From Bacillota bacterium (GTDB lineage Bacteria; Bacillota; Clostridia; Christensenellales; SZUA-584), in assembly GCA_023415915.1 (NCBI GenBank), contig JAEZIZ010000096.1, positions 217-64,216 on the forward strand: a stretch of DNA of 64,000 nucleotides, in the 5' to 3' direction. The notes under the pieces were generated by a model. It was given only the letters and a program-made list of their open reading frames with translations, made no database searches and was not told where the DNA came from. Made by a program: the position numbers and the translations under genes. This document shows, in pieces, positions 1 through 64,000 of the stretch; positions within the stretch are counted from its first letter, which is position 1; each line of letters begins with the position of its first letter.

Positions 1-82
1 ACGGTATATAAAAGCGGCAGCCCGAAAACGCTAATCGTTCTCCGGGCTCACCGCGATCGGTAACCTTATACCGGATAACGGG

Positions 83-1111
83 CTATCTGCTGACTCGCCC
101 GCTTCCGTCTCCGCCCATCAGTTTTTCTACGTCCGAAAGCTTTACCCTGTTGTAGTCTCCGCCTATCGAATGTTTCAAGCAGCTTGCCGCAACCGCAAAT
201 TCCAACGCATACTGCTTATCCTTATACTTAGCAAGCCCGTAAATGAGCCCGCCCGCAAATGCGTCGCCGCCGCCTACCCGGTCGATGATATCGCTTATAA
301 TATATTTTTTTGAAACATAGAATTTATCCCTGTCGTTCAAACATGCGCTCCAGCCGTTGGTATCCGCGGATTTGCTTTCCCTGAGTGTTATCGCTATCAT
401 CTTAAGGTTCGGAAACGCTTCCAAAACCTTGTCGCCCAGCGCTTTGTATTTATCTGTATCGAGCGAGCCGCTTTCAACGCTTACATTGGCGTTTATTCCA
501 AGCGACTTCTGACAATCCTCTTCGTTGGCGATGCCTATGTCCACGTACTTTACAAGCTCGCTCATCACTTCTACCGCCGTTTCGCCGTACTTCCACAGCT
601 TATTGCGGTAGTTGAAATCGCACGACACGGTCACGCCGTGCTGCTTTGCCTTTTTTACTGCCTCCAGCGACGCCTCTTTTGCGTTTTTGCTGATAGCGGG
701 AGTGATGCCCGAAATATGAAACCACTCCGCTTCTTCGAATATACCGTCCCAGTCGATTTCGCCTTTTTCTATCAATGCAATCGAAGACCCAGCCCTGTCG
801 TATATCACGTTGGACGGCCTTTGGTTCGCGCCGTTCTCCAGAAAGTATATTCCGACCCGCCCGCTGCGCCGCACGATCTTTGTCGTGTCAACTCCCAGGC
901 CTCTTAATTCTCTTATGCATCCGTCTGCAACATCATTATTGGGCAGCGCGGTGATAAACTGCGCGTCGAGCCCGTAATTTGCGAGCGACACCGCGACGTT
1001 CGCTTCGCCGCCGCCGAACGTCGCCTCTAATAGCGGAGACTGAAACAGCTTCTCATGCCCCGGAGATTTCAGCCTCAGCATTACTTCCCCGAACGTTACA
1101 TACTTACCCAT
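83..1111 (-). CDS. kdgK: 2-dehydro-3-deoxygluconokinase (PfkB family)
   Basis: 342-aa ORF. N-terminal FGEVMLRL...[15 protein letters not shown] and C-terminal [16 protein letters not shown] ribokinase-family motifs. AGGAGG SD upstream. Directly downstream of eda. Confidence 0.9.
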
Positions 1112-1120
1112 CGTTTCCTC

Positions 1121-2077
1121 CTACTTCTGCAGCAGATGAACTGCAAACCCGCCGAATTCGTTCTCGAGATACACCGCGACTTTTTTCCCGTTCTTTTCGG
1201 TCAGCGATGACATATCGGCTCTAACTCCACGTTTATCGAGGTAATATACCGCCCTGTCGATATTGTTTGTGCGTACCGCGATATGCCCGTTTGCTCCCTT
1301 AAACTGCTTATTCATTACTTCAAAAAACGCTCCCGCGAAGTTGGAACTGTTGCCTTCCTTTACGCTTACGCCAAAAGCTTTGGCGAGCTCGTTCGCAAGA
1401 GCCAGCGACACTTCTTTGTTGTCCATGTTTATGCCTATATGGGCAAGCTCAAACCCCAGCAGCGCGTCGATGGATTTTTTGACGGTTTCGGTTATGTTTG
1501 CAAAATTGCCGTCGGCCATGTCTTTCTGGCTGCACAGCCAGCCTCCGCCTATCGCATGGATGTAATCCTTATCGGCATATTCGGCAAGGTTGCCTAAGGC
1601 TACGCCGCCCGTGGGTATAAACTTTACGTTCCTATACGGGCCGTGCAACGCTTCGCAGGCCTTTACGCCTCCGTATATGCTTGCCGGGAAGAATTTTAAT
1701 ATATTGACGTCAAAAGAAAGCGCGTGATCGATTTCGGTGGGCGTTACGCATCCGGGCGTAACCAGAATGCCGTTATCGAGGCAATACTTTACCACATCGT
1801 CGTTAAAACCCGGGCTCACTATAAATTCGCAGCCTGCCTGAACCGCCGTTTTTGCCTGCTCAACAGACAGCACCGTACCCGCGCCCAAAGTCATCCATGG
1901 ATATGCCTGCTTTATAATTTTCATCGATTCTATAGCGGCCTGCGTCCTTAACGTGACCTCCATCACGGGCAACCCGCCTTCCAACATGGCTTTTGCGGCA
2001 GGGAGCGCGTATTCTGGCTTGTCGAACACAGCGACCGGAATAAGACCGATATTGCCTAATTTCTCGCTGAGATTCAT
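1121..2077 (-). CDS. eda: KDPG/KHG aldolase (Eda) fused to a ~110-aa C-terminal extra domain
   Basis: Start moved to MNLSEKL (GGAGGT SD 7 nt upstream). The first ~205 aa align with the island Eda paralog (IPVAV...MEVTLRT...GAGTVL...FIVSPG...PG..TPTE...KFFPA...FIPTGG). The C-terminal part (GFELAHIGIN...GHIAVRT...FAVHLLQK) has no counterpart in the paralog. Confidence 0.85.
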   Translation of the reverse strand: MNLSEKLGNIGLIPVAVFDKPEYALPAAKAMLEGGLPVMEVTLRTQAAIESMKIIKQAYPWMTLGAGTVLSVEQAKTAVQAGCEFIVSPGFNDDVVKYCLDNGILVTPGCVTPTEIDHALSFDVNILKFFPASIYGGVKACEALHGPYRNVKFIPTGGVALGNLAEYADKDYIHAIGGGWLCSQKDMADGNFANITETVKKSIDALLGFELAHIGINMDNKEVSLALANELAKAFGVSVKEGNSSNFAGAFFEVMNKQFKGANGHIAVRTNNIDRAVYYLDKRGVRADMSSLTEKNGKKVAVYLENEFGGFAVHLLQK

Positions 2078-2280
2078 AATATTACCTCCGTATATTTGAT
2101 ATCGCAATTGCCAGAAAAGCCCTCCGGCTTTCCCGGGGATTCCGATAAGTATTGACGGCTCATGATGTACAGCGAAGTATGCTTTTTTAATTTAAAGTTA
2201 TGTAATGACCTGTTGCTTGTCTCGGCCGCCGGCGCGGCATATAGTCGTTATAAATTGGGCAATCTGAAGTTTAGCTGCGG

Positions 2281-2961
2281 TCAGTTGATCATTGGAGTGA
2301 AATAGTCTTTCAGCTTTGTAAAAATCAAGCTGCCGAGTCGTGTAACGCCGCCGAAAAGATGCTTCTGCATCAATGGCCGTATGGCCGTAGTATCGCCGTT
2401 CTCCAGCGCCTTAAGAAGCGCTTCGTGTTCTTCCACTATCTGATTGAAGTTTTTTATCTCAACGATATCGAGCATCCTGAACCGGGTGTAATGGCAGTCG
2501 GATTTTTGTATGCATTCCCACAGATAATTCTTCCGGGTAGCCGTAAACCAGATCTCGTGCAGTTGACTGTCGAGCTCATAAAACTGGCTTGCGGTGAAGT
2601 CTTCGCTTTCCAGAAGCCGCTTAACAGAGCTTAAGTTATGGCGTATCTTTTCGAGATCGAGCAGGTTGCAGGTTTTTATGAAATCCTCGAGCACGAACGT
2701 TTCGACGGCCATGCGCTGGTATATTATCTGATTGATTATGTCAAAATCCATCAGCGTGACCTGCGTCCCCTTGTAAGGCGTTATGTTGACAAGCCCGCAA
2801 AGCCTTAATTCCTGTAGTACGCTTCTTATAGGAGAGCGGGAAACTCCAAAGCGCGCGCAGAGTGCGTTCTCGCTGAGAAACGTTCCGGGTTTTATTTTCA
2901 ATGTGATTATTTCATGTTCAAGTATACGGAAAATATCTCTGCTGGCATAGTTGTCGCCCAT
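2281..2961 (-). CDS. GntR-family transcriptional regulator (FadR/FCD-type C-terminal domain)
   Basis: N-terminal winged-HTH pattern (LSENALCARFGVSRSPIRSVLQELRLCGLV) followed by a helical effector domain. Start set at MGDNY because AAGGAGA lies 7 nt upstream. Confidence 0.85.
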   Translation of the reverse strand: MGDNYASRDIFRILEHEIITLKIKPGTFLSENALCARFGVSRSPIRSVLQELRLCGLVNITPYKGTQVTLMDFDIINQIIYQRMAVETFVLEDFIKTCNLLDLEKIRHNLSSVKRLLESEDFTASQFYELDSQLHEIWFTATRKNYLWECIQKSDCHYTRFRMLDIVEIKNFNQIVEEHEALLKALENGDTTAIRPLMQKHLFGGVTRLGSLIFTKLKDYFTPMIN

Positions 2962-3041
2962 ACGTCTGTCTCCTTTATTCTTACCCCCAAAAAGCATGGG
3001 AGCGATCGCTTAAGAAACTTACTTTTGATGGACGCATAAAG

Positions 3042-3443
3042 CTTGTATACAAAAAAAATATGTGGATACAAGTATGATGCTCGTATTAAGTTTAGCGCAC
3101 AGAAAATGTGCTGTCAAGCAATAAGATGCTTTATTATACGCATATCTTATAAACACGACTTTGTATACATGCACAGAAAAGCAAGCTGCAGAATTTTGCA
3201 GACAGAATGATATATAGGCGCAAAACCCTGCTGAAACGGCGGAATTCGCGGCAATTTGCACCATCTTGTATTCAAAATTTAAATGTGTATACAAGTCTGT
3301 AATATTATGCACCCATAAAGTAAAAAATATCTTGACATCCCTATTTTGCTCTGTAATAATGTGAATACAAGCTAAAATTTCAGTTACATAATTTATACTG
3401 CTTATCGTTTACACTTCAGCGCGTTTACTTGCATTGTATCCAA
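3042..3443. promoter_or_regulatory. Array of six TGTATACA-type palindromic operator candidates in the GntR/TRAP divergent intergenic region
   Basis: TTGTATACAA at 3043-3052 (perfect 10-bp palindrome), TGGATACAAG ~3063-3072, TTGTATACAT 3161-3170, TGTATACAAG 3286-3295, TGAATACAAG 3362-3371, TTGTATCCAA 3434-3443. The GT-n-AC core is typical of GntR-family sites. Confidence 0.55.
3332..3360 (+). promoter_or_regulatory. Sigma-A-type promoter of the TRAP-kduID operon
   Basis: TTGACA (3332-3337), 17-nt spacer, TGt-AATAAT extended -10 (3352-3360). An operator-like GTGAATACAAGC starts at 3361. Confidence 0.55.
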
Positions 3444-3522
3444 ATTAAACACGGTTCTTGGAAAGCGAATACGGCAAATTGCCTTGCTGTATTTTAGCAA
3501 ATAAACTAAAAGGAGAGTAAAT

Positions 3523-4620
3523 ATGAAGAAAGCGTTAATACTGATTCTTTCGCTGGTTTTTGTATTTGGCATGGTTTCCTGCGGCGCGCCGCCCGCTTCG
3601 CCCAGCGCTCCCGCGGAAACTTCACAGGCTCCGGTTGCCGAAAGCCCTTCACAAGCTCCGGTTGCCGAAAGTCCCTCGCTTGAGCCCGTCGAACCTGTAA
3701 ATATCATACTTGGCCATTTCGGCGCGCCCAATGAACCCGTTAGCAAAGCGGCTGAAACATTCAAAGCCAAGCTGGAAGAGCTGTCAGGCGGCAGTATGAC
3801 CGTAGAGATCCATGGCGCCAGCGAACTGGGCAATGCCCCGGAAATGGCAGAGCAGACCCGCATAGGCGCTATACAGGCCTGCCTTGTTTCCCAGGGAACT
3901 CTCGACAAATTCGACCCGCGCTACGCTCTGGTGACGGCGCCGTATGTGTACAGCGGCTATGCTCACGCGTATGCCGTTGTAGACGGGCCTTTCGCGGAAT
4001 GGGTAGGCGACGGCGTGCTCGAATCGAAAGGTCTGCACAACGTAGGGCCGTGGGACTACGGTTTCCGCAACCTGACTAATTCCGTGCGCGAAGTAAAAGT
4101 CCCCGCAGACGTTAAGGGCTTAAGGATCCGCACTCCCCAGGAAGTTCAAAAGGTCGCCTGCTTCGAGGCCTTGGGCGCTGCGGTTCAGCAGGTCGCTTTC
4201 AGCGAACTTATAAGCGCTCTAAAGCAGGGCACTGTTGACGGACAGGAGAACCCGATCTCCACCATATACAACAACAGCATGTGGGAAGCGAATCAGAAGT
4301 ATTTAAGCCTTACGCGCCATACATGGGAAGCCGTTAACCTGACCGCATGCAATTCCTGGTGGAACGGCCTTAGCGACGAACAGAAGAAGTTTATCGAGGA
4401 AGCCGGCGCGGTTGCCCGCGATCAGATGCGCGACGAAGTACAAAGCAGCGAACAGGATTATATACAGAAGCTTAAGGACGAAGGCGTTACCGTTACCGAA
4501 GTGGACCTTGCCGTATTTAAGGAGGCAATGGAGCCTGCGTGGGCGCGTGTCGCCGAATATGAAGGCAGCACCGAAGACATGGATAAATTCCTCAAGATGG
4601 TCGAGGATGCAAAACCTTAA
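3523..4620 (+). CDS. dctP: TRAP transporter substrate-binding lipoprotein (DctP family)
   Basis: Signal peptide with lipobox (LVFVFGMVSCG), a Pro/Ala/Ser linker, then a DctP-like body. AAGGAGA SD. Followed by the DctM and DctQ genes. Confidence 0.85.
   Translation: MKKALILILSLVFVFGMVSCGAPPASPSAPAETSQAPVAESPSQAPVAESPSLEPVEPVNIILGHFGAPNEPVSKAAETFKAKLEELSGGSMTVEIHGASELGNAPEMAEQTRIGAIQACLVSQGTLDKFDPRYALVTAPYVYSGYAHAYAVVDGPFAEWVGDGVLESKGLHNVGPWDYGFRNLTNSVREVKVPADVKGLRIRTPQEVQKVACFEALGAAVQQVAFSELISALKQGTVDGQENPISTIYNNSMWEANQKYLSLTRHTWEAVNLTACNSWWNGLSDEQKKFIEEAGAVARDQMRDEVQSSEQDYIQKLKDEGVTVTEVDLAVFKEAMEPAWARVAEYEGSTEDMDKFLKMVEDAKP
3622..3675 (+). repeat. 27-bp tandem duplication (x2) inside the dctP linker
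   Basis: tcacaggctccggttgccgaaagccct / tcacaagctccggttgccgaaagtccc. Encodes SQAPVAESP twice. Confidence 0.9.
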
Positions 4621-4724
4621 ACATATTGCCCCAATGGGATCCCGGGCGAATGGCCTTAGCCTTGAGTATAAGCCGTTCGCCCTTCCCGATTTTTTATACA
4701 AGGTAACATAAGGAGGTCCTCCTG

Positions 4725-5999
4725 ATGATCGCATTAGTTTTGTGCGTACTGCTTATCGTGGTTATGCTGATAGGCGTTCCGGTAGCCGTCGCGATGGGCG
4801 CTATCAGCGCGGGCGCGTTTGCCTCCATGGGCTTCACGGATATTTTGGCGGTAATGGCGCAGCGCATATATAACGGCACCACCGGCTTTACACTGCTGGC
4901 AATACCGTTCTTCATACTGGCCGGCAACCTGATGAATACCGGCGGCATCACTACCCGCATATACAATTTTGCAAACGCCATGGTCGGTCGGTGGCCGGGC
5001 GGCTTGGGGCAGGTGAACGTATTAGGCAGCGTAGTGTTCGCCGGCATGTCGGGAGCCGCGGTGGCAGACGCCGCGGGGCTCGGCTTAATAGAAATAAAAG
5101 CGATGGACGACGCCGGATACGACCATACGTTCAGCGCTGCCATTACGGCGGCTTCATCCACTATAGCTCCCGTAATACCGCCGTCGATACCCTTTGTTAT
5201 TTTTGCCTCCGTAACCGGCGTATCGGTACCCAAGCTGTTCGCCGCGGGCATAATCCCGGGATTGCTGATGGCTGTATCGATGTGCGTTGTGGTCTATATA
5301 ATCTCAAAGCGCAGAAAATTCCCCGTAATGCCGCGAATGCCGTGGAAACAAAGGCTGACGTATCTTTGGAAGGCCATACCCAGCCTGATGACCATAGTCA
5401 TTATAATAGGCGGTATTTGGACGGGTATTTTCACCGCTACCGAGGCGGCTATAGTGGCTTGCGTATATGCGCTTATTCTTGGCCTGATATATAAGGAGCT
5501 CGATAAAAAATCGCTGGGCAAAATAGTGCACGACAGCATCATCACCAGCTGCAAGACTCTTTTCATAATCGCGATTGCCAATTTCCTCGCGTATTTCATG
5601 CTGCACCAGCGCATACCGAACCAGGTTATAGAAGGGCTTATGACCGTCTCTGCCGATCCTAACGTGCTCATACTCCTTATGATAGGCGTCCTTCTTATAC
5701 TTGGCTGCTTCCTTGAGGGCGTATCGGTGATACTTATCACTGTTCCGGTCTTCCTGCCTATAGTGGACGCGATAGGAATGAACTATATACAGTTCGGCGT
5801 AATAATGGTACTGGCCTCGATGATCGGCCTTTTGACCCCGCCAGTGGGCATGAGCCTTTACGCGGTATGCAGCGTGGCAAAAGTGAGGCTGGGAACGCTG
5901 TCAAAAGCGGTGCTGCCCTATGTTATCGGCATTCTTGTAGTGCTGCTTATATGCGCTTTTTGGCCGGATCTCTGCCTGTGGCTGCCCAGCCTGATTTAA
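4725..5999 (+). CDS. dctM: TRAP transporter large permease (DctM)
   Basis: 424-aa polytopic membrane protein with DctM-like glycine-rich helices. AGGAGG SD. Confidence 0.85.
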   Translation: MIALVLCVLLIVVMLIGVPVAVAMGAISAGAFASMGFTDILAVMAQRIYNGTTGFTLLAIPFFILAGNLMNTGGITTRIYNFANAMVGRWPGGLGQVNVLGSVVFAGMSGAAVADAAGLGLIEIKAMDDAGYDHTFSAAITAASSTIAPVIPPSIPFVIFASVTGVSVPKLFAAGIIPGLLMAVSMCVVVYIISKRRKFPVMPRMPWKQRLTYLWKAIPSLMTIVIIIGGIWTGIFTATEAAIVACVYALILGLIYKELDKKSLGKIVHDSIITSCKTLFIIAIANFLAYFMLHQRIPNQVIEGLMTVSADPNVLILLMIGVLLILGCFLEGVSVILITVPVFLPIVDAIGMNYIQFGVIMVLASMIGLLTPPVGMSLYAVCSVAKVRLGTLSKAVLPYVIGILVVLLICAFWPDLCLWLPSLI

Positions 6000-6009
6000 G
6001 GAGGACGTT

Positions 6010-6540
6010 ATGCTGAAAGTACTGAAAAAAGCCGACGCAATTCTTGCGAAAGTACTGCTCTGGCTCGTAGTCGTTATGTGCATCGGTATAGGCGTGATAC
6101 TGTTTGCGCGGGTTATCATACGTTTTGCGCATATACCCTTCCCTATGGCCTGGTCTGACGAAGTTGTCGCATGCATGATGGCCTGGATGATATTCTCAGG
6201 CGCGACGCTTCTGTTCCGCGCCAAAGACCATTTCCGTGTGGACCTGCTGCAGGATAAATTCAAGGGCAAAAGATGGCTTAGCGCGCTGAATGTGCTGATT
6301 ACGCTGACGGGCATAGCGTTTTTCGCCGCGCTGCTGTACTATTCGATACTGCTTGTACAGAGCGCCGACTGGCCTCAGCCCATATTGAAGTTTTCGACGC
6401 GCCTGCCTTACTCGAGTATGCCTGTCAACTGTTTTCTGATACTGCTGTATCTGATACGCGACATAGTAACGGAGATTAAGGAACTGGTCGCCCGCCGCAG
6501 TCCGGCGGCAGCAATGGACGAGAAAAGCGAGCCGGTTTAA
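6010..6540 (+). CDS. dctQ: TRAP transporter small permease (DctQ)
   Basis: 176-aa protein with 4 predicted TM helices, encoded after dctM. AAGGAGG SD. Confidence 0.75.
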   Translation: MLKVLKKADAILAKVLLWLVVVMCIGIGVILFARVIIRFAHIPFPMAWSDEVVACMMAWMIFSGATLLFRAKDHFRVDLLQDKFKGKRWLSALNVLITLTGIAFFAALLYYSILLVQSADWPQPILKFSTRLPYSSMPVNCFLILLYLIRDIVTEIKELVARRSPAAAMDEKSEPV

Positions 6541-6541
6541 T

Positions 6542-7384
6542 ATGGATATTCGATATTCTTGCAATCAGCGCGATTTTAAGCGCTATACAACCGATGAGAT
6601 ACGCGAAGAATTCCTCATCGAGAACTTATTTGAGCCTAATAAGTTAAGCGCGGTATACAGCCATGTCGACCGCATCGTCGTAATAGGATGCATGCCGGCA
6701 GGCAGCAGCATACCCATAGACAAAGGGATAGACGTTTGGGCTAATTTCGGCACGCAATATTTTCTTGAGCGACGCGAGGCCGGCATTTTCAATATCGGCG
6801 GCGGCGGCGTTATACGCGTAGACGGACGTTCATACGACCTGGATTATAAAGACTGCCTATACGTTACGCGCGGCGCCCGCGAGATAATATTCGATTCAAA
6901 CGACTCCGAGTCGCCCGCCAAGTTCTATGTGGTCAGCGCTCCTGCCCACCGGAGTTATGAAACCAAGCTGATTAAAATAGCGGACGCCGCCAAGAAGCGG
7001 TTAGGCTCAACGGAAACGAGCAACAGGCGGGTAATAAACCAGTTCATCCATCCCGACGTGCTTTCGACCTGCCAGCTTACGATGGGTCTTACCGTGCTCG
7101 AACCGGGCAGCGTTTGGAACACCATGCCCGCTCACACTCACGAACGGCGCATGGAAGTATACATGTATTTCGAAGTGCCCGAGGACCATATGGTATTTCA
7201 TATTATGGGCGAGGGACGTGAGACGAGGCACGTAGTAATGAAAAACGAGCAGGCGGTAATAAGCCCGTCATGGAGCGTACATGCGGGCGCGGGCACGTGC
7301 AATTATTCGTTTTTGTGGGCAATGGCGGGAGAAAACCTTGCTTTTGACGACATGGACGTCATTCCGGCCTCGGTGCTGAAATAG
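6542..7384 (+). CDS. kduI: 5-dehydro-4-deoxy-D-glucuronate isomerase
   Basis: 280 aa. KduI-like N-terminus (MDIRY...HVDRIVVIGCMP) and cupin His cluster (HTHERRMEVY...SWSVH). Confidence 0.9.
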   Translation: MDIRYSCNQRDFKRYTTDEIREEFLIENLFEPNKLSAVYSHVDRIVVIGCMPAGSSIPIDKGIDVWANFGTQYFLERREAGIFNIGGGGVIRVDGRSYDLDYKDCLYVTRGAREIIFDSNDSESPAKFYVVSAPAHRSYETKLIKIADAAKKRLGSTETSNRRVINQFIHPDVLSTCQLTMGLTVLEPGSVWNTMPAHTHERRMEVYMYFEVPEDHMVFHIMGEGRETRHVVMKNEQAVISPSWSVHAGAGTCNYSFLWAMAGENLAFDDMDVIPASVLK

Positions 7385-7395
7385 AGGGGGTTGTC

Positions 7396-8193
7396 ATGGT
7401 AACACCGGATTTTAGACTGGACGGTAAGATAGCGCTTATCACAGGCGCCAGTTACGGAATAGGCTTTGCGATAGCCGCGGCATATGCAGATGCCGGGGCA
7501 ACAATAGTTTTCAACGATATTAACGAGGAGCTCGTAGAAAAAGGGCTGTCCGCATATTCGGAGCTCGGCATAAAGGCTTATGGATATGTCTGCGACGTGA
7601 CGGATGAAGCGCAGGTAAACGTATTAATAGAACGTATAGAAGCGGATGTGGGCGTCATAGATATACTTGTAAACAACGCCGGCATAATAAAGCGCATACC
7701 GATGTGCGAGATGAGCGCCGAAGAATTCCGGAAGGTCGTTGACGTAAACCTTACCGGAGCTTTTATAGTATCCAAAGCCGTGATTCCCGGTATGATTAAG
7801 AAAGGGCACGGCAAGATAATAAACATGTGCAGCATGTTGAGCGAGCTTGGCCGCGAGACCGTTTCGGCTTACGCGGCTGCCAAAGGCGGCCTTAAGATGC
7901 TTACGCGCAACATATGCAGCGAATACGGCGCCGCCAATATTCAGTGCAACGGCATCGGGCCGGGTTATATTGCCACGCCGCAAACCGCGCCTTTAAGGGA
8001 GCGCCAGCCGGACGGCAGCCGTCACCCCTTTGACCGGTTTATTATCAGCAAAACGCCTGCCGGACGCTGGGGGACGCCGGAAGACCTGACCGGTCCCGCG
8101 GTATTCCTTGCTTCCGAAGCGTCTAATTTCGTCAACGGCCATATATTATATGTTGACGGAGGCATACTTTCCTACATAGGACGGCAGCCGTAA
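7396..8193 (+). CDS. kduD: SDR oxidoreductase, KduD-type 2-dehydro-3-deoxy-D-gluconate 5-dehydrogenase (or gluconate 5-dehydrogenase)
   Basis: TGASYGIG cofactor motif, NNAG, S...YAAAK catalytic tetrad. Adjacent to kduI. Confidence 0.75.
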   Translation: MVTPDFRLDGKIALITGASYGIGFAIAAAYADAGATIVFNDINEELVEKGLSAYSELGIKAYGYVCDVTDEAQVNVLIERIEADVGVIDILVNNAGIIKRIPMCEMSAEEFRKVVDVNLTGAFIVSKAVIPGMIKKGHGKIINMCSMLSELGRETVSAYAAAKGGLKMLTRNICSEYGAANIQCNGIGPGYIATPQTAPLRERQPDGSRHPFDRFIISKTPAGRWGTPEDLTGPAVFLASEASNFVNGHILYVDGGILSYIGRQP

Positions 8194-8229
8194 GCAAAAA
8201 AGTTGGGCACTAACCGGCATAATGATACT

Positions 8230-8272
8230 ATGCCGGATTACGTCAGCTCCATCGACAATCCGGCATGTTTTT
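8230..8272 (+). terminator. Candidate rho-independent terminator after kduD
   Basis: ATGCCGGATT ... AATCCGGCAT stem followed by GTTTTTG. Confidence 0.45.
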
Positions 8273-8294
8273 GTGTCATCAGCGGTATTTGAAA

Positions 8295-9542
8295 TCAGGT
8301 ATTAAAGAAGTTCGTTCTGAATTCTTCGTACTCTTTCGCTACTCTGTTTTGATTAGCCAGGCATGCCTGCCGTAAGCTTATATAGTTCTCGACAGCCAGG
8401 CCGGCTATTTTTTTATCGAGCACTCCGTTATCGGCCATATTAATAAGCGCAGATATCGCTTGCTGCTGGTTCATTCCGGTCCTGTATGGCCGTTCCTCCG
8501 TTACTGCCGTAAAGACGTCGGCTACAGCCATTATTCTGGAGCCTATAGACAACTTCGAGCCGTCGATACCGAATGGATATCCTTTCCCGTCCATTCTTTC
8601 ATGATGCAGGCACGCAATTTCGTTTATGGCTTTAAGCTGATGTATCTGGTCTAAAATCCTGTAAGTATAATAGGTGTGTTTTTCAATAGCACTTCGCTCT
8701 TCAGGAGTCAGCGGGCCGTTTTTCTCCAATACTTCACCCGGTATAGCCAGCTTGCCTATATCATGAAGATAACCCGCTATCTCCAGTAAAAAACACTCGC
8801 GAGCCGACAGATTGCAAAGCTTTCCCAAGTGTTTGGCAGTCACCGCAACGCCGCTTGAATGCGTAGCTGTAAACTCGCTTCTAAAGTCTATTATCATCGA
8901 AAAAAGTTTGGAAATATCCAGAAGCATATCGTCGTTGATATAAATATTTGAAGCTCCAATGCGGTCGGATATAATTCTATTAATGGAAGGCAGAGACAGC
9001 TCTATCCAAAAAGCGTTGCTGTCTGCGGCTTTAATAAGCGCCTCCACAAACTGCGGATTGAAATATTTCCCGGAATACTTTTTTATATGTCCGAGTATTT
9101 CGTCTTTGTTGTCTATATCGTCGCCTGTTAATAATACGGCTGTCCTGTCTGCCAGAAAGAGTATATTGCTTTCAACCGGAATTGATTTATTATATTCGCT
9201 CCACTGAAGATGATGATACCGAATAATCTTTGCCGCTTCTTTTAAAGGCTTAAACGTATTAAGCAGCTTGTACCCTCTTTCCTGGTGCTCGGCTTGGGAA
9301 TTATTCTCAAATTCCAGCATGTCTATTCTTTCTTTCAGCGATATCGCGCCAATGTCATGCAAAGCCGCCGCTATTGTCAGCGTTCTGAGCTTCTCGGATT
9401 GTAGCTTGAGTTCTGTGCCAATTCTGTAGGAAATATATGCGGCTCTTTGATGGTGCTTATTCAGCACATTGCTTATTAAATCGACTGCTTCGGAAAGTCC
9501 AATAACCAAATCGAATAATGATATCTCTATTGCTCTGAACAT
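8295..9542 (-). CDS. Tandem HD-domain protein: degenerate N-terminal HD domain plus C-terminal HD-GYP domain (putative c-di-GMP phosphodiesterase)
   Basis: First domain has AALHDIGAI and HH but no GYP. Second domain has YLHDIGKLAIP ... HHERMDGKGYP. Confidence 0.8.
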   Translation of the reverse strand: MFRAIEISLFDLVIGLSEAVDLISNVLNKHHQRAAYISYRIGTELKLQSEKLRTLTIAAALHDIGAISLKERIDMLEFENNSQAEHQERGYKLLNTFKPLKEAAKIIRYHHLQWSEYNKSIPVESNILFLADRTAVLLTGDDIDNKDEILGHIKKYSGKYFNPQFVEALIKAADSNAFWIELSLPSINRIISDRIGASNIYINDDMLLDISKLFSMIIDFRSEFTATHSSGVAVTAKHLGKLCNLSARECFLLEIAGYLHDIGKLAIPGEVLEKNGPLTPEERSAIEKHTYYTYRILDQIHQLKAINEIACLHHERMDGKGYPFGIDGSKLSIGSRIMAVADVFTAVTEERPYRTGMNQQQAISALINMADNGVLDKKIAGLAVENYISLRQACLANQNRVAKEYEEFRTNFFNT

Positions 9543-9730
9543 GATGTCCTCTTTGCTGTATATATTGCTTTATCGAATAAACAAAATTATTTTAACTTCT
9601 TCATACTATTTTCACAACGTTTCTTTTAGCCTGCTGCATTAATTATATCGGGTTATTTGACTATAAAGTTAATAGAAAAGGAGCAGCAATTATACTGCCC
9701 CTTTTAGTTACCCTATGCTACCTTAAGCTC

Positions 9731-10846
9731 TTACTTTTTTAAGACCTCCAGCGAGACCATGTTCTTGTAGGTCTGCGACTGGTCTTCCATTATCATTAGC
9801 TGTATGTTTCTGTATTCTTTCGAAGACCCTGTGTATATCACGCCATTATCCATATCAATTTTATTATCCATATTATCGATAACAGGACTGTAGAAATTCA
9901 GTAAATCCTCATATTCCGTTGCCGTTCCAAACATTACGCGGATATTCTTACCATCTTCGCTTTCATATACGTTTATAATGTTCGCGTCGGAAGCCAGCGG
10001 CAACACATCCACGGGAAAAGAATCCGGCAGCGGCAGATTTGTTCCTAATGTGCCCATTATACCGCCGAGGCTGTCAGACAAGTCTTCGCCTTCGTTGTCC
10101 TCCTCCTGCTCTTCCTGCTCGCTTTCGTTAATCAGGGATTCTATCTTGGCCATTGCCTGCTGATACTCTTCGCCGCTCTGCTGCGGATCTCCGGTTAACA
10201 GGCCTTTAAAAGTGCTGCCTACATTAAACGCGGGAACGTCCACTTCCACCTTGCCCGATTTAACGGCTATTCTCATAACTATCGGCGCTGTGCCGGAAGC
10301 AGAATCGTTATAGCCTGCGTTCACGTTTTCCCCGGTAACGCTTGGGTTTACTATTCCCGTACCCGTCATCTCCGCTGAGAAAAGCGCCATCGATTCATAT
10401 TCGACAAGCGGCACAAGAGGCGGATCATCCTTCTTTAAGCCATAACGGGAATACTCCTCCTTGTCGTAAGGCACGATTTCGAAGCTGAGATTGTTGGCAA
10501 AGGCCTTAACATCAAATCCGCCGCTCACATCGAAAAAGCTGTTTGACAGATTGGAGGCGTCCAATTCGCTGCTTATGTAAGCCGCGCCGTTATAGACGCC
10601 GTATACATCCGTGCCCCCTTCCTTTTCCGCGATAAAGACCAAAGTATGATTCACCGTCAGTTCGTCGGAAGTAACGGGAATTGTCTGGTCAACTTTCAGC
10701 AGCCAGTTACACTCAAGCGGGCTTTCTGTCGCTTTTTGCGGCTCGACGCTTTTAGCGGGAGCATCCGCTTCAGGCGAACAGCCCGCAAGCAAGCACGCAG
10801 ATACCAAAAATACCAATAGTACAGTAATAATATAATGTTTTTTCAT
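9731..10846 (-). CDS. Hypothetical lipoprotein with an acidic low-complexity insert
   Basis: Lipobox LLAGCS. ESEQEEQEEDNEGEDLSD stretch. No family recognised. Confidence 0.6.
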   Translation of the reverse strand: MKKHYIITVLLVFLVSACLLAGCSPEADAPAKSVEPQKATESPLECNWLLKVDQTIPVTSDELTVNHTLVFIAEKEGGTDVYGVYNGAAYISSELDASNLSNSFFDVSGGFDVKAFANNLSFEIVPYDKEEYSRYGLKKDDPPLVPLVEYESMALFSAEMTGTGIVNPSVTGENVNAGYNDSASGTAPIVMRIAVKSGKVEVDVPAFNVGSTFKGLLTGDPQQSGEEYQQAMAKIESLINESEQEEQEEDNEGEDLSDSLGGIMGTLGTNLPLPDSFPVDVLPLASDANIINVYESEDGKNIRVMFGTATEYEDLLNFYSPVIDNMDNKIDMDNGVIYTGSSKEYRNIQLMIMEDQSQTYKNMVSLEVLKK

Positions 10847-10867
10847 TTTAAGTCCTTTACTTTAAAG

Positions 10868-11074
10868 TCAGCATTTCGTTATTTTCGATGTTCCGGAGCC
10901 TTTTCCGTCGCCCCCTTTATTCCCGCCATTTCCCCCGTCGTTTTCGCCCGACGATTCAGACTCGGCAGCATTCAGCCCCTGTTCCCCGCACGTTTTGTTT
11001 GCCTCCGCAAACTTGCCTATCACTAACAGGCAATATACCAAAGAAAGAAGCGCCGCGGTTTTGGGATTTTTCAT
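10868..11074 (-). CDS. Small hypothetical secreted/membrane peptide, Gly/Asn-rich (68 aa)
   Basis: Start at MKNPK (GGAGG SD 7 nt upstream). One N-terminal hydrophobic helix, then GENDGGNGGNKGGDGKGSG, with Cys near both ends of the tail. Confidence 0.45.
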   Translation of the reverse strand: MKNPKTAALLSLVYCLLVIGKFAEANKTCGEQGLNAAESESSGENDGGNGGNKGGDGKGSGTSKITKC

Positions 11075-11334
11075 ACTATCAACCTCCATTTTTATAATAG
11101 TTATATACCCCGCTGAACAACTGATTTAACATAGCTTTTTATTCGTCTTTAAATTTTAAATTGTCTAATAACGCGGGTATTCGTATTCATCAGACATTTG
11201 TTAAAAGCTTATCTTTAATTGATATTATCATTAAGAAATGCGCAATTCTTTTTAAACGGCTCATAATATGTTTTAAAAAATATCATTTTGCCGCACAAAA
11301 ATTGAAGCTGATGAACTAAAATGTAATTTCATTA

Positions 11335-12189
11335 TCACTTTGTATTTATTTTTTTATACTCAGAGGGCGACATATTCAAATGACGTTTAAATACGGTGGA
11401 AAAGTGTCCGGAGTTTACAAAACCGCATAATCTGGCGACTTCCTCAATAGAGTGCTCATTTTTAAGCAAAAGTTCTTTTGATTTTTCAATGCGTATACTC
11501 GTTAAATACTGATAAGGCGTTTGCCCCGTACATTCCTTGAATACCCGTTTAAAATGGCAATGGCTCAAATATATCAAGCTGCAGATATCGTTAATGCTGA
11601 TATTGGCATTATAATAATTCTCCATGTACTCTATAGCCGCGCTGATGTATTTATTATCCCTGGCAGGTACTGTTGACTTATTATTCAGATCCCGTATCAG
11701 CTGAAAAACGATCTGCGTACAAATACTCTCTACCATCAGGGGATAAGACCCCCCATAGTTCATCATCTCCCGCTGAAAATTGCCGACCAAATCCAGCAGC
11801 TGTGTACCGTACACGCCGTGATTCTTTTTAAACTCAAAAGCATTTCCACCAGCCGCTTCCGATGCTATTTTAACAAAGAAATCCTTTTGTACTGCGATAT
11901 GCAGGTACTTTCCGTACTTCCTGTTATCGCCCGGTACGCCGTACACCTCTTGCCACGGCTGTATTACCAATAAGCCGCCTTTTTTAAATTTGTACTCGCG
12001 GCCGTTTATTCTGATTGTGGGAGATTCAGAAAAAAACAGGAGAAAATGAAAATCATCGACACAGATTACTTTTCCAAGCGCATATTCTTCAGGTTCAAAA
12101 ATAGCCATGTACCTGCAAATATGAGATTTGGTCCTTAGGTACATGTCTTTTGGTATGGCTTCGACAAAGTAGCTGAAATTCTGATTCAC
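11335..12189 (-). CDS. AraC-family transcriptional regulator
   Basis: Cupin-like N-terminal domain and a C-terminal double HTH (SLIYLSHCHFKRVFK...GFVNSGHFSTVFKR). Confidence 0.85.
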   Translation of the reverse strand: MNQNFSYFVEAIPKDMYLRTKSHICRYMAIFEPEEYALGKVICVDDFHFLLFFSESPTIRINGREYKFKKGGLLVIQPWQEVYGVPGDNRKYGKYLHIAVQKDFFVKIASEAAGGNAFEFKKNHGVYGTQLLDLVGNFQREMMNYGGSYPLMVESICTQIVFQLIRDLNNKSTVPARDNKYISAAIEYMENYYNANISINDICSLIYLSHCHFKRVFKECTGQTPYQYLTSIRIEKSKELLLKNEHSIEEVARLCGFVNSGHFSTVFKRHLNMSPSEYKKINTK

Positions 12190-12397
12190 GATGATTCCCT
12201 GATGCTTAATGATTATTATTGCTTAGTTACATAATATAATATATATCATCATTACTCCGTACGCAACCAAATGTAAAGCCTTATTGAATCGGCGCAGTAC
12301 CCGTTGCTTTTTTCAAAGAACGCTTAACTCTTCGGGGAGTATGCCTAACGGCATGTTGAGACGGTGTGTTTTGTCTCTTTCAGCTATAAACATTTTG

Positions 12398-12865
12398 TTA
12401 TGTTTGTTTTATAACTTTGCCGATAGCGTCCTTTATAGACTGATACCCCGTACAACGGCAGATATTTGATTGAAGCCATGATTCAATCGTATAATCGTCA
12501 GGCTGGGGATGTATTTGTAAAAGGGCATGGCAAACCATTATGAATCCGGGCGTGCAGTATCCGCATTGAAACGCGGCTTGCTCGACGAACGCTTTTTGTA
12601 CAGGCGTATTGACCAAACCCTCAATAGTCGTTATTTTATGGCCTATCCCTTCAACAGCGAGCATAATACACGATTTTATCGGCCATCCGTCTACCAATAC
12701 TGTGCAAGCTCCGCAGTCGCCGTTTTCACATCCCGGTTTAGTACCTGTTAAACCAATCTTGTTCCTCAGAACTTCCAATAAAACATCGGAGGGCCTTACC
12801 ACAACTTCATAAAGGTGGTTGTTGATATCCAGCGTAATATTGCTTTTACCTGCAAAGTGCAACAT
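12398..12865 (-). CDS. [2Fe-2S]-binding small subunit of a xanthine dehydrogenase/CO dehydrogenase-family molybdoenzyme
   Basis: CENGDCGACTV and CGYCTPG ... CRCTGY cysteine motifs. Confidence 0.9.
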   Translation of the reverse strand: MLHFAGKSNITLDINNHLYEVVVRPSDVLLEVLRNKIGLTGTKPGCENGDCGACTVLVDGWPIKSCIMLAVEGIGHKITTIEGLVNTPVQKAFVEQAAFQCGYCTPGFIMVCHALLQIHPQPDDYTIESWLQSNICRCTGYQSIKDAIGKVIKQT

Positions 12866-12876
12866 CTTTTCTCCCC

Positions 12877-13683
12877 TCAGGTGCTAAGTATGTTTAACAC
12901 TAAATCCCGCAAAATAAACTCACGATATTCCGAACTGCCTTCCGTGTCATTCAAAACAGCCGACGGAAATCGTTGAATATATCGGTCGGCTATTTCTTCC
13001 TTAGAAGTGCTATAATCCAAACCATCAACTATGAACGGAAACCCGCATACTCCGCTGAATGCCATTTTTATTAAACCTTGGTGGCTTAGCGCAGAAACCG
13101 AAATCAATGGATACCCGATCTTTTCAGCCGAAACCTTTTTTATATGCCAATACTTATTATTAAGAAATTCCTTATCAATCGCTATGCTGACAAGAAGTTC
13201 TCCTTCCTTAAGACGTTTTCCGTTGTTAAAAGCATCTACGGCCTTTGAACTGTATAATTCGTTCGGCCCCGCTATGGCAACTTCAGCGTTCGAAAGGAAT
13301 AAAGGCAGCAGGCTTTCCCGGTAAATAATTGTTCCGCAAATATTGCCGCCGATTGTTATCTTATCCTGTACGGTATGATCCGCTATTCTGCCGCAAGCCT
13401 CGCCTAACAGAGGAAACAGGTTTGATACTTTTATAGCACTTAATGTAATCCCGGCGCCGATAACAAGCTTATTATCATCCATGCCGAAAACAGAGCATTC
13501 GGGAATACCTTTAATATCTATTACAACATCAGGGGAAATGCTGTTTAAGCGCGACATTGTAATTATTTCGGTGCCGCCGCCGTAATAAAACGGCTTAAGT
13601 CCGGCCTTTTGGGCGTCGGAAAATATTGTTACTGCTTCTTTAAGCGAATCAGGTTTATAGTATTCGAAATTAAAAGGTATCAC
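12877..13683 (-). CDS. FAD-binding medium subunit of the molybdopterin dehydrogenase
   Basis: 268 aa. GGGTEI FAD-binding PCMH-type pattern. Lies between the large and small subunit genes with a 4-nt overlap. Confidence 0.8.
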   Translation of the reverse strand: MIPFNFEYYKPDSLKEAVTIFSDAQKAGLKPFYYGGGTEIITMSRLNSISPDVVIDIKGIPECSVFGMDDNKLVIGAGITLSAIKVSNLFPLLGEACGRIADHTVQDKITIGGNICGTIIYRESLLPLFLSNAEVAIAGPNELYSSKAVDAFNNGKRLKEGELLVSIAIDKEFLNNKYWHIKKVSAEKIGYPLISVSALSHQGLIKMAFSGVCGFPFIVDGLDYSTSKEEIADRYIQRFPSAVLNDTEGSSEYREFILRDLVLNILST

Positions 13684-16007
13684 TTGTTAGCCTCCTTTGA
13701 TAGTTTCCATACAGTTTCAAAAGTTACAGGCAGGCTGTCAAATTCGGATCCGGTAGTTTGCGACAACGCATTTGCAATACAAGGCCCCATACCTAAGACC
13801 CCATGTTCTCCGATTCCTCTAAGCCCATAAGGCCCTTGAGGGTTGGGAGTCTCTATAAAATGAACAACATATTCCGGAACCTCTCCGTAATGTATAACTT
13901 TATACGTTCTCAGGCTGGTGTTTTCAAGCTTTCCGTTCTGGTCATACCGGTTATATTCGCGCGTCGCAAGGCTAAGGCCGATGTTCATGCTTCCGATAAC
14001 CTGCTCTGCTGCTGTAACAGGATTTATTACTTTTCCTGCGTCAATAACCGTTATTGCCCGGAGCAATCTGTATGAATGTTCTTTTTTATCGTATTCTATT
14101 TCCACCCCCTGCGCTCCCGGTGTCCAATACGGCCCAGGCTTCCCTTTACCGGTTTCCGCGTCAAGCTTTGTAAGGTGAGTCATAACGTAACTGCCGCGTC
14201 CTATTACCTGGCCGCCGACTGAATTGCCATTGGAATATTCAACTCCAAAAGCCAAGTCTTTAAAAGGAAGATATTGTGAAGGGTCGGATTTTAAATAAAT
14301 ACGTTCTTCTCCATGTTCTACGGCCGATTCCTCGCATCTCATAGAAATGGAAGCGATTTTTTTCATTTGATTTATAACATCGTCGACAGCGGCCAGTACC
14401 GCCTTGCCTAACATAAACGTAGACATACTTGCTACGGTTTTCCAATGTTCCGGGGATATGCGGGTGTTGACCTCAGCATTAATATGTATCTTGTTAACGT
14501 CTATTTTAAGCGCTTCAGCCAGAATTTGCGGAATTACCGTATGCATTCCGGGACCGCATTCAACAACGCTGCAATTTAAGTTGACGCTTCCGTCGGGGCA
14601 AAACATAACGACCGCTCCGGCTGACGCATCGGTAGGTGAACTGGACGTCTTTAAAAAGAGAGAAACGCCCTTTGCGCGTACTTTGCCGTTTCCAATGTCG
14701 GTATAATACCCTTCATTCCATTTCATAATCTCCTGCAGCTTATCGACGCAGCTCTGCGGGTTTCCGGTATTGGACAGTGTTATTCTTTCTTGGGTCGGGG
14801 ATGTATCTCCAGCTTTAATAAGGTTGATTTTCCTTAGCAAAAGAGGATCCATGCCCAATTTGCCGGCCAGTTTTTCTATTATCCGTTCAATGCAGAAGGT
14901 TGAAACCTCATGCCCGAAGCCTCTGAATGAAGTGGCATAAACGTGGTTAGTATATACACAAAGTGAATCACATTGTATATTTTCTATATTGTAAAGGCCG
15001 GAACAGCTTGCTGCCGCCGCCAGCGCCATTCTTGGGCCGGTATCGGCATAGGCGCCGCAATCAATCAGATATGTTACTTCGATAGCTTTAATTCTGCCCG
15101 CCGAATCCGCGCCTAACTTGATTCTCATATCCGCTCCAATTTTACATGCGGTTGCAAAATTCTCCTCTCTGGTCAGAGACAGCCTAACCATGCGCCCGCC
15201 TACGGCCTTTGACGCCAGGTATGCGATTAATTCAATATGCGGATTGACTTTGCCGCCGAAAGCGCCGCCGACTAAAGGAGTATGGATTATTACCTGCCCT
15301 TCCGATATCTTTAAATAATGAGCAACGAGTTTCCTTATGGCATGAGGGCCTTGGGAAGAAGTATAAATGTTCAAAGTTCCATCGGATAGTATCTCTACGC
15401 GCGCGTTTCGCGTTTCCATATAAACGTGATTTGCTTGAGGCAGAAAGTAATTTGCTTCGATAACAACAGCGCTTTCAGACCAGCCTTTTTGCATATCGCC
15501 TTTTCTTATTTTTACGCGGTTGACTATATTCGTCCCTTTCTCTGGGCGTATTTCCTCAATGATGGTTTCGTAATTAGATAAATCTTCGTGTATTAACGGA
15601 GCCCCGGCAAGAACCGCTTCGGATGCGCTGTTAATTAAAGGCAGGGGCTTATACTTAACGATTATTTTTTGTGCAGCCTGCGCTGCCTGCCATTCCTCGT
15701 CGGCAACTACAACCGCTATCGGTTCTCCGTAATACCTTGTTCTTCTATCAGCCAAAACAGGCATGTCTCTAATCAACGACCCCATAAGAATTTTCTCATC
15801 TTCTCCTGTAACAATCGCATGTACGCCAGGCGATTTTAACGCCTCAGAAACATCGATTGTTTCTATAACGGAGTGTGCTTCAGTACTGGTAAGCAGCCTT
15901 GCGTGAAGCATGGACGAAGAGTATATATCATCATTGTACTTTGCCGATCCGGTTACCTTATTCCATGCGTCCTTTCTTATTGTTTCACTGCCGACATTTT
16001 GAACCAT
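13680..16007 (-). CDS. Molybdopterin-binding large subunit (aldehyde oxidase/xanthine dehydrogenase family)
   Basis: 775 aa. N-terminal a/b-hammerhead region (KVTGSAKYNDD) and GGAFGGK, FRGFG motifs typical of the family. Confidence 0.85.
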   Translation of the reverse strand: MVQNVGSETIRKDAWNKVTGSAKYNDDIYSSSMLHARLLTSTEAHSVIETIDVSEALKSPGVHAIVTGEDEKILMGSLIRDMPVLADRRTRYYGEPIAVVVADEEWQAAQAAQKIIVKYKPLPLINSASEAVLAGAPLIHEDLSNYETIIEEIRPEKGTNIVNRVKIRKGDMQKGWSESAVVIEANYFLPQANHVYMETRNARVEILSDGTLNIYTSSQGPHAIRKLVAHYLKISEGQVIIHTPLVGGAFGGKVNPHIELIAYLASKAVGGRMVRLSLTREENFATACKIGADMRIKLGADSAGRIKAIEVTYLIDCGAYADTGPRMALAAAASCSGLYNIENIQCDSLCVYTNHVYATSFRGFGHEVSTFCIERIIEKLAGKLGMDPLLLRKINLIKAGDTSPTQERITLSNTGNPQSCVDKLQEIMKWNEGYYTDIGNGKVRAKGVSLFLKTSSSPTDASAGAVVMFCPDGSVNLNCSVVECGPGMHTVIPQILAEALKIDVNKIHINAEVNTRISPEHWKTVASMSTFMLGKAVLAAVDDVINQMKKIASISMRCEESAVEHGEERIYLKSDPSQYLPFKDLAFGVEYSNGNSVGGQVIGRGSYVMTHLTKLDAETGKGKPGPYWTPGAQGVEIEYDKKEHSYRLLRAITVIDAGKVINPVTAAEQVIGSMNIGLSLATREYNRYDQNGKLENTSLRTYKVIHYGEVPEYVVHFIETPNPQGPYGLRGIGEHGVLGMGPCIANALSQTTGSEFDSLPVTFETVWKLSKEANK

Positions 16008-16167
16008 TCTAAAATACCTGTTGAATTTATTTACTGGTTTTATGCTTTCTGATATTTCCCTTTTTATTCAATAACGAATCACACTTAAAATGTTTTAAAG
16101 GTTAAAATGAATAATCGATTACTTGCATCATGATAATAAGAAATAAAAACCAGTGTTGAGAAATGTA

Positions 16168-16752
16168 ATGTCCGAAAATATAACGCCGCCAAAAATCAGC
16201 TTATGGCCGGAAGATAAGGCGCCGGAAGGCGTTAATGGATGTACTCGCTGCGAGCTATGCAAACATAAATCACGAATAATCTGGGGAGAAGGCAATCCGC
16301 AGGCTAAAGTTATCATAGTACTTGATAATCCGGGGCGCAGAGAAGATAAAGAAGGTACACCATTTGTATGCGGAGCAAGAGAAACCATTCAAGCAGCTGC
16401 GTTCGCCGCAGGTTTTGATCAAAACGATTTATATGTGACATACATATTAAAATGCCGGCCAAAAAGGGCGTACAATAAAGAAGTTTCGCGCAATATATGC
16501 ATAGAGTATTTGGAACAGCAGCTGAACGCTTACAATTACATTGCGGCCTTTTGCCTGGGGGATGTTGCCGTAAAATCGTTCTTCAACGACCAGGAGCGGA
16601 ATGTAAAAAACACAAGAGGATCTTGGAATATAGTTCGGGGTATGCCTACGTACGTAAGTTACCATCCGCTTGCGGTAAGGCGAAGGCCTAACTTATATGC
16701 CAACTTTATTAAAGACTGGGAAGCAGTAAAAAGCCGGGTTGATTCGGGTTGA
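16168..16752 (+). CDS. Uracil-DNA glycosylase, family 4-like (Fe-S type)
   Basis: CTRCELC cysteines, GEGNPQAKVIIVLDNPG...GTPFVCGA motif. Start uncertain (GTG 16153 or ATG 16168). Confidence 0.75.
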   Translation: MSENITPPKISLWPEDKAPEGVNGCTRCELCKHKSRIIWGEGNPQAKVIIVLDNPGRREDKEGTPFVCGARETIQAAAFAAGFDQNDLYVTYILKCRPKRAYNKEVSRNICIEYLEQQLNAYNYIAAFCLGDVAVKSFFNDQERNVKNTRGSWNIVRGMPTYVSYHPLAVRRRPNLYANFIKDWEAVKSRVDSG

Positions 16753-16806
16753 TGATAATATGAAAACAACTATATACCTTGCTTGCTTAGCGTTGTTTTT
16801 ACTCTT

Positions 16807-17613
16807 TTAACTGGTCTCTTGCACAGGAGCTATCATCACATTAACTCCCTTTTTTCTAAACTCTTCCACTGACTCATCGCTTATTCCGGAATCCGTAACC
16901 ATACCGTCTATTGCTGAAAGGTCGCAGATAAACTTTAGAGAGTTTCGCCCAACCTTTGAGTGATCCGCCAAAGCAATCGATTTGGCAGAAATATTCATAA
17001 GGTTTATTTTCGCTCCCGCTTCGTCTCCACCCGTTATCGTTAACCCAAGGTCCGGACTGACTCCATTGATACCCATAAGGAACAGGTTTGCGCGCATTTT
17101 TTCGAGTACAAATTGCTGGTATTCGTCATAAAAGGAACTACGTTTAGCGTTGTACATACCGCCAAACAGATACAGGTCGATATTATCCGGTACAGACATC
17201 AGTATGAACGCAGCGCGGGCTGAGCTCGTCAATACCGTCAGCTTGATATCCCTTCGTGCTATCTCCCTTGCTACTTCGAGGCAGGTCGTGCCAGCGTCAA
17301 GTATTACGGTAGTATGCGGCACGAGAAGGTTTTCCGCTACATACCGCGCTATGGCTTGTTTCTCCTTAAGATAGATCGTCTCGCGGCTGCTCCAGTCCTC
17401 TAAGTTGTAAGGCGTCGTATTCGTCTTTACGGCGCCGCCGAACGTCCTGCGCAGCAGTCCTTTTTTCTCGAGCCGTGCAAGATCGTTGCGTATAGTGGAT
17501 TCGCTGCAGCCTGTTTTCTCACAAAATACGGAAATAGTAACAACATCGTTGCTGTTAAGCAGGCGAAGTATCTCATCCTGTCTTTTTTCGGCTTTACCCT
17601 TTTCCGTAGCCAT
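16807..17613 (-). CDS. DeoR-family transcriptional regulator
   Basis: N-terminal HTH (SESTIRNDLARLEKKGLLRR) and a DeoR C-terminal sugar-phosphate sensor domain. AAGGAGA SD. Confidence 0.85.
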   Translation of the reverse strand: MATEKGKAEKRQDEILRLLNSNDVVTISVFCEKTGCSESTIRNDLARLEKKGLLRRTFGGAVKTNTTPYNLEDWSSRETIYLKEKQAIARYVAENLLVPHTTVILDAGTTCLEVAREIARRDIKLTVLTSSARAAFILMSVPDNIDLYLFGGMYNAKRSSFYDEYQQFVLEKMRANLFLMGINGVSPDLGLTITGGDEAGAKINLMNISAKSIALADHSKVGRNSLKFICDLSAIDGMVTDSGISDESVEEFRKKGVNVMIAPVQETS

Positions 17614-17634
17614 AAGACTTATCTCCTTATAATT

Positions 17635-18606
17635 CTATACCGGTATTTTTGCACCGATTGACTCAGCCGCCATAGCGCAGGCGCCCATTACACCCGCATC
17701 AGTATAAAGCTTTCCTGCCACAATACTGCATTCCTGTATTGGGTGCATCAACGATTGTCTTACAAGCTCACGAACCGGAGCAAGGATACGATCTCCCGAA
17801 CGGGATACGCCCCCTCCAATGATAATCATTCCGGGATTAAACAAGTCTATTAAATTGACGAGTCCTACGCTTAGCTTTTGTACAAACAAGCCTATCGCTT
17901 TTACGCACGCCTCGTCACCGATATCGTACCCGTCATCTATCATCTTACCATCGAGGGCAAAAATATCGTTATTTGTATATTTTAACAGAACCGTGTCGGG
18001 ATATTCAAGTGCAAATCTTTGAGCGTAGCGTATGAGCGCCTTTCCACTGCAGCAGCTCTCAAAGCAGCCGCGCTTACCACAAGCGCATAGGTCTCCGCCC
18101 GTTTCAATAACCATGTGTCCCGTCTCCGCCGCCACATAATTTTCGCCGCGCAGCAATTTGCCGTCAATTATAATACCCGAGCCCAGGCCCGTGCCCAGCG
18201 TCAGCAGTATTATATTTTTCTGCCCCCTGCCCGCTCCAAAATAATACTCGCCAAGAGCGTTGACGGCGCCGTCGTTCTCCGCAAAAGCAGGCACGCCGTA
18301 GTGTTCCCTTATAGGCTTTGCCACATCGATATTACGCCACTTTAAGAAAGGTACTTCGTGAGCGATACTCGTACGGTAGTCTGTGAGTCCGGGTATTCCT
18401 ATGCCGATGCCTCGTAAAGCGGATTTATCTGCGTTTACTCCTAAAAGGAGCTCGTCGACTACTTCAAAGATGCGCTCGAACGTCACCTCGGGAGATTGCC
18501 TATACGGTGTAGGCACCTGCGCCCTGGCGACGATAGTAAAACTCTCGTCCATGAGCGCAGCTTTTATATATGTTCCTCCAAGGTCTATGCCCGCTATATA
18601 TTTCAT
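17635..18606 (-). CDS. ROK-family sugar kinase
   Basis: DLGGTYIK ATP motif and the ROK Zn motif GHMV...CACGKRGCFESC. Confidence 0.85.
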   Translation of the reverse strand: MKYIAGIDLGGTYIKAALMDESFTIVARAQVPTPYRQSPEVTFERIFEVVDELLLGVNADKSALRGIGIGIPGLTDYRTSIAHEVPFLKWRNIDVAKPIREHYGVPAFAENDGAVNALGEYYFGAGRGQKNIILLTLGTGLGSGIIIDGKLLRGENYVAAETGHMVIETGGDLCACGKRGCFESCCSGKALIRYAQRFALEYPDTVLLKYTNNDIFALDGKMIDDGYDIGDEACVKAIGLFVQKLSVGLVNLIDLFNPGMIIIGGGVSRSGDRILAPVRELVRQSLMHPIQECSIVAGKLYTDAGVMGACAMAAESIGAKIPV

Positions 18607-18632
18607 ATCGCATCTCCACCTTTTTTAAGCAG

Positions 18633-19199
18633 CTATTCTAAGTTTGCATGGCGTTTCATCAGCGCCGTGTTGCTCTCCGTAATATTGCAGCGTTCAATGA
18701 TGTATACCATTGTGGCATCCCCGAACAGGAGCACGCTTTGTTCAAACGTGTTTGCGCCGGGTTGTATAGACTTGACGCTCTCCCGCGTCCCCTTTGTCGT
18801 GGCCGCATTTATCCGGACGATATGATCCGCTAATTTTCCTATTGTCGATTCGGGATATATTGTTATAAGCGCTACGCTTGCTCCCGCCTTTTTTGCTTTA
18901 TTAGCCATAACGACAAGCGTTCCAGTTTCGCCGCTGCCCGAAGCGATTATCAGCAGATCTCCGGGCCCTATAGCAGGCGTTACCGTCTCGCCTACGACAT
19001 ACGCTTCAAATCCCATGTGCATAAGGCGCATGGCAAGCCCCCGTATCATAAGTAACGAGCGCCCGCACCCCGCCACAAACACCTTCTTGGAAGCGATTAT
19101 TGCATCCGCGAACGTCTGCGCCTGCTGCTTGTCTATTTTGCTGAGCGATTCTTCCAGTTCTTTCAGTATTGCATGGCAAATATCGATTGTATTGTTCAT
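18633..19199 (-). CDS. hxlB: 6-phospho-3-hexuloisomerase (SIS domain)
   Basis: Start at ATG MNNTIDI (GGGGGA SD). GCGRSLLMIRGLAMRLMHMGF, SGSGET and C-terminal HANLE closely resemble B. subtilis HxlB as recalled. Confidence 0.85.
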   Translation of the reverse strand: MNNTIDICHAILKELEESLSKIDKQQAQTFADAIIASKKVFVAGCGRSLLMIRGLAMRLMHMGFEAYVVGETVTPAIGPGDLLIIASGSGETGTLVVMANKAKKAGASVALITIYPESTIGKLADHIVRINAATTKGTRESVKSIQPGANTFEQSVLLFGDATMVYIIERCNITESNTALMKRHANLE

Positions 19200-19214
19200 A
19201 CTTTTTTCCCCCAA

Positions 19215-19841
19215 TTACAGCAATGCCTCTTTCATTTCTTTTGCTGCGGCCCTTATATCATTCGCATTTGTCAGAGACCCGCCCGCTATGATGATCGCGG
19301 GGTTTTCAGCTTTATATGATGCTATTGTTTTCATATTGACTCCACCCGCCACAGCCGACATGGATGCAGGCACGGCCGATACGAGTTCCTTAAGATCTCC
19401 CAGCGGCGTCTTGCCAAGCTTCTGAACGTCTACGGCCGTATGCACCGAAATAAGATCTATTCCCATTGCCTCAAGCTCTTTTGCCCGCTTCGGTATATCC
19501 GTTATACAGATGAGGTCCGCCATTACAAGCTTTCCATATTTATGCGCTGTTTCCGTTACGGCCTTTACAGTCTCGTTATCAGCAAACGCGAGCACTGTAA
19601 CGATATCTGCACCCGCTTCACAGGCGTAAGCACACTCTATGTCTCCCCCGTCCACTATCTTTGTGTCCGCAAGCACGGTCATATTCGGATATTTCTCTTT
19701 GATGAGCCGTACAGGAACAAGCCCTTCGCGTATTATCATCGGGGTCCCAACTTCCACGATGTCTACAATGTCGTGTATTTTTTCTACTATTGCGAGCGCT
19801 TCCTCGCTTGTAGCCAGATCGATTGCAATTTGCAGTTTCAT
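19215..19841 (-). CDS. hxlA: 3-hexulose-6-phosphate synthase (OMPDC suprafamily)
   Basis: MKLQIAIDL...DIVEVGTP...VLADTK...VHTAVDVQKLGKTP pattern resembles HxlA more than UlaD/SgbH. Adjacent to PHI. Confidence 0.8.
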   Translation of the reverse strand: MKLQIAIDLATSEEALAIVEKIHDIVDIVEVGTPMIIREGLVPVRLIKEKYPNMTVLADTKIVDGGDIECAYACEAGADIVTVLAFADNETVKAVTETAHKYGKLVMADLICITDIPKRAKELEAMGIDLISVHTAVDVQKLGKTPLGDLKELVSAVPASMSAVAGGVNMKTIASYKAENPAIIIAGGSLTNANDIRAAAKEMKEALL

Positions 19842-19875
19842 TTTCTGTCCTTTCACATATGCTTTAATCGTTTGA

Positions 19876-20676
19876 TTAATTAATCATAGCTTCCATAGCG
19901 TCCAGGTAAGCGTGCGGATGCAGCAGGAAGTCAAATTTCTCGGGTGAGTTTATAAACTCTTTGTATACAGGAGACCCGAACCTGATTCCCAGATCGGGAT
20001 TTTCTTTGGGTTCTATCACCTCAAAATCAGGCAGGCGCTTATAATTAGAATTTTTAATTAGTTTTATCGCCCCGTTTTCGCGTACAGCGTATAAGCTCAA
20101 TCCGCGCTTCGCTTTTATTGGCTCATAAAAGAGCGGGCACGATACCACTGCGATGTTGCTGAAAAACAGCGGCCCGCTGCCTCCATTGATGGAACAATGC
20201 CCCCAGAATGGCGGTATTATGATCGCTTGTCCCTCTTTCACGCGCACGGCCTTTATTTGTTCTATATCAGGCTCCGGCTCTTCAAAATTCTTTACCTTTT
20301 GCAGAATATATATGGCTTCGCCTTTGAGTACCTCATAGACTTCCGGATAAGTGTAGTGCTGTCCTTCTATATAGCCGTGGTAATGCCCCGACGTTTTCTT
20401 GCATTCCCCGTTTATCGTGCCGGGCATTATCGCCGTTATGTCATAACGGAAATCATATTTGGCGTAAAGCGGACGATGCTGTTCAAACACTATATCGCGG
20501 TAAAAATCGTAGCAATGCTCTTGTTCATTCATGCCTTCTTCGTTATACAGCAGTCCCTTCAGAGCGGACGCGTTTTTTCCGCCGCCCCCCGCGCAGGTAA
20601 GCCCATCCCGGAACTCAAGCCGATATGATGTTTCGTCATACCAAATCGGAAGTCCGGAGTTCTTTAGTTCTTTCAT
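19876..20676 (-). CDS. Cupin-type sugar-6-phosphate isomerase (cPGI-like glucose-6-phosphate isomerase)
   Basis: TSGHYH(x12)EVYEVL and PPFWGHCSIN match the two archaeal cPGI signature blocks. About 80 extra N-terminal residues. Start at MKELK. Confidence 0.7.
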   Translation of the reverse strand: MKELKNSGLPIWYDETSYRLEFRDGLTCAGGGGKNASALKGLLYNEEGMNEQEHCYDFYRDIVFEQHRPLYAKYDFRYDITAIMPGTINGECKKTSGHYHGYIEGQHYTYPEVYEVLKGEAIYILQKVKNFEEPEPDIEQIKAVRVKEGQAIIIPPFWGHCSINGGSGPLFFSNIAVVSCPLFYEPIKAKRGLSLYAVRENGAIKLIKNSNYKRLPDFEVIEPKENPDLGIRFGSPVYKEFINSPEKFDFLLHPHAYLDAMEAMIN

Positions 20677-20693
20677 GTTCTGTCCTTTCATTA

Positions 20694-21677
20694 TTATTTT
20701 GCAAGCCGTCTGTTATCGCTTTGGAACGCTACAGCAACTATTATAATTACGCCTTTTACCAGTCCCGTAAGGAACGGGTCCACCTTGGCGGCAATCAATA
20801 TCGTTGAAATCATCTGCATCATAAGCGAGCCTAAAAACGTACCCGTCAGCCGCCCCCGGCCGCCGCTCATCGACGTACCGCCTATGGCAACGGCGGCTAT
20901 GGCGTCCAGTTCATATCCCGCCCCCGCGTTTGAAGCTGTAACGGACGACATGCGGGATGCGAGCAGGAACGCGGATAGCCCCGCAAGTAAGCCTGTCAGC
21001 GTCAGTATTCCCAGCTTTATATTTTTCGTTTTAACGCCCGCGAGTACCGTTGCGTGTTCGTTTGACCCCGTCGCGAACACATACCGGCCGAATTTTGTTC
21101 TCGTCAGCAGGAAACCTATGAGCAGCACAACACCTATAAAAAACAACGGCAGGAACGGTATCACACCGAAAAGTTTGCCCGTAGCAATGGCGCTGAAGCC
21201 GCTTTTCATTTCTTCCTTAACAGTAAACGGCCCGCCCTGTCCTATCTGAGTTATAATGGAACGGTAAGCGCTCTGGGTGGCCAGCGTAGCTATAAAAGAC
21301 GCGAGGCCCGCGTACGCGACCAGCAGCCCGTTCAAGGCGCCCAGCACTGCGCCGAACGCAAGGCAGAACAGCAGCGTGAGCATTATATCGTGCGTTTGGT
21401 TGAGCAGCAGCACGCCTATACCCGCAACGAGCGAGACTATGGAACCGACGGAGAGATCAATCATGCCGGAGATTATGACGAGAGTCATACCGCATGCTAT
21501 TATGCCCGTTATCGTCGAGTTGGAAAGCAGCGTCACAAGGCTCGAATAGCTTAAGAAATTCGGATTGAAAATCAGCGCTATTATCACCAGCGCTATGAAC
21601 GATATAAGGAAACTGTAATTCCTGTACAGTACCTTAAGGTTCTGTTTTTTAAATATGCTTCTTACTTTTACCGCCAT
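20694..21677 (-). CDS. Sugar ABC transporter permease (RbsC/monosaccharide type)
   Basis: 327-aa polytopic protein, ribose/xylose-type permease pattern. Sits in an operon with a tandem-ATPase gene. Confidence 0.85.
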   Translation of the reverse strand: MAVKVRSIFKKQNLKVLYRNYSFLISFIALVIIALIFNPNFLSYSSLVTLLSNSTITGIIACGMTLVIISGMIDLSVGSIVSLVAGIGVLLLNQTHDIMLTLLFCLAFGAVLGALNGLLVAYAGLASFIATLATQSAYRSIITQIGQGGPFTVKEEMKSGFSAIATGKLFGVIPFLPLFFIGVVLLIGFLLTRTKFGRYVFATGSNEHATVLAGVKTKNIKLGILTLTGLLAGLSAFLLASRMSSVTASNAGAGYELDAIAAVAIGGTSMSGGRGRLTGTFLGSLMMQMISTILIAAKVDPFLTGLVKGVIIIVAVAFQSDNRRLAK

Positions 21678-21680
21678 ATT

Positions 21681-23174
21681 CTAGACCGCCTTTCTATCAG
21701 ACCCGGTTGCATAATACATTATCGCCGCCTCGTTAAAGTCCTTACGTTCAAACTCTTTAGTAATCTGACCGCAGTACATGACGATACAGCGGTCCCCTAT
21801 TTTTGCGATCTCAGGGTATTCGGAGCTGAATACGATTACGCTTACGCCTTCTTCGGACAATTTGCTGATAAGTTTGTATATCTCAAACTTTGCGCCGACG
21901 TCGACGCCCTGCGTGGGATTATCAAATATATAGACTTTTGATTTAAGTTCCAGCCAGCGCGATATTATCACCTTTTGCTGGTTTCCGCCCGACAATGACG
22001 TTATCTCGTGCTTTGGACTGCCAACCTTAACGTCCAGCATATTTCTGCAGTCCTCAAAAACCCGCATCTGGTCGCGCCGTCTGATTACAAAATGCTTTTT
22101 CGAGTAAACAAATTGCGCTATAGTAAGATTGTCGAGCACGTTCATATCTTTTATTATCGAACGTTCCTTGCGGTTTCTCTGCACCATACCTATTCCGCTG
22201 CGCATGGTCGATTTTATCGACTTAAACTTTACCGGTTTCCCCTCAAGCGTAACGGTCCCGCCGGTGAGTTTACGCGCGCCAAACAGCGCTTCGGCTAGCT
22301 CGCCCCGTCCGTCTCCCTGCAAGCCTGTAAAAATAAGCACTTCTCCTTTATGAAGCTCGAACGATACGTCTTTGAAATAACCTTCACAGCTAAGTTTTTC
22401 AGCTTTAAGTACTACATCCTCGCTTGGCGCTTCTTTGTCGATATGGTCTCTTATATGCTGGCCTACCAGCATAGTTGTTGCTTCGTCCTCGTTAATTTCT
22501 TTAAAACTACCCGTTCCTACGCATTTCCCATCGCGAAGCACGGTAAAGCGGTCGCATATCTTAAAAAGCTCGGGCATCTTATGAGAGATATATATCATGC
22601 TGACGCCCTTTGCTTTCAGTTGCCTCATGATATCAAAAAGTTTAGTTATCTCTGTGTCCGACAGCGCAGTAGTTGGCTCGTCCATTATTATTACCTTCGC
22701 CTCGAACAACAGTGATTTTGCTATTTCTATAAGCTGTTTGTGCGATGTGTCGAGTTCGCCCACCATCGTATCGGGGCTTAAGCTGCCAAGGTTGACGCTT
22801 TGCAAAACTTCGGCAGCCCTCTTGCGCATATATTTTCTGTTTGTTACGCCGAACCGGTTCACGACCTCTTCCCCTAAAAAAAGGTTTTCATAAACCTTTA
22901 GATCGTTCACGAGGTTCAGTTCCTGGTGGATAAAGCGTATCCCCAGTTTGAACGCTTTCTTTTCATCGAGGTTTGTTATATCTTCACCGTTAAAATAAAC
23001 TTTGCCTGACGTCGGCCGCAATACGCCTCCAAGGATATTCATAAGCGTTGATTTCCCGGCCCCGTTTTCCCCCATCAGCCCGTGTATCTCTCCCTCGTTC
23101 AATGAAAAATCAACGTTATCCAATGCCCGGGTAGAATCAAACATCATGGTGATGTTTTTCATATCAATATACAT
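21681..23174 (-). CDS. Sugar ABC transporter ATP-binding protein (duplicated ATPase, RbsA type)
   Basis: Two NBDs (GENGAGKST Walker A; LSGGNQQK signature in the second). Start at MYIDMKN with GGAGA SD. Confidence 0.9.
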   Translation of the reverse strand: MYIDMKNITMMFDSTRALDNVDFSLNEGEIHGLMGENGAGKSTLMNILGGVLRPTSGKVYFNGEDITNLDEKKAFKLGIRFIHQELNLVNDLKVYENLFLGEEVVNRFGVTNRKYMRKRAAEVLQSVNLGSLSPDTMVGELDTSHKQLIEIAKSLLFEAKVIIMDEPTTALSDTEITKLFDIMRQLKAKGVSMIYISHKMPELFKICDRFTVLRDGKCVGTGSFKEINEDEATTMLVGQHIRDHIDKEAPSEDVVLKAEKLSCEGYFKDVSFELHKGEVLIFTGLQGDGRGELAEALFGARKLTGGTVTLEGKPVKFKSIKSTMRSGIGMVQRNRKERSIIKDMNVLDNLTIAQFVYSKKHFVIRRRDQMRVFEDCRNMLDVKVGSPKHEITSLSGGNQQKVIISRWLELKSKVYIFDNPTQGVDVGAKFEIYKLISKLSEEGVSVIVFSSEYPEIAKIGDRCIVMYCGQITKEFERKDFNEAAIMYYATGSDRKAV

Positions 23175-23262
23175 AATGAAATCTCCTTTTAGGCGATGTT
23201 CATATCGAAACAATGTGGATGCCCGGTATTTGGATGCCGGGCATCCCTAAACAAATTGACGC

Positions 23263-24339
23263 TTATTCCTCGCCGTACCTGTAGATGTATTCGTCCGACT
23301 TGCGATATTCTGCCTGATTGTCAAGCGTGATCTGCTCCACGGGAACGAGGTGCAGCCCTGTTTCGCCTGAACCGTACATTATGCCTGACGCAAGGTTGAC
23401 GCACTGGCGTATCATGCCCGGAGCGTATGTGTTCGTGACGACATTGATGCCATAGTTGTCAAGGGAAGACTGCATTACGTCAAGAACGGGCTTCTGGGCT
23501 CCCACACCAATGAGTATCTGTATATTGAGCTTGGCGGGACCTGAATATTGGGCTATGGCGTCAAGTATTCCAAGCAGAGGCTCGTCATCGTGTGTATAGA
23601 TCGCCGATATCTTCTCAATATCTTCTTTTGAAGAGTTCGACAGCCAGTTCGTCATGTCGTTAAAAGCTGTTTCACGCGACCACATCGTAACGAACGACTG
23701 AACAACTTCAATCTTCGCGTCCTTTTTATCCAAAAAGCTCTGTGTTCTTTCCACTGCGGCTTGAGACGTATCTCCCTGGAATTCAAGCACATAAATCGTT
23801 TCGCCCGCCGATATCCTGTCGGCGAAAAACTCGTTCATATACTCCGCCGAGCTTGTACCTACCGCGATCTGGTCGCCCGTCATCTCGGCCGTAGGTTCGA
23901 AATCGGGTATAAGCCTGTCATATACCACGAGCGGTATGCCGGCGTCCTTGATAGACTGGGCGGCGTTATAAAGCGGCGCACCGTCGATAGGCCACAGCAT
24001 GATCGTATCGAATTCATACATATCAAGCGCGGTAGCGATCTGGTTGGCCTGTTCGGAAGCTTCGGCCGTGTTATAGAGAACATAGTCAAAGTCTTCTTTT
24101 TCTTCTTTCAGCTTGTCAAGAGCACCTTTTGCCTGTTCTATTGACTCTGCCGTAAACCCGTGGTCAGCGCTCGGCATGAACACGCCCATAAGCATTTTGC
24201 CGTCGTCAGCAGGAGCCGCGCTTTCAGTAGCAGCGGGGGCCTGAGACTCGCTTGTCTGCGGAGCGGGCTGCTGGGCTGAGCATCCTACGAACGCAAGTGC
24301 AAGCAGCACACAAAGTACGAGTCCAAAAATCTTCTTCAT
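23263..24339 (-). CDS. Sugar ABC substrate-binding lipoprotein (periplasmic-binding-protein type I)
   Basis: Lipobox LAFVGCS, Ala/Pro/Ser/Gln-rich linker, RbsB-like body. Confidence 0.8.
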   Translation of the reverse strand: MKKIFGLVLCVLLALAFVGCSAQQPAPQTSESQAPAATESAAPADDGKMLMGVFMPSADHGFTAESIEQAKGALDKLKEEKEDFDYVLYNTAEASEQANQIATALDMYEFDTIMLWPIDGAPLYNAAQSIKDAGIPLVVYDRLIPDFEPTAEMTGDQIAVGTSSAEYMNEFFADRISAGETIYVLEFQGDTSQAAVERTQSFLDKKDAKIEVVQSFVTMWSRETAFNDMTNWLSNSSKEDIEKISAIYTHDDEPLLGILDAIAQYSGPAKLNIQILIGVGAQKPVLDVMQSSLDNYGINVVTNTYAPGMIRQCVNLASGIMYGSGETGLHLVPVEQITLDNQAEYRKSDEYIYRYGEE

Positions 24340-24385
24340 AATTTAATCCTCCTTTTATTTGTTAAACCGGCTGAACGGTTGTAAC

Positions 24386-25522
24386 CTATATGACGCTTAT
24401 CCACTGTCTTTTTTGGGCGCTTTCGAGTATCTTGTCGCATAATATCAGCTCGTGGCGTCCCGTCTCAAACGTTGCATACGGCGGATTCTTCTTTGGCGAG
24501 CCGATATCCGAATAGATTGCGCGGAAGCTGTTTTTGAACGCGTCCGGAAAGCCTTCGCCATGCCCGCCCGGGTAACCCGCATTTATGCGTACGGAACTGT
24601 CAAGCATGCCCGGATCCTTCTCAAACACACAGCTGTACTCGCCGCGGCGCCCCAGCCAAACCTCGTTGCACGTATCGCAGCACCATGTTGCTGACTGCTT
24701 GATACCTGCAATATTTATTGTTAATTCAGCTTTTCTTCCCGGTATTATCTGACTGAATACTGCGCAGCCTACGGCTCCGTTGCTCAGTCTGAACATCAGG
24801 TTCGCATGATCCTCCGTCGTTACTTTGATCTCCTCGTATTCCGCTTCTTTGTTTGAATCTACAAACGTCTGTACCAAAGATGTAGGTTTTTTGCGTTTCT
24901 CATGCAATATCTTAAAGTCGGCACAAACTTCGGTGACCGTCAATCCGGTGATGTTCTCTGCAAGGTCGAGCCAATGCGTCCCAATGTCTGAAACAGCGCG
25001 CGTCTTGCCCGATTCGGATGCCTCAACGCGCCAGTTATAGTCCGTATCGTATAGCAGCCAATCCTGGGCGAACTCTCCATAAACAGCGTGTATATCTCCG
25101 AATTCTCCGTTTTGCACCATTTGCTTCAATTGTGCCGTCATGGGATACCAGCGGTTATGATAGTTGACTCCATTAACGAGATTCTTTTCCTTTGCCTTGG
25201 CTATCATTCTATCCGCTTCTTCGATAGTGCAGCACATAGGCTTCTCGCAAACAATATTAATGTTATGATCCATGGCGTATAAAGCGATGTCGCAGTGAGT
25301 AAAGTTCGGCGTGCATATATGAAGTACGTCGAGCGATTCCTTTGCTATCATCTCTTTGTAATCCTTATAGGCCTTTGGTATGCCAAGCATGTCCGCCTTT
25401 TCAGCTGCGCCCGCCGAATCGGCAACCGCGACAACGTCCACGTTGCCCAGCCGGCGAAGCGCTTCTATATGAGCAACGCCTATAAAACCTACGCCTACGA
25501 TGCCCGCTCTGTATCTTTTCAT
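24386..25522 (-). CDS. Gfo/Idh/MocA-family NAD(P)-dependent oxidoreductase
   Basis: N-terminal Rossmann GIVGVGFIG ... CEKP motif. Confidence 0.85.
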   Translation of the reverse strand: MKRYRAGIVGVGFIGVAHIEALRRLGNVDVVAVADSAGAAEKADMLGIPKAYKDYKEMIAKESLDVLHICTPNFTHCDIALYAMDHNINIVCEKPMCCTIEEADRMIAKAKEKNLVNGVNYHNRWYPMTAQLKQMVQNGEFGDIHAVYGEFAQDWLLYDTDYNWRVEASESGKTRAVSDIGTHWLDLAENITGLTVTEVCADFKILHEKRKKPTSLVQTFVDSNKEAEYEEIKVTTEDHANLMFRLSNGAVGCAVFSQIIPGRKAELTINIAGIKQSATWCCDTCNEVWLGRRGEYSCVFEKDPGMLDSSVRINAGYPGGHGEGFPDAFKNSFRAIYSDIGSPKKNPPYATFETGRHELILCDKILESAQKRQWISVI

Positions 25523-25538
25523 TGCTATCCCCCCGTTT

Positions 25539-26534
25539 CTAGTTCTTCAGCGCCGCGTCGAACGCGATATCCGACGGCTTTATCCGCATATCCTTGATAT
25601 ATTTGCACGATTCCGTCGCGCCTTGTACGCGCTCCATTCCGCTATCTTCCCATTCAATGGAATATGGACCTTCATAGTGGATAGAATTCAGTTCACGTAT
25701 GATATCTTCGAAGTTAACCATCCCGCGCCCGACGCTGCGGAAATTCCACTTACGGCGCGTATCGCCGAAAGGAAGATGCGAGCCTATGATACTTGCCGTG
25801 TCGTCATTCGACACATAGACGTCTTTCATATGGCAGTGATAAATACGGTCGGGGAAATTACGGATAAAGATATGAGGCTTGATACCCTGCCAGAGTAAAT
25901 GGCTGGGGTCAAAGTTGAAGCCGAATACCTTGCGATAATCCAATACTTCAAGCAGCTTTTTTGCAGTCCAGATATCATATGCTATTTCTGTGGAATGCAC
26001 TTCAAGAGCGTATTTTACGCCTTGCCGCTCGAATTCATCGAAAATAGGTGTCCACAGTTCTTTGATGCGCGCATAGCCTTCTTCTATCATCTCGTCGGTC
26101 GTCTGCGGAAAGGAGTACCAGTAGTTCCATATCGGCGAGCCCAAAAAGCTTGTCGTGACCGAGCATCCCATATTTTTGCATGCGGCTGGCACGTGCATCA
26201 TCTGGTCAATAGCCCAGGCGCGCATCTCTTCCGGCTTGCCCTTAACTTTGGGAGGCACGAGATTGTTGTGCCGTATATCGTATGTATCCCCTACGATCTT
26301 TCCAGCGATGTGGCTTGCAATGGCAAACGCTTTGAGATTATACTTTTCCAGAATCTCGCGTTTTTGCTGAACATAGTTCATATCGGTTGCTGCTTTGATG
26401 ACGTCCATATGATCGCCGCCGCAGCCAATTTCCACTCCATCATAGCCCATCTTGCTTGCCAACTTGCATATCTCTTCAAAAGAGAGATCGCCCCATTGTG
26501 CGGTTAACAACGTTACAGGATTTTTCTCAGCCAT
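25539..26534 (-). CDS. Sugar phosphate isomerase/epimerase (xylose-isomerase-like TIM barrel)
   Basis: 331 aa from the ATG at 26534 (AAAGGA SD 8 nt upstream). AP-endonuclease-2/TIM-barrel pattern (GYDGVEI..., ALEVH, HCHMKD). Confidence 0.75.
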   Translation of the reverse strand: MAEKNPVTLLTAQWGDLSFEEICKLASKMGYDGVEIGCGGDHMDVIKAATDMNYVQQKREILEKYNLKAFAIASHIAGKIVGDTYDIRHNNLVPPKVKGKPEEMRAWAIDQMMHVPAACKNMGCSVTTSFLGSPIWNYWYSFPQTTDEMIEEGYARIKELWTPIFDEFERQGVKYALEVHSTEIAYDIWTAKKLLEVLDYRKVFGFNFDPSHLLWQGIKPHIFIRNFPDRIYHCHMKDVYVSNDDTASIIGSHLPFGDTRRKWNFRSVGRGMVNFEDIIRELNSIHYEGPYSIEWEDSGMERVQGATESCKYIKDMRIKPSDIAFDAALKN

Positions 26535-26613
26535 ACTATGCATCCTTTCATTAAATTAGTGAAATGATATCGAATAATGTTGATTTATTTAAATAATTCA
26601 TCATCCAATGTAT

Positions 26614-26641
26614 AGTTTACTACTTTATTTGCAATAGTCAA
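26614..26641 (-). promoter_or_regulatory. Candidate promoter of the 26.5-16.8 kb sugar operon
   Basis: On the minus strand: TTGACT, 16 nt, TAAACT, ~75 nt upstream of the first gene. Confidence 0.35.
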
Positions 26642-26826
26642 CAATTTTTTTAGTAATATCACAATTATTTTTATCGATTTAATATTTTTTATTCTAAATT
26701 TTGCAGTAATGTTAAATAATCGAATCAATTATTGCTTGTAAGCAAGGAATTACCAAATGCTAATTTGTTCTTATTTTTTCGCCGTTTGCACATTTTCTGC
26801 ATACAGATAATTTGTGTGAAAAATCG

Positions 26827-26860
26827 AAAAGTCCGATGATCCAGTATTCATCGGACTTTT
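26827..26860 (-). terminator. Hairpin terminator adjoining the displaced tRNA-Lys 3' remnant
   Basis: AAAAGTCCGATGA / TCATCGGACTTTT 13-bp stem with flanking A/T runs. Positioned like the hairpin at 55451-55482 next to the intact tRNA. Confidence 0.6.
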
Positions 26861-26862
26861 CT

Positions 26863-26909
26863 TGGTGACCCACCGAAGACTCGAACTCCGGACACCTTGA
26901 TTAAAAGTC
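26863..26909 (-). repeat. attR-like direct repeat: displaced 3' 47 nt of tRNA-Lys(TTT)
   Basis: Identical to 55489-55535 except A26876 versus G55502. Covers the CCA end, T-arm and up to the anticodon loop. The 5' half of the tRNA is absent. Confidence 0.9.
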
Positions 26910-27045
26910 TATTAAATACAATTTTCAAAGATACCCATAGAAGAAGTGAAAAGTCCCAGTACCCGCTTAAACACTGAATTCTGAGGCTTTTTACTGGTTA
27001 AAATAAATTCATTAATTTCATTGCTTTTCATGTTCTATTGTTTCA

Positions 27046-27066
27046 GATGCAGTAAAAATGCAGTAA
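27046..27066 (+). repeat. 21-bp repeat GATGCAGTAAAAATGCAGTAA (copy 1), itself an internal TGCAGTAA doublet
   Basis: Exact second copy at 55387-55407, same orientation, at the opposite island end. Confidence 0.85.
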
Positions 27067-27107
27067 AACTTTATAGTTAATGAAGATATCATTACCGCGC
27101 ATTTTGA

Positions 27108-27114
27108 CAGAAAC
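27108..27114. repeat. IS21 target-site duplication, left copy (CAGAAAC)
   Basis: The same 7-mer directly abuts the right IS end at 29656-29662. Confidence 0.75.
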
Positions 27115-27164
27115 TGTTTTCGGTAAAATGAAAATTGTGCAGATGGACCCCAAAAGTTTAGCAC
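27115..27164 (+). repeat. IS21-family left terminal inverted repeat
   Basis: tgttttcggtaaaatgaaaattgtgcagatggaccccaaaagtttagcac aligns with the reverse complement of 29605-29655. The inner ~23 nt are nearly identical. Confidence 0.8.
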
Positions 27165-27261
27165 CCAGATAGGATGAAAAGGAGCCATTGTCAGCGTTCC
27201 AAATAAACAGTTACCCTTTAAGATGTTGAAGTCTAAAGGGGGTAACAGAAAGGTGCTGAAA

Positions 27262-28755
27262 ATGGCTCAGAAACAGTATATCAAACATCTCTATGAAAAT
27301 GAAGAGAAGTCCTTGCGAGAGATTTCCCGGATCATGGACCTGAGTTTCCAGACTGTAAAAAAGTACGCCTACGAGGAAAACTGGAACCAGGCGCATTTAC
27401 CGAATGTCGAACCGTCAAACCATCCTCTGCTGGGGCCGTATATTGAAACAATAGACAAGTGGTTGGAGGAAGACCGGCGCGCACCGCGAAAGCAGCGGCA
27501 CACGGCATCCCGCATTCACGCGCGGCTGCAAGAGGAATGCGGGTATCCGGGCAAGTACTCCGGGGTCAAAAAATACGTCCGCAAAAAGCAGTATCTCATG
27601 CGGCAACAGGAAGCGGGCTTTCTGCCGTTGGCACAGCCAATGGGAAATGCGCAGGTGGACTTCGGAAAGATGGTCTACCACGATAGCCTTGGCCGCGAGA
27701 AGGACGGATATGCTCTGACGATCTCGTTTCCGTATTCCAACCACGCACTGACCCAAGTGTTCCCATCACAGAATCAGGAATGCCTGCTGGAAGGAATGAA
27801 GCGGATATTTGAACGGATTGGCGGTGTGCCGGTAAAACTCAAAGCGGACAACATGACTACCGCTGTGGCACAGGTGCTGGAAGGCAAAGAGCGCATTCTG
27901 TCGGATGGCTTCGCCCGATTCATGCTGCATTACCGATTTCAGGCTGAATTTTGCAATCCGGCTTCCGGCAACGAAAAAGGCAACGTGGAAAACAAGGTCG
28001 GCTACAGCCGCAGGAACTTCTTTGTACCGGTTCCCGTGATTGAAGACTTTGACGCCTACAATTTGGAACTGTTCGAGCGTTGTGAAAAGGACGCCGAGCG
28101 CGAGCATTACAAAAAGCACGTTCTGATCTGTGAGCTATGGGAGGAGGAAAAACAGAAGCTCCTGTATCTGCCGGAATACGAGTATGAGGTCTACCGCTAC
28201 GAAACCGCCCGGCTGAATAAGTATGGCTGCGCAGTCATTGAAACCAACAGCTATGGTCTTTCGCCGGAGCTTGCCGGGCAAACGGTACAGGCGAAGATCT
28301 ACTTCGACCGCGTGGAACTTTTCTACGACCACACGCTGCTCAAGGTGTATCCGCGCTGCTACGAACGGGATACCGAGGTTTTGGACTGGACACAGTATGT
28401 CGGAACGCTGTGCAAAAAGCCCCATGCAGTTGAGCATACCCGTTTTTTCCATCAGCTCCCCAAGCTATGGCAGGAGCATCTGTTAGCAACAGGAGGCAAG
28501 GAGCGAAAAAGCGCACTCATGTTGCTTTCAGAGATCGTACGGGACGGTAATGCTGCCCTTTGCGACGATACGCTTGCCTTAGCCGTTGAGTGCGGACGAA
28601 CGGATACGGACAGCCTGCGGCAATGCTACTATATGATTGCCAAGCGCGAATACCGTCCGCAGCCGCTTACGCTTACGGCGGCAGCACCTGCGTTGAACTA
28701 CAACCCCAACCTTACCGCCTACGATGGTCTGACGGGAGGTGCTCGGAATGTTTGA
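27262..28755 (+). CDS. istA: IS21-family transposase IstA
   Basis: N-terminal HTH (SLREISRIMDLSFQTVKKY), DDE integrase-like core, length ~500 aa. Start ambiguous (27223 or 27262). Confidence 0.9.
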   Translation: MAQKQYIKHLYENEEKSLREISRIMDLSFQTVKKYAYEENWNQAHLPNVEPSNHPLLGPYIETIDKWLEEDRRAPRKQRHTASRIHARLQEECGYPGKYSGVKKYVRKKQYLMRQQEAGFLPLAQPMGNAQVDFGKMVYHDSLGREKDGYALTISFPYSNHALTQVFPSQNQECLLEGMKRIFERIGGVPVKLKADNMTTAVAQVLEGKERILSDGFARFMLHYRFQAEFCNPASGNEKGNVENKVGYSRRNFFVPVPVIEDFDAYNLELFERCEKDAEREHYKKHVLICELWEEEKQKLLYLPEYEYEVYRYETARLNKYGCAVIETNSYGLSPELAGQTVQAKIYFDRVELFYDHTLLKVYPRCYERDTEVLDWTQYVGTLCKKPHAVEHTRFFHQLPKLWQEHLLATGGKERKSALMLLSEIVRDGNAALCDDTLALAVECGRTDTDSLRQCYYMIAKREYRPQPLTLTAAAPALNYNPNLTAYDGLTGGARNV

Positions 28756-29491
28756 CACCATTGAAGCTGGAATGCGAAAGCTGAAGCTTGGAGGATTGGC
28801 CAGAGACTGGCGCAGCGTGCCTTTTGAAAATACTGAACAGTACGTTGCCGCGCTGCTCGATCTGGAATTGAAAGAGCGCGAAGTCAACCGAATTAACCGC
28901 ATGGTGCGCATTGCCGGGTTCAACGTGATGAAAACGCTGGACGATTTCGTCTGGTCGAAAGTGATTGAGCTTCCCAACGGCCTGACTCGCGAATACATGG
29001 AAGAGCTATGCTTTATCCCAAAAAAGGAAAACCTGATCTTCCTCGGTTCTGTCGGCACCGGCAAGACCCACTTGGCGACGGCGATTGCGCTCAAAGCTTG
29101 CGAGCAGGGTAAGCAGACACGTTTTTTCACAGCAGCTTCGCTGGCTAATATCCTCTTGGAGAAGAACCAGAAAGGCACGCTCAATGCTTACCTGGGTTCT
29201 CTGAAAAACGTGGAACTCATGGTGATTGACGAGATTGGTTTTGTCCCTCTGCACAAGGACGCCGCTGAATTACTGTTTCAGGTAATTTCAGACTGCTATG
29301 AGCGCAAAAGTCTGATCATTACCTCCAACCTGGAGTTCTCTGGCTGGAACACGGTATTCGGGGAAAACCGCCTGACCGCTGCCTTGATTGACCGGCTGAT
29401 CCACCATTCTCACATTGTGATCTTCACCGGCGAGAGCTACCGCCTGACACAATCCATGCAGCGCCAGCAGGCAAGGAAAGAAATGAGGTGA
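28748..29491 (+). CDS. istB: IS21-family helper ATPase IstB
   Basis: AAA+/DnaC-like Walker A GSVGTGKTHLA and Walker B MVIDEIG. GGGAGG SD. Overlaps the istA stop. Confidence 0.9.
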   Translation: MFDTIEAGMRKLKLGGLARDWRSVPFENTEQYVAALLDLELKEREVNRINRMVRIAGFNVMKTLDDFVWSKVIELPNGLTREYMEELCFIPKKENLIFLGSVGTGKTHLATAIALKACEQGKQTRFFTAASLANILLEKNQKGTLNAYLGSLKNVELMVIDEIGFVPLHKDAAELLFQVISDCYERKSLIITSNLEFSGWNTVFGENRLTAALIDRLIHHSHIVIFTGESYRLTQSMQRQQARKEMR

Positions 29492-29604
29492 TATGACGAT
29501 TCCCAACGGGTCCACGGGCCTTACTTGTGCAAATGGCCCTCTGTCGCACAAAAGGCCCTCACTTGTGCATCTGGACCCGACTCTACTTTTATGGACGCTG
29601 GCTA

Positions 29605-29655
29605 GTGCTAAACTTTTTGGGGTCCTTTTGCTGAACTTTTGGATTGACAAACACA
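29605..29655 (-). repeat. IS21-family right terminal inverted repeat
   Basis: Its reverse complement tgtgtttgtcaatccaaaagttcagcaaaaggaccccaaaaagtttagcac matches the left IR. Confidence 0.8.
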
Positions 29656-29662
29656 CAGAAAC
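29656..29662. repeat. IS21 target-site duplication, right copy (CAGAAAC)
   Basis: Matches 27108-27114. Confidence 0.75.
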
Positions 29663-29737
29663 AGAAAGCATATAATTATAGTTCTATTTTTTGATAATTA
29701 CATTGTTAATAATTGTGAACGAGTACGCTTATAAACA

Positions 29738-29769
29738 AAGCTGACATCGTACAAAAATGATGCCAGCTT
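29738..29769 (-). terminator. Candidate terminator after the island ABC ATPase gene
   Basis: 11-bp stem (AAGCTGGCATC/GATGTCAGCTT on the minus strand, one G-U pair) followed by TGTTTAT. Confidence 0.4.
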
Positions 29770-29889
29770 ATATAATTGCAATCCCATAGAGTCATTTGTA
29801 CCTGTCTAATAACCTTGGAACAGGGCATTAACTGGTAGATTGATTTTAGACTTTATAAATTGCAAAATGTATGATAATATCTTTTTCTG

Positions 29890-31005
29890 TTATCCGATTC
29901 TTTTTTCCGTCGCTTTATCAAAGATATGTATCAACTCGCGTTGAAATTTTAGCTGTAATGGGGTCTTCATAGGTATTCCCGTCCTGAATCTCTGCGGCAA
30001 GTCGACTGTATCAACGCGCACGACGGTGTCCCTTCCCTGAACGTCAACATGCAGATATATCTCGCTGCCCATAAGCTCAGAAATCATGACCGAACATGGT
30101 ATCAGATCGTCGTCGCCCTGCTCACAGACAGATATGTGCTCGGGTCTAATACCCAGTATCACATCTTTTTCGGCTTCTTCGTCTTTTAATGTTCGTTGTA
30201 AGCCTTCGCTGAGCTCGATTTTTGTGCAATCAAGTGATGCATAATATTTTCCTTTTATTTTTTCCAGTCTTGCATCAAAGAAGTTCATTTGAGGCGTTCC
30301 GATAAAGCCTGCTACAAACATGTTTGCAGGCGTATTAAACACTTCCTGAGGGGTACCAATCTGCTGTATGAGTCCGTCTTTCATAATGACTATCCTGTCG
30401 CCCAAAGTCATCGCTTCTATCTGATCATGAGTTACATAAATAAACGTGGTATTTAGCTTTTTGCGCAACAGTATTAATTCAGCACGCATCTGATTTCTCA
30501 GTTTTGCGTCAAGGTTAGATAGAGGCTCGTCCATTAAAAATACTTTCGGTTCGCGTACAATGGCACGGCCTATGGCTACTCTTTGCCTCTGTCCGCCCGA
30601 AAGAGCTTTTGGTCTCCTTTTTAACAAATCAGTAATTCCCAGTATCTCCGCTGCTTCCTTAACCTTCTTATCTATTACTGCTTTATTGACATGACGCAGC
30701 TTTAATGAGAAAGCCATATTTTCATATACAGTCATATGAGGATATAGCGCATAATTCTGAAATACCATTGCAATATCCCTGTCTTTAGGCGCGATATCGT
30801 TAACAAGCTTGTCATCTATATATATTTCACCTTCGGTAATCTCTTCAAGTCCGGCAATCATACGAAGAGTAGTGGACTTCCCACAGCCTGAAGGGCCAAC
30901 CAACACAATAAATTCCTTGTCTTCGATTTCAAGGTTAAAATCCTGTACTACCGGGGAGTTCTTCGTGTATTCCTTCTTCAAGTTTCTTAATGAAAGTTTC
31001 GCCAT
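29890..31005 (-). CDS. Carbohydrate ABC transporter ATP-binding protein (MsmK/MsmX/UgpC/MalK type)
   Basis: GPSGCGKST Walker A, LSGGQRQR signature, C-terminal TOBE-like regulatory domain. Confidence 0.9.
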   Translation of the reverse strand: MAKLSLRNLKKEYTKNSPVVQDFNLEIEDKEFIVLVGPSGCGKSTTLRMIAGLEEITEGEIYIDDKLVNDIAPKDRDIAMVFQNYALYPHMTVYENMAFSLKLRHVNKAVIDKKVKEAAEILGITDLLKRRPKALSGGQRQRVAIGRAIVREPKVFLMDEPLSNLDAKLRNQMRAELILLRKKLNTTFIYVTHDQIEAMTLGDRIVIMKDGLIQQIGTPQEVFNTPANMFVAGFIGTPQMNFFDARLEKIKGKYYASLDCTKIELSEGLQRTLKDEEAEKDVILGIRPEHISVCEQGDDDLIPCSVMISELMGSEIYLHVDVQGRDTVVRVDTVDLPQRFRTGIPMKTPLQLKFQRELIHIFDKATEKRIG

Positions 31006-31251
31006 ATGTACAGCTTTGATAGTCTGGCATTCGCCTCACTATCTCACATATGCAGAGCTAACCCGCATATGCTTTACGACAGGTCTCCACACTGCCGCAC
31101 CGCAAGCTAACGGATATACTTACCTCCTTTTTTATAGTATGCACAAACCCGTTTGGTGGAGTGGTCATGCGCAACTTTTTTTATACTTGATGTGTCTATC
31201 CGGATTACTCTCCGGCGCCTGTTGCTGCTTATCAGCAACTCACTTTCCTTA

Positions 31252-32133
31252 TTAATATTCTTTTTTTCTTGCCGACTCTATTTCATCGCTCCAGTCAAGA
31301 TGTTTATATTCCGCCGCTTCGGGCGCGTCCTTTATCCAATCGATAAAATCGTTCATGATGTCAAGGCTCCATATATCTGTGTCTATCTGAGCCGTTGTGT
31401 ATGTCTTATCTGCAAGCCTTTTAAATCCGAATATGTCCCTTAGGTGGGATTTCTCTGCCCTGACGACAACTGGCTCCACAAGGTGAGAAGGTATAAAGAT
31501 AACTCCGGAAATAGTTCCCAGCACGACGTCACCCGGCATGCATATGGCGTTGCCGATACGGCACGGCACATTCATACCCACCATTGTAGAATCTTCAATC
31601 GGCGTGGGGTCAATCCCTCTGTAATACACTTGGTATCCGTCGATTTTGACTATCTGTTCAAGATCTCTAATACCGCCCCATATCACGGCGCCTCCGTTTT
31701 TCGTGCGCGATTTTATCGCAGTTGAAAGGTTTCCTCCTACATATGTACCCTGGAAAATCTTATCAAACATATCAACTACGACTACGTCGTTTTCCACAAG
31801 GCTATCTACTACCCATTGGTTAAAATCACCGACGCGGCCTTCGTGTGTATGCCCATATTTCATCAAATAATCATGAAGATCAGGCCTTTTGGGCACCATT
31901 ACGGCTGTTACTGCACGCCCTACAAGCTGTACTCCCGGGTGCGACATCTTAAACCCGCCCTCATACTGAAACTTATACCCTCTCAGCCATAGCGCATGCC
32001 ACGCTTCTTCCAGCGTAATTTTCCGCACTCGGCGTAAAAGATCGTCGCTGACCTTTGGCCTTCCGTTTTCAAACCTTTCCCCTTTCCATTCCTGTGTCAG
32101 CTGTATAATGTCTTCTTTGCAATCAAACTTCAT
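31252..32133 (-). CDS. RraA-family protein (putative class II pyruvate aldolase / oxaloacetate decarboxylase-like), long form
   Basis: GRAVTA...GGNLSTAIKSRTKNGGAVIWGGIRD matches the RraA/HMG-aldolase core. At 293 aa it has N- and C-terminal extensions. Confidence 0.6.
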   Translation of the reverse strand: MKFDCKEDIIQLTQEWKGERFENGRPKVSDDLLRRVRKITLEEAWHALWLRGYKFQYEGGFKMSHPGVQLVGRAVTAVMVPKRPDLHDYLMKYGHTHEGRVGDFNQWVVDSLVENDVVVVDMFDKIFQGTYVGGNLSTAIKSRTKNGGAVIWGGIRDLEQIVKIDGYQVYYRGIDPTPIEDSTMVGMNVPCRIGNAICMPGDVVLGTISGVIFIPSHLVEPVVVRAEKSHLRDIFGFKRLADKTYTTAQIDTDIWSLDIMNDFIDWIKDAPEAAEYKHLDWSDEIESARKKEY

Positions 32134-32182
32134 AGGTTTTTTACCTTTCGTCTTCGGTTATATATTTGGTATCGTAATGCTT

Positions 32183-33403
32183 TTACAGTACTCCCGGGGA
32201 AGTCCAATAAGCTGCGGGCGCTTCTTCCCATAGAGGCATGCTCAAACCGCCCGGATCGAACACTATCTTTCCATTCCTCAGCGTCATCACGCATTCAAGC
32301 TTTTTATCTCCGTTAAGTCTTGCATTACCGCAGTCTGCGTAGCTGAAACTGCCTTCAAGCAGTTTTAACACAGCGATGTCCGCGCAGCTTCCCACTGACA
32401 GATTGCCAAGTTCAGGATGGCCGAAAATCTTTGCAGGGAACACGGTAGTCCTCGCTATGACTTCATTAAGCGGCATCCCGATGCAAAGATACTTTGACAT
32501 TATATTAAGTACATTAAGCGCTGCACCGTGTATGTTCTCCATGTAAAGATCGCTTGAAAGCGTATCAGGCCCGAATCCGTCCCTGTACGCAGGAACCGCG
32601 TTTCTGAACCAGAAGCTCCCCGCTCCATGGCCGAGATCAAAGAGCACGCCCCGTTCTCTCGCTTCAAGTATAAAATCGTTGACGCGCATTTCCTTATTCA
32701 GCACCGGAAACTGCTGGGCGTACATGTGCGTGTGTATGTCCCCTTTGCGAAGCCTTTTCAACAAATCCCGATACGTACGCTGCTCCTTATATGGATAAAA
32801 GTCCACCATAAGAGGTTTTCCGCACATTTCGGCGGCTTCCAGCGATGCTTCTACGGAAGCCCACGGAGGATGTTCGGCATCGAACGGGCGCATCGTCCAA
32901 TAATGCGCGGTCTTTACGGCTACCACAATATCCGAATATGCTTTTGCAATCTCGGCTACGACGCCTTTGTTGAATTCACTAGGCTTTTGTTCGGACGCCA
33001 TCTGCACCATACCGCCCGCCGCTATATTCAGCATGGCGAGTACTCTGGCTTCCGATTGGTCGATGACCTGTTCTTTGAAGTGGAAGAAGTCGCGCCATCC
33101 GCATGTGCCTGCGTCGATAGCGGTTACAACGCCCGCCTGCAGCATGTGCGCGTCCGCGTTGATGTTGTAGAGCTTGTCCTTCTGTTGAGGGAAGCTCGGA
33201 TATATATGGCAGTGACAGTCGATAAGTCCAGGTGTGACTATATACCCGGAGAGATTTACCGTCTTGTCGGCCAAGTCCGCGATATCCTTTTCAACCTTTT
33301 CAACTTTTCCGCCGGAGATCGCGATATCGTATATCCCATCGAGTCCGTTTGCCGGATCGATAAGCCTCCCTCCCTTTAGAAGGAGCTCGTATTTTTGTTT
33401 CAT
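32183..33403 (-). CDS. Amidohydrolase-superfamily metallohydrolase (deacetylase/dihydroorotase-like)
   Basis: Start at MKQKYELLLKGG (GGGAGAG SD). PGLIDCHCH HxH metal motif, later H and D ligands. Confidence 0.75.
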   Translation of the reverse strand: MKQKYELLLKGGRLIDPANGLDGIYDIAISGGKVEKVEKDIADLADKTVNLSGYIVTPGLIDCHCHIYPSFPQQKDKLYNINADAHMLQAGVVTAIDAGTCGWRDFFHFKEQVIDQSEARVLAMLNIAAGGMVQMASEQKPSEFNKGVVAEIAKAYSDIVVAVKTAHYWTMRPFDAEHPPWASVEASLEAAEMCGKPLMVDFYPYKEQRTYRDLLKRLRKGDIHTHMYAQQFPVLNKEMRVNDFILEARERGVLFDLGHGAGSFWFRNAVPAYRDGFGPDTLSSDLYMENIHGAALNVLNIMSKYLCIGMPLNEVIARTTVFPAKIFGHPELGNLSVGSCADIAVLKLLEGSFSYADCGNARLNGDKKLECVMTLRNGKIVFDPGGLSMPLWEEAPAAYWTSPGVL

Positions 33404-33450
33404 TTCTCTCTCCCTTTTAATCGTACAAATGAATAATAATGCTTTTACTG

Positions 33451-34455
33451 TTATACAATATGTCCAGCAGCCACCGCGCACGAGGCGTTTGCTAAAGCGG
33501 CGCTGCTGCAGGCAACGAGCGAATTTTTAGTTATCCGAAGGCTCGTCACGTTGCCGCTCTTCTGGTTGCAGCAGATTAAATAGTCCTCTTTCTCGCTCAG
33601 CGTTATCCATCTGGGCCAACTACCGCCGCATCCAGACTCGAATAATACATGCGGTTCCGCCGTGTTTACGTCTATCGCGGCTATAGTATCCGCGCCCCTG
33701 TTCGCCACATAAAGCACTCCGCTGCTTGAAAGGCATGCCGCGCCGGGATAATTTGTAATGCCGCGCTCGGTCGTACGCAATTCCGATATGACATTTGGCG
33801 TGCCCGAGATATCAAGTATGCTTACCGTGCTGTTAAGCTCGCCTATAATATAGGCTGACTTTCTGCTTTCAGACAGTATTACCTGCCTCGGGCCGCTTCC
33901 GGCCTCAATAGCGGTACTGCCGAGCAGTTCGCCGTCCGCCGCCCTTCGCCACAGCAGCATATCGAGTCCTAAATCCGCAACGCAAAGCGTTTTTTCAGCT
34001 CCCTGTAAAGCCTCGCGTCTTTCAGGAAAGCCGGTATAAACTTCCGCGCTCCAATGCGCATGGGGCTGGGCCTGACTGTCGGAAGCGTTGCGATGCATCC
34101 ACAGCACTTTTGTAAGCGCAGCGTCTGCCGCAAACACATCACCGCTTCCGTAGCAGCACCCAACGACTGTTTCACGACTGGCAAGCAGGTGGCAAAGTCC
34201 CGAACATCCGTCGATGCTGATTTGGCTGTCTATATAAAGCCGTCCGCCATCTCCCTTGATAAACAACACTGACGCGCCCGAGTCATATTCCTGCGCGGCA
34301 TATACTCCGTCCTCGCCCGGGCAGAGAAACGAAGGGTTCCTGCCAATACGCAGCCCGGTTTTTATCTCAAGGCTTCCGTAATTATCCATGCTTAGCAGAA
34401 GCAGGTCGTTGCCTTTGTCGGCGCTGTAGCCGCTTGCCAGCCAATAGCCGCACAT
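33451..34455 (-). CDS. 7-bladed beta-propeller lactonase (6-phosphogluconolactonase/YbhE-like)
   Basis: ADLGLD, GSGPRQ, YVANRGADTIAAIDV and PRWITL blocks match the lactonase propeller family pattern. Confidence 0.7.
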   Translation of the reverse strand: MCGYWLASGYSADKGNDLLLLSMDNYGSLEIKTGLRIGRNPSFLCPGEDGVYAAQEYDSGASVLFIKGDGGRLYIDSQISIDGCSGLCHLLASRETVVGCCYGSGDVFAADAALTKVLWMHRNASDSQAQPHAHWSAEVYTGFPERREALQGAEKTLCVADLGLDMLLWRRAADGELLGSTAIEAGSGPRQVILSESRKSAYIIGELNSTVSILDISGTPNVISELRTTERGITNYPGAACLSSSGVLYVANRGADTIAAIDVNTAEPHVLFESGCGGSWPRWITLSEKEDYLICCNQKSGNVTSLRITKNSLVACSSAALANASCAVAAGHIV

Positions 34456-34458
34456 AAC

Positions 34459-34926
34459 TTACTCCGCCTCGACTATTACCTCTACCTCGACAGGTATATT
34501 GTTGTTAGGCATGTTATGCGTTCCCATAACCGTACACGCATGATATCCGCGCTCTTCAAGCGCCTCTGCAATGGTATCGGAAAATCCGTCCATGACGCCG
34601 TCCACATCGCAGAATCCTTCCGCACAGTTAACAAGCGCAAACACTTTTACAAACTTCTTTACCTTGTCAAGCGTACCTAAAATGTCTTTTAATGCGCCGA
34701 GTATAATTATCGCGCATTCTCTTGCAGCCGCGTAGCCTTCCTCAAAGGTAAGATCTTTGCCTATACGCCCTTTATAGATAGGTTCTCCGGTAATGGCGTC
34801 CTCCGGACCGTGTCCCGATACATATATCAGGCCATCCACACGGCGGAAGAGCACTATACCCCTCTTTTTCTTGTAAACAGGCTCTGTTTCCTTTCCATCT
34901 ACAATTACTTTATTTATGCTGTCCAT
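34459..34926 (-). CDS. RidA/YjgF/Rid-family protein (paralog 1)
   Basis: 155 aa. YVSGHGP...GKIG...ARECAIIILG...VDGFSD...HACTVMG pattern typical of the Rid family. Confidence 0.75.
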   Translation of the reverse strand: MDSINKVIVDGKETEPVYKKKRGIVLFRRVDGLIYVSGHGPEDAITGEPIYKGRIGKDLTFEEGYAAARECAIIILGALKDILGTLDKVKKFVKVFALVNCAEGFCDVDGVMDGFSDTIAEALEERGYHACTVMGTHNMPNNNIPVEVEVIVEAE

Positions 34927-34942
34927 CAGGCTATCCCTCCGC

Positions 34943-35410
34943 TTACTTTCTAATGCGGATTATCGCGTCGACGACAACCGGCACGTTCATAGGAAGCGCA
35001 AACGCTCCCATAGCCGAGCGCGCATGCTGTCCGCGCCTTCCAAACACCTCTACCATCAGATCGGAAAAACCGTTTATTACAGCCGGCTGAGATGAGAAAT
35101 CTCCCGCACTGTTTACCAGGCCAAGCACCTTAACAAAATAATCCACTCTGTCCAGCTCGCCTATGTAGTCCTTTATGGTCGCCAGCATGTTGATCCCGCA
35201 AAGCCTCGCAGCCTGATAAGCTTCTTCCTGGCTTACGGTATCGCCAACTTTACCTACATAAACAGGCTTTCCCTCGGCATCGACCGGCAAATGTGCCGAA
35301 ACGTACAGCATATCACCATGAATCACAGCATCTACGACTCCACTTCCCCTACGGTCCTTTGAAGGAAGCTTTATGCCCAACTGTTCCAATCGTTTTCCTG
35401 TTTCGCTCAT
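34943..35410 (-). CDS. RidA/YjgF/Rid-family protein (paralog 2)
   Basis: 155 aa. Colinear with paralog 1 (YVSAHLP...GKVG...ARLCGINMLA...INGFSD...HARSAMG). Confidence 0.75.
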   Translation of the reverse strand: MSETGKRLEQLGIKLPSKDRRGSGVVDAVIHGDMLYVSAHLPVDAEGKPVYVGKVGDTVSQEEAYQAARLCGINMLATIKDYIGELDRVDYFVKVLGLVNSAGDFSSQPAVINGFSDLMVEVFGRRGQHARSAMGAFALPMNVPVVVDAIIRIRK

Positions 35411-35430
35411 TTTTTAACTCCTTTCGTTTT

Positions 35431-36666
35431 TTATAATTCTGTACACATCTTAAACAGGTCGTACAGCAATATCACACAGCGTGGTACATGATAAGGCCCT
35501 TTGCCCTCAAACCCCTTGTTATCCAGGAGCATCCTGTTGTCGTGTGAAAGTATGCTGAACCATTCCCCGTTTTCGTGATCCCTGAAGTGCTTATCGACGT
35601 AATCGTGAAGCTTCTTAAAGTAGGTAAAATGCCTCTCGTTACCGTTAAGCAAAGCGCTCAGCGCCAAAGCGTTAAGGCCTTCCGCCTGCGTCCACCAGAC
35701 CTTGTCATGCCAATCTGCTATTGTCCCGGCATAATTTTGAGTACGCTGGGCATCTTTCGGAACTCGGTTCTCCACATCAAGCAGAAGTATGAATCCGCCG
35801 TTCTCCTCGTCGTAGCCGCGATCTATTATCCAGTCCAGAACTTCGCCTGCCCTCTTTATTATATTTTTATCGTTGAGTTCCATACCGGCACGCAGCGAGA
35901 ACCAGCACGACTCAAGAGCGTGACCGGGGTCCATTATCCTTCCCTGGTCGCGGAGCAGAGGCTTGCCGTCGGCGCCTACGTTCTCAAACACTGCTTTATA
36001 TTCATCGTTTGCGAATACATACATTGCGTTATGAAGCCTATATTTCAGCTCATCCGCATAGCGCTCGCCAAATAAGCGCATTCCCTCAATCGAAGCGAGC
36101 AGCGTCATAAAGTTGACCGCGTGGTTGCGAAAAGCCGAAGGCAGCCCTTCCTTTTCCAGCAGCGCCGTGTCTCTGGCGTTCTTAAATACCGTATCCGTAA
36201 GCTCGGCTGCAAACTTTAGCTGTTCGTCGGTGCGCTCATCGCCAAGCGCGACAAGGTACTCGTAATAACCCTTTATCGCGAAAACATCGTTGAAAAGGTT
36301 TGTTCCCGAATCGATGACGGAACCGTCACGTGCCATGGTGCCGTTAAAGCGTCCGTTACCCTTATAAGCGTACTTTTTCATCCACTCAACGCCCTCGGCA
36401 GCGATGCTCAGCCATTGGGGCCGTTTTTCAACGGTATTGTAGAGATACGAGAATGTGTAGATGTTGCGGCCTACGAACCATCCGGGCTTAACATCTTTAA
36501 ACACGTTTCCCTTTCTGTCGAAGCAGCTTAAATATCCCCCGTACTCGCGGTCTACAATCCTGGGCTCCCAGAACGGTACTATATCCTCGAGCAGTTCGCT
36601 CTTGTAATAATCGTACAAAGATTTCAGTTCTTCCTTGTGTGCAGTGATAAAATTTTTGTCAAACAT
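35431..36666 (-). CDS. AGE-family (N-acylglucosamine 2-epimerase-like) epimerase/isomerase
   Basis: 411 aa. Alpha/alpha-barrel pattern with repeated aromatic/His motifs (WEPR..D.EYGG; HALESCWF; WWTQAEG). Confidence 0.7.
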   Translation of the reverse strand: MFDKNFITAHKEELKSLYDYYKSELLEDIVPFWEPRIVDREYGGYLSCFDRKGNVFKDVKPGWFVGRNIYTFSYLYNTVEKRPQWLSIAAEGVEWMKKYAYKGNGRFNGTMARDGSVIDSGTNLFNDVFAIKGYYEYLVALGDERTDEQLKFAAELTDTVFKNARDTALLEKEGLPSAFRNHAVNFMTLLASIEGMRLFGERYADELKYRLHNAMYVFANDEYKAVFENVGADGKPLLRDQGRIMDPGHALESCWFSLRAGMELNDKNIIKRAGEVLDWIIDRGYDEENGGFILLLDVENRVPKDAQRTQNYAGTIADWHDKVWWTQAEGLNALALSALLNGNERHFTYFKKLHDYVDKHFRDHENGEWFSILSHDNRMLLDNKGFEGKGPYHVPRCVILLYDLFKMCTEL

Positions 36667-37684
36667 TGCTGTCCTCTCCTTCGCTCATGAAGTATCTCGT
36701 CATCGTTTCATTTATCCTTTTTGATATCATATACAGCTCTTCGCTGTCCAACCCCTCGTTGCTGTGCTCTATAGCGTTTATCAGCGCACCTTGTACCGGT
36801 TCGCCGTCAAGAAGCTGTATGGCGGAATGCGGGCAAAACCTTTTTACCGACTCTTTATAGGAGTTCAGCAAATAGCCGCTGTCATCTGTTACGTAAATTG
36901 TGCCGGAGAGAACGATAGGTATCCGGGCGTTACATAGCCCTGCCTTTTCGATAAGCCCTCCGGTCATCCTTCCCTGCTCCCATCCCGCAGTCTCCAGTAT
37001 CCTTCGCGATACGGCGTCTCCCTCTTTTGCAAGCTCGACAACGAGTTTTGGTACTGAGAAGTCGTATTGTAACGTATAGCCGCTTTTTATTATGTCTTCC
37101 GCAAGTTGCTGCCATGAGCTGTACCCGCAATGACCGCACAGCCTGTCTTCCAGCATTGTTTTATCGCCCGTATGCTCATAGCTCCTGAACGCGTCGTTTA
37201 AAGCCATATCCGTTATCATCCTGCCCCCGCCGAAATTGCCGAGAGGGTATTTATACGCGTTTATGTATACCTTCCTATTCCCGGGAGCAAGCACGCCCGT
37301 ATTGTGCCCCGTGCCGCAAACGGATACCGCACCTACGTTCTCAACTGTTTTTGCCTTGTACGCTATCCATATATCGTTCTCTATCTCGTAAGGCAGCTCT
37401 TTTAGCAGCGTAGTATCAAACGCTTGTTTTAAAAGCCGTATGTCGCTCTCGTTGTCAGCTCCTGCAAGCCCCATATACACGTTGCTGATATCACCTGGCG
37501 AAACGCCGAGGTTATTAACCAATGTCTCTACAGCTTCCGCGATATACGCCCGCGTTTGTTCCAGCCCGCTGATATAAGGGTTCGTGCAGCCGGTCTTATA
37601 TACCTTAAGCACCTCTCCGTCTGCCGATGCGGCAGCACAAAGTGTCTTTGTTCCTCCGCCGTCTATTCCTATTACATATTTCAT
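36659..37684 (-). CDS. BadF/BadG/BcrA/BcrD-type ATPase, N-acetylglucosamine-kinase-like sugar kinase
   Basis: Start at MKYVIGIDGGGTKT (ASKHA phosphate-1 motif). ATGA overlap with the upstream gene. Confidence 0.75.
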   Translation of the reverse strand: MKYVIGIDGGGTKTLCAAASADGEVLKVYKTGCTNPYISGLEQTRAYIAEAVETLVNNLGVSPGDISNVYMGLAGADNESDIRLLKQAFDTTLLKELPYEIENDIWIAYKAKTVENVGAVSVCGTGHNTGVLAPGNRKVYINAYKYPLGNFGGGRMITDMALNDAFRSYEHTGDKTMLEDRLCGHCGYSSWQQLAEDIIKSGYTLQYDFSVPKLVVELAKEGDAVSRRILETAGWEQGRMTGGLIEKAGLCNARIPIVLSGTIYVTDDSGYLLNSYKESVKRFCPHSAIQLLDGEPVQGALINAIEHSNEGLDSEELYMISKRINETMTRYFMSEGEDSNV

Positions 37685-38799
37685 AGCTCTGCAGCAGCCC
37701 CCGTTATACATGATAGCAGCGCTTCTTTAACTGTCTGTACTTCGTTATCATGCAAGTTAAGAGGGCTTATGTAAACCGCATTCCCGCTTGCCTCGCACCC
37801 TATATATATACCTTTGCGCCTCATGTTTTCTTCCACGGAACGGGCGCTAACCGATTTATCAAGACAAACGAACAACCTCGGGTATGTCTGTCCGACGGGC
37901 CCTCTGTCAACAATTTTCGTCTCAACACCTATCTCGTCCAATGCCCGTTTTATTTCAAGGTTTATATTAATCAACCTTTGATTGTTACTGGCGTGATCGA
38001 GCCCTATATATTCTTTTATGGCTATATAGAGCGCTGCCATTGCCTCGCGCGATACCTTCGATGACCGACATATGCCGTGCGCCGGGGCTCCGAACTTTAT
38101 GCAGTCTGCTATAAGCTCTTTACGCCCTACAATGAGCCCGCTGTCCTGCGGCCCGCAAAGCGTCTTGCCGCCGCTGAATATTGCAAGGTCCGCTCCCATC
38201 CCGGTAATATTCCATAGGTTTTCAACAGGCGGCAGTTGCGCTGCGGCGTCTACGACAACGGGTACGCCTCTTTCATGCGCTATGCGTATGACGTCTTCCA
38301 GCGGCATCGCTGCACGGTCGTACTGTATGTTCATGAAGTAAAATACCGCCGCAGTGTTTTCGTTTATTGCGCCTTTGAGTTCGACTTCAAGCGTCTCATC
38401 CGCGTCCCCTATCATTATTACCTTTGCACCTGCCGCAGATATCGCCTTGTCGTATGCGTTGTGCTGGCAATTCAGTATTATCACTTCGTCTTTGCCGTTT
38501 GTTTCGGGCAGGCGCATAAACCTGTATTCGTCCCCCCTCGAAAGGCAAACCGCCGTCGCAAGCAGCAGTCCGCCCGACGCGCCGTTTGTTATGTAAGCGG
38601 CTTCGTTATGCGTAAGCTCCGCTATTTTCTTCCCGATTACGCTCTGCAGCTCGCCTATGTCAACGAACACCTTTGATATCTCTGCCATGCTTTTCAGGGC
38701 GTTTTCCGACATCCTACTGCCGCCGTAGATCGTGTAGGTATCGTGAGCGTTTATATATGTCCTGATCCCCAGCTCCTCACATATGTTCAAATCCATCAC
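37681..38799 (-). CDS. SelA-like PLP-dependent enzyme, DgaE-type (D-glucosaminate-6-phosphate ammonia-lyase family)
   Basis: 372 aa. GIRTYINAHDTYTIYGGS N-terminus and FSGGKTLCGPQDSG (PLP-lysine block analogous to SelA GGPQ). Confidence 0.65.
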   Translation of the reverse strand: MMDLNICEELGIRTYINAHDTYTIYGGSRMSENALKSMAEISKVFVDIGELQSVIGKKIAELTHNEAAYITNGASGGLLLATAVCLSRGDEYRFMRLPETNGKDEVIILNCQHNAYDKAISAAGAKVIMIGDADETLEVELKGAINENTAAVFYFMNIQYDRAAMPLEDVIRIAHERGVPVVVDAAAQLPPVENLWNITGMGADLAIFSGGKTLCGPQDSGLIVGRKELIADCIKFGAPAHGICRSSKVSREAMAALYIAIKEYIGLDHASNNQRLININLEIKRALDEIGVETKIVDRGPVGQTYPRLFVCLDKSVSARSVEENMRRKGIYIGCEASGNAVYISPLNLHDNEVQTVKEALLSCITGAAAEL

Positions 38800-38801
38800 C
38801 C

Positions 38802-40106
38802 CTATTGTAAGTATATATAATCCTTATGCAGCTGCGCCGCTTTCATCAATATGCTTTTAGCGTTATTAAATCCATGAATCAGAGGGTGATTGAGCAATGC
38901 CCAAAGAGCTTTCTCCCTGCTGTGCTCTATGGCCGCCTCTACCGTGAGCCGTTCATATTGCTTTATCATTTTAACAATCCCTGAGATTGAATCGGGCAGC
39001 TTCCCAAAAGGCAAAGGTTTTATACCACTCTTACTGACAATGCAGTTCGTCTCAACAACGTCGTCATCTTCAAGCCCGTATACCGCGCCGTTATTGCTTG
39101 TATTGACTACCAGCTCGACACCGTCTTCTCCTGTAAGCGCCTCCATGATATTCAGAGCCGCAAAGCTGTACAAAGAGCCTCCCCGGTTTGACAGTTCAGG
39201 CGGCGGAGCAGTTAACGATTCATCCGAATATTTTTCAAACAAAGTATTATTGACCTGTGAAACGAGTACGGATCTTGTCACCTTGTTCTTTTCCCATTCG
39301 TCAATCTGCTTTTTTAACATCTCGTTTTCAAAGTAGTAATATTGCAAATAGGGAGAAGGTATGATACCTAGCTTTTTCGTCAGTTCTCCGACGCCGGGCA
39401 CCTTAGGGATATTCTTCATAATCGTCTCGTTTCCACCTATCTTGTCAAGCACCTCAGGCAGCACGTCCTCACCGTTATACTCTGCTGCGGTAACAAAACT
39501 TAAGTGATTGAGGCCCACGAAGCGGCAGTGCACGAGATCGCTCTGAACTCCCAGTATCTTTGCTATATCGCTCTGCATGTTTACAGGCACATTACATAGC
39601 CCTACGCATTTCGCGCTGCTGTTCTTTAATATTGCCTCCGTAACTATTCCCGAAGGATTCGCAAAATTCACGAGCCATGCGTCCGGGCAAACCTGCTCGA
39701 TATCCCTCGCTATCTGTACGGCAATGGGTATCGTGCGCAGTGCGTTTACAAATCCTCCTGCTCCGGTAGTCTCCTGCCCGATAATGCCGAGATCTATGCC
39801 CAGTTTCTCGTCCGCTTCCCGCGCGGCCATTCGTCCTGCTCTCAGTTGGTTGATAACAAAGTCTGCTCCTTTGAGCGCCTCTTTGCGGTCCAGCGTAAGT
39901 GAAAGCTTGCACTCGATATTTTGCGCCCCGAACATGCGGCGCCCAAACGCTTCGATAATCTTTGCTTCCTTTTTTCCTTCTTCGATATCGACGAGAGCTA
40001 TCTCGCGGATGGGCAGCCTATGCCAGCGTTTTATTATTTCATTGAATATTTCAGGCGTGTAAACGCTTCCAGCACCGATAATAACAAGCTTGTATCCGTT
40101 CTTCAT
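38802..40106 (-). CDS. GH4 family NAD+/Mn2+-dependent 6-phospho-beta-glucosidase (CelF/ChbF-like)
   Basis: KLVIIGAGSVYTPE, GQETTGAGG, NFANPSG, CNVP motifs colinear with E. coli ChbF as recalled. Confidence 0.85.
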   Translation of the reverse strand: MKNGYKLVIIGAGSVYTPEIFNEIIKRWHRLPIREIALVDIEEGKKEAKIIEAFGRRMFGAQNIECKLSLTLDRKEALKGADFVINQLRAGRMAAREADEKLGIDLGIIGQETTGAGGFVNALRTIPIAVQIARDIEQVCPDAWLVNFANPSGIVTEAILKNSSAKCVGLCNVPVNMQSDIAKILGVQSDLVHCRFVGLNHLSFVTAAEYNGEDVLPEVLDKIGGNETIMKNIPKVPGVGELTKKLGIIPSPYLQYYYFENEMLKKQIDEWEKNKVTRSVLVSQVNNTLFEKYSDESLTAPPPELSNRGGSLYSFAALNIMEALTGEDGVELVVNTSNNGAVYGLEDDDVVETNCIVSKSGIKPLPFGKLPDSISGIVKMIKQYERLTVEAAIEHSREKALWALLNHPLIHGFNNAKSILMKAAQLHKDYIYLQ

Positions 40107-40121
40107 TTTCTGTCCCTGTTC

Positions 40122-40937
40122 TTATGGATGTGCTTTAATACTTGCTCCGCCGTCAACAAATATCGTCTGGCCGGTTATATAATTTGACATATCGCTTGCC
40201 AGATACAGCGCGGCGTTAGCTATATCGTCTACCGAGCCGGGCGGCAGAGGTTGCATACCGTCAAGCAGCTTTAAAAAGGCGTTCCGTTGTTCCCCTTCGG
40301 GGAACGTGTTTATCTCGTCCTGTACTGTATCGCTCAATATCAGCCCTGGGCATATGTTGTTTACGCGTATTCCGGTCCTGGCATAATCGAGCGCCATAGC
40401 CCGGGCTGACGCATTCATCGCTCCCTTGGTTGCCGAATATAATGCATAGCCCGGCATCGTCATCTCGCTGTGAATCGAAGAAATATTGATTATGCTGCCG
40501 GCCCCTCTTTCAATCATTCCGGGGATAAACTTGCGGCAGCAGCGCATCACGCTTTTAAAATTCGTCTCAAGCAACTGCTCTATTGTGGCGTCGTCGTATT
40601 CATGGGCAGGCATCCTTTTATTCACACCCACGGTATTTACGAGTATGTCGACGCCTCCAAAATCTTTAATGATATCGTCGCAGACCTTTTCAGTCTGGCT
40701 GCCCTGCGACAAATCGAAAACATATCCTTTCGCCTTATCTGATATTTGTTTTATTTGCTCCATTGTTGAAACAAGCGCGGGCTCGTTTCTTGACCCTACT
40801 ATTATTACTGCGCCCTGCTGCGCAAAAAGCAATGCAATAGCTTTGCCGATGCCCCGCGCTCCAGTCGTTATAAACGCGCGCTTTCCTTCGAGCATCCGGT
40901 TGTAGTCTTTAATTAAAGGTATGTTATTATCAGACAT
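40122..40937 (-). CDS. SDR-family oxidoreductase
   Basis: TTGARGIG, S...YSATK catalytic motif. Confidence 0.85.
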   Translation of the reverse strand: MSDNNIPLIKDYNRMLEGKRAFITTGARGIGKAIALLFAQQGAVIIVGSRNEPALVSTMEQIKQISDKAKGYVFDLSQGSQTEKVCDDIIKDFGGVDILVNTVGVNKRMPAHEYDDATIEQLLETNFKSVMRCCRKFIPGMIERGAGSIINISSIHSEMTMPGYALYSATKGAMNASARAMALDYARTGIRVNNICPGLILSDTVQDEINTFPEGEQRNAFLKLLDGMQPLPPGSVDDIANAALYLASDMSNYITGQTIFVDGGASIKAHP

Positions 40938-41961
40938 TTGGGCTACTTACACTCACTTTCTCGACCAACGTCGTCTTGTATATCTTTTTAATATAGTTAT
41001 CGCTTTTACCGCTCACATGATCGGCCAATATTCTAATACTGTCCACGCCAATATCAAACAGCGGCTGTTCCATCGATGTTATCCCCGGCCCTTGATATTT
41101 ATCCGGAAGTATCTTCTGATTATCAAACCCCATTACTGAAACGTCCTGTGGCACACGTAGTCCCATGTCCAAAGCGGCCCTTATCGCAAAACTCGCAATA
41201 GCGTCATCTGAGCAAAATACTGCTGAAGGCCGATGTCCGGATTGCATCAGCCTCTTCATGCATTCATATCCGCTATGATAATCAGCCATAGTATATTGTA
41301 TATATCCATCCAGCACTTCAAGCCCCGATGAGCGCATTGTTTCCATAAAACCGTTAAAGCGGTCAATAGTAACTTTTTTATTTGGATTACCGCCTATATG
41401 CGCGATTGTACTGTGACCTTTCCCGATGAGATACTCTGTTGCTTTGCGCGCTCCTTCTATGTTATCTATCAATAACTTGTGGCAATTGTTGTTAGGCAGA
41501 TCGTTCTCAACAATAAGGTATTTTACCGGGCAATCTTCCCCCATATAGTGCGCCAGCATATCGTCGCTCATATACGATCCGTACAGCACAACAGCATCTA
41601 CTACCCCTTTGTTGAGGTACTTTATATACTTTTCCTTTACTACTGCGTCTCCGCCCATAATACTGCAGAATATAACATTGTATTTTGTCTGCAGCGCACC
41701 AGTTTCAAATCCTCTGATCAAGTCATAAAAGAACGGATCATGTAGGTTGTTTATTATAACGCCTATAGTTTCTGTCTTTTTCTTTACAAGTGCGCGTGCG
41801 GCATGGTTAGGCAAATAACCAAGATCATCGATGGCTTTAAGAACCTGATCCCTCCGAGCAGGCTTAACGTTGTTGCAGTTGTTTATTACCCGCGATACCG
41901 TCGCCAGCGATACTCCCGCTTTTTCCGCAACATCTTTAATTGTTACAATTCTCTTTTCCAC
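40930..41961 (-). CDS. LacI-family transcriptional regulator
   Basis: N-terminal HTH TIKDVAEKAGVSLATVSRVIN plus a PBP-type sugar-binding domain. Confidence 0.9.
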   Translation of the reverse strand: MEKRIVTIKDVAEKAGVSLATVSRVINNCNNVKPARRDQVLKAIDDLGYLPNHAARALVKKKTETIGVIINNLHDPFFYDLIRGFETGALQTKYNVIFCSIMGGDAVVKEKYIKYLNKGVVDAVVLYGSYMSDDMLAHYMGEDCPVKYLIVENDLPNNNCHKLLIDNIEGARKATEYLIGKGHSTIAHIGGNPNKKVTIDRFNGFMETMRSSGLEVLDGYIQYTMADYHSGYECMKRLMQSGHRPSAVFCSDDAIASFAIRAALDMGLRVPQDVSVMGFDNQKILPDKYQGPGITSMEQPLFDIGVDSIRILADHVSGKSDNYIKKIYKTTLVEKVSVSSPNV

Positions 41962-41997
41962 AATCGACTCCGCTTCACAAATTATTTTTACAATCTA

Positions 41998-43140
41998 TCA
42001 AAACACATAGCGCGCGTCTTTATCTTCACATACCAATCGCATGAGCATTTTTTCGTCGACTTCCACTCCGAGGCCGTTTCCTTCAGGAAGTACATAGCTT
42101 CCATCAGAAATCTTAACCCTCTCGCATAAAACATCTTCTCTATGGGCATGATACGTTGAATCCATCGGGAGCTTTAGTGCATCCAGCGCGCATACACAGT
42201 GGACTATCGCCGCTGTTTTTATACCCATATCCCACGCGCAGTGGTGAGCAAGCGGAAGATTTGCCGCCTCCGCGATATGCGCGAGCTTTACAAGCTCGGA
42301 TATGCCGCCTATCGATTCCATATCAACTACTCCCACGTCCACCGCGTTGAGCTTAATCGCATTGAACAGGCCTCCAGGAATGTAGCAGTCTTCATTGATC
42401 GCAATAGGAACGGTACACCGCTCTCTCAGCGCCCGGTAATGGTCGAAGCAGTTAACCGGCATCGGCTGTTCTACATATTGCAGCCTGCATTCCGCAACTC
42501 CGCTAAGGTAAGATACAGCTTCTGCAAGGTTATAAGCCTGGTTCATATCTACCCTGAAATCAATATTATCCCCGGCTAACTTTCTCATCTCTTTAGCACG
42601 TTTGATATCGTATGTGACGTCAAGGCCTCCCTTGGTTTTGACCGTTTTAAATCCTTCCTGTATTATCTGTTCTATCTTTGAAGCTGTTTGCTTTTCTTCC
42701 ATAATTCCCATCGCGTATGCGATAGGAGCAGCAGGCCGAACGCAGCCGCCCAGGAGTTTATAGATAGGCTTATTTGTTGCCTTTCCCATTATATCCCACA
42801 GCGCCATCTCTACGCCACTAAAAAAATGCAGCATATTAATATCAGGATTATAAAGCGAATCTATACTCCTTTTTATTACGTTTAGGTTAAACGGGTCCTG
42901 CCCTATAATAGCAGGCATCAATGCATCCTCTAATATTGTCTTTGTAAGCCGCAGGGAGAGAATCATATTCATCTCTCCCCAGCCAACGATACCTTCGTCG
43001 GTAGTAACCTTATAGATCGCGCTTGTGGCGGAGGAAGTTCCCACTGCGTCTTTACTACCCTTATAAGGAGCTATGCCCCCGTCTTCTATTGGCTTTACGG
43101 CTACCTTTACGGGATACATTTTTACGTCGGTTATTTTCAT
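41998..43140 (-). CDS. Enolase-superfamily enzyme (mandelate racemase-subgroup-like, putative acid-sugar dehydratase)
   Basis: KTVKTKGG (KxK), metal ligand candidates in DFRVDMNQ / YVEQP / INED, late HHCAWD His-Asp. Confidence 0.65.
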   Translation of the reverse strand: MKITDVKMYPVKVAVKPIEDGGIAPYKGSKDAVGTSSATSAIYKVTTDEGIVGWGEMNMILSLRLTKTILEDALMPAIIGQDPFNLNVIKRSIDSLYNPDINMLHFFSGVEMALWDIMGKATNKPIYKLLGGCVRPAAPIAYAMGIMEEKQTASKIEQIIQEGFKTVKTKGGLDVTYDIKRAKEMRKLAGDNIDFRVDMNQAYNLAEAVSYLSGVAECRLQYVEQPMPVNCFDHYRALRERCTVPIAINEDCYIPGGLFNAIKLNAVDVGVVDMESIGGISELVKLAHIAEAANLPLAHHCAWDMGIKTAAIVHCVCALDALKLPMDSTYHAHREDVLCERVKISDGSYVLPEGNGLGVEVDEKMLMRLVCEDKDARYVF

Positions 43141-43164
43141 GCTCTGCCCCGAAATACTATTAGA

Positions 43165-44271
43165 TTAAAGTGTAATCTCTCTTCCTTCCTTCGCGGAAAC
43201 GAGAAGTGCTTCCACTATCCTTACCTGCTCAATGCCTCCTTCAAGAGACGTTAATGGCGACAATTCCGGCTCGGGATTTTCAAAACTGTCCGCATAAACG
43301 CATACACCTTCATTCCAGTCAAATGCGTTGCCCTTGTCGGCTTCACGCATCACTAACGCGTACGCTCCCGACTCACCGCACTTTTCAACAACGGAGGTGT
43401 AACCGTATTTGGCAAGAAGCGCCTGCGCTTCTTTTGCTTTCTCTTCGCCTTCGTCAATAACAAAGCTTAAGCCCTGCTCGCATTGGAAACCGCCCGTCTT
43501 GTTGAATATGAAGCCGCCTTTCGTAGCTGTGAACTGCAGGTAGTTTTCGCAAAGCCTGTCGATACGTTTTGTCCATTCGGTTTTCAGGCGGGCAGTAAAT
43601 CCTCCCTCAAACGTAAGAAAGCAATCCATGTAGTCTACATCAGAACCTATTACGCTCTTCTTACCTACCGCATATACCTTTTCCACCTTACGGCCGAACA
43701 TGAAAAGCAGCAGGTCGACGGCATGGCTGAACAGGAAATATGCGGGAGAAGATATCGCGGCGTAATTCTTGCTGTCTTTTCCCCATAGTTTCAATGGAAC
43801 ATCTATAGAGTCATCTATCCTGAATTCTCCGTATTCCGGTTTTCCGATAAACCCTTTCTCTATCAGCAGGCGTATCGAGTGGTCAATTGGGTAAAGGCGG
43901 TTCGGGAACAAAACCTTTATAACCGTACCCGATTTCTCGGCGGCTGCTTTAATTTCCATAGCGTCACTTAAATTTGTTGTCAACGGCTTCTCACTTATCA
44001 CATAAGGTATCTTATGTGCGCAGGCCGCTAGCAGCGGCTCCTTGTGGTACGGGTCCTGGGTCGCGACTACAAGTATATCTATTGCCTCGTTATTGAACAT
44101 CTGTTCATAATCGCTGTAACAGTTGGCTCCGTTGGCATCTGCCCAGGCTTTCGCCTTATCAGGCTTTATGTCGCAAACTGCAACGACCTTTGTTGTAGAA
44201 TGCTTGTTAAGACGCTCTGCATGCTGGCTTCCAAGCAAACCCATTCCGATTACTGCACATCTCTTTTTCAT
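43165..44271 (-). CDS. Gfo/Idh/MocA-family oxidoreductase
   Basis: CAVIGMGLLG Rossmann N-terminus, SEKP motif. Confidence 0.85.
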   Translation of the reverse strand: MKKRCAVIGMGLLGSQHAERLNKHSTTKVVAVCDIKPDKAKAWADANGANCYSDYEQMFNNEAIDILVVATQDPYHKEPLLAACAHKIPYVISEKPLTTNLSDAMEIKAAAEKSGTVIKVLFPNRLYPIDHSIRLLIEKGFIGKPEYGEFRIDDSIDVPLKLWGKDSKNYAAISSPAYFLFSHAVDLLLFMFGRKVEKVYAVGKKSVIGSDVDYMDCFLTFEGGFTARLKTEWTKRIDRLCENYLQFTATKGGFIFNKTGGFQCEQGLSFVIDEGEEKAKEAQALLAKYGYTSVVEKCGESGAYALVMREADKGNAFDWNEGVCVYADSFENPEPELSPLTSLEGGIEQVRIVEALLVSAKEGREITL

Positions 44272-44281
44272 AGTTGTTTTC

Positions 44282-45145
44282 TTATCCTTTCACCGATCCT
44301 GAAGTTATTCCTTTTATAAAGTATTTATTACACAGGAAGAATACTAATAGTACTGGCACTGCTATAACCACTGCGGCACTCATCATTCCGCCCCAGTCAA
44401 TAATGAACTGTCCTTTGAAATCCTTAATCGCTACCGCAAGCGTTTTATAGTTTGCGCTATTTGCAAAGTTTAACGCGAACAGGAACTCTTCCCATGTGTT
44501 AAGGAATGTAAATATACCTACGGTAACAAGCCCGGGGGTAGAAATCGGCATCAATACTTTAAATATCGCTTTTATCCTGCCACACCCGTCAATCATAGCA
44601 GCCTCATCAAGCTCCTTTGGTATTGAACGGAAGAACGCCGTCATTGTAAGTACCGCCATAGGAAGGTTTATCGCAATGTTTGTGAGTATATTTACCCGAT
44701 ATGTGTCGATCATGTCTAGTTGAGCATAGATCTTAAACAACGGAATCAGCAGCACAACCGCTGGCATCATTTGTCCGAAAAGCATACTTGTAGATAAAGC
44801 TTTGGAACCTTTAAAGACAAACCTGGCGAACGCATAAGCAGCAAAAACCGAAATAATAATTACACAGGCGGTAGTAACAGACGATATCAACAGACTGTTG
44901 AGAAAAGCCCGCGGTATGCTTGTTTCGAATACTACTCGTTGATAATTTTCGAAAGTAGGTTCGTTAGCAACAAAAGTAGGCGGTAATGAGAATATTTCAT
45001 TCGAAGGCTTTATAGACGACATAAACATCCATATTGCTGGAAACAGCGCAATTATTATAGCAACTGCAAGCACCGTGTATCCTGCGAATGTTCCCGTAAT
45101 TTTACCTGCAGAACGCAACCGTTTCTGCTTTGTTTTCTTACTCAT
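44282..45145 (-). CDS. Carbohydrate ABC transporter permease (MalG/CUT1 type)
   Basis: 6-TM permease with an EAA loop (ELDEAAMIDGCG). Confidence 0.9.
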   Translation of the reverse strand: MSKKTKQKRLRSAGKITGTFAGYTVLAVAIIIALFPAIWMFMSSIKPSNEIFSLPPTFVANEPTFENYQRVVFETSIPRAFLNSLLISSVTTACVIIISVFAAYAFARFVFKGSKALSTSMLFGQMMPAVVLLIPLFKIYAQLDMIDTYRVNILTNIAINLPMAVLTMTAFFRSIPKELDEAAMIDGCGRIKAIFKVLMPISTPGLVTVGIFTFLNTWEEFLFALNFANSANYKTLAVAIKDFKGQFIIDWGGMMSAAVVIAVPVLLVFFLCNKYFIKGITSGSVKG

Positions 45146-46029
45146 TCCGCCTTGTTCCTCCCGATAACAAATTTGTTATACAATAATGCAGCTATTGCTG
45201 TAATAACGAACAGCACCGTAGCGGCCGCGCTGGCTCGTCCCATGTTATACCCTTTAAAGTATGTCCTATAGATATAAAGCGACAGTATCTCAGTTTGATG
45301 CGCCGGTCCGCCTTCGGTCAATATGTATATGAATGTAAATGCATTCATCGTCCAGATTGTTAACAACAGTATTACAGTATTAATCGTCGGGCTGATACTG
45401 GGCAGCGTAACATGCTTGAAAACCTTGAATGAATTGGCACCGTCTATTCGTGCAGCCTGTTTCAACTCATTCGAGACATTCTGCAGCGCTGCTTCCGTCA
45501 TCAGTATAACAAACGGAACCATCTTCCAGACATTGATTATTATCGCGGAGATAAGAGCGGTATCCGACGACGATGTCCAGCTTATGCTTTGCTGTATAAT
45601 TCCAAGTTGCTTTAAAACTTCGTTTATAATACCGAAATCCGAATGGTACATCCATTGCCATACCAGCGCGCTGACGACACCTGGTAATACCCATGGAACC
45701 ATCAAAGCTATTCGTATGCCCGTTTTTCCTTTGATCGAATCCATGTTGAGGATATTGGCCAGAGCAAACCCAATTAAAAACTGAAACGTTACACTTCCGA
45801 CAGTCCACAAGAGCGTATTCTTGATAGCTAATAAAAAGATATTATCTGAGAATAACGCTTTAAAATTATCAATTCCAATAAACGTCAAATTGTTTGTATG
45901 AATGTCGACTTTAAAAAAGCTGATAAACAGTGTATAGCATAACGGTACCAACATAACAAACGCAATTATTGCAAGCGCAGGTGTTATATATAGGTAATTA
46001 CCCAATTTGAATGTACGGGCTCTTCGCAT
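45142..46029 (-). CDS. Carbohydrate ABC transporter permease (MalF/CUT1 type)
   Basis: 6-TM permease with an EAA loop (KQAARIDGAN). 4-nt overlap with the next gene. Confidence 0.9.
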   Translation of the reverse strand: MRRARTFKLGNYLYITPALAIIAFVMLVPLCYTLFISFFKVDIHTNNLTFIGIDNFKALFSDNIFLLAIKNTLLWTVGSVTFQFLIGFALANILNMDSIKGKTGIRIALMVPWVLPGVVSALVWQWMYHSDFGIINEVLKQLGIIQQSISWTSSSDTALISAIIINVWKMVPFVILMTEAALQNVSNELKQAARIDGANSFKVFKHVTLPSISPTINTVILLLTIWTMNAFTFIYILTEGGPAHQTEILSLYIYRTYFKGYNMGRASAAATVLFVITAIAALLYNKFVIGRNKAE

Positions 46030-46061
46030 ATCGGTTCCTTCTTACATAGTTTATTTAGTAT

Positions 46062-46091
46062 TACCCGCCCCTTTTACAAAAGGGGCGGGTA
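46062..46091 (-). promoter_or_regulatory. GC-rich intra-operon stem-loop between the SBP and permease genes
   Basis: CCCGCCCCTTTT / AAAAGGGGCGGG inverted repeat with no following U-run on the coding strand. Possibly an mRNA stabiliser or partial terminator that raises SBP stoichiometry. Confidence 0.45.
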
Positions 46092-46115
46092 TTGACATTA
46101 CAGACTATTTCAGAC

Positions 46116-47450
46116 TCAGCCTGCGAGCAGTTCGTTTACCTGTGCTTCTGCATCCTTGAGTGCTGTTGGGGCGTCTTTAAGCCCCGCAAGAACGGCTTGT
46201 GATTCGTTATACATTATCGTCGTTATCGCGTTCATGTTGATGTTTCCGGGAACCGGCTTACCATACTGAAGCGATTCAAGGAATACTTTCAGTTCAGGAT
46301 CAGAATATTTGGGGTCATCGATAGCATCCCTGCACGCAGAGATCGTATCGCTGAACGTTACCGAAATTTCCGGAGACGCAAGGAACTTAATCCAAAGGAA
46401 AGCAGCATCTTTCTCGTCGTCCGTGCATTCTTTCGTCATGCCGATATTCCATCCACCCTGCTGACACTTGATAGGATATTCCGCCTTATATTGCGGGAAT
46501 ATCGCAAATCCCATGTTTATATCCGGATTAGCTTCGTGTATGGGAGCAAGGTCGTATGATCCGCTAACATACATTCCGAGTTTGCCCTCTGCAAACAGGT
46601 TGCGGTTCGTCGTATTGTCGTTCTCCAGAACGCTTTTCGGAGAAATGCTCTTAAGGCTCGCCCAATACTCAAGAGCTTCCACACCTTGCGGAGTATTGAA
46701 AGCTGCTGCCGTGTGATCCTCATTAAGCAGTTCAACGCCGTTGCTGAACATCAGCGAATAAACCTGAGCTGTTGTATTGCCTGTTCCATATCCGCACAAT
46801 CCAAATCCATAGATACCATTTCCAAGATCCGTTATCTTTTCGCCATATTCAACGAGCTCGTCCCATGTTGCAGGTCCCTTTTCGGGATCGAGACCGGCTT
46901 GAGTGAACAGATCTTTGTTGTAAATAAGCGCCATAACTTCCGTGCGATAGGGTAGCGCATAATGCAGTCCGTCAACTTCAGAAGTCTCAAGCCCGCCTTC
47001 GTAATATGTAGCGTTGAGATCGAGGCCATGTTTTACAGCGAGATCGTCAATAGCTATAAGGTTTCCCATCCTTGCGTAGGGTATGGTCCATGCGATCGCC
47101 ATGTCGATAATGTCCGGAATTGTTCCCGCCTGCATCGCAGCGAGGTACTTGTCTTCCATGCCATCCCACGGTCCGTACTCAAATTTCACATTGATGTTAG
47201 GATAGGTTTCTTGGAACTTCGCGAGAAGAGTATCCATCTTTCCTTCGTTCCAGGTGCCCGTCCACATGGTAAGGTTAGCACTAATCTGCGTAGGGTCATC
47301 TGCGGGTGCTGTAGGAGCACTCTGCTCTGATTTCTCCGGAGCCTTCGCCGATTCGCTTGGCGCTGCAGGAGCATTGCCACCGCATGCCGCGAACATACAG
47401 GCAACCAGCACCAAGGAGATGATGGCAATCAACTTTTTCTTCATTATCAT
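46116..47450 (-). CDS. Carbohydrate ABC transporter substrate-binding lipoprotein (CUT1 family)
   Basis: Lipobox FAACGG, low-complexity linker, ~440 aa typical of oligosaccharide SBPs. Confidence 0.85.
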   Translation of the reverse strand: MIMKKKLIAIISLVLVACMFAACGGNAPAAPSESAKAPEKSEQSAPTAPADDPTQISANLTMWTGTWNEGKMDTLLAKFQETYPNINVKFEYGPWDGMEDKYLAAMQAGTIPDIIDMAIAWTIPYARMGNLIAIDDLAVKHGLDLNATYYEGGLETSEVDGLHYALPYRTEVMALIYNKDLFTQAGLDPEKGPATWDELVEYGEKITDLGNGIYGFGLCGYGTGNTTAQVYSLMFSNGVELLNEDHTAAAFNTPQGVEALEYWASLKSISPKSVLENDNTTNRNLFAEGKLGMYVSGSYDLAPIHEANPDINMGFAIFPQYKAEYPIKCQQGGWNIGMTKECTDDEKDAAFLWIKFLASPEISVTFSDTISACRDAIDDPKYSDPELKVFLESLQYGKPVPGNINMNAITTIMYNESQAVLAGLKDAPTALKDAEAQVNELLAG

Positions 47451-47509
47451 TTTCCTCCCATATATAGAATTAATATTAGGTCTTTTTTACATACGACCTA
47501 AGCTATAAA

Positions 47510-48490
47510 TCAAATTGTAACAACAGCGTTTTTTTGTAGCGACTCGCATTCTTTACCGACAAGGTAGATTGTATCGCGCGCGCTTTCGGGAGTGACGCCG
47601 GTAACCTTTGAATCTCCGTTCAATATTGCCGCAAATTCGGTTAGTTCCTGATACACTCCGTCTATTTCGGACGGAACTCCTGTAAGCGTTTCCATTTTTG
47701 CGTAATAAAAATCTTTCCCTGCCGGATAAACGGCGACCTTCCCGTCCTTATACTCAATAAGTCCGTGTTCAAATACAGCCAGATATCCGCTTGACCACGG
47801 GAATGTGGAATCATTCCATCCGCCTTCCGCTACGACTGTTATGTCTTTGTTGTTGAATATATAATGGGTATTTATATAGCTCATGTGGATATCTGGCTGC
47901 TCTATACCTACACTGTGCACGGCATCGGGCAAACCAAACAGGTAATTGACCATATCGGTATCATGAATGTGCATCTCATAACAGACCATTTTGCATAGAT
48001 CCGGATTCATATACCAAGATCCTTGGGGATGCACTCCGTAATAACGCCTAAGAGAAAGGTAACGCAGCCTGCCAAGACTTTCGTCCGCTATTTGCTGCTT
48101 TAAATAGCGGTATTCAGGCCAATAGCGCAGCACCTGCCCCACCATCATCTTTACGCCTTTTTCTTTTGCTTTTGCTATCATTTCGTCCGCTTCGCCCACC
48201 GAATGAGCCATCGGCTTTTCGCAGAATACGTGCATGCCTCTCTCAATGCATTTCAGAGAGTATTCATAATGCAAAAACGACGGAACACAGATATCAACAG
48301 CATCGGGCCTGATATCGGCAAGCATCTCGTCTATATTGCAATATGCCCTGCAGTTAAGCACCTTTGAATACTTTTCTGCCGCTTCAAAGTTCATATCAAC
48401 TACCGCGCACACCTCAAGGCCTTTTACATATTTGTAAGCCTCGATATGGTTTGCTCCCATGCCTCCTGTTCCTATGACTGCTATCTTCAT
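47510..48490 (-). CDS. Gfo/Idh/MocA-family oxidoreductase
   Basis: MKIAVIGTGGMG Rossmann N-terminus, CEKP motif. Confidence 0.85.
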   Translation of the reverse strand: MKIAVIGTGGMGANHIEAYKYVKGLEVCAVVDMNFEAAEKYSKVLNCRAYCNIDEMLADIRPDAVDICVPSFLHYEYSLKCIERGMHVFCEKPMAHSVGEADEMIAKAKEKGVKMMVGQVLRYWPEYRYLKQQIADESLGRLRYLSLRRYYGVHPQGSWYMNPDLCKMVCYEMHIHDTDMVNYLFGLPDAVHSVGIEQPDIHMSYINTHYIFNNKDITVVAEGGWNDSTFPWSSGYLAVFEHGLIEYKDGKVAVYPAGKDFYYAKMETLTGVPSEIDGVYQELTEFAAILNGDSKVTGVTPESARDTIYLVGKECESLQKNAVVTI

Positions 48491-48537
48491 TATGATCTCC
48501 TTTTAGGTATTGCAATTGCAATGATTTAATTGAGAAA

Positions 48538-48551
48538 TGTAAGCGTTTACA
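48538..48551. promoter_or_regulatory. LacI-family/cre-like palindromic operator TGTAAGCGTTTACA
   Basis: 13 of 14 positions palindromic. Fits TGNAANCGNTNNCA. Starts 5 nt downstream of the -10 of the promoter at 48557-48585. Confidence 0.65.
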
Positions 48552-48556
48552 TTATT

Positions 48557-48585
48557 ATTATACTATTTCACCGTATGCATGTCAA
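48557..48585 (-). promoter_or_regulatory. Consensus sigma-A promoter of the oxidoreductase/ABC/enzyme operon
   Basis: Minus strand: TTGACA, 17 nt, TATAAT. Confidence 0.7.
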
Positions 48586-48665
48586 TATCGCTTTCTTAAA
48601 AATTCCGTTACCCTTTTATTCCACCGCATGTATGCCCTTAGTTCTGCAGACTGCACTTAATCTGT

Positions 48666-49700
48666 TTACTGTACCGTTGTTACTTTACTGGAGAATAAGA
48701 ATGTACCTACTTTAAGGTCCTTTGATTCGGCTATAATACTTCCTACACACTGTGCAGGAACAATATTGCTTATGCATGCAAGCTCACTTGAGGCATAGTG
48801 CTGCCGTAAAACAAGTATTTCACTTTCCGAGAGCTCCACGTTGGAATCCGTTACGAATACAACTTTTGTGCCCTTTTGCGCGACCTGACGCGCCAGATTC
48901 TCCATTAAGCTGTAGCATTTATCCTTTGGCGCAAATATAAAGGCTGTCAGCCCTTTTCCCAGCATCTCAAAAGGCCCGTGCCTAAACTGCGCCGCTTCAA
49001 GATATATTGCAGGGTGCTTTGCGACCTCTTTAGCAAACAGCGCGCCAGCGTCGCCGGTGCAGCAGCTGTAACCGCGCGCAATGAATATAAGCGTATCTTT
49101 TACATCAATGTGGGCTTTTATAGCGTCCTTCATTATATAAAACGAGTCCAGCGCTTTTTCAAGGTTAAGCAGAGAATCGGCACAACGTTGCTGCTCATCG
49201 CTGTCCCATGCGCCTATGAAGCTCTTAGCAAACATATGCATAAGCAGCAAAGGCGCTATATAATTTCGAGTGCTTACGGCGACTTCGCTTTCCATGTAAA
49301 GTTCCAAAAGCAGGTTCGAGCGTTTACCCAGCGGGCTGAGCGCGTCGTTTGTAACCCCCACCACAAAAACGTCTTTGCTTAACTTTTCCGTCAGCTCAAC
49401 AATTTCCGCGCTTCTGCCGCTTTGGGATACTATTACGACTATGTCGTCGTCGGAAACGCTCTCCATCTCATAGTGAATAAGCTGGCTGGTTACCTGTGTG
49501 TCGCATAGCATACCGGCGTTGCGCAATATCGTCGCCGCGTTCATACAGGCGGAGTATGACGAGCCCATTCCCGTAAGCAATACCCGGCGGTAGCTGCGTT
49601 TTGAAAGCTCGCTTATCTGTGAGATATAGTTCAAATACAGCTTGTATCCCGCCGATACATCCTTCGCTTGGTTTAAAACGTCCTGCTCATAAATGTTCAT
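48666..49700 (-). CDS. Double-SIS-domain protein (FrlB/AgaS/GlmS-isomerase-like sugar-amine phosphate deglycase/deaminase)
   Basis: Start at MNIYEQD. TGMGSSY and VSQSGRSAE SIS motifs, second SIS repeat, ~345 aa. Confidence 0.7.
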   Translation of the reverse strand: MNIYEQDVLNQAKDVSAGYKLYLNYISQISELSKRSYRRVLLTGMGSSYSACMNAATILRNAGMLCDTQVTSQLIHYEMESVSDDDIVVIVSQSGRSAEIVELTEKLSKDVFVVGVTNDALSPLGKRSNLLLELYMESEVAVSTRNYIAPLLLMHMFAKSFIGAWDSDEQQRCADSLLNLEKALDSFYIMKDAIKAHIDVKDTLIFIARGYSCCTGDAGALFAKEVAKHPAIYLEAAQFRHGPFEMLGKGLTAFIFAPKDKCYSLMENLARQVAQKGTKVVFVTDSNVELSESEILVLRQHYASSELACISNIVPAQCVGSIIAESKDLKVGTFLFSSKVTTVQ

Positions 49701-49714
49701 CACTATTCCCCGCT

Positions 49715-50797
49715 TTACGATATTAATAATTGTTCCAAGCCGCAAGGTTCGCCGTTACGGACATAGCTGTATGCGCTTGCATTGCCCATCTTCACACACT
49801 CCTCAAGGCTCTTGCCAAGCAGCTTTCCTATGCAATATCCTGCGTTATAGTTATCGCCTGCTCCCGTAACCACTTTAGGCTGCTTGACCGTCTCCGGTAT
49901 TACGCTTGCCTCGTTTTCTTTTGTAACCGCAACGCTGCATCCCAGGCTATGCACGGTAATCTCATCTATTTCCAGGCGCATTAGCAGCGTTTGTGCCGTC
50001 TGCGATATCGATTCGGCCTTTTCCCCGATGTACTCCGCAAGATTGACAGCCTCTTTCCGGTTTGCGCTAAGCATCGTATAGTATCTTTGCTTAAGCCGGG
50101 GCATCAGCGAGATAAGCTCAGAAACGCGGTTAAGCGGAGCAGTGGAGATATCTGCAAGGTCCATAAACAATATTTGCATCTTTTCTTTTCTCTTTTGCGT
50201 ATCACCAAGCAATATCTCTTTAATTATATCGTTGCCATGATTAAGCCCGCCCCAGTTGACAAAGCATATCAGATCGCTTTCCAGCAACTCGTTTAGTTTT
50301 CGTTCTCCTATTCTTTGCTTCACTAAACGCGGAGTAATATCATCCAGCGTGCTCCGTTCTCCAAACATTATCTTGCCGTCCGGAAACTCCAGAGCGTAGC
50401 ATTCCGCCGGAGCGCTGATCGCCGTTGTTTCGCAGCTTCTTTGGAGCTGCTCGAATACTGACAATACACTGCCTTCCCCAATCGCGCCCGCGCAATGTAA
50501 CGTCAGCCCTTTTTTCGCAAGAGAATGTGCAAGTATAGGGGCGTTCCCCCCCATACGCCTGTAAACGCGCTTAACGCTTATATCTGCGCTTGCGCTTTCG
50601 TGCTTTATTATAAATTCATTAAACTGTTTTATGGATTCAAAGCGGCCGTAAGCGGTCATCGGCATGACGATTTCATCCACATAACCGTCAAAACCTACAA
50701 ATGCGGAGCGCTCGCTTAATATGTATTCACCATTATGCTTTTGGCCCTGATTTTCCATAATAGACAGTAGCTTCTCTATACACCCGGAAAGCTTCAA
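49715..50797 (-). CDS. Ribokinase-superfamily (PfkB-like) sugar kinase
   Basis: MGGNAPILA and C-terminal TGAGDNYNAG motifs. Start ambiguous (TTG 50797 or ATG 50758). Confidence 0.65.
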   Translation of the reverse strand: MKLSGCIEKLLSIMENQGQKHNGEYILSERSAFVGFDGYVDEIVMPMTAYGRFESIKQFNEFIIKHESASADISVKRVYRRMGGNAPILAHSLAKKGLTLHCAGAIGEGSVLSVFEQLQRSCETTAISAPAECYALEFPDGKIMFGERSTLDDITPRLVKQRIGERKLNELLESDLICFVNWGGLNHGNDIIKEILLGDTQKRKEKMQILFMDLADISTAPLNRVSELISLMPRLKQRYYTMLSANRKEAVNLAEYIGEKAESISQTAQTLLMRLEIDEITVHSLGCSVAVTKENEASVIPETVKQPKVVTGAGDNYNAGYCIGKLLGKSLEECVKMGNASAYSYVRNGEPCGLEQLLIS

Positions 50798-50822
50798 ACT
50801 CTCAGAGAATTCCGTATCAATA

Positions 50823-50836
50823 TGTAAGCGTTATCA
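50823..50836. promoter_or_regulatory. LacI-family/cre-like operator TGTAAGCGTTATCA
   Basis: Related to the site at 48538-48551. Lies 11 nt downstream of the -10 of the promoter at 50848-50876. Confidence 0.6.
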
Positions 50837-50847
50837 TTTTCATTCGA

Positions 50848-50876
50848 ACTATATCACATTCACTGGGCTTAGTCAA
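50848..50876 (-). promoter_or_regulatory. Sigma-A promoter of the kinase/SIS operon
   Basis: Minus strand: TTGACT, 17 nt, TATAGT. Confidence 0.65.
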
Positions 50877-50957
50877 GATGTGTATTTCAGTGTTATTATT
50901 TGATTTTATTTACTTAAATTATTTATTATTAACAATTTAAAACTATATGCATAGCTA

Positions 50958-50986
50958 TTGACGAGGTTTCCCGAGTGTGCTAATTT
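50958..50986 (+). promoter_or_regulatory. Candidate promoter of the island eda-kdgK pair
   Basis: TTGACG, 17 nt, TGc-TAATTT extended -10. Confidence 0.45.
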
Positions 50987-51049
50987 GTATTTACGGCCTG
51001 TTTGACGTACCCTTTTATTATAAACAACACTCAAGAAAGGCGTGAAAAA

Positions 51050-51676
51050 ATGAAAACGTTTCAAAAAATAAATTCTATTGGTATTGTACCTGTCGTTGTA
51101 ATTGAAGATATCGAAAAAGCTATTCCTGTCGCAGACGCTCTGGCCGCAGGCGGCATAAACGTAATGGAGATCACTCTTAGAACGAAGTGCGGCCTTGATG
51201 CCATAGAAGCTGTTACAAAAAACCGCCAGGATATGCTGGTTGGCGCCGGCACTGTTTTGACGCTGGAGCAATGTAAAAAATGTGTCGATTCGGGCGCAAA
51301 ATTCATCGTTTCGCCCGGATTTGAAGAAAAAATAGTCTCATGGTGTGTACGGAATGGCGTTGATGTATTCCCCGGTTGCGTTACTCCGACCGAGATAATG
51401 TATGCTCTGAAATACGGTTTAGAGGTAGTGAAATTCTTCCCCGCAAATGTCTACGGCGGCCTGACAGCATTGAAGTCGCTCTCCGGGCCATTCGGAAACA
51501 TCAGATTCATACCCACGGGCGGTATAGACGAAAAAAATCTCAAAGAATACATATCATCTCCCGCTGTATTTGCCGTCGGAGGCAGCTGGCTTTGCAGCAA
51601 GAGCGACATTGCAGCGGGCAACTTCAATAAAATAACCGAGCTTTGCAAACAAGCTTTGAGCATCGCCCGTAAATAA
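51050..51676 (+). CDS. eda: KDPG/KHG aldolase (Eda), short canonical form
   Basis: Start at [17 protein letters not shown]. Colinear with residues 1-205 of the 1121-2077 product. ~208 aa. Confidence 0.85.
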
Positions 51677-51713
51677 TGCTTTAAGAAATCATGCAATGAA
51701 AGGAGTGATTAAC

Positions 51714-52739
51714 ATGAAGTATATTACGTTCGGCGAAATAATGCTGAGGCTCAAATCGCCGGGACACGAACGCCTTTTTCAAAGTCCCATGCTGGAAGCG
51801 ACGTTCGGCGGCGGAGAGGCTAACGTTGCGGTCTCGCTTGCTAATTATGGCGAGGACGCGGCGTTTTTTACTGTGCTTCCTTCAAACAAAATAGGAGACG
51901 AATGCATAAGGGAACTCAGGCGGTTTAATGTTGAAACCTCTACGATAATTCGCGGCAGCGGAAGAATGGGGATATACTATCTGGAAAACGGAGCAAATCA
52001 GCTTCCCAGCAAAGTAATCTATGACCGCGAATTTTCCTCCGTCTCTATTGCAAAGCCCGGCAGCATCGATTGGGAAAAAGTACTGGATGGCCGCGATTGG
52101 TTTCATATCACGGGCATTACGCCAGCGATATCACAGAGCGCGATGGAACTTTCATTTGAGAGCGTTAAGGCCGCAAAGTCTCTTAGATTAACAGTTTCAT
52201 GCGACCTAAACTACCGTAAAAATCTCTGGAAATACGGCAAGGAAGCAAAAGATGTGATGCGTGAGCTTGTAAAATACGTGGATATAGCTATTGCAAACGA
52301 AGAAGACTGCCAGAAATCGCTGGGTATTGCCGCATCGGTGGACGTGGAAAGCGGCAGTCTGGACACGGATAAATATAAATCTATCGGAGACATGATACTC
52401 GCCCAATACCCCCAGATGAAAATGATAGCAATTACGTTACGCGAAAGCAAAAGCGCGGATATCAACGGCTGGGCCGCTTGCCTCAACGATCGCAATTCAT
52501 TTCTATTAAGCAAACGCTATGAGATTCGGGATATAATCGACCGGGTCGGCGGCGGGGATTCTTTTGCGGGTGGCCTTATTTACGGGCTCAATCATTATAC
52601 AAGCCTTCAGGAATCTTTGGAATTCGCGGTAGCCGCCTCCTGCTTAAAGCATTCAATAATAGGCGATTTTAATCGCGTAAGCGTTGCCGATGTTGAAAGC
52701 CTTATGAAAGGAGGCGGAAGCGGCAGAGTTCAAAGATGA
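51714..52739 (+). CDS. kdgK: 2-dehydro-3-deoxygluconokinase (second copy)
   Basis: Start at [10 protein letters not shown] (GGAG SD). Colinear along its full length with the 83-1111 product, roughly two-thirds identical by eye. Confidence 0.9.
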
Positions 52740-52797
52740 TCTAAGCTTATTTATTCATCTATGTCAATGGTCGGGGTAAACTCATAGACAAAAAACG

Positions 52798-52837
52798 CAG
52801 GGTTTCAATCTGGGAGAGAGAATTGATTGAAACCCTG
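52798..52837. terminator. Bidirectional hairpin terminator between kdgK (island) and the hsdR remnant
   Basis: 13-bp perfect stem CAGGGTTTCAATC / GATTGAAACCCTG, flanked by an A5 run upstream (a T-run on the minus strand). Confidence 0.7.
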
Positions 52838-52920
52838 TTACATTTATTGTAAATAAACACCATGTCGAACGCTGGCTGCTGATCTTCAGGAAAAGCCGAT
52901 ATCTTTTTTATGATTAAAGT

Positions 52921-52954
52921 CCTTCTCGTCATGTTTCCTTCTCGTCATGTTTCC
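52921..52954. repeat. 16-bp tandem duplication CCTTCTCGTCATGTTT x2 (+2 nt)
   Basis: Direct reading. Lies in the non-coding stretch 3' of the hsdR remnant. Confidence 0.9.
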
Positions 52955-53025
52955 ATACGGTTCTAAGATCAACAACACAACTTATCTTTCCAAGCATATT
53001 ATAACCTCACTTTCATTAGATTTTC

Positions 53026-54838
53026 CTAATCCATATCCATACTCTCCGCCTGCTTTAACACCATGTCTAGCGCCGATTGCTGATCTTCAGGAGGATACTT
53101 ATACTTCTTTAACAGCCGCTTTATCATCACCCTCATACGGGCTCTAGCCTGCTCTTTAAGGTGCCAGTCTATCGTCCGGTTCTTCCGGAGCATCTCCGTA
53201 AGCTCATGAGTCATGTCAATAAGCTGTTGGTTCGTATAGAAGTCCTTTATGTTCTCTAGCCTAGTAATAGCGTCATAGAACGCAAGCTCCTCAGCGTTAA
53301 GGCCTAACTCGTTGCCTTCATCCTTAGCCTTTTTCATCTCTTCAGCCATTTTTATAAGCTGCTCAATGACCTCAGCATTTGTTATCAGCCCGTTCCTGTA
53401 GAGCTTCATAAGCTTGTCCATTTTTTCAGAGAACAGTTCCGACTTTACAAGATTCGTGCGCATGTATGCTCTTATCTCGTCGGCCAGCAGCCTCCTCAGC
53501 ATCTCAGCCGCAAGGTTCTTCTGTTTCATGTCCTGGACTCGCTTTAGAAAGACAGGGTCGAATATCGAGAACTCGGGAGAATCGGCGAACAGACTTATCA
53601 CTCCGTTGCTGTGTATACTCGCCTTCAATAGTCCGTTAATTCTCTCGTTTATCTCCTTTACGCTCAGCTTACCTGGTCCCGTAACCTTTGCAACGCCACT
53701 GCGTACGGCTTCGAAGAAAGCCGCTTCCATACGAGTATCTTCATCCAATAGGCTCCTGCACAGTGTCTCGGCATGTGCCAGAGCTAATGCTTCTTTAAGA
53801 TATGCTTTCTTTTTTTCTTCGTCCGATAGTATGAAATCGATGCCTTCCGCTATTACCCGCGCTCTCTCAAGGTCGCTATCCCCGAAGAACGGTCCGTAGT
53901 CAAGCCCGTGCATTAGATCACGGCATATTTCAAGCTTCTCCTCGAACTTTGGCAGCGCGCTTTCTCCGATGTCCGGGTTACCGAAGTTCTCTTTGTTCCT
54001 AGCTGTGTAGTCCTTCATGGCCTTTTTCAAAGCGCCAGCGATACCGACATAGTCGACGATAAGGCCGCCTTCTTTGTCCTTGTATACGCGGTTGACGCGG
54101 GCTATTGCCTGCATCAGTGTGTGTCCCTGCATCGGTTTGTAGATATACATCGTGTTAAGACACGGCACGGCGAATCCGGTCAACCACATATCCACAACGA
54201 TACATATCTTCAGCGGATCGTCGGGTTTTTTGAAATGCTTCGCCTTGTCATCACGTTCCCGTTTGCCGCCGATAATATCAAACCACTCTACCGGATCCTG
54301 GTTGTTTCTTGTCATTACAAGCCCGAGCTTGTCCTTCCAGTCAGAACACAGTTCTAGAATCTTTTTGTATATCTTCATCGCTATAGGCCGGGAATAGGCA
54401 ACTATCATTGCCTTGCCCGCGAGTATATGCTTTCTGTCTTCGTAATGTTTTACTATGTCTTTGCACAGCTCATTTATCGTCTCGTCCGCGCCGAGAATAG
54501 CCTCCATCTGCCCGAGCTCTTGCTTTGACTTTGCTATATGGTACGGCCATCTCCTCATATTCGGCGTCTATCCTGTCGAGCACCTGTTTGTCGAGGTTCA
54601 GCTTCATTACACGGCTCTCGTAAAATATCGGCCTTGTGGCCTCGTCCTCAACGGACTGAGTCATATCGTAGATGTCTATGTACTCTCCGAATATCTCCTG
54701 CGTGGAGCGGTCGTCTACGGTATCGATAGGCGTGCCGGTAAATCCTATAAACGAAGCGTTAGGTAGCGCGTCTCGAACATACTTTGCCATACCGTATGTT
54801 ATCTTGCCTGTCTCCCTGTCCACCCTCGCTTCCAGCCC
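53026..54838 (-). pseudogene. hsdR: Type I restriction enzyme R subunit (hsdR), 5'-truncated and frameshifted
   Basis: Two overlapping frames (54470-54823 and 53026-54558) carry helicase motifs ([11 protein letters not shown]; QAIARVNR) and the C-terminal helical domain. The frame switches near 54530-54545. The nuclease domain and the ATP-binding helicase motifs I-II are absent. No hsdM/hsdS in the window. Confidence 0.85.
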
Positions 54839-54841
54839 GGT

Positions 54842-55396
54842 CGCGGCGAGCTTATTGCGCTCACATGGAATGATATAGATTTAAAGGCAAAAAGTTTAGC
54901 TGTAAATAAGTCGGTGATTTATGTTAATAACCAAGCTCAAATTAAAAGTCCAAAGTCAAGTTCAGGTGTTCGTTCTGTTCCCATACCTGATACTATTTTA
55001 GAAGCCTTAAAGCAGGCAAGAAAGTGTGCTGAATCAACAATAGTATGTCCCGCCGCCGATGGTCGTATGATGTCTCACGTCGCTTTTAACCGCGCTTGGA
55101 GAAGCTATTTAAACTATCTTAATACTAAAGCAGGTGGACGAGTTGCTTCACGCAGTCGTCCTAAGCTCACTTTGATCGACAATATAACACCGCACATGTT
55201 CAGGCACACCTATGCAACCATACTGTACAATGCCGGAGTCGATATTAAGAGCGCCCAGCGTTTCCTTGGTCATTCCGATATTAATGTTACACTTAAAATA
55301 TATACCCATCTTTCAACGAAAAAAGAACAGGAAGCAATTGATTCTTTAAACAAGCATTTAAATGATAATGCATACGAAAAAAATCTGATGCAGTAA
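54842..55396 (+). pseudogene. Tyrosine recombinase/integrase, 5'-truncated (C-terminal catalytic part only)
   Basis: Homology starts abruptly at [14 protein letters not shown] (box I) and continues to HMFRHTYAT...LGHSDINVTLKIYTH (box II, catalytic Tyr). No N-terminal domain and no ATG (only an internal GTG at 54914). Confidence 0.8.
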
Positions 55397-55407
55397 AAAT
55401 GCAGTAA
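55387..55407 (+). repeat. 21-bp repeat GATGCAGTAAAAATGCAGTAA (copy 2)
   Basis: Exact match to 27046-27066. Spans the integrase stop codon, 81 nt from the att core. Confidence 0.85.
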
Positions 55408-55450
55408 TCAATGCTTTTTTGACCTAAAATCAATGCTCATATAAAACGTC

Positions 55451-55482
55451 AAAGCCCTTAAACATCAATGTTTAAGGGCTTT
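55451..55482. terminator. Hairpin terminator between the integrase remnant and tRNA-Lys
   Basis: 14-bp stem AAAGCCCTTAAACA / TGTTTAAGGGCTTT with a 4-nt loop. Could serve both converging transcripts. Confidence 0.7.
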
Positions 55483-55488
55483 TCAGCC

Positions 55489-55564
55489 TGGTGACCCACC
55501 GGAGACTCGAACTCCGGACACCTTGATTAAAAGTCAAGTGCTCTACCGCCTGAGCTAGTGGGTC
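55489..55564 (-). tRNA. tRNA-Lys (anticodon TTT), CCA encoded
   Basis: Hand-folded cloverleaf: acceptor GACCCAC/GTGGGTC, anticodon arm CTTGA-CTTTTAA-TCAAG, T-arm CGGAG-TTCGAGT-CTCCG. Confidence 0.9.
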
Positions 55565-55660
55565 GCGTTAATCACCCCATCAAGTCTCATGACTTGCTGG
55601 GGACCCCGATATTTTCACCCCAAAAAGCCTCACGACTTTTCGGGAAATCACTATTAATTA

Positions 55661-55735
55661 TGGCTGGGGTGGCAGGGTTCGAACCTGCGAATGCGGGAGT
55701 CAAAGTCCCGTGCCTTACCTCTTGGCTACACCCCA
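55661..55735 (-). tRNA. tRNA-Gln (anticodon TTG), CCA encoded
   Basis: Acceptor TGGGGTG/CACCCCA, anticodon arm CGGGA-CTTTGAC-TCCCG, GGTTCGAA T-loop. Confidence 0.9.
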
Positions 55736-55793
55736 ATGTCCCATTGGTTTTCGGGGACTCCGGGGCGATACCCCAAAACCTTTTTTATTAAGT

Positions 55794-55871
55794 TGGGGTG
55801 AACGGTGGGATTCGAACCCACGGCCTCCAGGGCCACAACCTGGCGCTCTAACCAACTGAGCTACGCCCACC
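55794..55871 (-). tRNA. tRNA-His (anticodon GTG) with encoded G-1, CCA encoded
   Basis: Extra 5' G, anticodon arm CCAGG-TTGTGGC-CCTGG, GGTTCGAAT T-loop. Confidence 0.9.
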
Positions 55872-55884
55872 GCAAAAAACATCT

Positions 55885-55961
55885 TGGCGCGCCTGCAGGG
55901 ACTCGAACCCCGGACACACGGCTTAGAAGGCCGTTGCTCTATCCACCTGAGCTACAGGCGC
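55885..55961 (-). tRNA. tRNA-Arg (anticodon TCT), CCA encoded
   Basis: Acceptor GCGCCTG/CAGGCGC, anticodon arm ACGGC-CTTCTAA-GCCGT, GGTTCGAGT T-loop. Confidence 0.9.
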
Positions 55962-56087
55962 CCACGGTCAGCCGCCTTGAAAGGCTTTCATTTTGAGCAA
56001 CCGACAGAACGAAATTTTATCACAATAATATTTTGATGTCAATAACCGCACGGTACTTTCGGCAGTATTTATGCTCAGAAAAAACTT

Positions 56088-56858
56088 CTAATATTCGTTG
56101 GTTTGCGCGGGTACTTTTTTGTCGTTGTTTTCAACAAAAACTTCATATAGCGCGTCTTTAAGATATCCGCCGAGCTTAGCTTCGATGTAATACTTTGGGT
56201 CGTATGTCTCGCCGTCAGCGCTTACCGGATCAATGCCTTCGCTCGCAGCAGCTGTGTAGTAATAAAGGTATACCTTCGCGCCGCAGGAAAGCGTCTCGCT
56301 TTCGAGCTTTGTTTCCATAACTTTTGTATTCTGCTCGTCAGGCGAAAGCGCCCATTTATCTATTACTTTTAACGCGTCCTCCAGCTCGTCTCTTTGCTGC
56401 TGAGCGTCGAACATGCTTATCAGTACGGGGCTCATTTTTACAGCCTCGCTGAGTATCAGGCGGCACTTGAGCATATCTTTTGCCGAAAGCCTTGTAAGCT
56501 GGCAGTTAAGCGCGCCTTTAAGCTTATGAAGCTCTTTTATTTCCGCTCGGCTCAATGCGTCCCCTGCCTGCGCGTAAACGCCCGAATAATCCTTACTGGA
56601 TATCAGCCCCGCTTCAAACATATCCCGCAGCGAGGCAGCCGCGTATATGTCGCCGTAAGTATCATAGTAATACTTCATCGCGCTCAGCTTCCGCTCTATC
56701 TGCTGCTGCGACATCGTCGGCAATGCCGCTGTGTACGTCTCGGAAGTGCACGCTGCCTGCAAAATCAAAACAGCCAAAGCAGCAACGAGCAGCGCCGCCT
56801 TGACGGACGTTCCAATAAGCTCATTTAGCTTTGATGGAGTTTTTCTTACGCTTAACAT
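56088..56858 (-). CDS. Hypothetical membrane-anchored/lipoprotein-like protein
   Basis: N-terminal hydrophobic segment ending LQAACTS. No recognised domain. Lies downstream of recO. Confidence 0.55.
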   Translation of the reverse strand: MLSVRKTPSKLNELIGTSVKAALLVAALAVLILQAACTSETYTAALPTMSQQQIERKLSAMKYYYDTYGDIYAAASLRDMFEAGLISSKDYSGVYAQAGDALSRAEIKELHKLKGALNCQLTRLSAKDMLKCRLILSEAVKMSPVLISMFDAQQQRDELEDALKVIDKWALSPDEQNTKVMETKLESETLSCGAKVYLYYYTAAASEGIDPVSADGETYDPKYYIEAKLGGYLKDALYEVFVENNDKKVPAQTNEY

Positions 56859-56883
56859 AACGCGTCCTTATATTGTAAACAAA

Positions 56884-57606
56884 CTAACTCTTCACAAATT
56901 TCGCTGTCTTAAGCGGCTGCTGCAACGCGTTCTCGAGGTACGCTATAAGCAATGCTTTTAGCCTGCTTGCCGTCTCACCGCTTAAGCGCAGCTTGCCTAT
57001 GTCTTTGGGTATCACGTCCGCCATCTCTCCAAGCGCCGCCAGCACCTCGCCGCCTGCCCTCTCTCCGCCGTGCGTCTTCGCGCACCCGGCGCACAGCGCT
57101 CCGCCGTGCTCCGCCGAAAAGTGGGTTACGTCCTCCCGCCCGCACAGCACGCACGCGCCGACTCCGGGGTATACGCCTTCAATATAAAGCAGGCGCTGCA
57201 TGAAGTAACAGACGACGGTGTCCGGGTCCGCCGCTTTCGTTTCCAGAGCGAACAGCGCGTTTACGACCAGCGCGAACAGCTTGGGCGCCGGGTAATCCTC
57301 CTGGGCCACCTTGCCCGCCGCGTCCGCTATAAAGCACGCCGCCGAATACGCGTCGTAATCCTCCGAAAGCTTCTGGAACGAGTGCCTTATGCTGCAGCCC
57401 CTTACGCCGTAATATCCGCCCTTCTCGTAGAACTCGTACTCGCCGCAACAAAAAAGGCTCGAAGAGCTGAACAGCTTCGACGTCTGCTTCTTCGCGGCCT
57501 TCACCTTAGCGGACATCAGGCCGTAATCCTTAGTAAGCAGCGTAAGCATCCTGTCTGCGTCCTTAAAATCCGCCGTCCTTATTACGATTGCGCTTGTACG
57601 TATCAT
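56884..57606 (-). CDS. recO: DNA repair protein RecO
   Basis: OB-fold N-terminus (AIVIRTADFKDADRMLTLLT) and a Cys4 zinc motif (CVLCG...CAGC). Follows era. Start uncertain (TTG 57618 or ATG 57606). Confidence 0.85.
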   Translation of the reverse strand: MIRTSAIVIRTADFKDADRMLTLLTKDYGLMSAKVKAAKKQTSKLFSSSSLFCCGEYEFYEKGGYYGVRGCSIRHSFQKLSEDYDAYSAACFIADAAGKVAQEDYPAPKLFALVVNALFALETKAADPDTVVCYFMQRLLYIEGVYPGVGACVLCGREDVTHFSAEHGGALCAGCAKTHGGERAGGEVLAALGEMADVIPKDIGKLRLSGETASRLKALLIAYLENALQQPLKTAKFVKS

Positions 57607-57633
57607 CGCCTCACCCAAAATGTATCGTCAAGG

Positions 57634-58518
57634 TTATTCATACCCGAGCTCGTGCATTATCCTCCTGCTGTCCCGCCAGCCCGGCTCTACGCGCACGAAC
57701 AACTCCAAATATACCTTCATGCCGAAAAGCATCTCAAGGTCGCGCCGCGCTTCGATGCCTATGCGCTTTAGCATGCTTCCGCCCTTGCCTATTATTATCG
57801 CCTTGTGCCCCGGCCTGTCGCATATAATTACGGCCGAAACGTCCGTTATTTCCTTATCTTCGCGCTGCGACACGCGCTCGACGCTGACGCCTATGCCGTG
57901 CGGCACTTCCTCGCGCAGTATGTTAAGCGCCTTCTCCCGTATTATCTCGGCCGCTATCAGCCGCTCGGGCTGGTCGGTGTAAGCGTCATCGGGGTAATAC
58001 TTTGGCCCCGGCACAAGGTAGGTTTTAAGCGCTCTGGTAAGCTCCTCTACGCCTTCGCCCGTCTTTGCGGATATCAGATACACGTTGTCAAAGCCCGCCT
58101 GCTTTATGCTTTGCGCAGCGCCTTCGCTCTTTTCCCTGCCCGCAGCGTCAATTTTGTTTACTGTGGCCACCACGGGCGCTCCACAGTTTTTAAGCTGCTG
58201 CAATACTCCCAAATCCCGCTCACCAAGGCCGTGCTCCGCGTCGCACACAAACAGCACCGCGTCCACGTCGCGCAGCGTGTCATACGCCGTCTTCACCATG
58301 TATTCGCCGAGCTTGTCCTTGGGGGTATGTATGCCGGGCGTGTCAAGGAAAACGAGCTGCGTTTCCCCTTCTGTGAGTACGCCCGTTATCCTGTTCCTCG
58401 TCGTCTGGGGCTTCTTTGAGACTATTGCGACTTTTTCGCCCACTATTCTGTTGACCAGCGTCGACTTGCCTACATTGGGGCTGCCGACTATCGCTATAAA
58501 CGCCGATTTCGTATCCAA
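57634..58518 (-). CDS. era: GTPase Era
   Basis: G1 GSPNVGKST, G3 DTPG, G4 NKID, C-terminal KH domain. Confidence 0.95.
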   Translation of the reverse strand: MDTKSAFIAIVGSPNVGKSTLVNRIVGEKVAIVSKKPQTTRNRITGVLTEGETQLVFLDTPGIHTPKDKLGEYMVKTAYDTLRDVDAVLFVCDAEHGLGERDLGVLQQLKNCGAPVVATVNKIDAAGREKSEGAAQSIKQAGFDNVYLISAKTGEGVEELTRALKTYLVPGPKYYPDDAYTDQPERLIAAEIIREKALNILREEVPHGIGVSVERVSQREDKEITDVSAVIICDRPGHKAIIIGKGGSMLKRIGIEARRDLEMLFGMKVYLELFVRVEPGWRDSRRIMHELGYE

Positions 58519-58519
58519 T

Positions 58520-58918
58520 CTACTTTGCGCCCATCTCTTTTCCGGAAAAGCCGCCCGCCAGCATTGCGATAAGCTTCATTGTCTCGTATTCAAGCTTGTT
58601 GTTTGACGATATCACGTCCATCTTAGGCGAGAACTCGAAAAGCGCCTGGCGGCACACGCCGCACGGCGTAGTTATCATGTCCGAATCCGACGTTACCGCA
58701 ATGGCTTCGAACTCCCGCTCGCCGCTTAATACCGCGCTGAAAAGCGCCACCCTTTCGGCGCAGCACGTAACGCTGTAAGAAGCGTTCTCAATGTTGGCTC
58801 CCACATATACCTTGCCGCTCTTAGCGAGCAGCGCGGCGCCTACGCGAAAATTCGAATACGGCACGTACGCCTGCTTTTTCACCTCGTCGGCTTTTTTAAG
58901 CAGTTCTTTTATGTTCAT
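58520..58918 (-). CDS. cdd: Cytidine deaminase
   Basis: CAERVA and PCGVCRQ zinc-binding motifs, 132 aa. Confidence 0.9.
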   Translation of the reverse strand: MNIKELLKKADEVKKQAYVPYSNFRVGAALLAKSGKVYVGANIENASYSVTCCAERVALFSAVLSGEREFEAIAVTSDSDMITTPCGVCRQALFEFSPKMDVISSNNKLEYETMKLIAMLAGGFSGKEMGAK

Positions 58919-59337
58919 ACTTCATATCCTGCCTTTTTCATTATCTCCCGCTGTTTTTCGCGCATTTCTTTTTCCTGCTCTTCCGTCTCGTGGTCGTACC
59001 CGAAAAGATGCAGCATGGAGTGCGCTACTAAAAACGCGGCTTCGCGCTCCTCCGAGTGCCCGAACTCCCTCGCCTGCTCGGCGGCCCTTGGCAGCGACAA
59101 CGCTATGTCGCCTAAAAAGCCTTCCTCCTCCGACGGAAACGAAAGCACGTCGGTCACCGAGTCCTTATCCCTATATTGTTTGTTAAGCCTGCGTATATTA
59201 TCGTCGTCGGTAAAAAGAAGGCTTACGTCGCCGCTTTTACCTTCCAGCTTCGCCGCGGCCTTTGCCGCTTTAACGGCAGCTTTTCTTATATCGCTTCCTG
59301 TCTTTACGCCCTGCTCCGTTATATCAACATTAATCAT
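58915..59337 (-). CDS. ybeY: rRNA maturation endoribonuclease YbeY
   Basis: HSMLHLFGYDH metal-binding motif, 140 aa. Confidence 0.9.
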   Translation of the reverse strand: MINVDITEQGVKTGSDIRKAAVKAAKAAAKLEGKSGDVSLLFTDDDNIRRLNKQYRDKDSVTDVLSFPSEEEGFLGDIALSLPRAAEQAREFGHSEEREAAFLVAHSMLHLFGYDHETEEQEKEMREKQREIMKKAGYEV

Positions 59338-59348
59338 ACCTGTTTATC

Positions 59349-61538
59349 CTATTCCTGCCCCGGGTATTTTACGCGCTCGTGGAACGCGCCTTCGTAAACG
59401 CTCGTGAACGCCTTCGCCAGCGAATTTAAATCCTTGCGTCCCAGCGAGCTCTCGTCAAACTGCCCTTCGTTGTATTTTGTGCGTATTATCTTGTTTACCA
59501 TTTCCTTGACCTGCTCCCTGTCGGGGCTGTCAAGGCTTCTTATCGCCGCTTCCACGCTGTCCGCAAGCATGACCACGGCCGACTCCTTGGACGTAGGCTT
59601 ACTGCCTTTGTATTTGAATACGGGATCGTTTGTGTTAATCCCCGCCTCCTGCGCCTTGTGCACGAAATACGGCACTACCGCGTCGCCGTGGTGCTGCGCC
59701 ATTATCTTCTGCACGTCGCGAGGCAGCTTGAATTTTCTTGCAAGCTCCATGCCGTAGCTTAAATGCTCGGTTATTATCCTTGCGCTCTCCCGCGGGTCGA
59801 GCATATCATGCGGGTTCTCGCTCTTCTGGTTCTCCTTGAAATACTCCGGGTTTTTAAGCTTGCCCACGTCATGATAATACGCACCCACGCGGCATAGCAA
59901 CGAGTTGGCGCCTACCGCGTCCGCGCCCGCTTCCGCGAGGTTCGCCGTGAGTATACTGTGATGGTACGTGCCCGGAGCCTCAATAGTTAAGCGTTTAAGC
60001 AGCGGATGATTGGGGTCGGAAAGCTCTATAAGCTTTGCGGGCGTGGATACGCGGAACATGGCCTCCCATATCGGCAGCGTGCCAATGGCCAGCACCCCGC
60101 CGAACATACCGCTTCCCACGGCAAAAGCGCTGTCCACTATTATGTCGCCCGAGGCCGCGCCCGCCGCGCCTATAGTGTCGTTAATAGCGGTTATGCCCGC
60201 GCCGAGTCCGCCGGCTATAAGCCCCGCGTATATGAGCGACGCTCTGTAGCCCGGCTTATACAGCGCAAATACCGCCGCCGAGCCGCCTATTATTATTATC
60301 ATAAGCGTACGCAGCATCGTTATGCTGAGTATCCCAGTCTGCCACGAGCAGACCGCGCCTATGAGGAACGCAAGCAGCAGATTCAGCGTAAGCGCGCTCC
60401 TTTGAGATACCAGCACGCTTGCGAGCATTGTGCCTAAAAAAGCGGTTATTATGCGCGTATCGAGCCGGGAGAGCGGTACCGCGAGCGCTACCGACAGCAC
60501 AGCAAGCGCCATCAGCATCACGAGCTTCCTCGTCTCCGATATAATGTCGCTCTCGAACTGGAACATGTATACGGCGTATATCGCAAACAGCAGCGCCACA
60601 AACAGCAGCATGCCTATATACAGCGTGTAATCCTGCGTCTGCCCTCCGCCCGCGTATCCCAATTCCTGCAGTACGGCGTACTGCGCTTCGGTGACGACTT
60701 CGCCCTGCGAAACTATCTTCTGGTTCCTCTGGTACGTGACCGGGGTCACCGCCGCCTCGGCCGCGCTTATTGCCGCATCCGTTGCGACGGAATCATAAAG
60801 CAGGTTCGCCTCCAGGTACTTCTCTACCGGCGTATAGGCAAGATACCTCGTTCCCGTATCCTCAAACAGTTTTGCCATGTCGCTTGCTATGCCTTCTTTT
60901 ACCGCGGACAGCCTGTCTTTGAGTATGCCGCCGTCGAGCGAAGTGGAGACCTTCTCAATTATCCTTGCCTTTATGTTATCCAGCTCCTGCTCGTTCATGG
61001 ACGCTAGAACGGTTATCGCCTCGTCGGGCATTTCGTCGTCGCCCACCAGCGTTTTGACATGCGATTTTATGCCGGGCGTCAAGAAAGCTTTCCAGTCCAC
61101 AGCCGCCGGGTCGTAATCTTCCAAAAGCCTGTCCTTTGACATTCCCGTGACAATGGCCTTATCGTCCAGGTAAGCGTTCTTCATATATTCCGCGGCCTGC
61201 CTTAAGCTGTCGAAATAGCCAGCTACGCTTTGCTCCGTCCGCTCTGTGATACCGGAGTCAATAGTATATATTGGAGCGACAGACAGGCGCGCCTGCTCCA
61301 ACGCGGCGTTTGTAGACACCTTGTCCACTATATCGCGGCTCGCGGTTATCGTCGCGGGAGCCACCTTGCCTACCTTTATGTCATATCTTAAAGGCATCAC
61401 CGATATTGCGACAAACGCGTAAACAATCAGCGCCGTTACTGCGATTATTATTATGGCAGCGACGCGCTGCTGTTTTGAAATCGCACTCTTTGGCGTGTTA
61501 CCCACTCTTTTATCTCCTTGTCTTCTCATACTTCTCAT
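59349..61538 (-). CDS. pgpH: 7TM-HD membrane phosphohydrolase (PgpH/YqfF family, putative c-di-AMP phosphodiesterase)
   Basis: Extracellular N-terminal domain, 7 TM helices, C-terminal HD domain (HHSILTANLA...YYHDVGK). Confidence 0.85.
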   Translation of the reverse strand: MRSMRRQGDKRVGNTPKSAISKQQRVAAIIIIAVTALIVYAFVAISVMPLRYDIKVGKVAPATITASRDIVDKVSTNAALEQARLSVAPIYTIDSGITERTEQSVAGYFDSLRQAAEYMKNAYLDDKAIVTGMSKDRLLEDYDPAAVDWKAFLTPGIKSHVKTLVGDDEMPDEAITVLASMNEQELDNIKARIIEKVSTSLDGGILKDRLSAVKEGIASDMAKLFEDTGTRYLAYTPVEKYLEANLLYDSVATDAAISAAEAAVTPVTYQRNQKIVSQGEVVTEAQYAVLQELGYAGGGQTQDYTLYIGMLLFVALLFAIYAVYMFQFESDIISETRKLVMLMALAVLSVALAVPLSRLDTRIITAFLGTMLASVLVSQRSALTLNLLLAFLIGAVCSWQTGILSITMLRTLMIIIIGGSAAVFALYKPGYRASLIYAGLIAGGLGAGITAINDTIGAAGAASGDIIVDSAFAVGSGMFGGVLAIGTLPIWEAMFRVSTPAKLIELSDPNHPLLKRLTIEAPGTYHHSILTANLAEAGADAVGANSLLCRVGAYYHDVGKLKNPEYFKENQKSENPHDMLDPRESARIITEHLSYGMELARKFKLPRDVQKIMAQHHGDAVVPYFVHKAQEAGINTNDPVFKYKGSKPTSKESAVVMLADSVEAAIRSLDSPDREQVKEMVNKIIRTKYNEGQFDESSLGRKDLNSLAKAFTSVYEGAFHERVKYPGQE

Positions 61539-62478
61539 ACGCCCTTACTATGTTCTGCACAAGCGGGTGCCGCACTACGTCTTTATGCGTCAGATACTGT
61601 ATGCTTACGCCCTCCACGCCTTCCAGCACGGCGATGCACTGCTTTAAGCCGCTTTTCTTCTCTTTGGGCAGGTCAATCTGGGTTATGTCGCCTGTAACGA
61701 CTATCTTGGAATTCTCGCCGAACCTCGTCAAAAACATCTTCATCTGCTCTTCCGTGCAGTTCTGCGCCTCGTCGAGCACTATAAACGCGTCGGAAAGCGT
61801 CCTGCCGCGCATATACGCCAGAGGCGCAACTTCGATAACCCCGCGCTCGGAGAGGCGCGCAAAGCCCTCCCCGCCGAGGAACTCGTAAAGCGCGTCATAC
61901 AGCGGCCTTAAGTATGGGTCCACTTTGTTCTGCAGGTCGCCCGGCAAAAACCCCAGGTTTTCTCCCGCCTCCACTGCCGGGCGCGTGAGTATTATGCGCT
62001 CGATTTCCTTATTCTTTAAAGCCACAACGGCCATAGCCATCGCGAGATACGTCTTGCCCGTGCCCGCCGGGCCAATAGCGAACACAAGCGTATTTTCCTT
62101 TATGGCGCGCACATAGCGCTTTTGGCCTATCGTGCGGCTCTTTACCTGCCGGCCTCTGTTCGTTATCGCTATTACGTCGGCCATTATCTCTTCTATGGCG
62201 TCGGCGTTGCCTTCGCGCGCGAGCTCTACGGCATAGCGTATCTTCGATATATCGAGCTTCTCGCGCTTTCGCAGCATGCCAAGAAGCTTGTCCACCACCA
62301 CCTTGGCGAGGCTTGCCTCCTCTTCCTTGCCCGTTATCGCTATATGCGTGTTCCGGGAGACTATGCTCGCTCCCGTTTCCTTCTCTATCGCTTTTGCGTT
62401 TTCGTCAAAAGCCCCGAAAAGCTCCATCAGCTGCTCCAAGCTGTCAACTTCTATCGTATACTCAACGGGCGTATCCAA
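61510..62478 (-). CDS. phoH: PhoH-family ATPase (PhoH/YbeZ)
   Basis: KH-like N-terminus, Walker A GPAGTGKTYLA, Walker B VLDEAQN. Confidence 0.9.
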   Translation of the reverse strand: MDTPVEYTIEVDSLEQLMELFGAFDENAKAIEKETGASIVSRNTHIAITGKEEEASLAKVVVDKLLGMLRKREKLDISKIRYAVELAREGNADAIEEIMADVIAITNRGRQVKSRTIGQKRYVRAIKENTLVFAIGPAGTGKTYLAMAMAVVALKNKEIERIILTRPAVEAGENLGFLPGDLQNKVDPYLRPLYDALYEFLGGEGFARLSERGVIEVAPLAYMRGRTLSDAFIVLDEAQNCTEEQMKMFLTRFGENSKIVVTGDITQIDLPKEKKSGLKQCIAVLEGVEGVSIQYLTHKDVVRHPLVQNIVRAYEKYEKTRR

Positions 62479-62480
62479 AA

Positions 62481-63668
62481 CTATTCCTCCAGATAAACAA
62501 CTTTACCAATGTCCTCCTGTGTGCGCAGATATACCGTCACGCTTAAAACGTCGTCCTTCACATTGAATATGGCGTTGTGCCCCGTTATCTCGGCGTCGTC
62601 GGGCGCAAGGCTTTGCGCTCTCCAGTACGCCCTCTCTTCAAGGTATGCCATCAATATATCAAGCGGCGCGGGCGTCTTTGTAAGCTTAACTTCGCTGTGC
62701 CGCAGAAGCGCAACCCTTACCGGCAGAAACAGCCGGTCCCCCAGATAATACTCGTTAACCACTTCCGTATCGAACTCGGCAAACCCGCACGGCCCGTCTA
62801 TCGAGGCGCTGTCGCCTCCCATATACACGACCCTTTCGTACTGCGTACGGCCCGTCTTCTCTCTAGTCTCGCGGTATATGGGCGCGTTCTCCTCTCCCCT
62901 GTACCACACGCTGCCCTTAACCTTGCCCTTTGCGGCGAACATTATGCGCGGCATCCCGGGATCCCACACGAGCCCGGCTATCAGCTTATCGCCCGCGCGC
63001 ACGGTGTCGCCCGGCTTTACTACCGCCCTGCCCGCAAGCGGTATTACGCTTTCTATGTACGCGTCCTTCTTTGCTATAATATCACAAGGCCTGTTCTCGT
63101 CATATACCTCGGGGGGCATGTCCGCGGGCAATATGTTCACGACTACGGCAACGCCCCTAAAGGCTATGTTCATCCACGCTATCTCGTCGTGCGCGATTAT
63201 CATATCCGTAGTTATCGCTTTAAGGTCAATGCTGCCCTTGTAAACGCCCGGCACTATGCCTTTTTCCGCAAGCTCTGCTTTAATCTTTGCGCCTTCGTAG
63301 GCTCCGACGCCTTTTACCTGCACGTCCCACACGAACTGCGCCGCGGCAATTACGCCAAGAGTAACAACTAATAGCCCTGCCAGCAGCGCCTTGCGGCGAA
63401 ACAGCCGCATCGCTCCAAACGGCAGTCCCATGCGTCTCCCGGCAGTTACAGTATACCGTTCCGGAACGATTTTTATAAGCTTGCCGTAACCCCGAGCGCT
63501 GAGGCCCGCATACAGCACGGTATACGACACGCGCTTTACGTCAAACACCTTTACTCCCGCCTGCGAAGCGAGATTTAAAAACCGTTCAAGCGACAAGCCT
63601 TCCACGCGTATCATAACATATCCGTAAATAAAATGCCATATTCTCACGGCGTTACCCTCTTTGTGCAA
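62481..63668 (-). CDS. yqfD: Sporulation protein YqfD
   Basis: 395 aa. N-terminal GYVMIRVEG...ERFLN pattern, central TM helix, conserved position after yqfC. Confidence 0.8.
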   Translation of the reverse strand: MHKEGNAVRIWHFIYGYVMIRVEGLSLERFLNLASQAGVKVFDVKRVSYTVLYAGLSARGYGKLIKIVPERYTVTAGRRMGLPFGAMRLFRRKALLAGLLVVTLGVIAAAQFVWDVQVKGVGAYEGAKIKAELAEKGIVPGVYKGSIDLKAITTDMIIAHDEIAWMNIAFRGVAVVVNILPADMPPEVYDENRPCDIIAKKDAYIESVIPLAGRAVVKPGDTVRAGDKLIAGLVWDPGMPRIMFAAKGKVKGSVWYRGEENAPIYRETREKTGRTQYERVVYMGGDSASIDGPCGFAEFDTEVVNEYYLGDRLFLPVRVALLRHSEVKLTKTPAPLDILMAYLEERAYWRAQSLAPDDAEITGHNAIFNVKDDVLSVTVYLRTQEDIGKVVYLEE

Positions 63669-63951
63669 TTTCGTATTTTATCGATGCTATCTCTCCCTTT
63701 ACGGCGACGTTCTCCTGCCCGAAGCTCTCGAGTTCGAGCCCTGAGCCTTCCACTGTTATATAAAACGGCCCGGCATATACCCCCACCCGCCTCATAGAAT
63801 ATTCCGATATGTTGCTATGATTCTCTATGTACAGATTGGTGTTGTCTATCATAGTGAGGCGCACGCAGCCTACAGCCTCGGGAGCGAGCCCAGATTTTTG
63901 CACGATATCTTTTTTTATGTTTCTCTTGCCCACACATATCACTCCGGCCAA
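63652..63951 (-). CDS. yqfC: Sporulation protein YqfC
   Basis: ~95 aa. ...RLTMIDNTNLYIENH... resembles B. subtilis YqfC as recalled. Start codon uncertain (non-ATG). Confidence 0.7.
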   Translation of the reverse strand: MAGVICVGKRNIKKDIVQKSGLAPEAVGCVRLTMIDNTNLYIENHSNISEYSMRRVGVYAGPFYITVEGSGLELESFGQENVAVKGEIASIKYEIAQRG

Positions 63952-64000
63952 CTATGTATAAATATAATTATGCTTGACGGGCAAAAAAAAGAAGAGCATA

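What the first reader, a model, noticed from the sequence alone, without database searches (positions are those of the whole stretch)
16807..26534. RuMP enzymes (HPS + PHI) and a cupin-type PGI embedded in a DeoR-regulated sugar-import operon
One uninterrupted minus-strand array encodes a TIM-barrel isomerase/epimerase, a Gfo/Idh/MocA dehydrogenase, a ribose-type ABC importer (SBP, tandem ATPase, permease), cPGI, HPS, PHI, a ROK kinase and a DeoR regulator. HPS/PHI are known from methylotrophy, from HxlR-controlled formaldehyde detoxification (B. subtilis hxlAB) and from reverse operation for pentose synthesis in archaea. They are not known as parts of a sugar uptake operon. Gfo/Idh/MocA plus TIM-barrel pairs typically make and process 3-keto sugars, as in inositol, levoglucosan and C-glycoside catabolism. 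A plausible novel route is: imported hexose or hexitol, then a 3-keto-hexose/hex-3-ulose, then ROK-kinase phosphorylation to hex-3-ulose-6-P, then PHI to F6P, then cPGI to G6P. HPS would offer a side exit to Ru5P plus formaldehyde.
Basis: inference. Interest (0 to 1): 0.6.

Follow-up and report, generated by a model that had tools for sequence, protein, structure and literature searches.

The report
Sugar operon with PGI–HPS–PHI cassette
A ten-gene sugar-uptake operon of an uncultured anaerobe joins a 3-keto-sugar enzyme pair and a sugar kinase to a trio of enzymes (cupin isomerase, HPS, PHI) that proves to be a widely shared but unstudied cassette in at least five bacterial phyla, probably linking hexose phosphate to pentose phosphate plus formaldehyde.

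Summary
Window 16807-26534 (minus strand) is one tight ten-gene array: TIM barrel, Gfo/Idh/MocA, CUT2 ABC importer, cupin PGI-family protein, HPS, PHI, ROK kinase, DeoR.

The proposed route (Gfo makes a hex-3-ulose that PHI consumes) is poorly supported, because the array splits into separable cassettes.
- cPGI-like/HPS/PHI are adjacent in 51 of 59 genomic loci from Bacillota, Chloroflexota, Actinomycetota, Enterobacteriaceae and Planctomycetota. Most lack Gfo/TIM. They sit behind a glucose-type PTS or a ROK kinase plus ABC importer. 134 of 5426 E. coli genomes carry the cassette.
- The Gfo+TIM pair recurs without HPS/PHI. It resembles 3-keto-glycoside lyase/hydratase and C3-dehydrogenase enzymes.

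HPS and PHI look canonical by HMM cut-offs and signature residues. The cupin keeps the cPGI metal site and fold.

My best reading (confidence about 0.35): a small glycoside or anhydro-sugar is converted to a free hexose, then hexose-6-P, then F6P. A PHI/HPS branch then leads to Ru5P plus formaldehyde (reverse RuMP).

Rivals are formaldehyde fixation and an allose/allulose-type rare-sugar route. A sister clade pairs the cupin with AlsE, which supports the latter.

No paper on the cassette was found. I rate it a new variant of a known kind, of moderate interest.

The parts
25539..26534 (-). Xylose-isomerase-like TIM barrel (AP_endonuc_2). Putative 3-keto-glycoside 1,2-lyase or 2-hydroxy-3-keto-glucal hydratase-type enzyme. 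First gene of the operon.
   Evidence: Pfam PF01261, E 7e-37. PDB 2ZDS 316 bits and 8RO4 '2-hydroxy-3-keto-glucal hydratase' 138 bits. Always next to a ~390-aa Gfo protein in other genomes.
24386..25522 (-). Gfo/Idh/MocA NAD(P) oxidoreductase. Putative sugar C3 dehydrogenase or 3-keto-sugar reductase.
   Evidence: Pfam. Best NCBIfam is levoglucosan dehydrogenase at 140 bits, far below its 650 cut-off. PDB 3V5N, 4H3V, 6A3F (LgdA, 104 bits) and DgpA (77 bits).
23263..24339 (-). Lipoprotein substrate-binding protein of a CUT2 (ribose-type) ABC importer.
   Evidence: Peripla_BP_4. N-terminal lipobox ...LAFVGC. Best PDB match is 4JOQ at only 74 bits, so the ligand is unknown.
21681..23174 (-). Tandem-domain ABC ATPase.
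   Evidence: Two ABC_tran domains. XylG, AlsA, AraG and RbsA models score 456-480 bits, all below their cut-offs.
20694..21677 (-). ABC permease (BPD_transp_2).
19876..20691 (-). Cupin-type PGI-family protein, long form (271 aa). First gene of the conserved trio.
   Evidence: PF06560, E 1.8e-43. Metal motif T-S-G-H103-Y-H105 ... E117 ... H165 aligns with PfPGI H88/H90/E97/H136. AF2 model pLDDT 96.5; best PDB folds are P. furiosus and T. litoralis cPGI, target-normalised TM 0.77-0.79.
19215..19841 (-). 3-hexulose-6-phosphate synthase (HxlA type).
   Evidence: TIGR03128 239 bits against cut-off 200. The KGPDC model scores 115 against cut-off 250. E, DxKxxD and His are present. D/V/A sit at KGPDC positions 112/139/169, as in validated HPS 3AJX and 9LJ9.
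18633..19199 (-). 6-phospho-3-hexuloisomerase (HxlB type, SIS domain).
   Evidence: TIGR03127 231 bits against cut-off 160. B. subtilis YckF/HxlB structures 1M3S and 1VIV, E 6e-44.
17635..18606 (-). ROK-family sugar kinase (no HTH domain).
   Evidence: PF00480, E 7.5e-66. ROK glucokinase family TIGR00744 238 bits (cut-off 260). Allose kinase 144 bits. CxCGxxGCxE zinc motif present.
16807..17613 (-). DeoR-family repressor with a sugar-phosphate sensor domain. Last gene of the operon.
   Evidence: HTH_DeoR plus DeoRC. Below every equivalog cut-off.
26535..26862 (-). Upstream control region: hairpin terminator 26861-26826, then AT-rich promoter-like sites (26820-26564).
   Evidence: No Rfam element. 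Not alignable between orthologous loci.

Best explanation
The array is one DeoR-controlled operon assembled from three separable cassettes.

1. A CUT2 ABC importer takes up a monosaccharide-sized sugar derivative, most likely a small glycoside or anhydro-sugar.
2. The Gfo/Idh/MocA and TIM-barrel pair frees a plain hexose from it by C3 oxidation, beta-elimination/hydration and re-reduction. This is the 'non-Koshland' 3-keto route.
3. The ROK kinase makes hexose-6-P and the cupin isomerase converts it to F6P. PHI and HPS then connect F6P with Ru5P plus formaldehyde through D-arabino-3-hexulose-6-P.

I take the net direction here to be hexose to pentose plus C1 (reverse RuMP, as in Thermococcus). 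On this view the operon that brings in a hexose also supplies pentose phosphate and possibly C1 units.

Shown: the gene identities, the operon structure, the conservation of the cPGI-HPS-PHI trio as a cassette, its linkage to glucose-type sugar entry, and the independence of the Gfo+TIM pair.

Inferred: the substrate, every enzyme activity, the shared intermediate and the direction of flux.
For: - Tight ten-gene array with no convincing internal terminator.
- The trio is adjacent on one strand in 51 of 59 loci from five phyla. Pairwise identities of the three proteins correlate at r 0.77-0.87.
- Partners of the trio are glucose-type PTS EIICB(A) (TIGR02002, 656 and 621 bits against cut-off 592), ROK kinase (21 loci), CUT2 ABC importers, and RpiR, DeoR or SgrR-type regulators.
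- HPS and PHI pass their equivalog cut-offs and carry HPS-type signature residues.
- The cupin keeps the cPGI metal ligands and fold.
- A related cupin sits alone beside a ROK kinase in an Armatimonadota contig, as expected of a true PGI.
- Gfo+TIM is a stand-alone pair elsewhere, with ABC importers, with ROK+PMI, or with periplasmic-type Gfo proteins and cytochromes.
- Its homologues are 3-keto-glycoside lyase/hydratase enzymes and C3 oxidoreductases.
- Split transketolase, Fe-ADH or an aldo-keto reductase flank the trio in some loci. They could use the pentose-P or remove formaldehyde.
- From memory, not verified here: Hansen et al. 2005 reported PGI activity for the Salmonella cupin; Orita et al. 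2006 showed reverse RuMP in T. kodakarensis.
Against: - Enterobacteria already have Pgi and an oxidative pentose phosphate pathway, so neither a second PGI nor a pentose shunt is obviously needed there.
- If F6P is the intermediate, glycolysis competes with PHI/HPS.
- Cleavage of Hu6P is thermodynamically uphill and releases toxic formaldehyde. No formaldehyde sink is conserved in the loci.
- The patchy, accessory distribution (2.5% of E. coli genomes) looks more like a niche sugar-utilisation locus than a general anabolic shunt.
- Reverse RuMP was tested and rejected by 13C labelling in one Clostridia relative (PMC7380578).
- A sister clade pairs the cupin with D-allulose-6-P 3-epimerase, which hints at a non-glucose substrate.
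- No activity was measured here.
Confidence: 0.35

Rival explanations
1. Rare-hexose route of the allose/allulose/altrose series. The cupin is an aldohexose-6-P isomerase that makes D-allulose-6-P, not F6P. PHI and HPS take the place of AlsE. They convert allulose-6-P through a 3-hexulose-6-P into Ru5P plus formaldehyde, or back to F6P.
For: - In three genomes of a sister clade (L065, Clostridium sp. DL-VIII, T. thermosaccharolyticum) the cupin gene is followed directly by a protein above the AlsE equivalog cut-off (345-350 bits against 271) and below the Rpe cut-off.
- The trio's usual partners (RpiR regulator, CUT2 ABC importer, ROK kinase, or a Glc/Bgl-type PTS) are the same families as in known allose operons.
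- This explains why organisms that already have Pgi keep a dedicated isomerase, and why all three genes are co-conserved.
- The patchy accessory distribution fits a niche sugar.
Against: - HPS and PHI look canonical.
- No enzyme data exist for PHI acting on allulose-6-P.
- Formaldehyde would be produced stoichiometrically, although a simple epimerase exists as an alternative.
- About ten loci have the trio with no transporter or kinase nearby.
- An orthologous Gfo+TIM+ROK set ends in PMI, which points to an ordinary hexose.
- In the AlsE loci the cupin could simply be a PGI, beside PFK, TK and PGM duplicates.
Confidence: 0.2
2. Forward RuMP. HPS and PHI fix formaldehyde onto Ru5P, for detoxification or assimilation. 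The cupin PGI passes F6P on to G6P so that Ru5P can be regenerated (the dissimilatory RuMP cycle). The co-encoded sugar uptake merely supplies the acceptor.
For: - HPS and PHI are canonical and closest to the B. subtilis detoxification enzyme HxlB.
- Condensation is the thermodynamically favoured direction (established knowledge).
- Several loci hold only a regulator plus the trio.
- Transketolase and class II aldolase neighbours resemble RuMP-cycle clusters.
- There is a precedent for RuMP genes serving a sugar pathway that releases formaldehyde (PMC9400963).
Against: - No HxlR-, FrmR- or other formaldehyde-type regulator was seen. All regulators are sugar-phosphate types.
- There is no formaldehyde-generating enzyme in the operon.
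- This reading does not explain the systematic linkage to a PTS, ROK kinase or ABC importer.
- F6P needs no PGI to enter glycolysis.
Confidence: 0.2
3. The imported hexose or hexitol is oxidised by Gfo to a hex-3-ulose. The ROK kinase phosphorylates it to hex-3-ulose-6-P. PHI makes F6P and the cupin makes G6P. HPS is a side exit.
For: - The Gfo family is a C3-acting clade.
- D-arabino-hex-3-ulose is formally 3-keto-D-mannitol (chemistry).
- In three enterobacterial genera a Gfo gene plus a glucitol-type PTS lie close to the trio.
Against: - The trio works without Gfo in most loci, including PTS-only operons.
- Gfo+TIM works without PHI in all six other contexts sampled.
- HPS is as conserved as PHI.
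- The kinase is glucokinase-like.
- Characterised relatives of the TIM barrel are lyases and hydratases of 3-keto-glycosides, not hexulose isomerases.
Confidence: 0.06
4. The HPS homologue cleaves 3-keto-hexose-6-P, made by way of Gfo and ROK, into Ru5P plus formate. This would be the aldehyde-level member of the series formaldehyde (HPS), formate, CO2 (KGPDC).
For: - A C3 dehydrogenase, a kinase and an OMPDC-suprafamily C1-lyase sit in one operon.
- The reaction is chemically balanced (inference).
Against: - It gives no role to the cupin or to PHI.
- PTS-only operons lack any dehydrogenase.
- HPS signature residues are canonical.
Confidence: 0.03

Closest known systems
B. subtilis hxlAB (HxlR-controlled RuMP formaldehyde detoxification)
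   Same: Adjacent HPS and PHI genes of the same families. The window PHI matches B. subtilis YckF/HxlB at E 6e-44.
   Different: There is no HxlR; the regulator is DeoR (RpiR or SgrR-type elsewhere). A cupin PGI is always attached. The genes are embedded in sugar-uptake and kinase operons.
Archaeal reverse RuMP (fused HPS-PHI of Thermococcales) together with archaeal cupin PGI
   Same: The same three enzyme families. The proposed flux G6P to F6P to Hu6P to Ru5P plus formaldehyde is the same. The cupin folds like P. furiosus cPGI.
   Different: The genes are separate but adjacent. The host is bacterial. The cupin is a long form (271 aa against 190 aa). Sugar regulators control it. The role in bacteria is unproven.
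E. coli als (D-allose) operon: AlsR (RpiR), AlsBAC (CUT2), AlsK (ROK), AlsE, RpiB
   Same: The same transporter, kinase and (in other loci) regulator families. A sister clade pairs the cupin with AlsE.
   Different: The window has no AlsE and no RpiB. The cupin, HPS and PHI occupy their place. The kinase scores higher as a glucokinase than as an allose kinase.
3-keto-glycoside ('non-Koshland') deglycosylation and levoglucosan Lgd pathways
   Same: A Gfo/Idh/MocA C3 oxidoreductase plus a 'sugar phosphate isomerase' TIM barrel acting as lyase/hydratase, yielding free glucose.
   Different: There is only one Gfo and one TIM barrel, and no DUF1080 partner. Scores lie far below the LgdA and BT2158/9 cut-offs. 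The transporter is monosaccharide-type and the substrate is unknown.
Zobellia galactanivorans porphyran / 6-O-methyl-galactose utilisation with RuMP detoxification (PMC9400963)
   Same: HPS and PHI serve a carbohydrate pathway.
   Different: There the formaldehyde comes from an oxidative P450 demethylation. No such enzyme is present here, and the hosts are mostly strict anaerobes.

Membership tests
3-hexulose-6-phosphate synthase (HxlA, TIGR03128) | Score above the curated equivalog cut-off and above that of the KGPDC paralogue | tested here: met
   239 bits against cut-off 200. KGPDC models score 115 and 83 bits, below their cut-offs.
3-hexulose-6-phosphate synthase (HxlA, TIGR03128) | Mg ligands and catalytic motif (Glu, DxKxxD, His), plus HPS-type residues at KGPDC positions E112, R139 and T169 | tested here: met
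   E, D-T-K-I-V-D and H are present. The window has D/V/A; validated HPS 3AJX has D/L/A and 9LJ9 has D/I/A. The meaning of these three positions is recalled from Yew et al. 2005.
3-hexulose-6-phosphate synthase (HxlA, TIGR03128) | Catalyses Ru5P + formaldehyde <-> D-arabino-3-hexulose-6-P | not testable with these tools
   Needs an enzyme assay.
6-phospho-3-hexuloisomerase (HxlB, TIGR03127) | Score above the equivalog cut-off; single SIS domain; close to the characterised B. subtilis enzyme | tested here: met
   231 bits against cut-off 160. 1M3S and 1VIV at E 6e-44.
Cupin-type phosphoglucose isomerase (PF06560) | Pfam match, cupin fold closest to solved cPGIs, and the His-His-Glu-His metal site | tested here: met
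   E 1.8e-43. Target-normalised TM 0.77-0.79 to 1X82 and 1J3R; other cupins reach only E ~1e-6. H103, H105, E117 and H165 are invariant in 16 homologues.
Cupin-type phosphoglucose isomerase (PF06560) | Compact ~190-aa protein; residues Y152 and H158 of PfPGI | tested here: not met
   271 aa, with about 40 extra N-terminal and about 55 extra C-terminal residues. A181 and L187 replace Y152 and H158; Y160 is kept. The long form is shared with Methanoculleus cPGI. The role of these residues is recalled, not verified.
Cupin-type phosphoglucose isomerase (PF06560) | G6P <-> F6P activity | not testable with these tools
   Hansen et al. 2005 (Salmonella homologue) could not be read here.
hxlAB-type formaldehyde detoxification operon | Formaldehyde-sensing regulator (HxlR or FrmR type) next to the genes | tested here: not met
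   The regulator is DeoR in the window. It is RpiR, DeoR, SgrR-type or LacI in 59 loci.
als-type D-allose operon | D-allulose-6-P 3-epimerase (AlsE) and an allose-6-P isomerase (RpiB) | tested here: not met
   Neither is in the array. AlsE is present only in the sister-clade loci L065, L074 and L075.
als-type D-allose operon | CUT2 ABC importer plus ROK kinase | tested here: inconclusive
   Both families are present. AlsA, AlsK and AlsB models are all below their cut-offs, and the glucokinase model scores higher.
3-keto-glycoside / levoglucosan (Lgd) pathway | C3-specific Gfo/Idh/MocA dehydrogenase | tested here: inconclusive
   Best NCBIfam is LgdA at 140 bits against cut-off 650. 6A3F at E 8e-29 and DgpA at E 1.5e-20. 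Regiochemistry is not testable here.
3-keto-glycoside / levoglucosan (Lgd) pathway | TIM-barrel lyase/hydratase partner next to the dehydrogenase | tested here: met
   8RO4 hydratase at E 3.6e-39. The pair is adjacent in every context sampled.
3-keto-glycoside / levoglucosan (Lgd) pathway | Second lyase/hydratase (DUF1080 or LgdB2) and a separate 3-keto-glucose reductase (LgdC) | tested here: not met
   The array has only one TIM barrel and one Gfo.

The most novel reading that the evidence does not exclude
The cupin-HPS-PHI trio is a dedicated bacterial catabolic pathway that removes C1 from a glucose-like rare sugar phosphate. One version is an AlsE-independent allose/allulose route: aldose-6-P, then allulose-6-P, then 3-hexulose-6-P, then Ru5P plus formaldehyde. 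In the window's version it would be coupled to C3 oxidation, so that C1 could even leave as formate. Either way a hexose would enter metabolism as a pentose phosphate by a route not described in bacteria.
Probability: 0.2. Interest if true: 0.75.

Novelty: new variant of a known kind. Interest (0 to 1): 0.55.

Why it matters
HPS and PHI are textbook enzymes of methylotrophy and formaldehyde detoxification. Cupin PGI is regarded as an archaeal curiosity. Here the three form a horizontally mobile cassette, wired to sugar uptake in gut, rumen and digester anaerobes and in E. coli, Salmonella and Klebsiella relatives.

That implies one of three things: a bacterial reverse-RuMP hexose-to-pentose shunt, an unrecognised rare-sugar pathway that produces formaldehyde inside cells, or a sugar-primed formaldehyde sink. 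Each would change how these genes are annotated and modelled. Each is directly testable in E. coli isolates that carry the island.

The operon also places the recently described 3-keto 'alternative glycosidase' chemistry in Gram-positive anaerobes, with a monosaccharide-type importer.

Tried and rejected
- **Literature.** All ten full-text searches found no paper on the cassette. Hansen et al. 2005 could not be opened.
- **Hamamelose.** A cupin retro-aldolase could give Ru5P plus formaldehyde, re-joined by HPS. I found nothing to support this, so it stays speculation.
- **HPS as a disguised decarboxylase, epimerase or isomerase.** Rejected as the main reading because the signature residues are HPS-type.
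- **Formaldehyde-related neighbours.** ORFs next to stand-alone trios are unrelated housekeeping genes. Fe-ADH or an aldo-keto reductase appear in only a few loci.
- **Shared operator or leader.** The upstream regions of six orthologous loci do not align. There is no Rfam hit.
- **SBP ligand by homology.** The best solved relative scores only 74 bits.
- **Plasmid search.** It returned only Salmonella and E. coli records of the same island.
- **The XDH-family genes downstream of the array as a formaldehyde sink.** They are not conserved next to the array in other species.

Full report
**Observation**

On the minus strand lie ten genes:

| Gene | Coordinates |
|---|---|
| AP_endonuc_2 TIM barrel | 25539-26534 |
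| Gfo/Idh/MocA oxidoreductase | 24386-25522 |
| Lipoprotein SBP of a CUT2 ABC importer | 23263-24339 |
| Tandem ABC ATPase | 21681-23174 |
| Permease | 20694-21677 |
| PF06560 cupin 'GPI' protein, 271 aa | 19876-20691 |
| HPS | 19215-19841 |
| PHI | 18633-19199 |
| ROK kinase | 17635-18606 |
| DeoR regulator | 16807-17613 |

HPS (239 bits, cut-off 200) and PHI (231 bits, cut-off 160) pass NCBIfam's equivalog cut-offs. The KGPDC models do not. Gaps between genes are 2-88 bp.

A 14-pair hairpin terminator and several promoter-like sites lie upstream of the first gene. Terminator-like sites inside the array are no more frequent than in shuffled sequence. The window comes from an uncultured organism found in several JGI metagenomes. 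Its relatives are Bacillota.

**The cupin-HPS-PHI trio is a conserved cassette**

I used the cupin protein and 15 homologues to scan one genome per species and recovered 59 loci.
- All three genes are present in 52 loci. In 51 they are adjacent on one strand within 2.6 kb.
- Gene order is cPGI-HPS-PHI in 41 loci and cPGI-PHI-HPS in 10.
- Of the seven loci without all three genes, three (L007, L039, L055) are cut by a contig end. In L034 no PHI was detected downstream of HPS. The clear exceptions are L027, L062 and L065.
- The loci come from Bacillota (Lachnospiraceae, Christensenellaceae, Oscillospiraceae, Anaerococcus, Streptococcaceae), Chloroflexota, Actinomycetota (Coriobacteriia, Propioniciclava, Streptomyces), Enterobacteriaceae and Planctomycetota.
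- Pairwise identities of the three proteins correlate at r 0.77-0.87, although shared species phylogeny contributes to this.
- In E. coli the trio is present in 134 of 5426 complete genomes. PGAP annotates it as 'glucose-6-phosphate isomerase family protein, hxlB, hxlA'. It lies behind a ptsG-like EIICB gene and next to a divergent SgrR-family regulator.
- Salmonella carries the same island. The closest solved structure to the window HPS is the Salmonella 'putative HPS' 3F4W.

**What travels with the trio**

I clustered all neighbouring ORFs and annotated representatives of each cluster.

| Partner | Loci |
|---|---|
| Glucose-type PTS EIICB(A) (TIGR02002 above cut-off in E. coli and a Clostridiales MAG) | 17 |
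| ROK kinase | 21 |
| CUT2 ABC components | at least 18 |
| RpiR regulator | 18 |
| DeoR regulator | 13 |
| SgrR-type regulator | 9 |
| LacI regulator | 4 |
| Gfo orthologue | 9 |
| TIM barrel | 6-7 |

About ten loci hold only a regulator plus the trio among unrelated genes. Occasional neighbours are split transketolase, GatZ-like protein plus class II aldolase, Fe-ADH and an aldo-keto reductase. No formaldehyde-type regulator was seen.

The full ten-gene order of the window is kept in Christensenellaceae-, Lachnospiraceae-, Faecalibacterium- and Leptolinea-labelled MAGs, down to about 60% cupin identity. Clostridium sp. Marseille-P3244 holds the same ten families, with a different TIM barrel, as two divergent operons.

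**The Gfo+TIM pair is a separate cassette**

The TIM barrel belongs to a very large family of ~329-aa proteins with more than 7700 hits. It matches S. coelicolor 2ZDS at 316 bits and the 2-hydroxy-3-keto-glucal hydratase 8RO4 at E 3.6e-39. The Gfo protein matches levoglucosan dehydrogenase and the C-glycoside 3-oxidase DgpA.

In six other contexts sampled, the TIM gene always sits beside a ~390-aa Gfo gene and never beside HPS/PHI:
- with a ROK-type regulator;
- with a CUT2 importer;
- with ROK kinase plus type I PMI;
- in two loci, with periplasmic-type Gfo proteins, HEAT-repeat proteins and multihaem cytochromes;
- next to GH130 mannoside phosphorylases.

Nasseri et al. (bioRxiv 10.1101/2024.03.25.586180) worked on such enzymes. 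They showed that 'sugar phosphate isomerase' TIM barrels are 3-keto-glucoside 1,2-lyases with slow hydratase activity. They also showed that the Gfo partner both oxidises the glycoside at C3 and reduces 3-keto-glucose. The net result is hydrolysis to free glucose.

The pair most likely delivers an ordinary hexose, not the PHI substrate.

**Are the trio's enzymes canonical?**

- **HPS.** It has the Glu, DxKxxD and His motifs. It has D/V/A at the three positions that, as I recall from Yew et al. 2005, separate HPS from KGPDC. Validated HPS structures 3AJX and 9LJ9 have D/L/A and D/I/A.
- **PHI.** It matches B. subtilis HxlB at E 6e-44.
- **Cupin.** The model is confident (pLDDT 96.5). Its best structural matches are P. 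furiosus and T. litoralis cPGI, at target-normalised TM 0.77-0.79 and E ~1e-15. Other cupins reach only about 1e-6. The His-His-Glu-His metal site is invariant. The protein is a long form, with extra N- and C-terminal segments that Methanoculleus cPGI also has.
- **Family size.** The family is small: 926 clusters at 50% identity, of which 91 score at E 1e-30 or better.

**A sister clade complicates the picture**

The most distant locus (L065) and two isolates found with it, Clostridium sp. DL-VIII and T. thermosaccharolyticum, have the order DeoR | cupin - X - .... Here X exceeds the equivalog cut-off for D-allulose-6-P 3-epimerase (345-350 bits against 271) and fails the Rpe cut-off. In the two isolates X is followed by a PTS EIIA, PFK and split transketolase; in L065 by a glycyl-radical enzyme and its activase.

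This allows two readings:
- The cupin makes allulose-6-P, and PHI+HPS replace AlsE in the main clade.
- The cupin is a plain PGI that accompanies operons producing F6P from unusual hexulose phosphates, beside PFK, TK and PGM duplicates.

An Armatimonadota contig has only ROK plus the cupin, as expected of a true PGI.

**Weighing the mechanisms**

*Canonical chemistry.* This makes the trio hexose-6-P <-> F6P <-> Hu6P <-> Ru5P + formaldehyde. The systematic linkage to glucose-type entry favours flux from hexose. So do the ROK+PMI ending of an orthologous Gfo/TIM set and the sugar-phosphate regulators. That would be a reverse RuMP branch, as established in Thermococcus (from memory, Orita et al. 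2006). Against it:
- Enterobacteria already have Pgi and an oxidative pentose phosphate pathway.
- F6P would be drawn into glycolysis.
- Cleavage is uphill and toxic, and no conserved formaldehyde sink was found.
- The distribution is patchy.
- 13C data exclude reverse RuMP in one Clostridia relative.

*Forward fixation.* This explains the canonical enzymes and the stand-alone loci. It does not explain the transporters and kinases.

*Allose/allulose route.* This explains the dedicated isomerase, the als-like architecture and the AlsE sister clade. It needs an unproven PHI specificity and wasteful formaldehyde release.

**Novelty and verdict**

The proposed mechanism is mostly not supported. 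It is a new variant of known systems. It is testable in E. coli and Salmonella isolates and is of moderate interest.

Noticed in passing
window 27115-29654: An IS21-family element (istA 27223-28755, istB 28739-29491) is inserted about 580 bp upstream of the operon. It has an 8-bp target duplication. It is absent from the otherwise 99.9-100% identical contig L001 from another sample.
   Followed up: yes
window 26863-26909 and 55489-55535: A 47-bp direct repeat of the 3' end of tRNA-Lys(UUU) brackets about 28.6 kb that is missing from the 98%-identical contig L015. This is a strain-variable island at the tRNA. It carries sugar-catabolism genes (CUT1 ABC, two Gfo/Idh/MocA, an SIS protein, a ketohexokinase-like protein, KDPG aldolase, a PfkB kinase, a GlcNAc-2-epimerase-family protein, a lactonase) and what looks like a truncated type I restriction R subunit (only its C-terminal domains match). 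No integrase was found among the ten ORFs scanned. The operon lies just outside the island.
   Followed up: partly
window 55489-55961: A cluster of four tRNA genes (Lys-UUU, Gln-UUG, His-GUG, Arg-UCU) on the minus strand.
   Followed up: no
L015 (JBLNCA010000041.1): A contig 98-99% identical to the window is deposited as a 'Burkholderiales' MAG. Every other close relative is Bacillota or Christensenellaceae, so it is probably mis-binned or mislabelled.
   Followed up: partly
window 11335-16752: Downstream of the operon lie a convergent UDG-family gene (16168-16752, + strand) and a three-subunit xanthine-dehydrogenase-family enzyme with an AraC regulator: Mo subunit 13680-16007, FAD subunit ~12877-13683, 2Fe-2S subunit ~12398-12865. 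These are not conserved next to the operon in other species.
   Followed up: partly
L065 7615-14786; L074 8001-14637; L075 8001-16347: In a sister clade the cupin PGI-family gene is followed directly by a D-allulose-6-P 3-epimerase. The epimerase is followed by EIIA, PFK and split transketolase in L074 and L075. L065 instead has a hexokinase-family kinase and a PMI-like cupin upstream, and a glycyl-radical enzyme downstream. This looks like an uncharacterised hexitol or rare-hexose locus.
   Followed up: partly
L066 (E. coli 118UI) 4585-14534: An accessory island of E. coli, present in 134 of 5426 genomes, holds an SgrR-family regulator, a ptsG-like EIICB, the cupin, hxlB and hxlA. In this strain, and in an Enterobacter and a Citrobacter genome, a Gfo/Idh/MocA gene plus a glucitol-type PTS lie close by on the other strand.
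   Followed up: partly
L031-L033 about 3400-15200: Fusibacillus and Paralachnospira loci carry a second, divergent PHI-like SIS protein (TIGR03127 125 bits, below the 160 cut-off). They also carry one or two GatZ/KbaZ-like genes beside the trio, which hints at further hexulose-phosphate interconversions.
   Followed up: no
L071 and L073: The Gfo+TIM pair sits among TAT-type Gfo proteins (GFO_IDH_MocA_C2), HEAT-repeat proteins and multihaem cytochromes. This suggests a 3-keto-glycoside oxidation system wired to an electron-transport chain.
   Followed up: no

Follow-up and report, generated by a model that had tools for sequence, protein, structure and literature searches.

A catabolic locus between direct repeats of tRNA-Lys(UUU) in an uncultured Bacillota bacterium: evidence for a genomic island

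That tRNA genes harbor metabolic islands is textbook knowledge. Genomic islands in general are large, strain-variable segments found at tRNA 3' ends, flanked by direct repeats and equipped with a functional or cryptic integrase, and metabolic islands are one of their standard categories (PMC2704930). Because of this, a sequence-only reading of the DNA described here went too far in calling its catabolic cargo unusual. For the tyrosine integrases by which phages and integrative elements target tRNA genes, anticodon-loop, T-loop and 3'-end sublocations are distinguished (Williams 2002, cited in PMC1635311).

We analyzed a stretch of 64,000 nt (the window) from an uncultured Bacillota bacterium close to Christensenellaceae and conclude, with high confidence, that positions 26863-55535 (about 28.7 kb) are a genomic island that entered by recombination between the attP of a tyrosine-integrase element and the chromosomal tRNA-Lys(UUU) gene. 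It resembles the genomic islands reviewed in 2009 (PMC2704930) in being an accessory segment within the 10-200 kb range, missing in close relatives, located at a tRNA 3' end between direct repeats, and carrying a cryptic integrase, an insertion sequence (IS) and fitness cargo. However, its repeat is 47 nt long instead of the often quoted 16-20 nt, a length that a crossover at the anticodon loop would explain, its nucleotide statistics are only weakly atypical, and its host is an uncultured lineage. The features of the locus are as follows.

26826..26861, minus strand: native terminator hairpin of the tRNA operon, which the orphan now precedes (terminator scan)
26863..26909, minus strand: orphan tRNA-Lys 3' 47 nt (far-end att site), 46/47 identity, composite by alignment to L026 (26884-26909, island-generated orphan; 26863-26883, older 20-21-nt orphan)
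26910..27107, resuming at 29663-29889 beyond the IS: non-coding P' arm, contiguous in the IS-less L022 and L026
27046..27066, plus strand: candidate arm-type sites of the P' arm, GATGCAGTAAAAATGCAGTAA, with TGCAGTAA twice at an 11-bp period
27108..27114, plus strand: left copy of the 7-bp target-site duplication CAGAAAC
27115..29655, plus strand: IS21-family insertion sequence, 2541 bp (Pfam, terminal inverted repeats, duplication)
27223-28755: istA of this element, with a Mu-transposase C-terminal domain (Mu-transpos_C_2)
28739-29491: istB of this element (Pfam IstB_IS21, 206 bits)
29656..29662, plus strand: right copy of CAGAAAC
29890..52739: cargo, a 22-gene LacI-regulated catabolic locus (Pfam and NCBIfam), in order MalK-like ATPase, RraA-like, amidohydrolase/deacetylase, lactonase, two RidA, AGE-like epimerase, BadF-type kinase, DgaE-family lyase, GH4, SDR, LacI (40930-41961), enolase-superfamily, Gfo/Idh/MocA, two permeases, binding protein, Gfo/Idh/MocA, SIS, Khk-like, Eda and KdgK
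52740..53025, minus strand: second hsdR 3'-end relic, recognized by a 36-nt repeat and a translation resembling the HsdR C terminus
53026..54850, minus strand: hsdR pseudogene, HindI-like type I restriction subunit (Pfam T1RH-like_C, T1R_D3-like)
54842..55396, plus strand: tyrosine-integrase (int) remnant, residues 203-390 of a 390-aa relative (Pfam Phage_integrase)
55387..55407, plus strand: candidate arm-type sites of the P arm with the same 21-nt motif, which overlaps the stop codon of int
55451..55482, minus strand: island-borne terminator, now serving the tRNA operon, with a hairpin different from the native one
55489..55564, minus strand: intact tRNA-Lys(UUU) (ARAGORN), its 3' 47 nt (55489-55535) forming the att core on the integrase side

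ARAGORN placed tRNA-Lys(ttt) on the minus strand at 55489-55564, followed by tRNA-Gln, tRNA-His and tRNA-Arg. The 47 nt running from its CCA end to tRNA nucleotide 30, in the anticodon stem and loop, were repeated in direct orientation at 26863-26909 with 46 of 47 positions identical. These were the only two copies in the 64-kb window, where the 47-mer is thus no dispersed repeat, and no match occurred across 100 dinucleotide-preserving shuffles. The sole mismatch (A26876 versus G55502) changes CTCCG to CTTCG in the tRNA sense and turns a G-C pair into G-U on the 3' strand of the T stem of the orphan. Both the repeats and this effect had been claimed by the sequence-only reading, as had the contact of the intact tRNA with an integrase remnant, which we found to end 92 bp from it, and the contact of the orphan with its own terminator. 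Indeed, the terminator scan gave a hairpin of 14 pairs followed by a T run (26861-26826), which also stands 3' of a 20-nt orphan in the relatives L001 and L026. At the other end, the 114-nt segment comprising the island terminator hairpin and the adjoining tRNA-Lys was 97% identical to its counterpart in L123, an island of a second species. The left junction was present in seven other metagenome contigs, and the right arm up to the repeat in four independent assemblies; the arrangement is therefore not an artefact of a single assembly. A scan for the left junction gave no match in one metagenome contig collection, which is incomplete for this lineage (JGI contigs have the junction).

In L001, a related metagenome-assembled genome (MAG) with a near-identical haplotype, tRNA-Lys was joined to the sequence at window position 26883 and leftward, without the intervening 28.6 kb, and the flanks were 99-100% identical to those of the window. 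The L001 site carries a scar. We had regarded it as independent of the window, a view revised in the light of L026, which shows an intermediate state: after the island come a 47-nt orphan, a filler of 163 bp and a second, older orphan of 20 nt. Alignment showed that the window orphan equals this arrangement minus 184 bp. Judging from this alignment, the mismatch A26876 was probably inherited with the older orphan and not produced by decay. The proposal that the orphan is the displaced original 3' end was thus correct as to the adjoining native terminator, but the orphan itself is a fusion of two orphans. In the second species, L120/L123 carry a syntenic island of 32.4 kb, whose integrase is full-length (374 aa), between tRNA-Lys and a perfect 47-nt orphan, whereas L002 has a clean empty tRNA-Lys site with a flank 99.5% identical. 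Presence and absence of the island among close relatives were therefore seen both for the window (L001) and for the second species (L120/L123 versus L002), although no clean empty site or attP-type junction for the window's own species was found among the loci examined. Overall, the direct repeats, the integrase remnant at the tRNA, the native terminator at the orphan and the relatives lacking the segment are in good agreement with the attL/attR footprint that had been proposed. The tRNA-Lys site of relatives also harbored prophages and serine-recombinase elements.

The integrase remnant was 71% identical to the full-length integrase of L031 over residues 203-383 (tblastn), and the N-terminal 202 residues of that query had no match anywhere in the window. 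What is left are the C-terminal 188 residues, without the arm-binding and core-binding domains that accompany the catalytic domain in a complete tyrosine integrase; they align with the conserved catalytic blocks of the homologues (RGEL, HxxR, GH and the Y in IYTHLS). The remnant thus represents a cryptic integrase at one island end. As in other tRNA-targeting systems, the island carries the tRNA 3' part next to int and the 5' part is chromosomal, an arrangement implying that the tRNA gene would have been rebuilt. Additionally, the full-length relatives L031 and L123 have an N-terminal KKRxDGxY motif of the arm-binding type. Unlike those systems, the window retains only the C-terminal part of int, and the candidates for its arm sites are two 8-mers in tandem over the int stop codon and a further such pair in the P' arm. 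These two copies of GATGCAGTAAAAATGCAGTAA, on both inner island ends, were identical at 21 of 21 positions; about 0.85 copies of the 8-mer TGCAGTAA per strand would be expected by chance in the window. In int homologues the motif DNA was kept despite being read in two different frames. The motif differed between relatives: in L123/L120 it was AGGGTCA, twice per arm, with one other copy in the island of about 32 kb and none in the 20.7-kb empty-site locus L002, in L004 it was ATGCCACTATT twice and in L006 TTGACTAT twice. Since it varies with the integrase, we read it as candidate arm-type integrase binding sites. A scan of metagenomes by integrase alignment returned mostly 30-45% relatives away from tRNAs, L031 being the sole useful one. 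Scanning viral contigs for the arm motif gave two matches, namely, a relative adjoining a fragment of another tRNA (L029) and a giant-virus MAG without a tRNA.

The nearest integrase relatives (L007-L012; P0002, 69% identity) adjoin the same tRNA-Lys and neighbor a Mob_Pre relaxase, AAA_25, HTH_17 and DUF6076, that is, a small backbone of the type of the integrative mobilizable elements of Bacillota. In contrast, no relaxase or recognizable transfer function was found in the window island or its intact sister L123, of which the relaxase search covered the int-proximal part. Pfam searches detected no relaxase, coupling protein or type IV secretion gene among the 26 main island open reading frames (ORFs), nor phage structural, packaging or replication genes among the island ORFs. 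The island ORFs therefore lack the hallmark genes of an integrative conjugative or mobilizable element, of a prophage and of a phage satellite, which is in agreement with the claim that the cargo is neither phage nor conjugation genes.

The IS that had been noticed in the island proved to be an IS21-family element, with istA and istB, imperfect terminal inverted repeats starting with TGT and the 7-bp duplication. The IS-less L022 has a single CAGAAAC copy, the empty target, and alleles of this island that occupy the same site but lack the IS were 99.9% identical; the element is thus a later insertion. The supposed restriction-enzyme relic was likewise recovered, as an hsdR pseudogene lacking its 5' part and frameshifted near 54550, together with the second 3' relic, the 36-nt repeat (52856-52891 and 53057-53092) being 86% identical between the two. 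A SWI2_SNF2 domain was recorded on a 117-aa piece of the pseudogene. Neither hsdM nor hsdS was present among the island ORFs, which thus encode no intact type I restriction-modification system. The truncated int is fused head to head to the 5'-truncated hsdR at about 54842-54850, a junction present in independent assemblies, and one deletion therefore explains both relics.

All 22 cargo genes were intact and syntenic with those of L120/L123, and with a LacI regulator and an ABC transporter among them they form the complete, regulated catabolic locus that the sequence-only reading had described. Their pN was far below pS, which shows that they are under purifying selection. Between the two species, pS was 0.64-0.83 for the cargo versus 0.24-0.33 for core genes, and the islands of the two species were therefore not co-inherited. 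The core enzyme module also occurred beside different neighbors in L121/L122. In D-glucosaminate utilization, the DgaE ammonia-lyase works with KDPG aldolase (NCBIfam TIGR01437, NF047797). The cargo is similar in having a DgaE-family PLP lyase, two RidA, Eda and KdgK. However, its DgaE match of 158 bits falls short of the equivalog cut-off of 600 bits, an ABC system takes the place of a phosphotransferase system in uptake, and GH4, a lactonase, Gfo/Idh/MocA, an AGE-like epimerase and a deacetylase are added. Because of these extra enzymes, substrate and route probably differ from those of D-glucosaminate utilization, and an amino-sugar or sugar-acid glycoside is the probable substrate. A search of the literature on DgaE and glucosaminate found nothing relevant to the cargo locus. 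Compositionally, the island was only weakly atypical within the 64 kb of the genome analyzed. The tetranucleotide correlation of cargo with flanks (0.79-0.86) equaled that between the flanks, and the left boundary was unmarked, the cargo GC3 of 0.41-0.59 matching the left flank; GC3 did differ from that of the right-flank core genes (0.64-0.74).

From these data we propose the following course of events. The incoming attP would have comprised the tRNA 3' 47 nt, a terminator of its own and arm-type sites on both sides, and the chromosome would already have borne the scar of an older event, consisting of the 163-bp filler and the 20-nt orphan. A crossover in the anticodon loop would have rebuilt a functional tRNA from a chromosomal 5' part and an island 3' part, displacing the former 3' end and its terminator by 28.6 kb. 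A later deletion of 184 bp between the two short repeats would then have generated the present 47-nt orphan. Subsequently, the divergent int and hsdR genes would have lost their 5' halves, along with all the sequence in between, in a single deletion, after which the island's own enzyme could no longer have excised it, and the IS21-family element would have inserted into the P' arm, while the 22-gene LacI-regulated locus has remained intact and under selection.

It is possible, if doubtful, that the island is instead a stepwise mosaic, in which a small islet of int and type I restriction-modification genes at tRNA-Lys later gained the 23-kb locus, or in which modules were swapped between islands; that the present unit was never a single mobile element with such content is a similarly tentative proposition. 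The window and L120/L123 islands have the cargo and the P-arm terminator in common, whereas the two integrases share only 42% identity and the HsdR proteins fall into different Pfam families, so that the island may be a mosaic and not a single conserved element. The second hsdR 3' relic at 52740-53025, the GC3 of the int remnant (0.33 versus about 0.5 for the cargo), the lower tetranucleotide correlation of the short hsdR/int relic segment with the cargo (0.61-0.69) and the changing surroundings of the core enzyme module in L121/L122 point in the same direction. However, both species share one layout (tRNA-Lys, int, restriction genes, cargo, P' arm, orphan), the same arm motif lies at both ends of the window island, and neither a transposase nor inverted repeats nor another att site was found around the cargo. 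Moreover, a mosaic would concern the history of the island and is compatible with integration at tRNA-Lys.

We consider it rather unlikely that the island arrived by homologous recombination of a larger tract, island and flanks together, from a carrier strain and without integrase action in place. Such exchange did occur recently around the site: identity between window and L001 is 99-100% over a stretch that begins at 18.4 kb or earlier, includes the att site and ends at about 57.5 kb, versus 93-96% further right, with a pS of about 0.02 inside the tract and 0.15-0.20 beyond. Nevertheless, L001 has the tract without the island, and the tract is therefore not tied to it; the states seen in L026 and the window require integration into an L001-type site at some time, and the repeats and arms still demand an integrase-mediated origin in some ancestor. 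Far less credible is that the 28.6 kb are ancestral chromosome and the 47-mer a dispersed repeat or what remains of a second, decayed tRNA-Lys gene, even though tRNA genes are frequently duplicated and the tetranucleotide signature of the cargo is host-like. The two copies end exactly at the anticodon loop and the segment is missing in L001, as is the sister island in L002, for which reason we rejected a decayed duplicate; in addition, the int remnant and matching arm motifs lie immediately inside the repeats, and the cargo has diverged between species much more than core genes. The position of the IS21-family element 205 bp inside the left end might suggest that this element moved the block, for instance within a composite transposon or through one-ended transposition. 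We give this practically no credence and rejected it on account of the single IS copy with its own duplication and the nearly identical IS-less alleles; no second IS end was found near the right boundary.

Integration at tRNA-Lys thus remains our preferred reading, and the window island is a clear but ordinary genomic island that leaves current understanding unchallenged. More speculatively, it may represent, together with its sister L120/L123, an undescribed island family of uncultured Christensenellales-like Bacillota, which would lack transfer genes, unite type I restriction genes and a catabolic locus, pass from species to species into tRNA-Lys through integrases with paired arm sites over the int stop codon, and spread a 22-gene amino-sugar or sugar-acid glycoside pathway of uncharacterized chemistry. 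If so, this pathway would comprise a GH4, a DgaE-like lyase, two RidA, a lactonase, an AGE-like epimerase, a deacetylase, a Khk-like kinase and a SIS protein. Of practical value are the att-site pair with its candidate arm motif and the conserved, selected 22-gene locus. The tRNA-Lys site is a hot spot with layered insertions (the older 163-bp scar, the island and the IS, besides the prophages and serine-recombinase elements of relatives), and the intermediate states preserved in metagenomes allow an unusually explicit reconstruction of events. Overall, the locus offers a clean, well-bounded case in which an uncultured anaerobe would have acquired a whole nutrient-use pathway at once and then fixed it through loss of the excision machinery.

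The tRNA-Lys(ttt) gene located with ARAGORN occupies 55489-55564 on the minus strand and is the final gene of an Arg-His-Gln-Lys tRNA cluster, with a promoter-like site (TTGACA, 17 nt, TAAAAT) at 56042-56014. The window holds exactly two copies of the gene's 3' 47 nt: the one within the gene itself (55489-55535) and an orphan with a single mismatch (26863-26909); shuffled sequence gave no match to the 47-mer (0/100 shuffles). Read in the tRNA sense, the orphan copy is directly followed by a 14-pair terminator hairpin (26861-26826), and the intact gene by another, dissimilar hairpin (55482-55451). This geometry is that expected for integration of an element bearing the 3' part of the tRNA, the rule being that the rebuilt tRNA gene adjoins the integrase gene (int), with the old 3' end shifted to the far side (PMC1635311, citing Williams 2002). 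The repeat copies, the hairpins, the int remnant and the relatives without the segment thus confirm the sequence-only reading of an island in tRNA-Lys delimited by attL and attR. The segment and the locus to its left comprise the following, from left to right.

17635-26543: second sugar locus, in the left flank (DeoR, ROK, SIS, OMP-decarboxylase-like, cupin-type GPI, ABC importer, Gfo/Idh/MocA, xylose-isomerase-like TIM barrel)
Adjoining the orphan on its island side: non-coding P' arm (far side of the island)
27115-29655: IS21-family element
29890-52739: cargo of 22 genes (Pfam/NCBIfam)
Cargo, regulation and uptake: LacI regulator, four-component ABC importer
Cargo, glycoside cleavage and oxidation: GH4 glycosidase, SDR enzyme, two Gfo/Idh/MocA oxidoreductases
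Cargo, sugar-acid steps: lactonase, enolase-superfamily enzyme
Cargo, amino-sugar steps: AGE-like epimerase, BadF-type kinase, DgaE-family PLP lyase, two RidA, PRK09237-type deacetylase, RraA-like protein
Cargo, lower pathway: SIS protein, Khk-like kinase, Eda, KdgK
52740-53025: second hsdR 3'-end relic, adjoining the hsdR pseudogene on its downstream side (86% identity over a 36-nt repeat)
~54850 down to 53026, strand opposite int: hsdR pseudogene (hsdR'), frameshift near 54550
Next to tRNA-Lys: integrase fragment (int')

A search of genome contigs with RecO gave six loci. In L001, whose RecO is 97% identical, 163 bp separate the tRNA cluster from sequence that matches the window from 26883 leftward, and the 28.6 kb is missing. 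Near the site, L001 matches the window at 99-100% identity over a stretch that reaches from ~57.5 kb leftward to at least 18.4 kb, and at 93-96% beyond ~57.5 kb; accordingly, pS is ~0.02 over window 18445-57500 and 0.15-0.20 further right. This drop beyond ~57.5 kb indicates that the integration site sits within a recently exchanged tract. L001 (JBLNCA010000041.1), the MAG with the nearest relative of the window, is labeled Burkholderiales, which is probably a binning or labeling error; every other relative comes from a MAG assigned to Bacillota or Christensenellaceae.

A syntenic island of a second species is carried jointly by L120 and L123, which share a 6993-bp overlap (100% identity). It measures 32.4 kb repeat to repeat and begins with tRNA-Lys, the same island-borne terminator and a 374-aa integrase; hsdS and a full-length hsdR come next, then the 22 cargo genes known from the window and, at the far end, a P' arm and a 47-nt orphan without mismatch. 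Its hairpin and tRNA-Lys segment is 97% identical to that of the window. Beyond the orphan lies a TnpV and histidine-kinase flank. In L002, 99.5% identical over this flank, tRNA-Lys is joined directly to it. L002 is a clean empty site of the second species; L001 lacks the 28.6 kb but has the 163-bp filler. Between the two species, pS is 0.24-0.33 for core genes and 0.64-0.83 for cargo genes, so the two islands were not co-inherited from a common ancestor; related islands entered the same tRNA-Lys site independently. Since the two integrases share only 42% identity and the HsdR proteins are of different families, some module exchange between islands is likely.

The 163-bp filler recurs at 100% identity in L026, a contig whose island part is 99.9% identical to that of the window and is followed, in order, by P' arm, 47-nt orphan (C variant), filler, 20-nt orphan (T variant) and native terminator. 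The window and seven other contigs have this arrangement minus 184 bp (the filler and one 21-nt repeat copy). Together with L001, this defines at least three site states. In the L001-type state, the tRNA is followed by the filler and the 20-nt orphan; the L026-type state is the island integrated into such a site, and the window-type state is the L026-type after loss of the filler between short repeats. By parsimony, we infer that they arose in this order. This corrects the simple picture of a displaced tRNA 3' end: the single mismatch of the window, A26876, is probably the T of the older 20-nt orphan seen in L026. This orphan fits an earlier element using the T-loop sublocation. Three contigs end exactly at the polymorphic base, which hints that variants coexist in their samples. 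The older scar lies at 9192-9375 in L001, 3536-3770 in L026 and 26863-26883 in the window. The filler has its own terminator, followed by the 20-nt orphan of the tRNA 3' end, and holds an inverted 15-nt piece, CGAAGACTCGAACTC, equal to the plus strand of the window orphan, A variant included.

The integrase of L031, a full-length close relative from a sediment metagenome (390 aa, L031 73-1435, adjoining tRNA-Ala(ggc)), matched the window by tblastn only over residues 203-383 (71% identity, starting at 54842); its N-terminal part had no match anywhere in the window. As int' and hsdR' point away from each other and the 5' half is missing from each, one deletion accounts for both relics, and their junction is also present in independent Logan and JGI assemblies. 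The second hsdR relic suggests that the restriction module had been rearranged or replaced before. The IS21-family element ends in imperfect inverted repeats and is flanked by a duplication of 7 bp (CAGAAAC); in four contigs (L022, L023, L024 and L026), the same island lacks the element and has the 7-mer only once. It is therefore a late, simple insertion that had no part in island formation.

Both ends of the island carry, a short way inside, another direct repeat, GATGCAGTAAAAATGCAGTAA. One copy, at 55387-55407, overlaps the stop codon of int and is 81 bp away from the core; the other, at 27046-27066, is 136 bp away from the orphan. On that strand, TGCAGTAA is found only at the four arm positions and at 26702 (~0.85 copies expected). 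The fifth copy (26702-26709), in the orientation of the arm copies, lies beyond the island end, 161 bp to the left of the orphan, and may be due to chance or be a relic of an earlier related element. Integrase homologues keep the DNA motif in two reading frames, ending in ...NLMQ or ...DAVKMQ before the stop, which argues for a function at the DNA level. In relatives with other integrases, the architecture is alike and the motif word different: AGGGTCA occurs twice (11-bp period) over the L123 int stop and twice in the L120 P' arm, with one further copy in the ~32-kb island and none in the 20.7-kb L002 locus, and ATGCCACTATT and TTGACTAT each occur twice, in L004 and L006, respectively. We infer from these sequences that the paired motifs are candidate arm-type integrase-binding sites. 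The stop codon of the L031 integrase, at tRNA-Ala, carries the same AATGCAGTAAAAATGCAGTAA, and another integrase relative (L029 1500-2450) lies beside a fragment of a different tRNA. Close integrase relatives have thus changed their tRNA target while retaining the arm motif.

We compared GC3 and tetranucleotide profiles of the island and its flanks, as the sequence-only reading had proposed. Within the island, GC3 is 0.41-0.59 for the cargo and 0.33 for int'; outside it, the core genes of the right flank have 0.64-0.74 and the left flank (8.3-26.5 kb) has 0.40-0.60. The cargo correlates with the flanks in tetranucleotide usage at 0.79-0.86, as the flanks do with each other; values are lower for the IS and the hsdR'/int' piece, both short. 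Composition thus supports a boundary at the tRNA cluster and does not mark one at 26863. The left flank is variable, being replaced by other sequence in L026 (3805-3876, beyond the native terminator) and not present beyond tRNA-Lys in the second species. Its sugar locus, absent downstream of tRNA-Lys in the L002 species, resembles the island in GC3 and may be another variable segment. Further left, 8295-17613 has low GC (0.43) and a GC3 of 0.40-0.46, unlike 1-8193 and the right flank; its genes include one for a uracil-DNA-glycosylase and a xanthine-dehydrogenase-like one of 775 aa.

All 22 cargo genes are intact in both islands, with amino acid identities of 58-94% and pN far below pS. Their domains suggest that an amino-sugar or sugar-acid glycoside is taken up and broken down to KDPG by oxidation or deamination, in a pathway that looks uncharacterized. 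No cargo gene reached an NCBIfam equivalog threshold, so the substrate is a guess. A core sub-module of the cargo was found with other neighbors in L121 and L122.

All 26 main ORFs were scanned with Pfam and NCBIfam, and no relaxase, secretion or phage domains were found; the segment is hence neither an integrative conjugative or mobilizable element nor a prophage. It agrees with the genomic island category (PMC2704930) on the points tested, except for clearly atypical composition, and belongs to the metabolic genomic islands; its cargo is therefore not unusual, contrary to what had been proposed. At the same tRNA, the closest integrase relatives belong to small elements that encode a relaxase and in some cases have prophages or serine-recombinase elements stacked next to them; the tRNA-Lys site is an accretion hot spot. 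In L007-L012, an internally deleted 188-aa integrase (P0002) with the same arm motif and DUF6076, HTH_17, AAA_25 and Mob_Pre neighbors adjoins tRNA-Lys; in some of these contigs, a serine-recombinase element or prophage lies in between.

Follow-up and report, generated by a model that had tools for sequence, protein, structure and literature searches.

A putative LacI regulon on a decayed tRNA-Lys island of an uncultured Clostridium, with a core predicted to oxidise N-acetylhexosamines to pyruvate

Island boundaries and predicted regulation

The 22-gene sugar-utilisation locus at positions 29890-52739 belongs to a tRNA-Lys island in a spore-forming Clostridium that is uncultured. What does the locus degrade, and do its genes serve a single pathway? 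We addressed this question in a window of 64,000 nucleotides, for which a sequence-only reading had proposed one linear route from an amino sugar through an aminoaldonate to KDG or KDPG. The gene families that it named are present at the coordinates given below, according to Pfam, NCBIfam and comparison with solved structures. However, of its three Gfo/Idh/MocA genes only two lie in the locus (43165-44271 and 47510-48490), the third (24386-25522) being outside the island, and its gene list omitted a LacI-family regulator (40930-41961). All genes of the locus are on the reverse strand except those for Eda and the KDG kinase-like protein. The true starts of the genes for the PLP enzyme (38796), the BadF kinase (37684), the double-SIS protein (49700), Khk (50758) and Eda (51050), and probably that of the amidohydrolase gene (33406), give shorter genes than the maximal ORFs.

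The locus is flanked by 47-nt direct repeats of a tRNA-Lys 3' half (26863-26909 and 55489-55535), a pattern with two matches against 0.00 expected in our search. The left copy, which is att-like, lies on the forward strand and aligns with one mismatch, marks the left island boundary, while the right copy is the 3' half of a tRNA-Lys(UUU) gene (55489-55564, reverse strand; ARAGORN). Between the repeats we also found an IS21-type insertion sequence, which is within the island and outside the pathway (27223-29491, forward strand; IstA-like transposase 27223-28755, IstB ATPase 28739-29491; Pfam Mu-transpos_C_2, IstB_IS21, E 5.9e-61), and two Pfam-detected pieces of island debris, a C-terminal fragment of a type I restriction R subunit (53026-54558, reverse strand) and a truncated tyrosine integrase (54914-55396, forward strand). 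Because the repeats bracket the locus, it is island cargo, as had been claimed. The island is decayed.

Eighteen of the genes lie close together on one strand, in one run that includes a single importer, and Gfo/Idh/MocA oxidoreductase A (47510-48490; Pfam, NCBIfam) is the first gene of the long operon. The main-operon promoter (48538-48585, reverse strand) is a perfect sigma-70-type site, TTGACA-17-TATAAT (48585-48557), followed directly by the operator TGTAAACGCTTACA (48538-48551). The Khk-SIS operon has a promoter-like site (50823-50876, reverse strand), TTGACT-17-TATAGT (50876-50848), followed by the operator TGATAACGCTTACA (50823-50836), so that at both promoters a LacI-type operator is located just 3' of the -10 element. 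The 14-nt operator motif TGWWAACGCTTACA occurs four times in the locus, where 0.06 copies are expected, and nowhere else in the 64 kb. The LacI-family regulator (LacI and Peripla_BP domains), which we propose to be the repressor of the locus, has orthologues of 56-79% identity in related loci, and there the same operator motif is found upstream of the LacI and AGE operons. These predicted operators suggest that LacI controls the whole locus as one catabolic regulon.

A recurring core and its accessory modules

We compared the locus with about 90 related loci, and found it to be modular rather than one linear 22-gene pathway. Its core consists of an SDR, the PLP enzyme, two RidA paralogs, a cog3964 amidohydrolase, an RraA-like protein and, usually, a lactonase, an AGE-family protein, a LacI regulator and a CUT1 ABC importer; the accessory modules are GH4 with BadF, two Gfo enzymes with an MR dehydratase, Khk with the double-SIS protein, and Eda with KdgK. 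Blautia, Mediterraneibacter, Hydrogenoanaerobacterium and Acetatifactor are among the genera in which the core recurs, and altogether dozens of Clostridia species have it; it is widespread in gut Clostridia and not peculiar to this island. Among the 33 species-representative loci with a PLP enzyme at least 45% identical to that of the window, many of which end at contig edges, both RidA paralogs are found in 27, the SDR in 27, a deacylase in 24, the lactonase in 20, AGE in 17 and the RraA-like gene in 15, with KdgK/Eda nearby in only 2. Minimal loci (L035, L036, L038, L039, L055 and L075) have the core enzymes only, without a kinase. The whole order is kept in L001, an unrelated contig of 562 kb, with proteins 72-94% identical to those of the window (55% for the lactonase). 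Khk-SIS also forms an frl-like operon of its own elsewhere. The full set is nearly syntenic in L014, and at least four metagenome contigs from this species (L086-L089) carry the identical arrangement, together with the restriction and integrase remnants. The arrangement is more than chance.

The importer consists of an MsmK/UgpC-type ATPase (29890-31005; NCBIfam NF008653, 486 bits, cut-off 432; ABC_tran, OB_MalK and TOBE_2), which also follows the RraA-like gene in L001, two CUT1 permeases (44282-46029, namely 44282-45145 and 45142-46029; BPD_transp_1), and a solute-binding protein (46116-47450; SBP_bac_1, E 2.4e-48) that is only 24-29% identical to those of simpler core loci. Gfo/Idh/MocA oxidoreductase B (43165-44271; Pfam, NCBIfam) travels with the window-type transporter in L001, L007, L010, L014 and L016. 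The SDR is generic, as are both Gfo enzymes, and their NCBIfam equivalog scores are all under the cut-offs. The mandelate-racemase-subgroup member of the enolase superfamily (41998-43140; MR_MLE_N/C) is a proposed acid-sugar dehydratase, with arabinonate and galactonate dehydratases as its best NCBIfam matches, all below cut-off, and with KxK 167/169, D198/E224/E250, D273 and H299/H300 readable in its sequence.

The GH4 glycosidase (38802-40106; Pfam; PDB 1s6y, E 2.6e-112, 5c3m, and BglT 1up7) belongs to the 6-phospho-beta-glucosidase (ChbF/BglT) clade, and the BadF/NagK-like kinase (36659-37684; PF01869; NagK_SO3507, 70.7 bits), whose start overlaps the PLP gene stop, is present in all seven independent GH4-bearing loci. 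Front-end glycosidases differ between loci: in Acetatifactor and others the start of the PLP gene is overlapped by GH89/NAGLU-like genes, and L014, L016 and L027 have GH2 genes of the beta-mannosidase/glucosaminidase-like kind. That all three types adjoin the core agrees with the amino-sugar reading. The double-SIS protein (48666-49700; PF01380, two stretches), of the GlmS isomerase-domain/NagB-II/FrlB type, matches PDB 2poc (1.2e-17), NagB-II 8eol (2e-13) and FraB-like 8glr (1.6e-6), and is a proposed amino-sugar-phosphate deaminase or deglycase. Its partner is a PF25270 'Khk'/PfkB-like kinase (49715-50758; Pfam), to which protein P0121 is 100% identical over 347 aa. Apart from the window lineage, only two to three close relatives have this pair next to the core, and the Khk family is found in a Paenibacillaceae MAG in a stand-alone, frl-like SIS-SBP-permease-permease-Khk operon. 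Eda, a KDPG/KHG aldolase (51050-51676, forward strand; PF01081, E 1.4e-70; NF004325, 261 bits against 241; TIGR01182, 256 against 156), and a PfkB-family KDG kinase-like protein (51696-52739, forward strand; PfkB) adjoin the core in the window, L009 and L018. The kinase scores 478 bits with a KHG/KDPG-aldolase-kinase fusion model (its sugar-kinase part) and 201 bits with a haloarchaeal KDG/KDGal kinase model, both below cut-off.

Core enzymes and the proposed route

The SDR (40122-40937; adh_short; NCBIfam glucose 1-dehydrogenase subfamily, 199 bits against a cut-off of 215) is a proposed (N-acetyl)hexosamine 1-dehydrogenase. The 7-bladed beta-propeller lactonase (33451-34455; PF10282, E 2.8e-33) is weakly conserved (24-37% identity) and absent from some loci, e.g. 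that of Blautia producta. The AGE-family N-acylglucosamine 2-epimerase homologue (35431-36666; PF07221, E 7e-42) is closest to true GlcNAc 2-epimerases (PDB 8bry, 6f04 and 2gz6, E 1e-58 to 1e-62), with cellobiose epimerases at about 1e-12. For the cog3964 (EF_0837/Atu3266-type) amidohydrolase (32183-33406; NCBIfam NF006689, 360.5 bits against 371; PDB relatives 8je0, 8wzy, 2ics and 2ogj), which has a visible HxH motif, we propose a role as N-acetyl-aminoaldonate deacetylase. It is absent in L009, L013, L015, L016, L041 and L050, where an enzyme of about 525 aa of the D-aminoacylase/OngB type (1m7j at 6e-64; PpOngB 9kb1 at 3e-53) adjoins RidA1 instead. A proven GlcNAc1A deacetylase belongs to this family (PMC12017989), and the non-orthologous displacement reinforces the proposed chain from sugar to KDG.

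The fold-type I PLP enzyme (37681-38796) is SelA/DgaE-like (TIGR01437, 168.6 bits, cut-off 385; PDB 7lc0, DgaE), and DgaE is its sole characterised relative besides SelA. It had been taken for a DgaE-like enzyme, yet we rejected it as a DgaE equivalog, since it scores 157.8 bits against the cut-off of 600 and is missing the His-His motif and two phosphate-site arginines. The catalytic lysine (K212) is kept, as is one of the three phosphate-site arginines of DgaE (R308, equivalent to Arg301); the equivalents of Arg332 and Arg346 are lost in all 85 relatives, which fits the ABC uptake, and these two features uphold the PTS-independence claimed for the locus. The His162/His163 pair of DgaE, in which His163 blocks enamine release (PMC9529869), is likewise absent from the window enzyme and all 85 relatives. 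No His stands in the His163 column of the RidA-linked relatives, and in L035, L036 and L039 a His lies close by, within a gapped part of the alignment; the predicted correlation of a present His with a lack of RidA is only partial. RidA genes go together with this subfamily, and the window has two, paralog 1 (34943-35410; PF14588) with the catalytic arginine kept, a proposed enamine/imine deaminase, and paralog 2 (34459-34926; PF14588) with this arginine replaced by Cys. We propose that the PLP enzyme is an ammonia-lyase of non-phosphorylated aminoaldonates.

Two possible end routes are encoded in the locus. The RraA-like protein of about 300 aa (31252-32133; PF03737) has an invariant R156-D157 pair, and its AlphaFold model (pLDDT 83) is closest to 5ir2, the HMG/CHA aldolase 3noj (E 1e-13) and RraAS2, short RraAs not being among the closest structures. 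Relatives of it are embedded in non-phosphorylative sugar-acid clusters, in Paenibacillus and Massilimaliae alongside an MR dehydratase, SDRs, UxuA and a lactonase, and a 2-keto-3-deoxy sugar acid is the known substrate of one RraA-like enzyme (PMC8563752). We propose that it is a class II pyruvate aldolase or another 2-keto-3-deoxyaldonate enzyme. KdgK and Eda, which make up the KDG/KDPG end that had been assumed, adjoin the core here and so link it to KDG; the conserved end enzyme of the core is the RraA-like protein, and not necessarily KdgK/Eda.

The explanation that we favour, at a little better than an even chance, is a LacI regulon on a decayed tRNA-Lys island whose core would convert an N-acetylhexosamine via N-acetylaminoaldonate, aminoaldonate and a 2-keto-3-deoxyaldonate (KDG) to pyruvate. 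The core most likely oxidises N-acetyl-amino sugars to the amino-sugar acid, removing acetate and ammonia. In this scheme, all of whose substrates and reactions we infer, an N-acetylhexosamine, most likely GlcNAc, would be imported, made from ManNAc by AGE, or cut from an imported glycoside. The SDR would oxidise it at C1 to the lactone, which the lactonase would open to N-acetyl-D-glucosaminate or a close analogue, and the amidohydrolase would then remove acetate. From the non-phosphorylated aminoaldonate the PLP enzyme would eliminate water and ammonia, and the RidA pair would handle the released enamine/imine to give 2-keto-3-deoxygluconate (KDG), which may go to pyruvate directly by the RraA-like aldolase or by KdgK phosphorylation and Eda cleavage. 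Each enzyme of the minimal loci maps to exactly one of these roles, and the central chain of the sequence-only reading corresponds one-to-one with the co-occurring core genes. Of its overall interpretation this chain, the PTS-independence and the island are supported; the DgaE equivalence, the single linear pathway and the third Gfo gene are not. Around the core, a beta-linked disaccharide may be imported by the CUT1 system, phosphorylated by BadF and split by GH4; Khk and the double-SIS protein may turn a second amino sugar or ketosamine into hexose-6-phosphate and ammonia or amine; and the two Gfo enzymes with the MR dehydratase may, by oxidation and dehydration, make a 2-keto-3-deoxy acid from a neutral sugar moiety, which would likewise feed KdgK/Eda. 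The scheme is weakest in its roles for Gfo, MR, Khk and SIS.

Other substrates and other chemistries

We found no paper on such a route in these bacteria. The marine deacetylase/deaminase/KdgK route named in the sequence-only reading is real: it is the ong pathway, with the OngB deacetylase, the OngC deaminase, the RidA protein OngD and KdgK, in which the phosphorylated acid does not serve as substrate (PMC9537276). The core follows a similar logic with non-homologous enzymes. Since the BadF gene overlaps the PLP gene, a phosphorylated aminoaldonate is possible in GH4/BadF-type loci. In a Salmonella-like variant of this kind, BadF would phosphorylate the aminoaldonate or its N-acetyl form at O6, the PLP enzyme would, like true DgaE, turn the 6-phosphate into KDPG for cleavage by Eda, and the RraA-like protein would be used otherwise. 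Besides the overlap, the presence of Eda, the retained R308 and DgaE as the only characterised relative speak for it. However, BadF is missing from most core loci and tracks GH4 (7/7), the Arg332/Arg346 equivalents and the His pair are gone in all 85 relatives, the DgaE equivalog score is far under its cut-off, uptake is by ABC transporter rather than PTS, and the ong pathway does not use the phosphorylated acid; we thus consider this variant quite unlikely. The same chemistry acting on ManNAc, GalNAc or a 6-deoxy-N-acetylhexosamine of bacterial glycans (QuiNAc, FucNAc), with a different ecological role, is unlikely as well. As C6 phosphorylation would not be possible on such candidates, they would call for oxidation without phosphorylation and for an aldolase as the last enzyme, and this agrees with the kinase-free minimal core ending in the RraA-like candidate aldolase, the rarity of adjacent KdgK/Eda (2/33), the RraA-like family in fucose/rhamnose-style clusters and, we infer, the energetic oddity of oxidising GlcNAc given NagA/NagB. 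Against it, the GH89/NAGLU-like genes and the nearness of AGE to GlcNAc 2-epimerases indicate GlcNAc/ManNAc, KdgK and Eda in the window imply a 6-hydroxy product, and the replacement of the amidohydrolase by D-aminoacylase-type enzymes implies that C2 has the D (gluco/galacto) configuration.

Two further readings we regard as highly improbable. In the first, the main substrates of the locus would be glycated amines of the Amadori/Heyns type or amino-alditols. The Gfo enzymes would oxidise the amino-alditol, Khk would phosphorylate the ketosamine, the double-SIS protein would be an FrlB-like deglycase, and the amidohydrolase, PLP enzyme and RidA pair would process the released amine part. Khk and the double-SIS protein do form an frl-like operon alone in the Paenibacillaceae MAG, share their operator with the main operon, and include a weak SIS match to FraB-like 8glr; however, outside the window lineage only two to three close relatives have them beside the core, dozens of species have the core without them, the SIS protein is nearer GlmS and NagB-II than FraB, and the SDR, lactonase, AGE and glycosidases would be left without a role. 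A mosaic of unrelated sugar modules, juxtaposed by island assembly and sharing no pathway, is hard to reconcile with one operator type at both promoters that matches the orthologous LacI loci, with 18 tightly packed same-strand genes and a single importer, and with synteny of the full set in L001 and nearly so in L014, even though the modules are found separately elsewhere and the mobile element carries IS21 and gene fragments.

For the favoured oxidative core, GlcNAc, ManNAc, GalNAc and 6-deoxy-N-acetylhexosamines would all fit as substrate. An anaerobe that oxidised GlcNAc rather than using NagA/NagB would lose ATP, so that the substrate in nature may be one that is unable to enter the NagA/NagB route.

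Gene content and island setting

The sequence-only reading had proposed, for positions 29890-52739, an oxidative amino-sugar/aminoaldonate pathway ending in KDG/KDPG, and ORF listing together with profile searches bore out its gene list nearly item by item. Twenty genes form a minus-strand run from 50758 down to 29890. In the order of transcription, they encode a Khk-type kinase, a double-SIS protein, a Gfo/Idh/MocA protein (Gfo A), a solute-binding protein (SBP), two permeases, a second Gfo/Idh/MocA protein (Gfo B), an MR-type enolase-superfamily enzyme, a LacI regulator, an SDR, a GH4 protein, a SelA/DgaE-like PLP enzyme (37681-38796), a BadF kinase, an AGE epimerase, two RidA paralogs of family PF14588 (RidA1, 34943-35410, and RidA2, 34459-34926), a beta-propeller lactonase, an amidohydrolase (32183-33406), an RraA-like protein (31252-32133) and an MsmK-type ATPase. 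Eda and a KDG-kinase-like gene (KdgK) are divergent from this run. The earlier list had to be amended in that only two of its three Gfo genes lie inside the interval, the third (24386-25522) being part of a separate cluster, and in that it lacked the LacI regulator inside the locus; several ORF starts are also shorter according to the gene calls on identical metagenome contigs.

The locus adjoins a tRNA cluster, and its place on a tRNA-integrated island was confirmed by a far-end direct repeat of the 3' part of the tRNA and by an integrase beside the tRNA. The repeat (26863-26909, 47 nt) duplicates the tRNA-Lys 3' half, as found in the tRNA at 55489-55535, with a single mismatch, and the two copies bracket an IS21 element, the 22 genes, a type I restriction R-subunit fragment and the truncated integrase. 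Since the integrase is merely a 160-aa fragment, the island is probably immobile, and as at least four metagenome contigs share its junctions, it is fixed in this uncultured species. Terminator-like hairpins (26820-26862 and 55446-55488) lie immediately 5' of the tRNA-Lys repeat copies, with the arms AAAGTCCGATGA..TCATCGGACTTTT at one copy and AAAGCCCTTAAAC..GTTTAAGGGCTTTT at the other. Past the tRNAs are recO, era, a 7TM-HD gene, phoH and the sporulation gene yqfD, a flank which indicates that the host is a spore-forming member of the Clostridia.

Just beyond the island is a second sugar cluster on the minus strand (16807-26543), containing a DeoR regulator, a ROK kinase, a single-SIS (HxlB-like) protein, an OMPdecase/HUMPS (HxlA-like) protein, a cupin-type glucose-6-phosphate isomerase, a CUT2 ABC importer, a Gfo/Idh/MocA enzyme, probably the third Gfo of the earlier list, and a xylose-isomerase-like TIM barrel. 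Molybdopterin-dependent xanthine-dehydrogenase-like subunits, FAD-binding and MoCo-binding, are encoded at 12877-16007 (minus strand).

Conservation and regulation of the core and its accessory modules

The PLP enzyme has thousands of relatives in Clostridia MAGs, many of them 55-80% identical to it. We retrieved about 90 related loci (L-numbers below), against which each of the 22 proteins of the locus was scored. The whole gene order is kept on one contig (L001) at 72-94% identity (55% for the lactonase), and the set is almost complete in Ca. Limiplasma pullicola (L014). Among 33 species representatives with a PLP enzyme at least 45% identical to that of the window, where many loci are cut by contig ends, both RidA paralogs are found in 27 loci, as is the SDR, followed by the deacylase (24/33), the lactonase (20/33), the AGE protein (17/33) and the RraA-like protein (15/33). 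The loci of Acetatifactor, Ca. Egerieenecus and Ca. Limiplasma stercoravium contain nothing beyond the SDR, PLP, RidA, deacylase, lactonase, AGE and RraA-like enzymes. We therefore defined the core as the SDR, the PLP enzyme, RidA1, RidA2, the amidohydrolase and the RraA-like protein, usually accompanied by the lactonase, the AGE protein, LacI and a CUT1 ABC importer; among the cultured bacteria that carry it are Blautia producta DSM 2950, whose locus lies at 926814-947896 of NZ_CP039126, Mediterraneibacter hominis and M. glycyrrhizinilyticus. The remaining genes form accessory modules, namely, GH4 with the BadF kinase, always together in the loci compared; Gfo B with the window-type transporter and, in some cases, Gfo A and the MR enzyme; Khk with the SIS protein; and Eda with KdgK, which are adjacent in L009 and L018 too.

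A Clostridia-type core locus at 55-77% identity is found on a contig labelled 'MAG: Bacteroides thetaiotaomicron' (L012, JAWZDV010000033.1), which is probably mis-binned. In L026, L028, L031, L032 (Breznakiella homolactica) and L034, a PLP enzyme 48-55% identical to that of the window has a different gene context: RidA and cog3964 genes are both kept in L034 and absent from L032, which we annotated in detail and where the neighbours are instead an ABC importer, a 465-aa MR galactonate-dehydratase-like enzyme, UxuA, a GH1 protein, an SDR and two Gfo proteins. L041 and L050 each harbor the PLP-RidA-SDR set in two tandem copies, of which one is accompanied by a D-aminoacylase-type enzyme and a ROK gene and the other by paired RidAs.

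A single large gap (48490-48666) interrupts the long gene run; it contains a perfect TTGACA-17-TATAAT promoter directly followed by the palindrome TGTAAACGCTTACA, and the Khk-SIS promoter region has TGATAACGCTTACA at the equivalent position. In the 64 kb, where 0.06 copies of this motif are expected, there are four, all of them in the locus. As the motif also precedes the LacI-SDR-PLP and AGE-SBP operons of related loci, that of B. producta among them, we predict it to be the operator of the locus's own LacI. Its presence at the Khk-SIS promoter places Khk-SIS in the regulon of the core, which speaks against a view of the locus as a functionless mosaic. One-mismatch copies within coding sequences, near the 5' end of GH4 (40058-40071) and in Gfo A (47681-47694), could be auxiliary operators for looping. 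The totals of the promoter and terminator scans were at chance level, and the promoter evidence that we used is solely the perfect promoter in the large gap with its adjoining operator.

A candidate oxidative route for N-acetylhexosamines

Judging from sequence relationships, we consider, with slightly better than even confidence, that the most likely function of the locus is oxidative, non-phosphorylative catabolism of N-acetylhexosamines via an aminoaldonate. The pathway read from the sequence is thus partly supported: the core enzymes fit one job each in a chain, but the locus as a whole is modular, and the roles of its accessory genes can only be suggested weakly. In the chain, the SDR would oxidize C1, the lactonase would hydrolyse the lactone, the amidohydrolase would remove the N-acetyl group, the PLP enzyme would eliminate water and ammonia (alpha,beta-elimination), RidA would hydrolyse the resulting enamine/imine, and the RraA-like protein would cleave the 2-keto-3-deoxy acid; KdgK and Eda would provide a second, semi-phosphorylative exit in the window. 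The lactonase is absent in B. producta, and its step is dispensable. Four independent observations support the core chain: the displacement of the deacylase, the active site of the PLP enzyme, the amino-sugar glycosidases and the context of the RraA-like family.

The window amidohydrolase scores 360.5 bits against NF006689 (cog3964; cut-off 371), has the PDB relatives 2ics (2.5e-32) and 2ogj (7.4e-25), and contains the HxH motif, whereas it matches D-aminoacylases at about 1e-6 only. Six loci (L009, L013, L015, L016, L041 and L050) are without cog3964, and in them an enzyme of about 525 aa from the D-aminoacylase family adjoins RidA1, with matches to D-aminoacylase 1m7j at 6e-64 and to PpOngB, a proven N-acetylglucosaminate deacetylase (PMC12017989), at 3e-53. 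This displacement argues that the step hydrolyses an N-acyl-D-alpha-amino acid, a description that an N-acetyl-2-amino-2-deoxy-D-aldonate of gluco or galacto configuration fits exactly. Crystal structures of cog3964 amidohydrolases exist, and we know of no physiological role or substrate for them; our search for Clostridia-relevant literature on cog3964/Atu3266/EF0837 and on 8JE0, 8T7J and 8WZY found none in a scope that left out most subscription journals, which makes this weak evidence.

Salmonella DgaE (7lc0) is the sole characterised non-SelA relative of the PLP enzyme, which resembles it at a profile E-value of 2e-55 and keeps the Schiff-base lysine (K212 in FSGGK, aligned with DgaE K213). 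The scores of the window enzyme are far below the curated cut-offs, at 157.8 bits against 600 for NF047797 and 168.6 against 385.3 for TIGR01437. His162/His163 are strictly conserved in DgaE-type ammonia-lyases (DGLs) down to about 40% identity, and His163 of DgaE protonates C3, thereby preventing the release of a toxic enamine (PMC9529869). The H163A variant of DGL shows an enamine transient at 293 nm. Where DgaE reads YVKSHHCVQ, the window reads FYFMNIQYD, and the His-His pair is absent from all 85 PLP relatives aligned. Arg301, Arg332 and Arg346 of DgaE are placed at the substrate phosphate (PMC9529869); Arg301 alone is kept in any of the 85 relatives (R308 in the window), and the window enzyme has Gly at position 332 and Leu at 346. 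It makes mechanistic sense that a subfamily without His163 should be genetically tied to Rid proteins. The idea that RidA-less PLP relatives keep the DgaE histidine found only a partial correlation, some clades having a single His at this column and many having none.

In an alignment with E. coli RidA, whose catalytic arginine is R105, RidA1 keeps this residue (R130, in HARS) and RidA2 has a Cys there (HACT). RidA2 is nevertheless conserved and linked to the PLP enzyme as tightly as RidA1, so that it may form a heteromer or have a different role.

About 300 aa long and well conserved, the family of the RraA-like protein has an invariant Arg-Asp pair (R156-D157). In Paenibacillus humicola and Massilimaliae, this family is found with an MR-type galactonate-dehydratase-like enzyme, UxuA, an ABC importer, glucose/rhamnose-1-dehydrogenase-like SDRs and an SGL lactonase; by this gene context, it appears to fill in for the aldolase that a non-phosphorylative sugar-acid route would otherwise lack. 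The predicted structure (pLDDT 83) is nearest to the HMG/CHA-aldolase branch of the fold, with Foldseek matches to 3noj at 1.2e-13 and to short RraAs at 1e-7 to 1e-9, so the model places the protein in this branch rather than among the RNase E regulators, as a putative aldolase. A known RraA-like enzyme acts on 2-keto-3-deoxyglucarate (PMC8563752). In Massilimaliae timonensis (L092, 8001-9176), an RraA-like protein is fused to a fragment of UxuA (mannonate dehydratase), which ties the family to KDG-forming chemistry.

By sequence similarity, the glycosidases found with the core are of the amino-sugar type: six loci have a GH89/NAGLU-like gene that overlaps the start codon of the PLP gene, and three have a GH2 beta-mannosidase/exo-glucosaminidase-like gene. 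NCBIfam gave no specific assignment for these neighbours. The AGE protein is far nearer to true GlcNAc 2-epimerases than to cellobiose epimerases. The window GH4 protein had been taken for a ChbF-like phospho-glycosidase, and it does group with 6-phospho-beta-glucosidases (1s6y at 2.6e-112), scoring 379 bits against 1s6y, 378 against 5c3m and 242 against BglT, compared with about 170 for 6-phospho-alpha-glucosidases and 81-90 for AglA/LplD; its closest sequence relatives thus place it in the ChbF/CelF/BglT/LicH clade. NCBIfam suggested instead a MelA/AglA-type enzyme for non-phosphorylated alpha-glycosides, which we dropped after the PDB comparison.

For the accessory modules, only tentative roles can be suggested. 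GH4 with the BadF kinase suggests ABC import of a beta-disaccharide followed by phosphorylation and cleavage. Khk and the double-SIS protein, the latter closest to GlmS and NagB-II, also form a stand-alone frl-like operon elsewhere (L090), and would probably convert a second amino sugar or a ketosamine to a hexose phosphate. The MR enzyme has, as read from its sequence, K167/K169, D198, E224, E250, D273 and H299/H300, and thus carries the KxK and His-Asp signature of acid-sugar dehydratases, the subgroup motifs being KxK at the end of strand 2, three carboxylate metal ligands and a His-Asp dyad on strands 7 and 6; it misses every equivalog cut-off. Together with the two Gfo proteins, it may turn a neutral sugar into a 2-keto-3-deoxy acid for KdgK/Eda.

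Relation to known pathways and significance

The marine route that the sequence-only reading had mentioned does exist. It is the ong pathway, by which Pseudoalteromonas prydzensis uses C1-oxidised chitin products and in which N-acetylglucosaminate is deacetylated and deaminated to KDG with the help of RidA, and KdgK acts last (OngB, OngC, OngD, KdgK; PMC9537276, PMC12017989). As in ong, an amidohydrolase-superfamily enzyme would deacetylate an N-acetyl-aminoaldonate, followed by PLP-dependent deamination without phosphorylation. A RidA-family protein is required in ong and KDG passes to KdgK and KDPG aldolase; the window encodes a pair of paralogous PF14588 Rid proteins and, adjoining Eda, a PfkB protein that resembles KDG kinase, and the OngB/D-aminoacylase-family deacylase itself is found in six relatives of the locus. 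On the other hand, the window deacetylase is of the cog3964 type and the D-aminoacylase-like OngB is absent from it, and the PLP enzyme has fold type I (SelA/Aminotran_5-like) whereas OngC has fold type III (PMC9537276). In addition, the window has paired Rid proteins, the RraA-like end enzyme and AGE, an ABC importer takes the place of TonB and an SSS transporter, the acid would form intracellularly by the SDR and lactonase rather than outside by an LPMO, and the hosts are anaerobic Clostridia. Hence the core works like ong, yet is not a member of it, the enzymes in the window being non-homologous.

The Salmonella dga system shares with the locus a homologous PLP enzyme and the sequence from aminoaldonate to 2-keto-3-deoxy acid to aldolase cleavage. 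However, the locus has no PTS, its PLP enzyme is without the His162/His163 motif and keeps just one of the three phosphate arginines, and the equivalog score is far under the cut-off; with four defining features failing when tested, the locus is not a dga system. The additional RidA, amidohydrolase, SDR and lactonase point to an N-acetyl sugar, not the free acid, as the starting compound. A haloarchaeal route from GlcN to glucosaminate and a DgaE homologue, which is a genomic prediction only, has been described for Natrarchaeobius chitinase clusters (PMC12343721). In these clusters, likewise linked to amino sugars, a sugar dehydrogenase and a DgaE homologue are encoded together with a Rid/RutC-family gene and an enolase-superfamily dehydratase, but deacetylation (CE14) is proposed to precede oxidation there and the intermediate to be phosphorylated, cog3964, AGE and RraA-like genes are lacking, and the host belongs to another domain of life (PMC12343721).

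Non-phosphorylative L-fucose, L-rhamnose, pentose and Entner-Doudoroff routes also use a dehydrogenase, a lactonase and a 2-keto-3-deoxy acid cleaved to pyruvate and an aldehyde, and the RraA-like family is found in such clusters in Paenibacillus; they differ in that a dehydratase, not deacetylation and PLP-dependent ammonia elimination, yields the 2-keto-3-deoxy acid. The Khk and double-SIS pair resembles the kinase and deglycase pairing of frl/fra (FrlB/FraB deglycase, FrlD/FraD kinase, ABC), and the stand-alone operon in L090 has the B. subtilis frl gene order, but the kinase is PF25270 and not of FrlD type, the SIS protein is nearer to GlmS/NagB-II, and the pair in the window is accessory to a far larger locus. 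In the literature searched, which excluded most subscription journals so that absence is weak evidence, we found no paper on the Clostridia locus, nor anything Clostridia-relevant on N-acetylhexosamine/N-acylmannosamine dehydrogenases or N-acetylglucosaminate pathways.

Amino sugars are major gut nutrients, and their catabolism is thought to begin with phosphorylation (NagA/NagB-type routes). More speculatively than for the locus itself, gut and rumen Clostridia may possess a widespread, unrecognised non-phosphorylative 'amino-sugar Entner-Doudoroff' route, a possibility to which we give rather less than even weight, proceeding through intracellular oxidation, deacetylation, a RidA-dependent SelA-like ammonia-lyase and an RraA-type aldolase to pyruvate. 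Its N-acetylhexosamines would come from mucin, N-glycans, chitin or sialic-acid breakdown. What makes the pathway notable is its wide distribution in gut Clostridia and the testable functions that it suggests for several orphan families. To our knowledge, the large SelA-like PLP clade, annotated as 'selenocysteine synthase' or 'DgaE', has no known physiological role, as is the case for cog3964, for which the locus offers a concrete, testable substrate. The absence of the proton-donor histidine, combined with obligatory RidA partners, provides a natural test case for the handling of reactive enamines in the cell, and the cultured carriers allow direct testing. If true, the route would provide functions for four orphan families, namely, cog3964, the non-DgaE SelA-like PLP clade, the 300-aa RraA-like proteins and the paired PF14588 Rid proteins, and a conserved oxidative alternative in Lachnospiraceae, Oscillospiraceae and their relatives would alter the metabolic reconstructions of these abundant bacteria and the cross-feeding models that rest on them.
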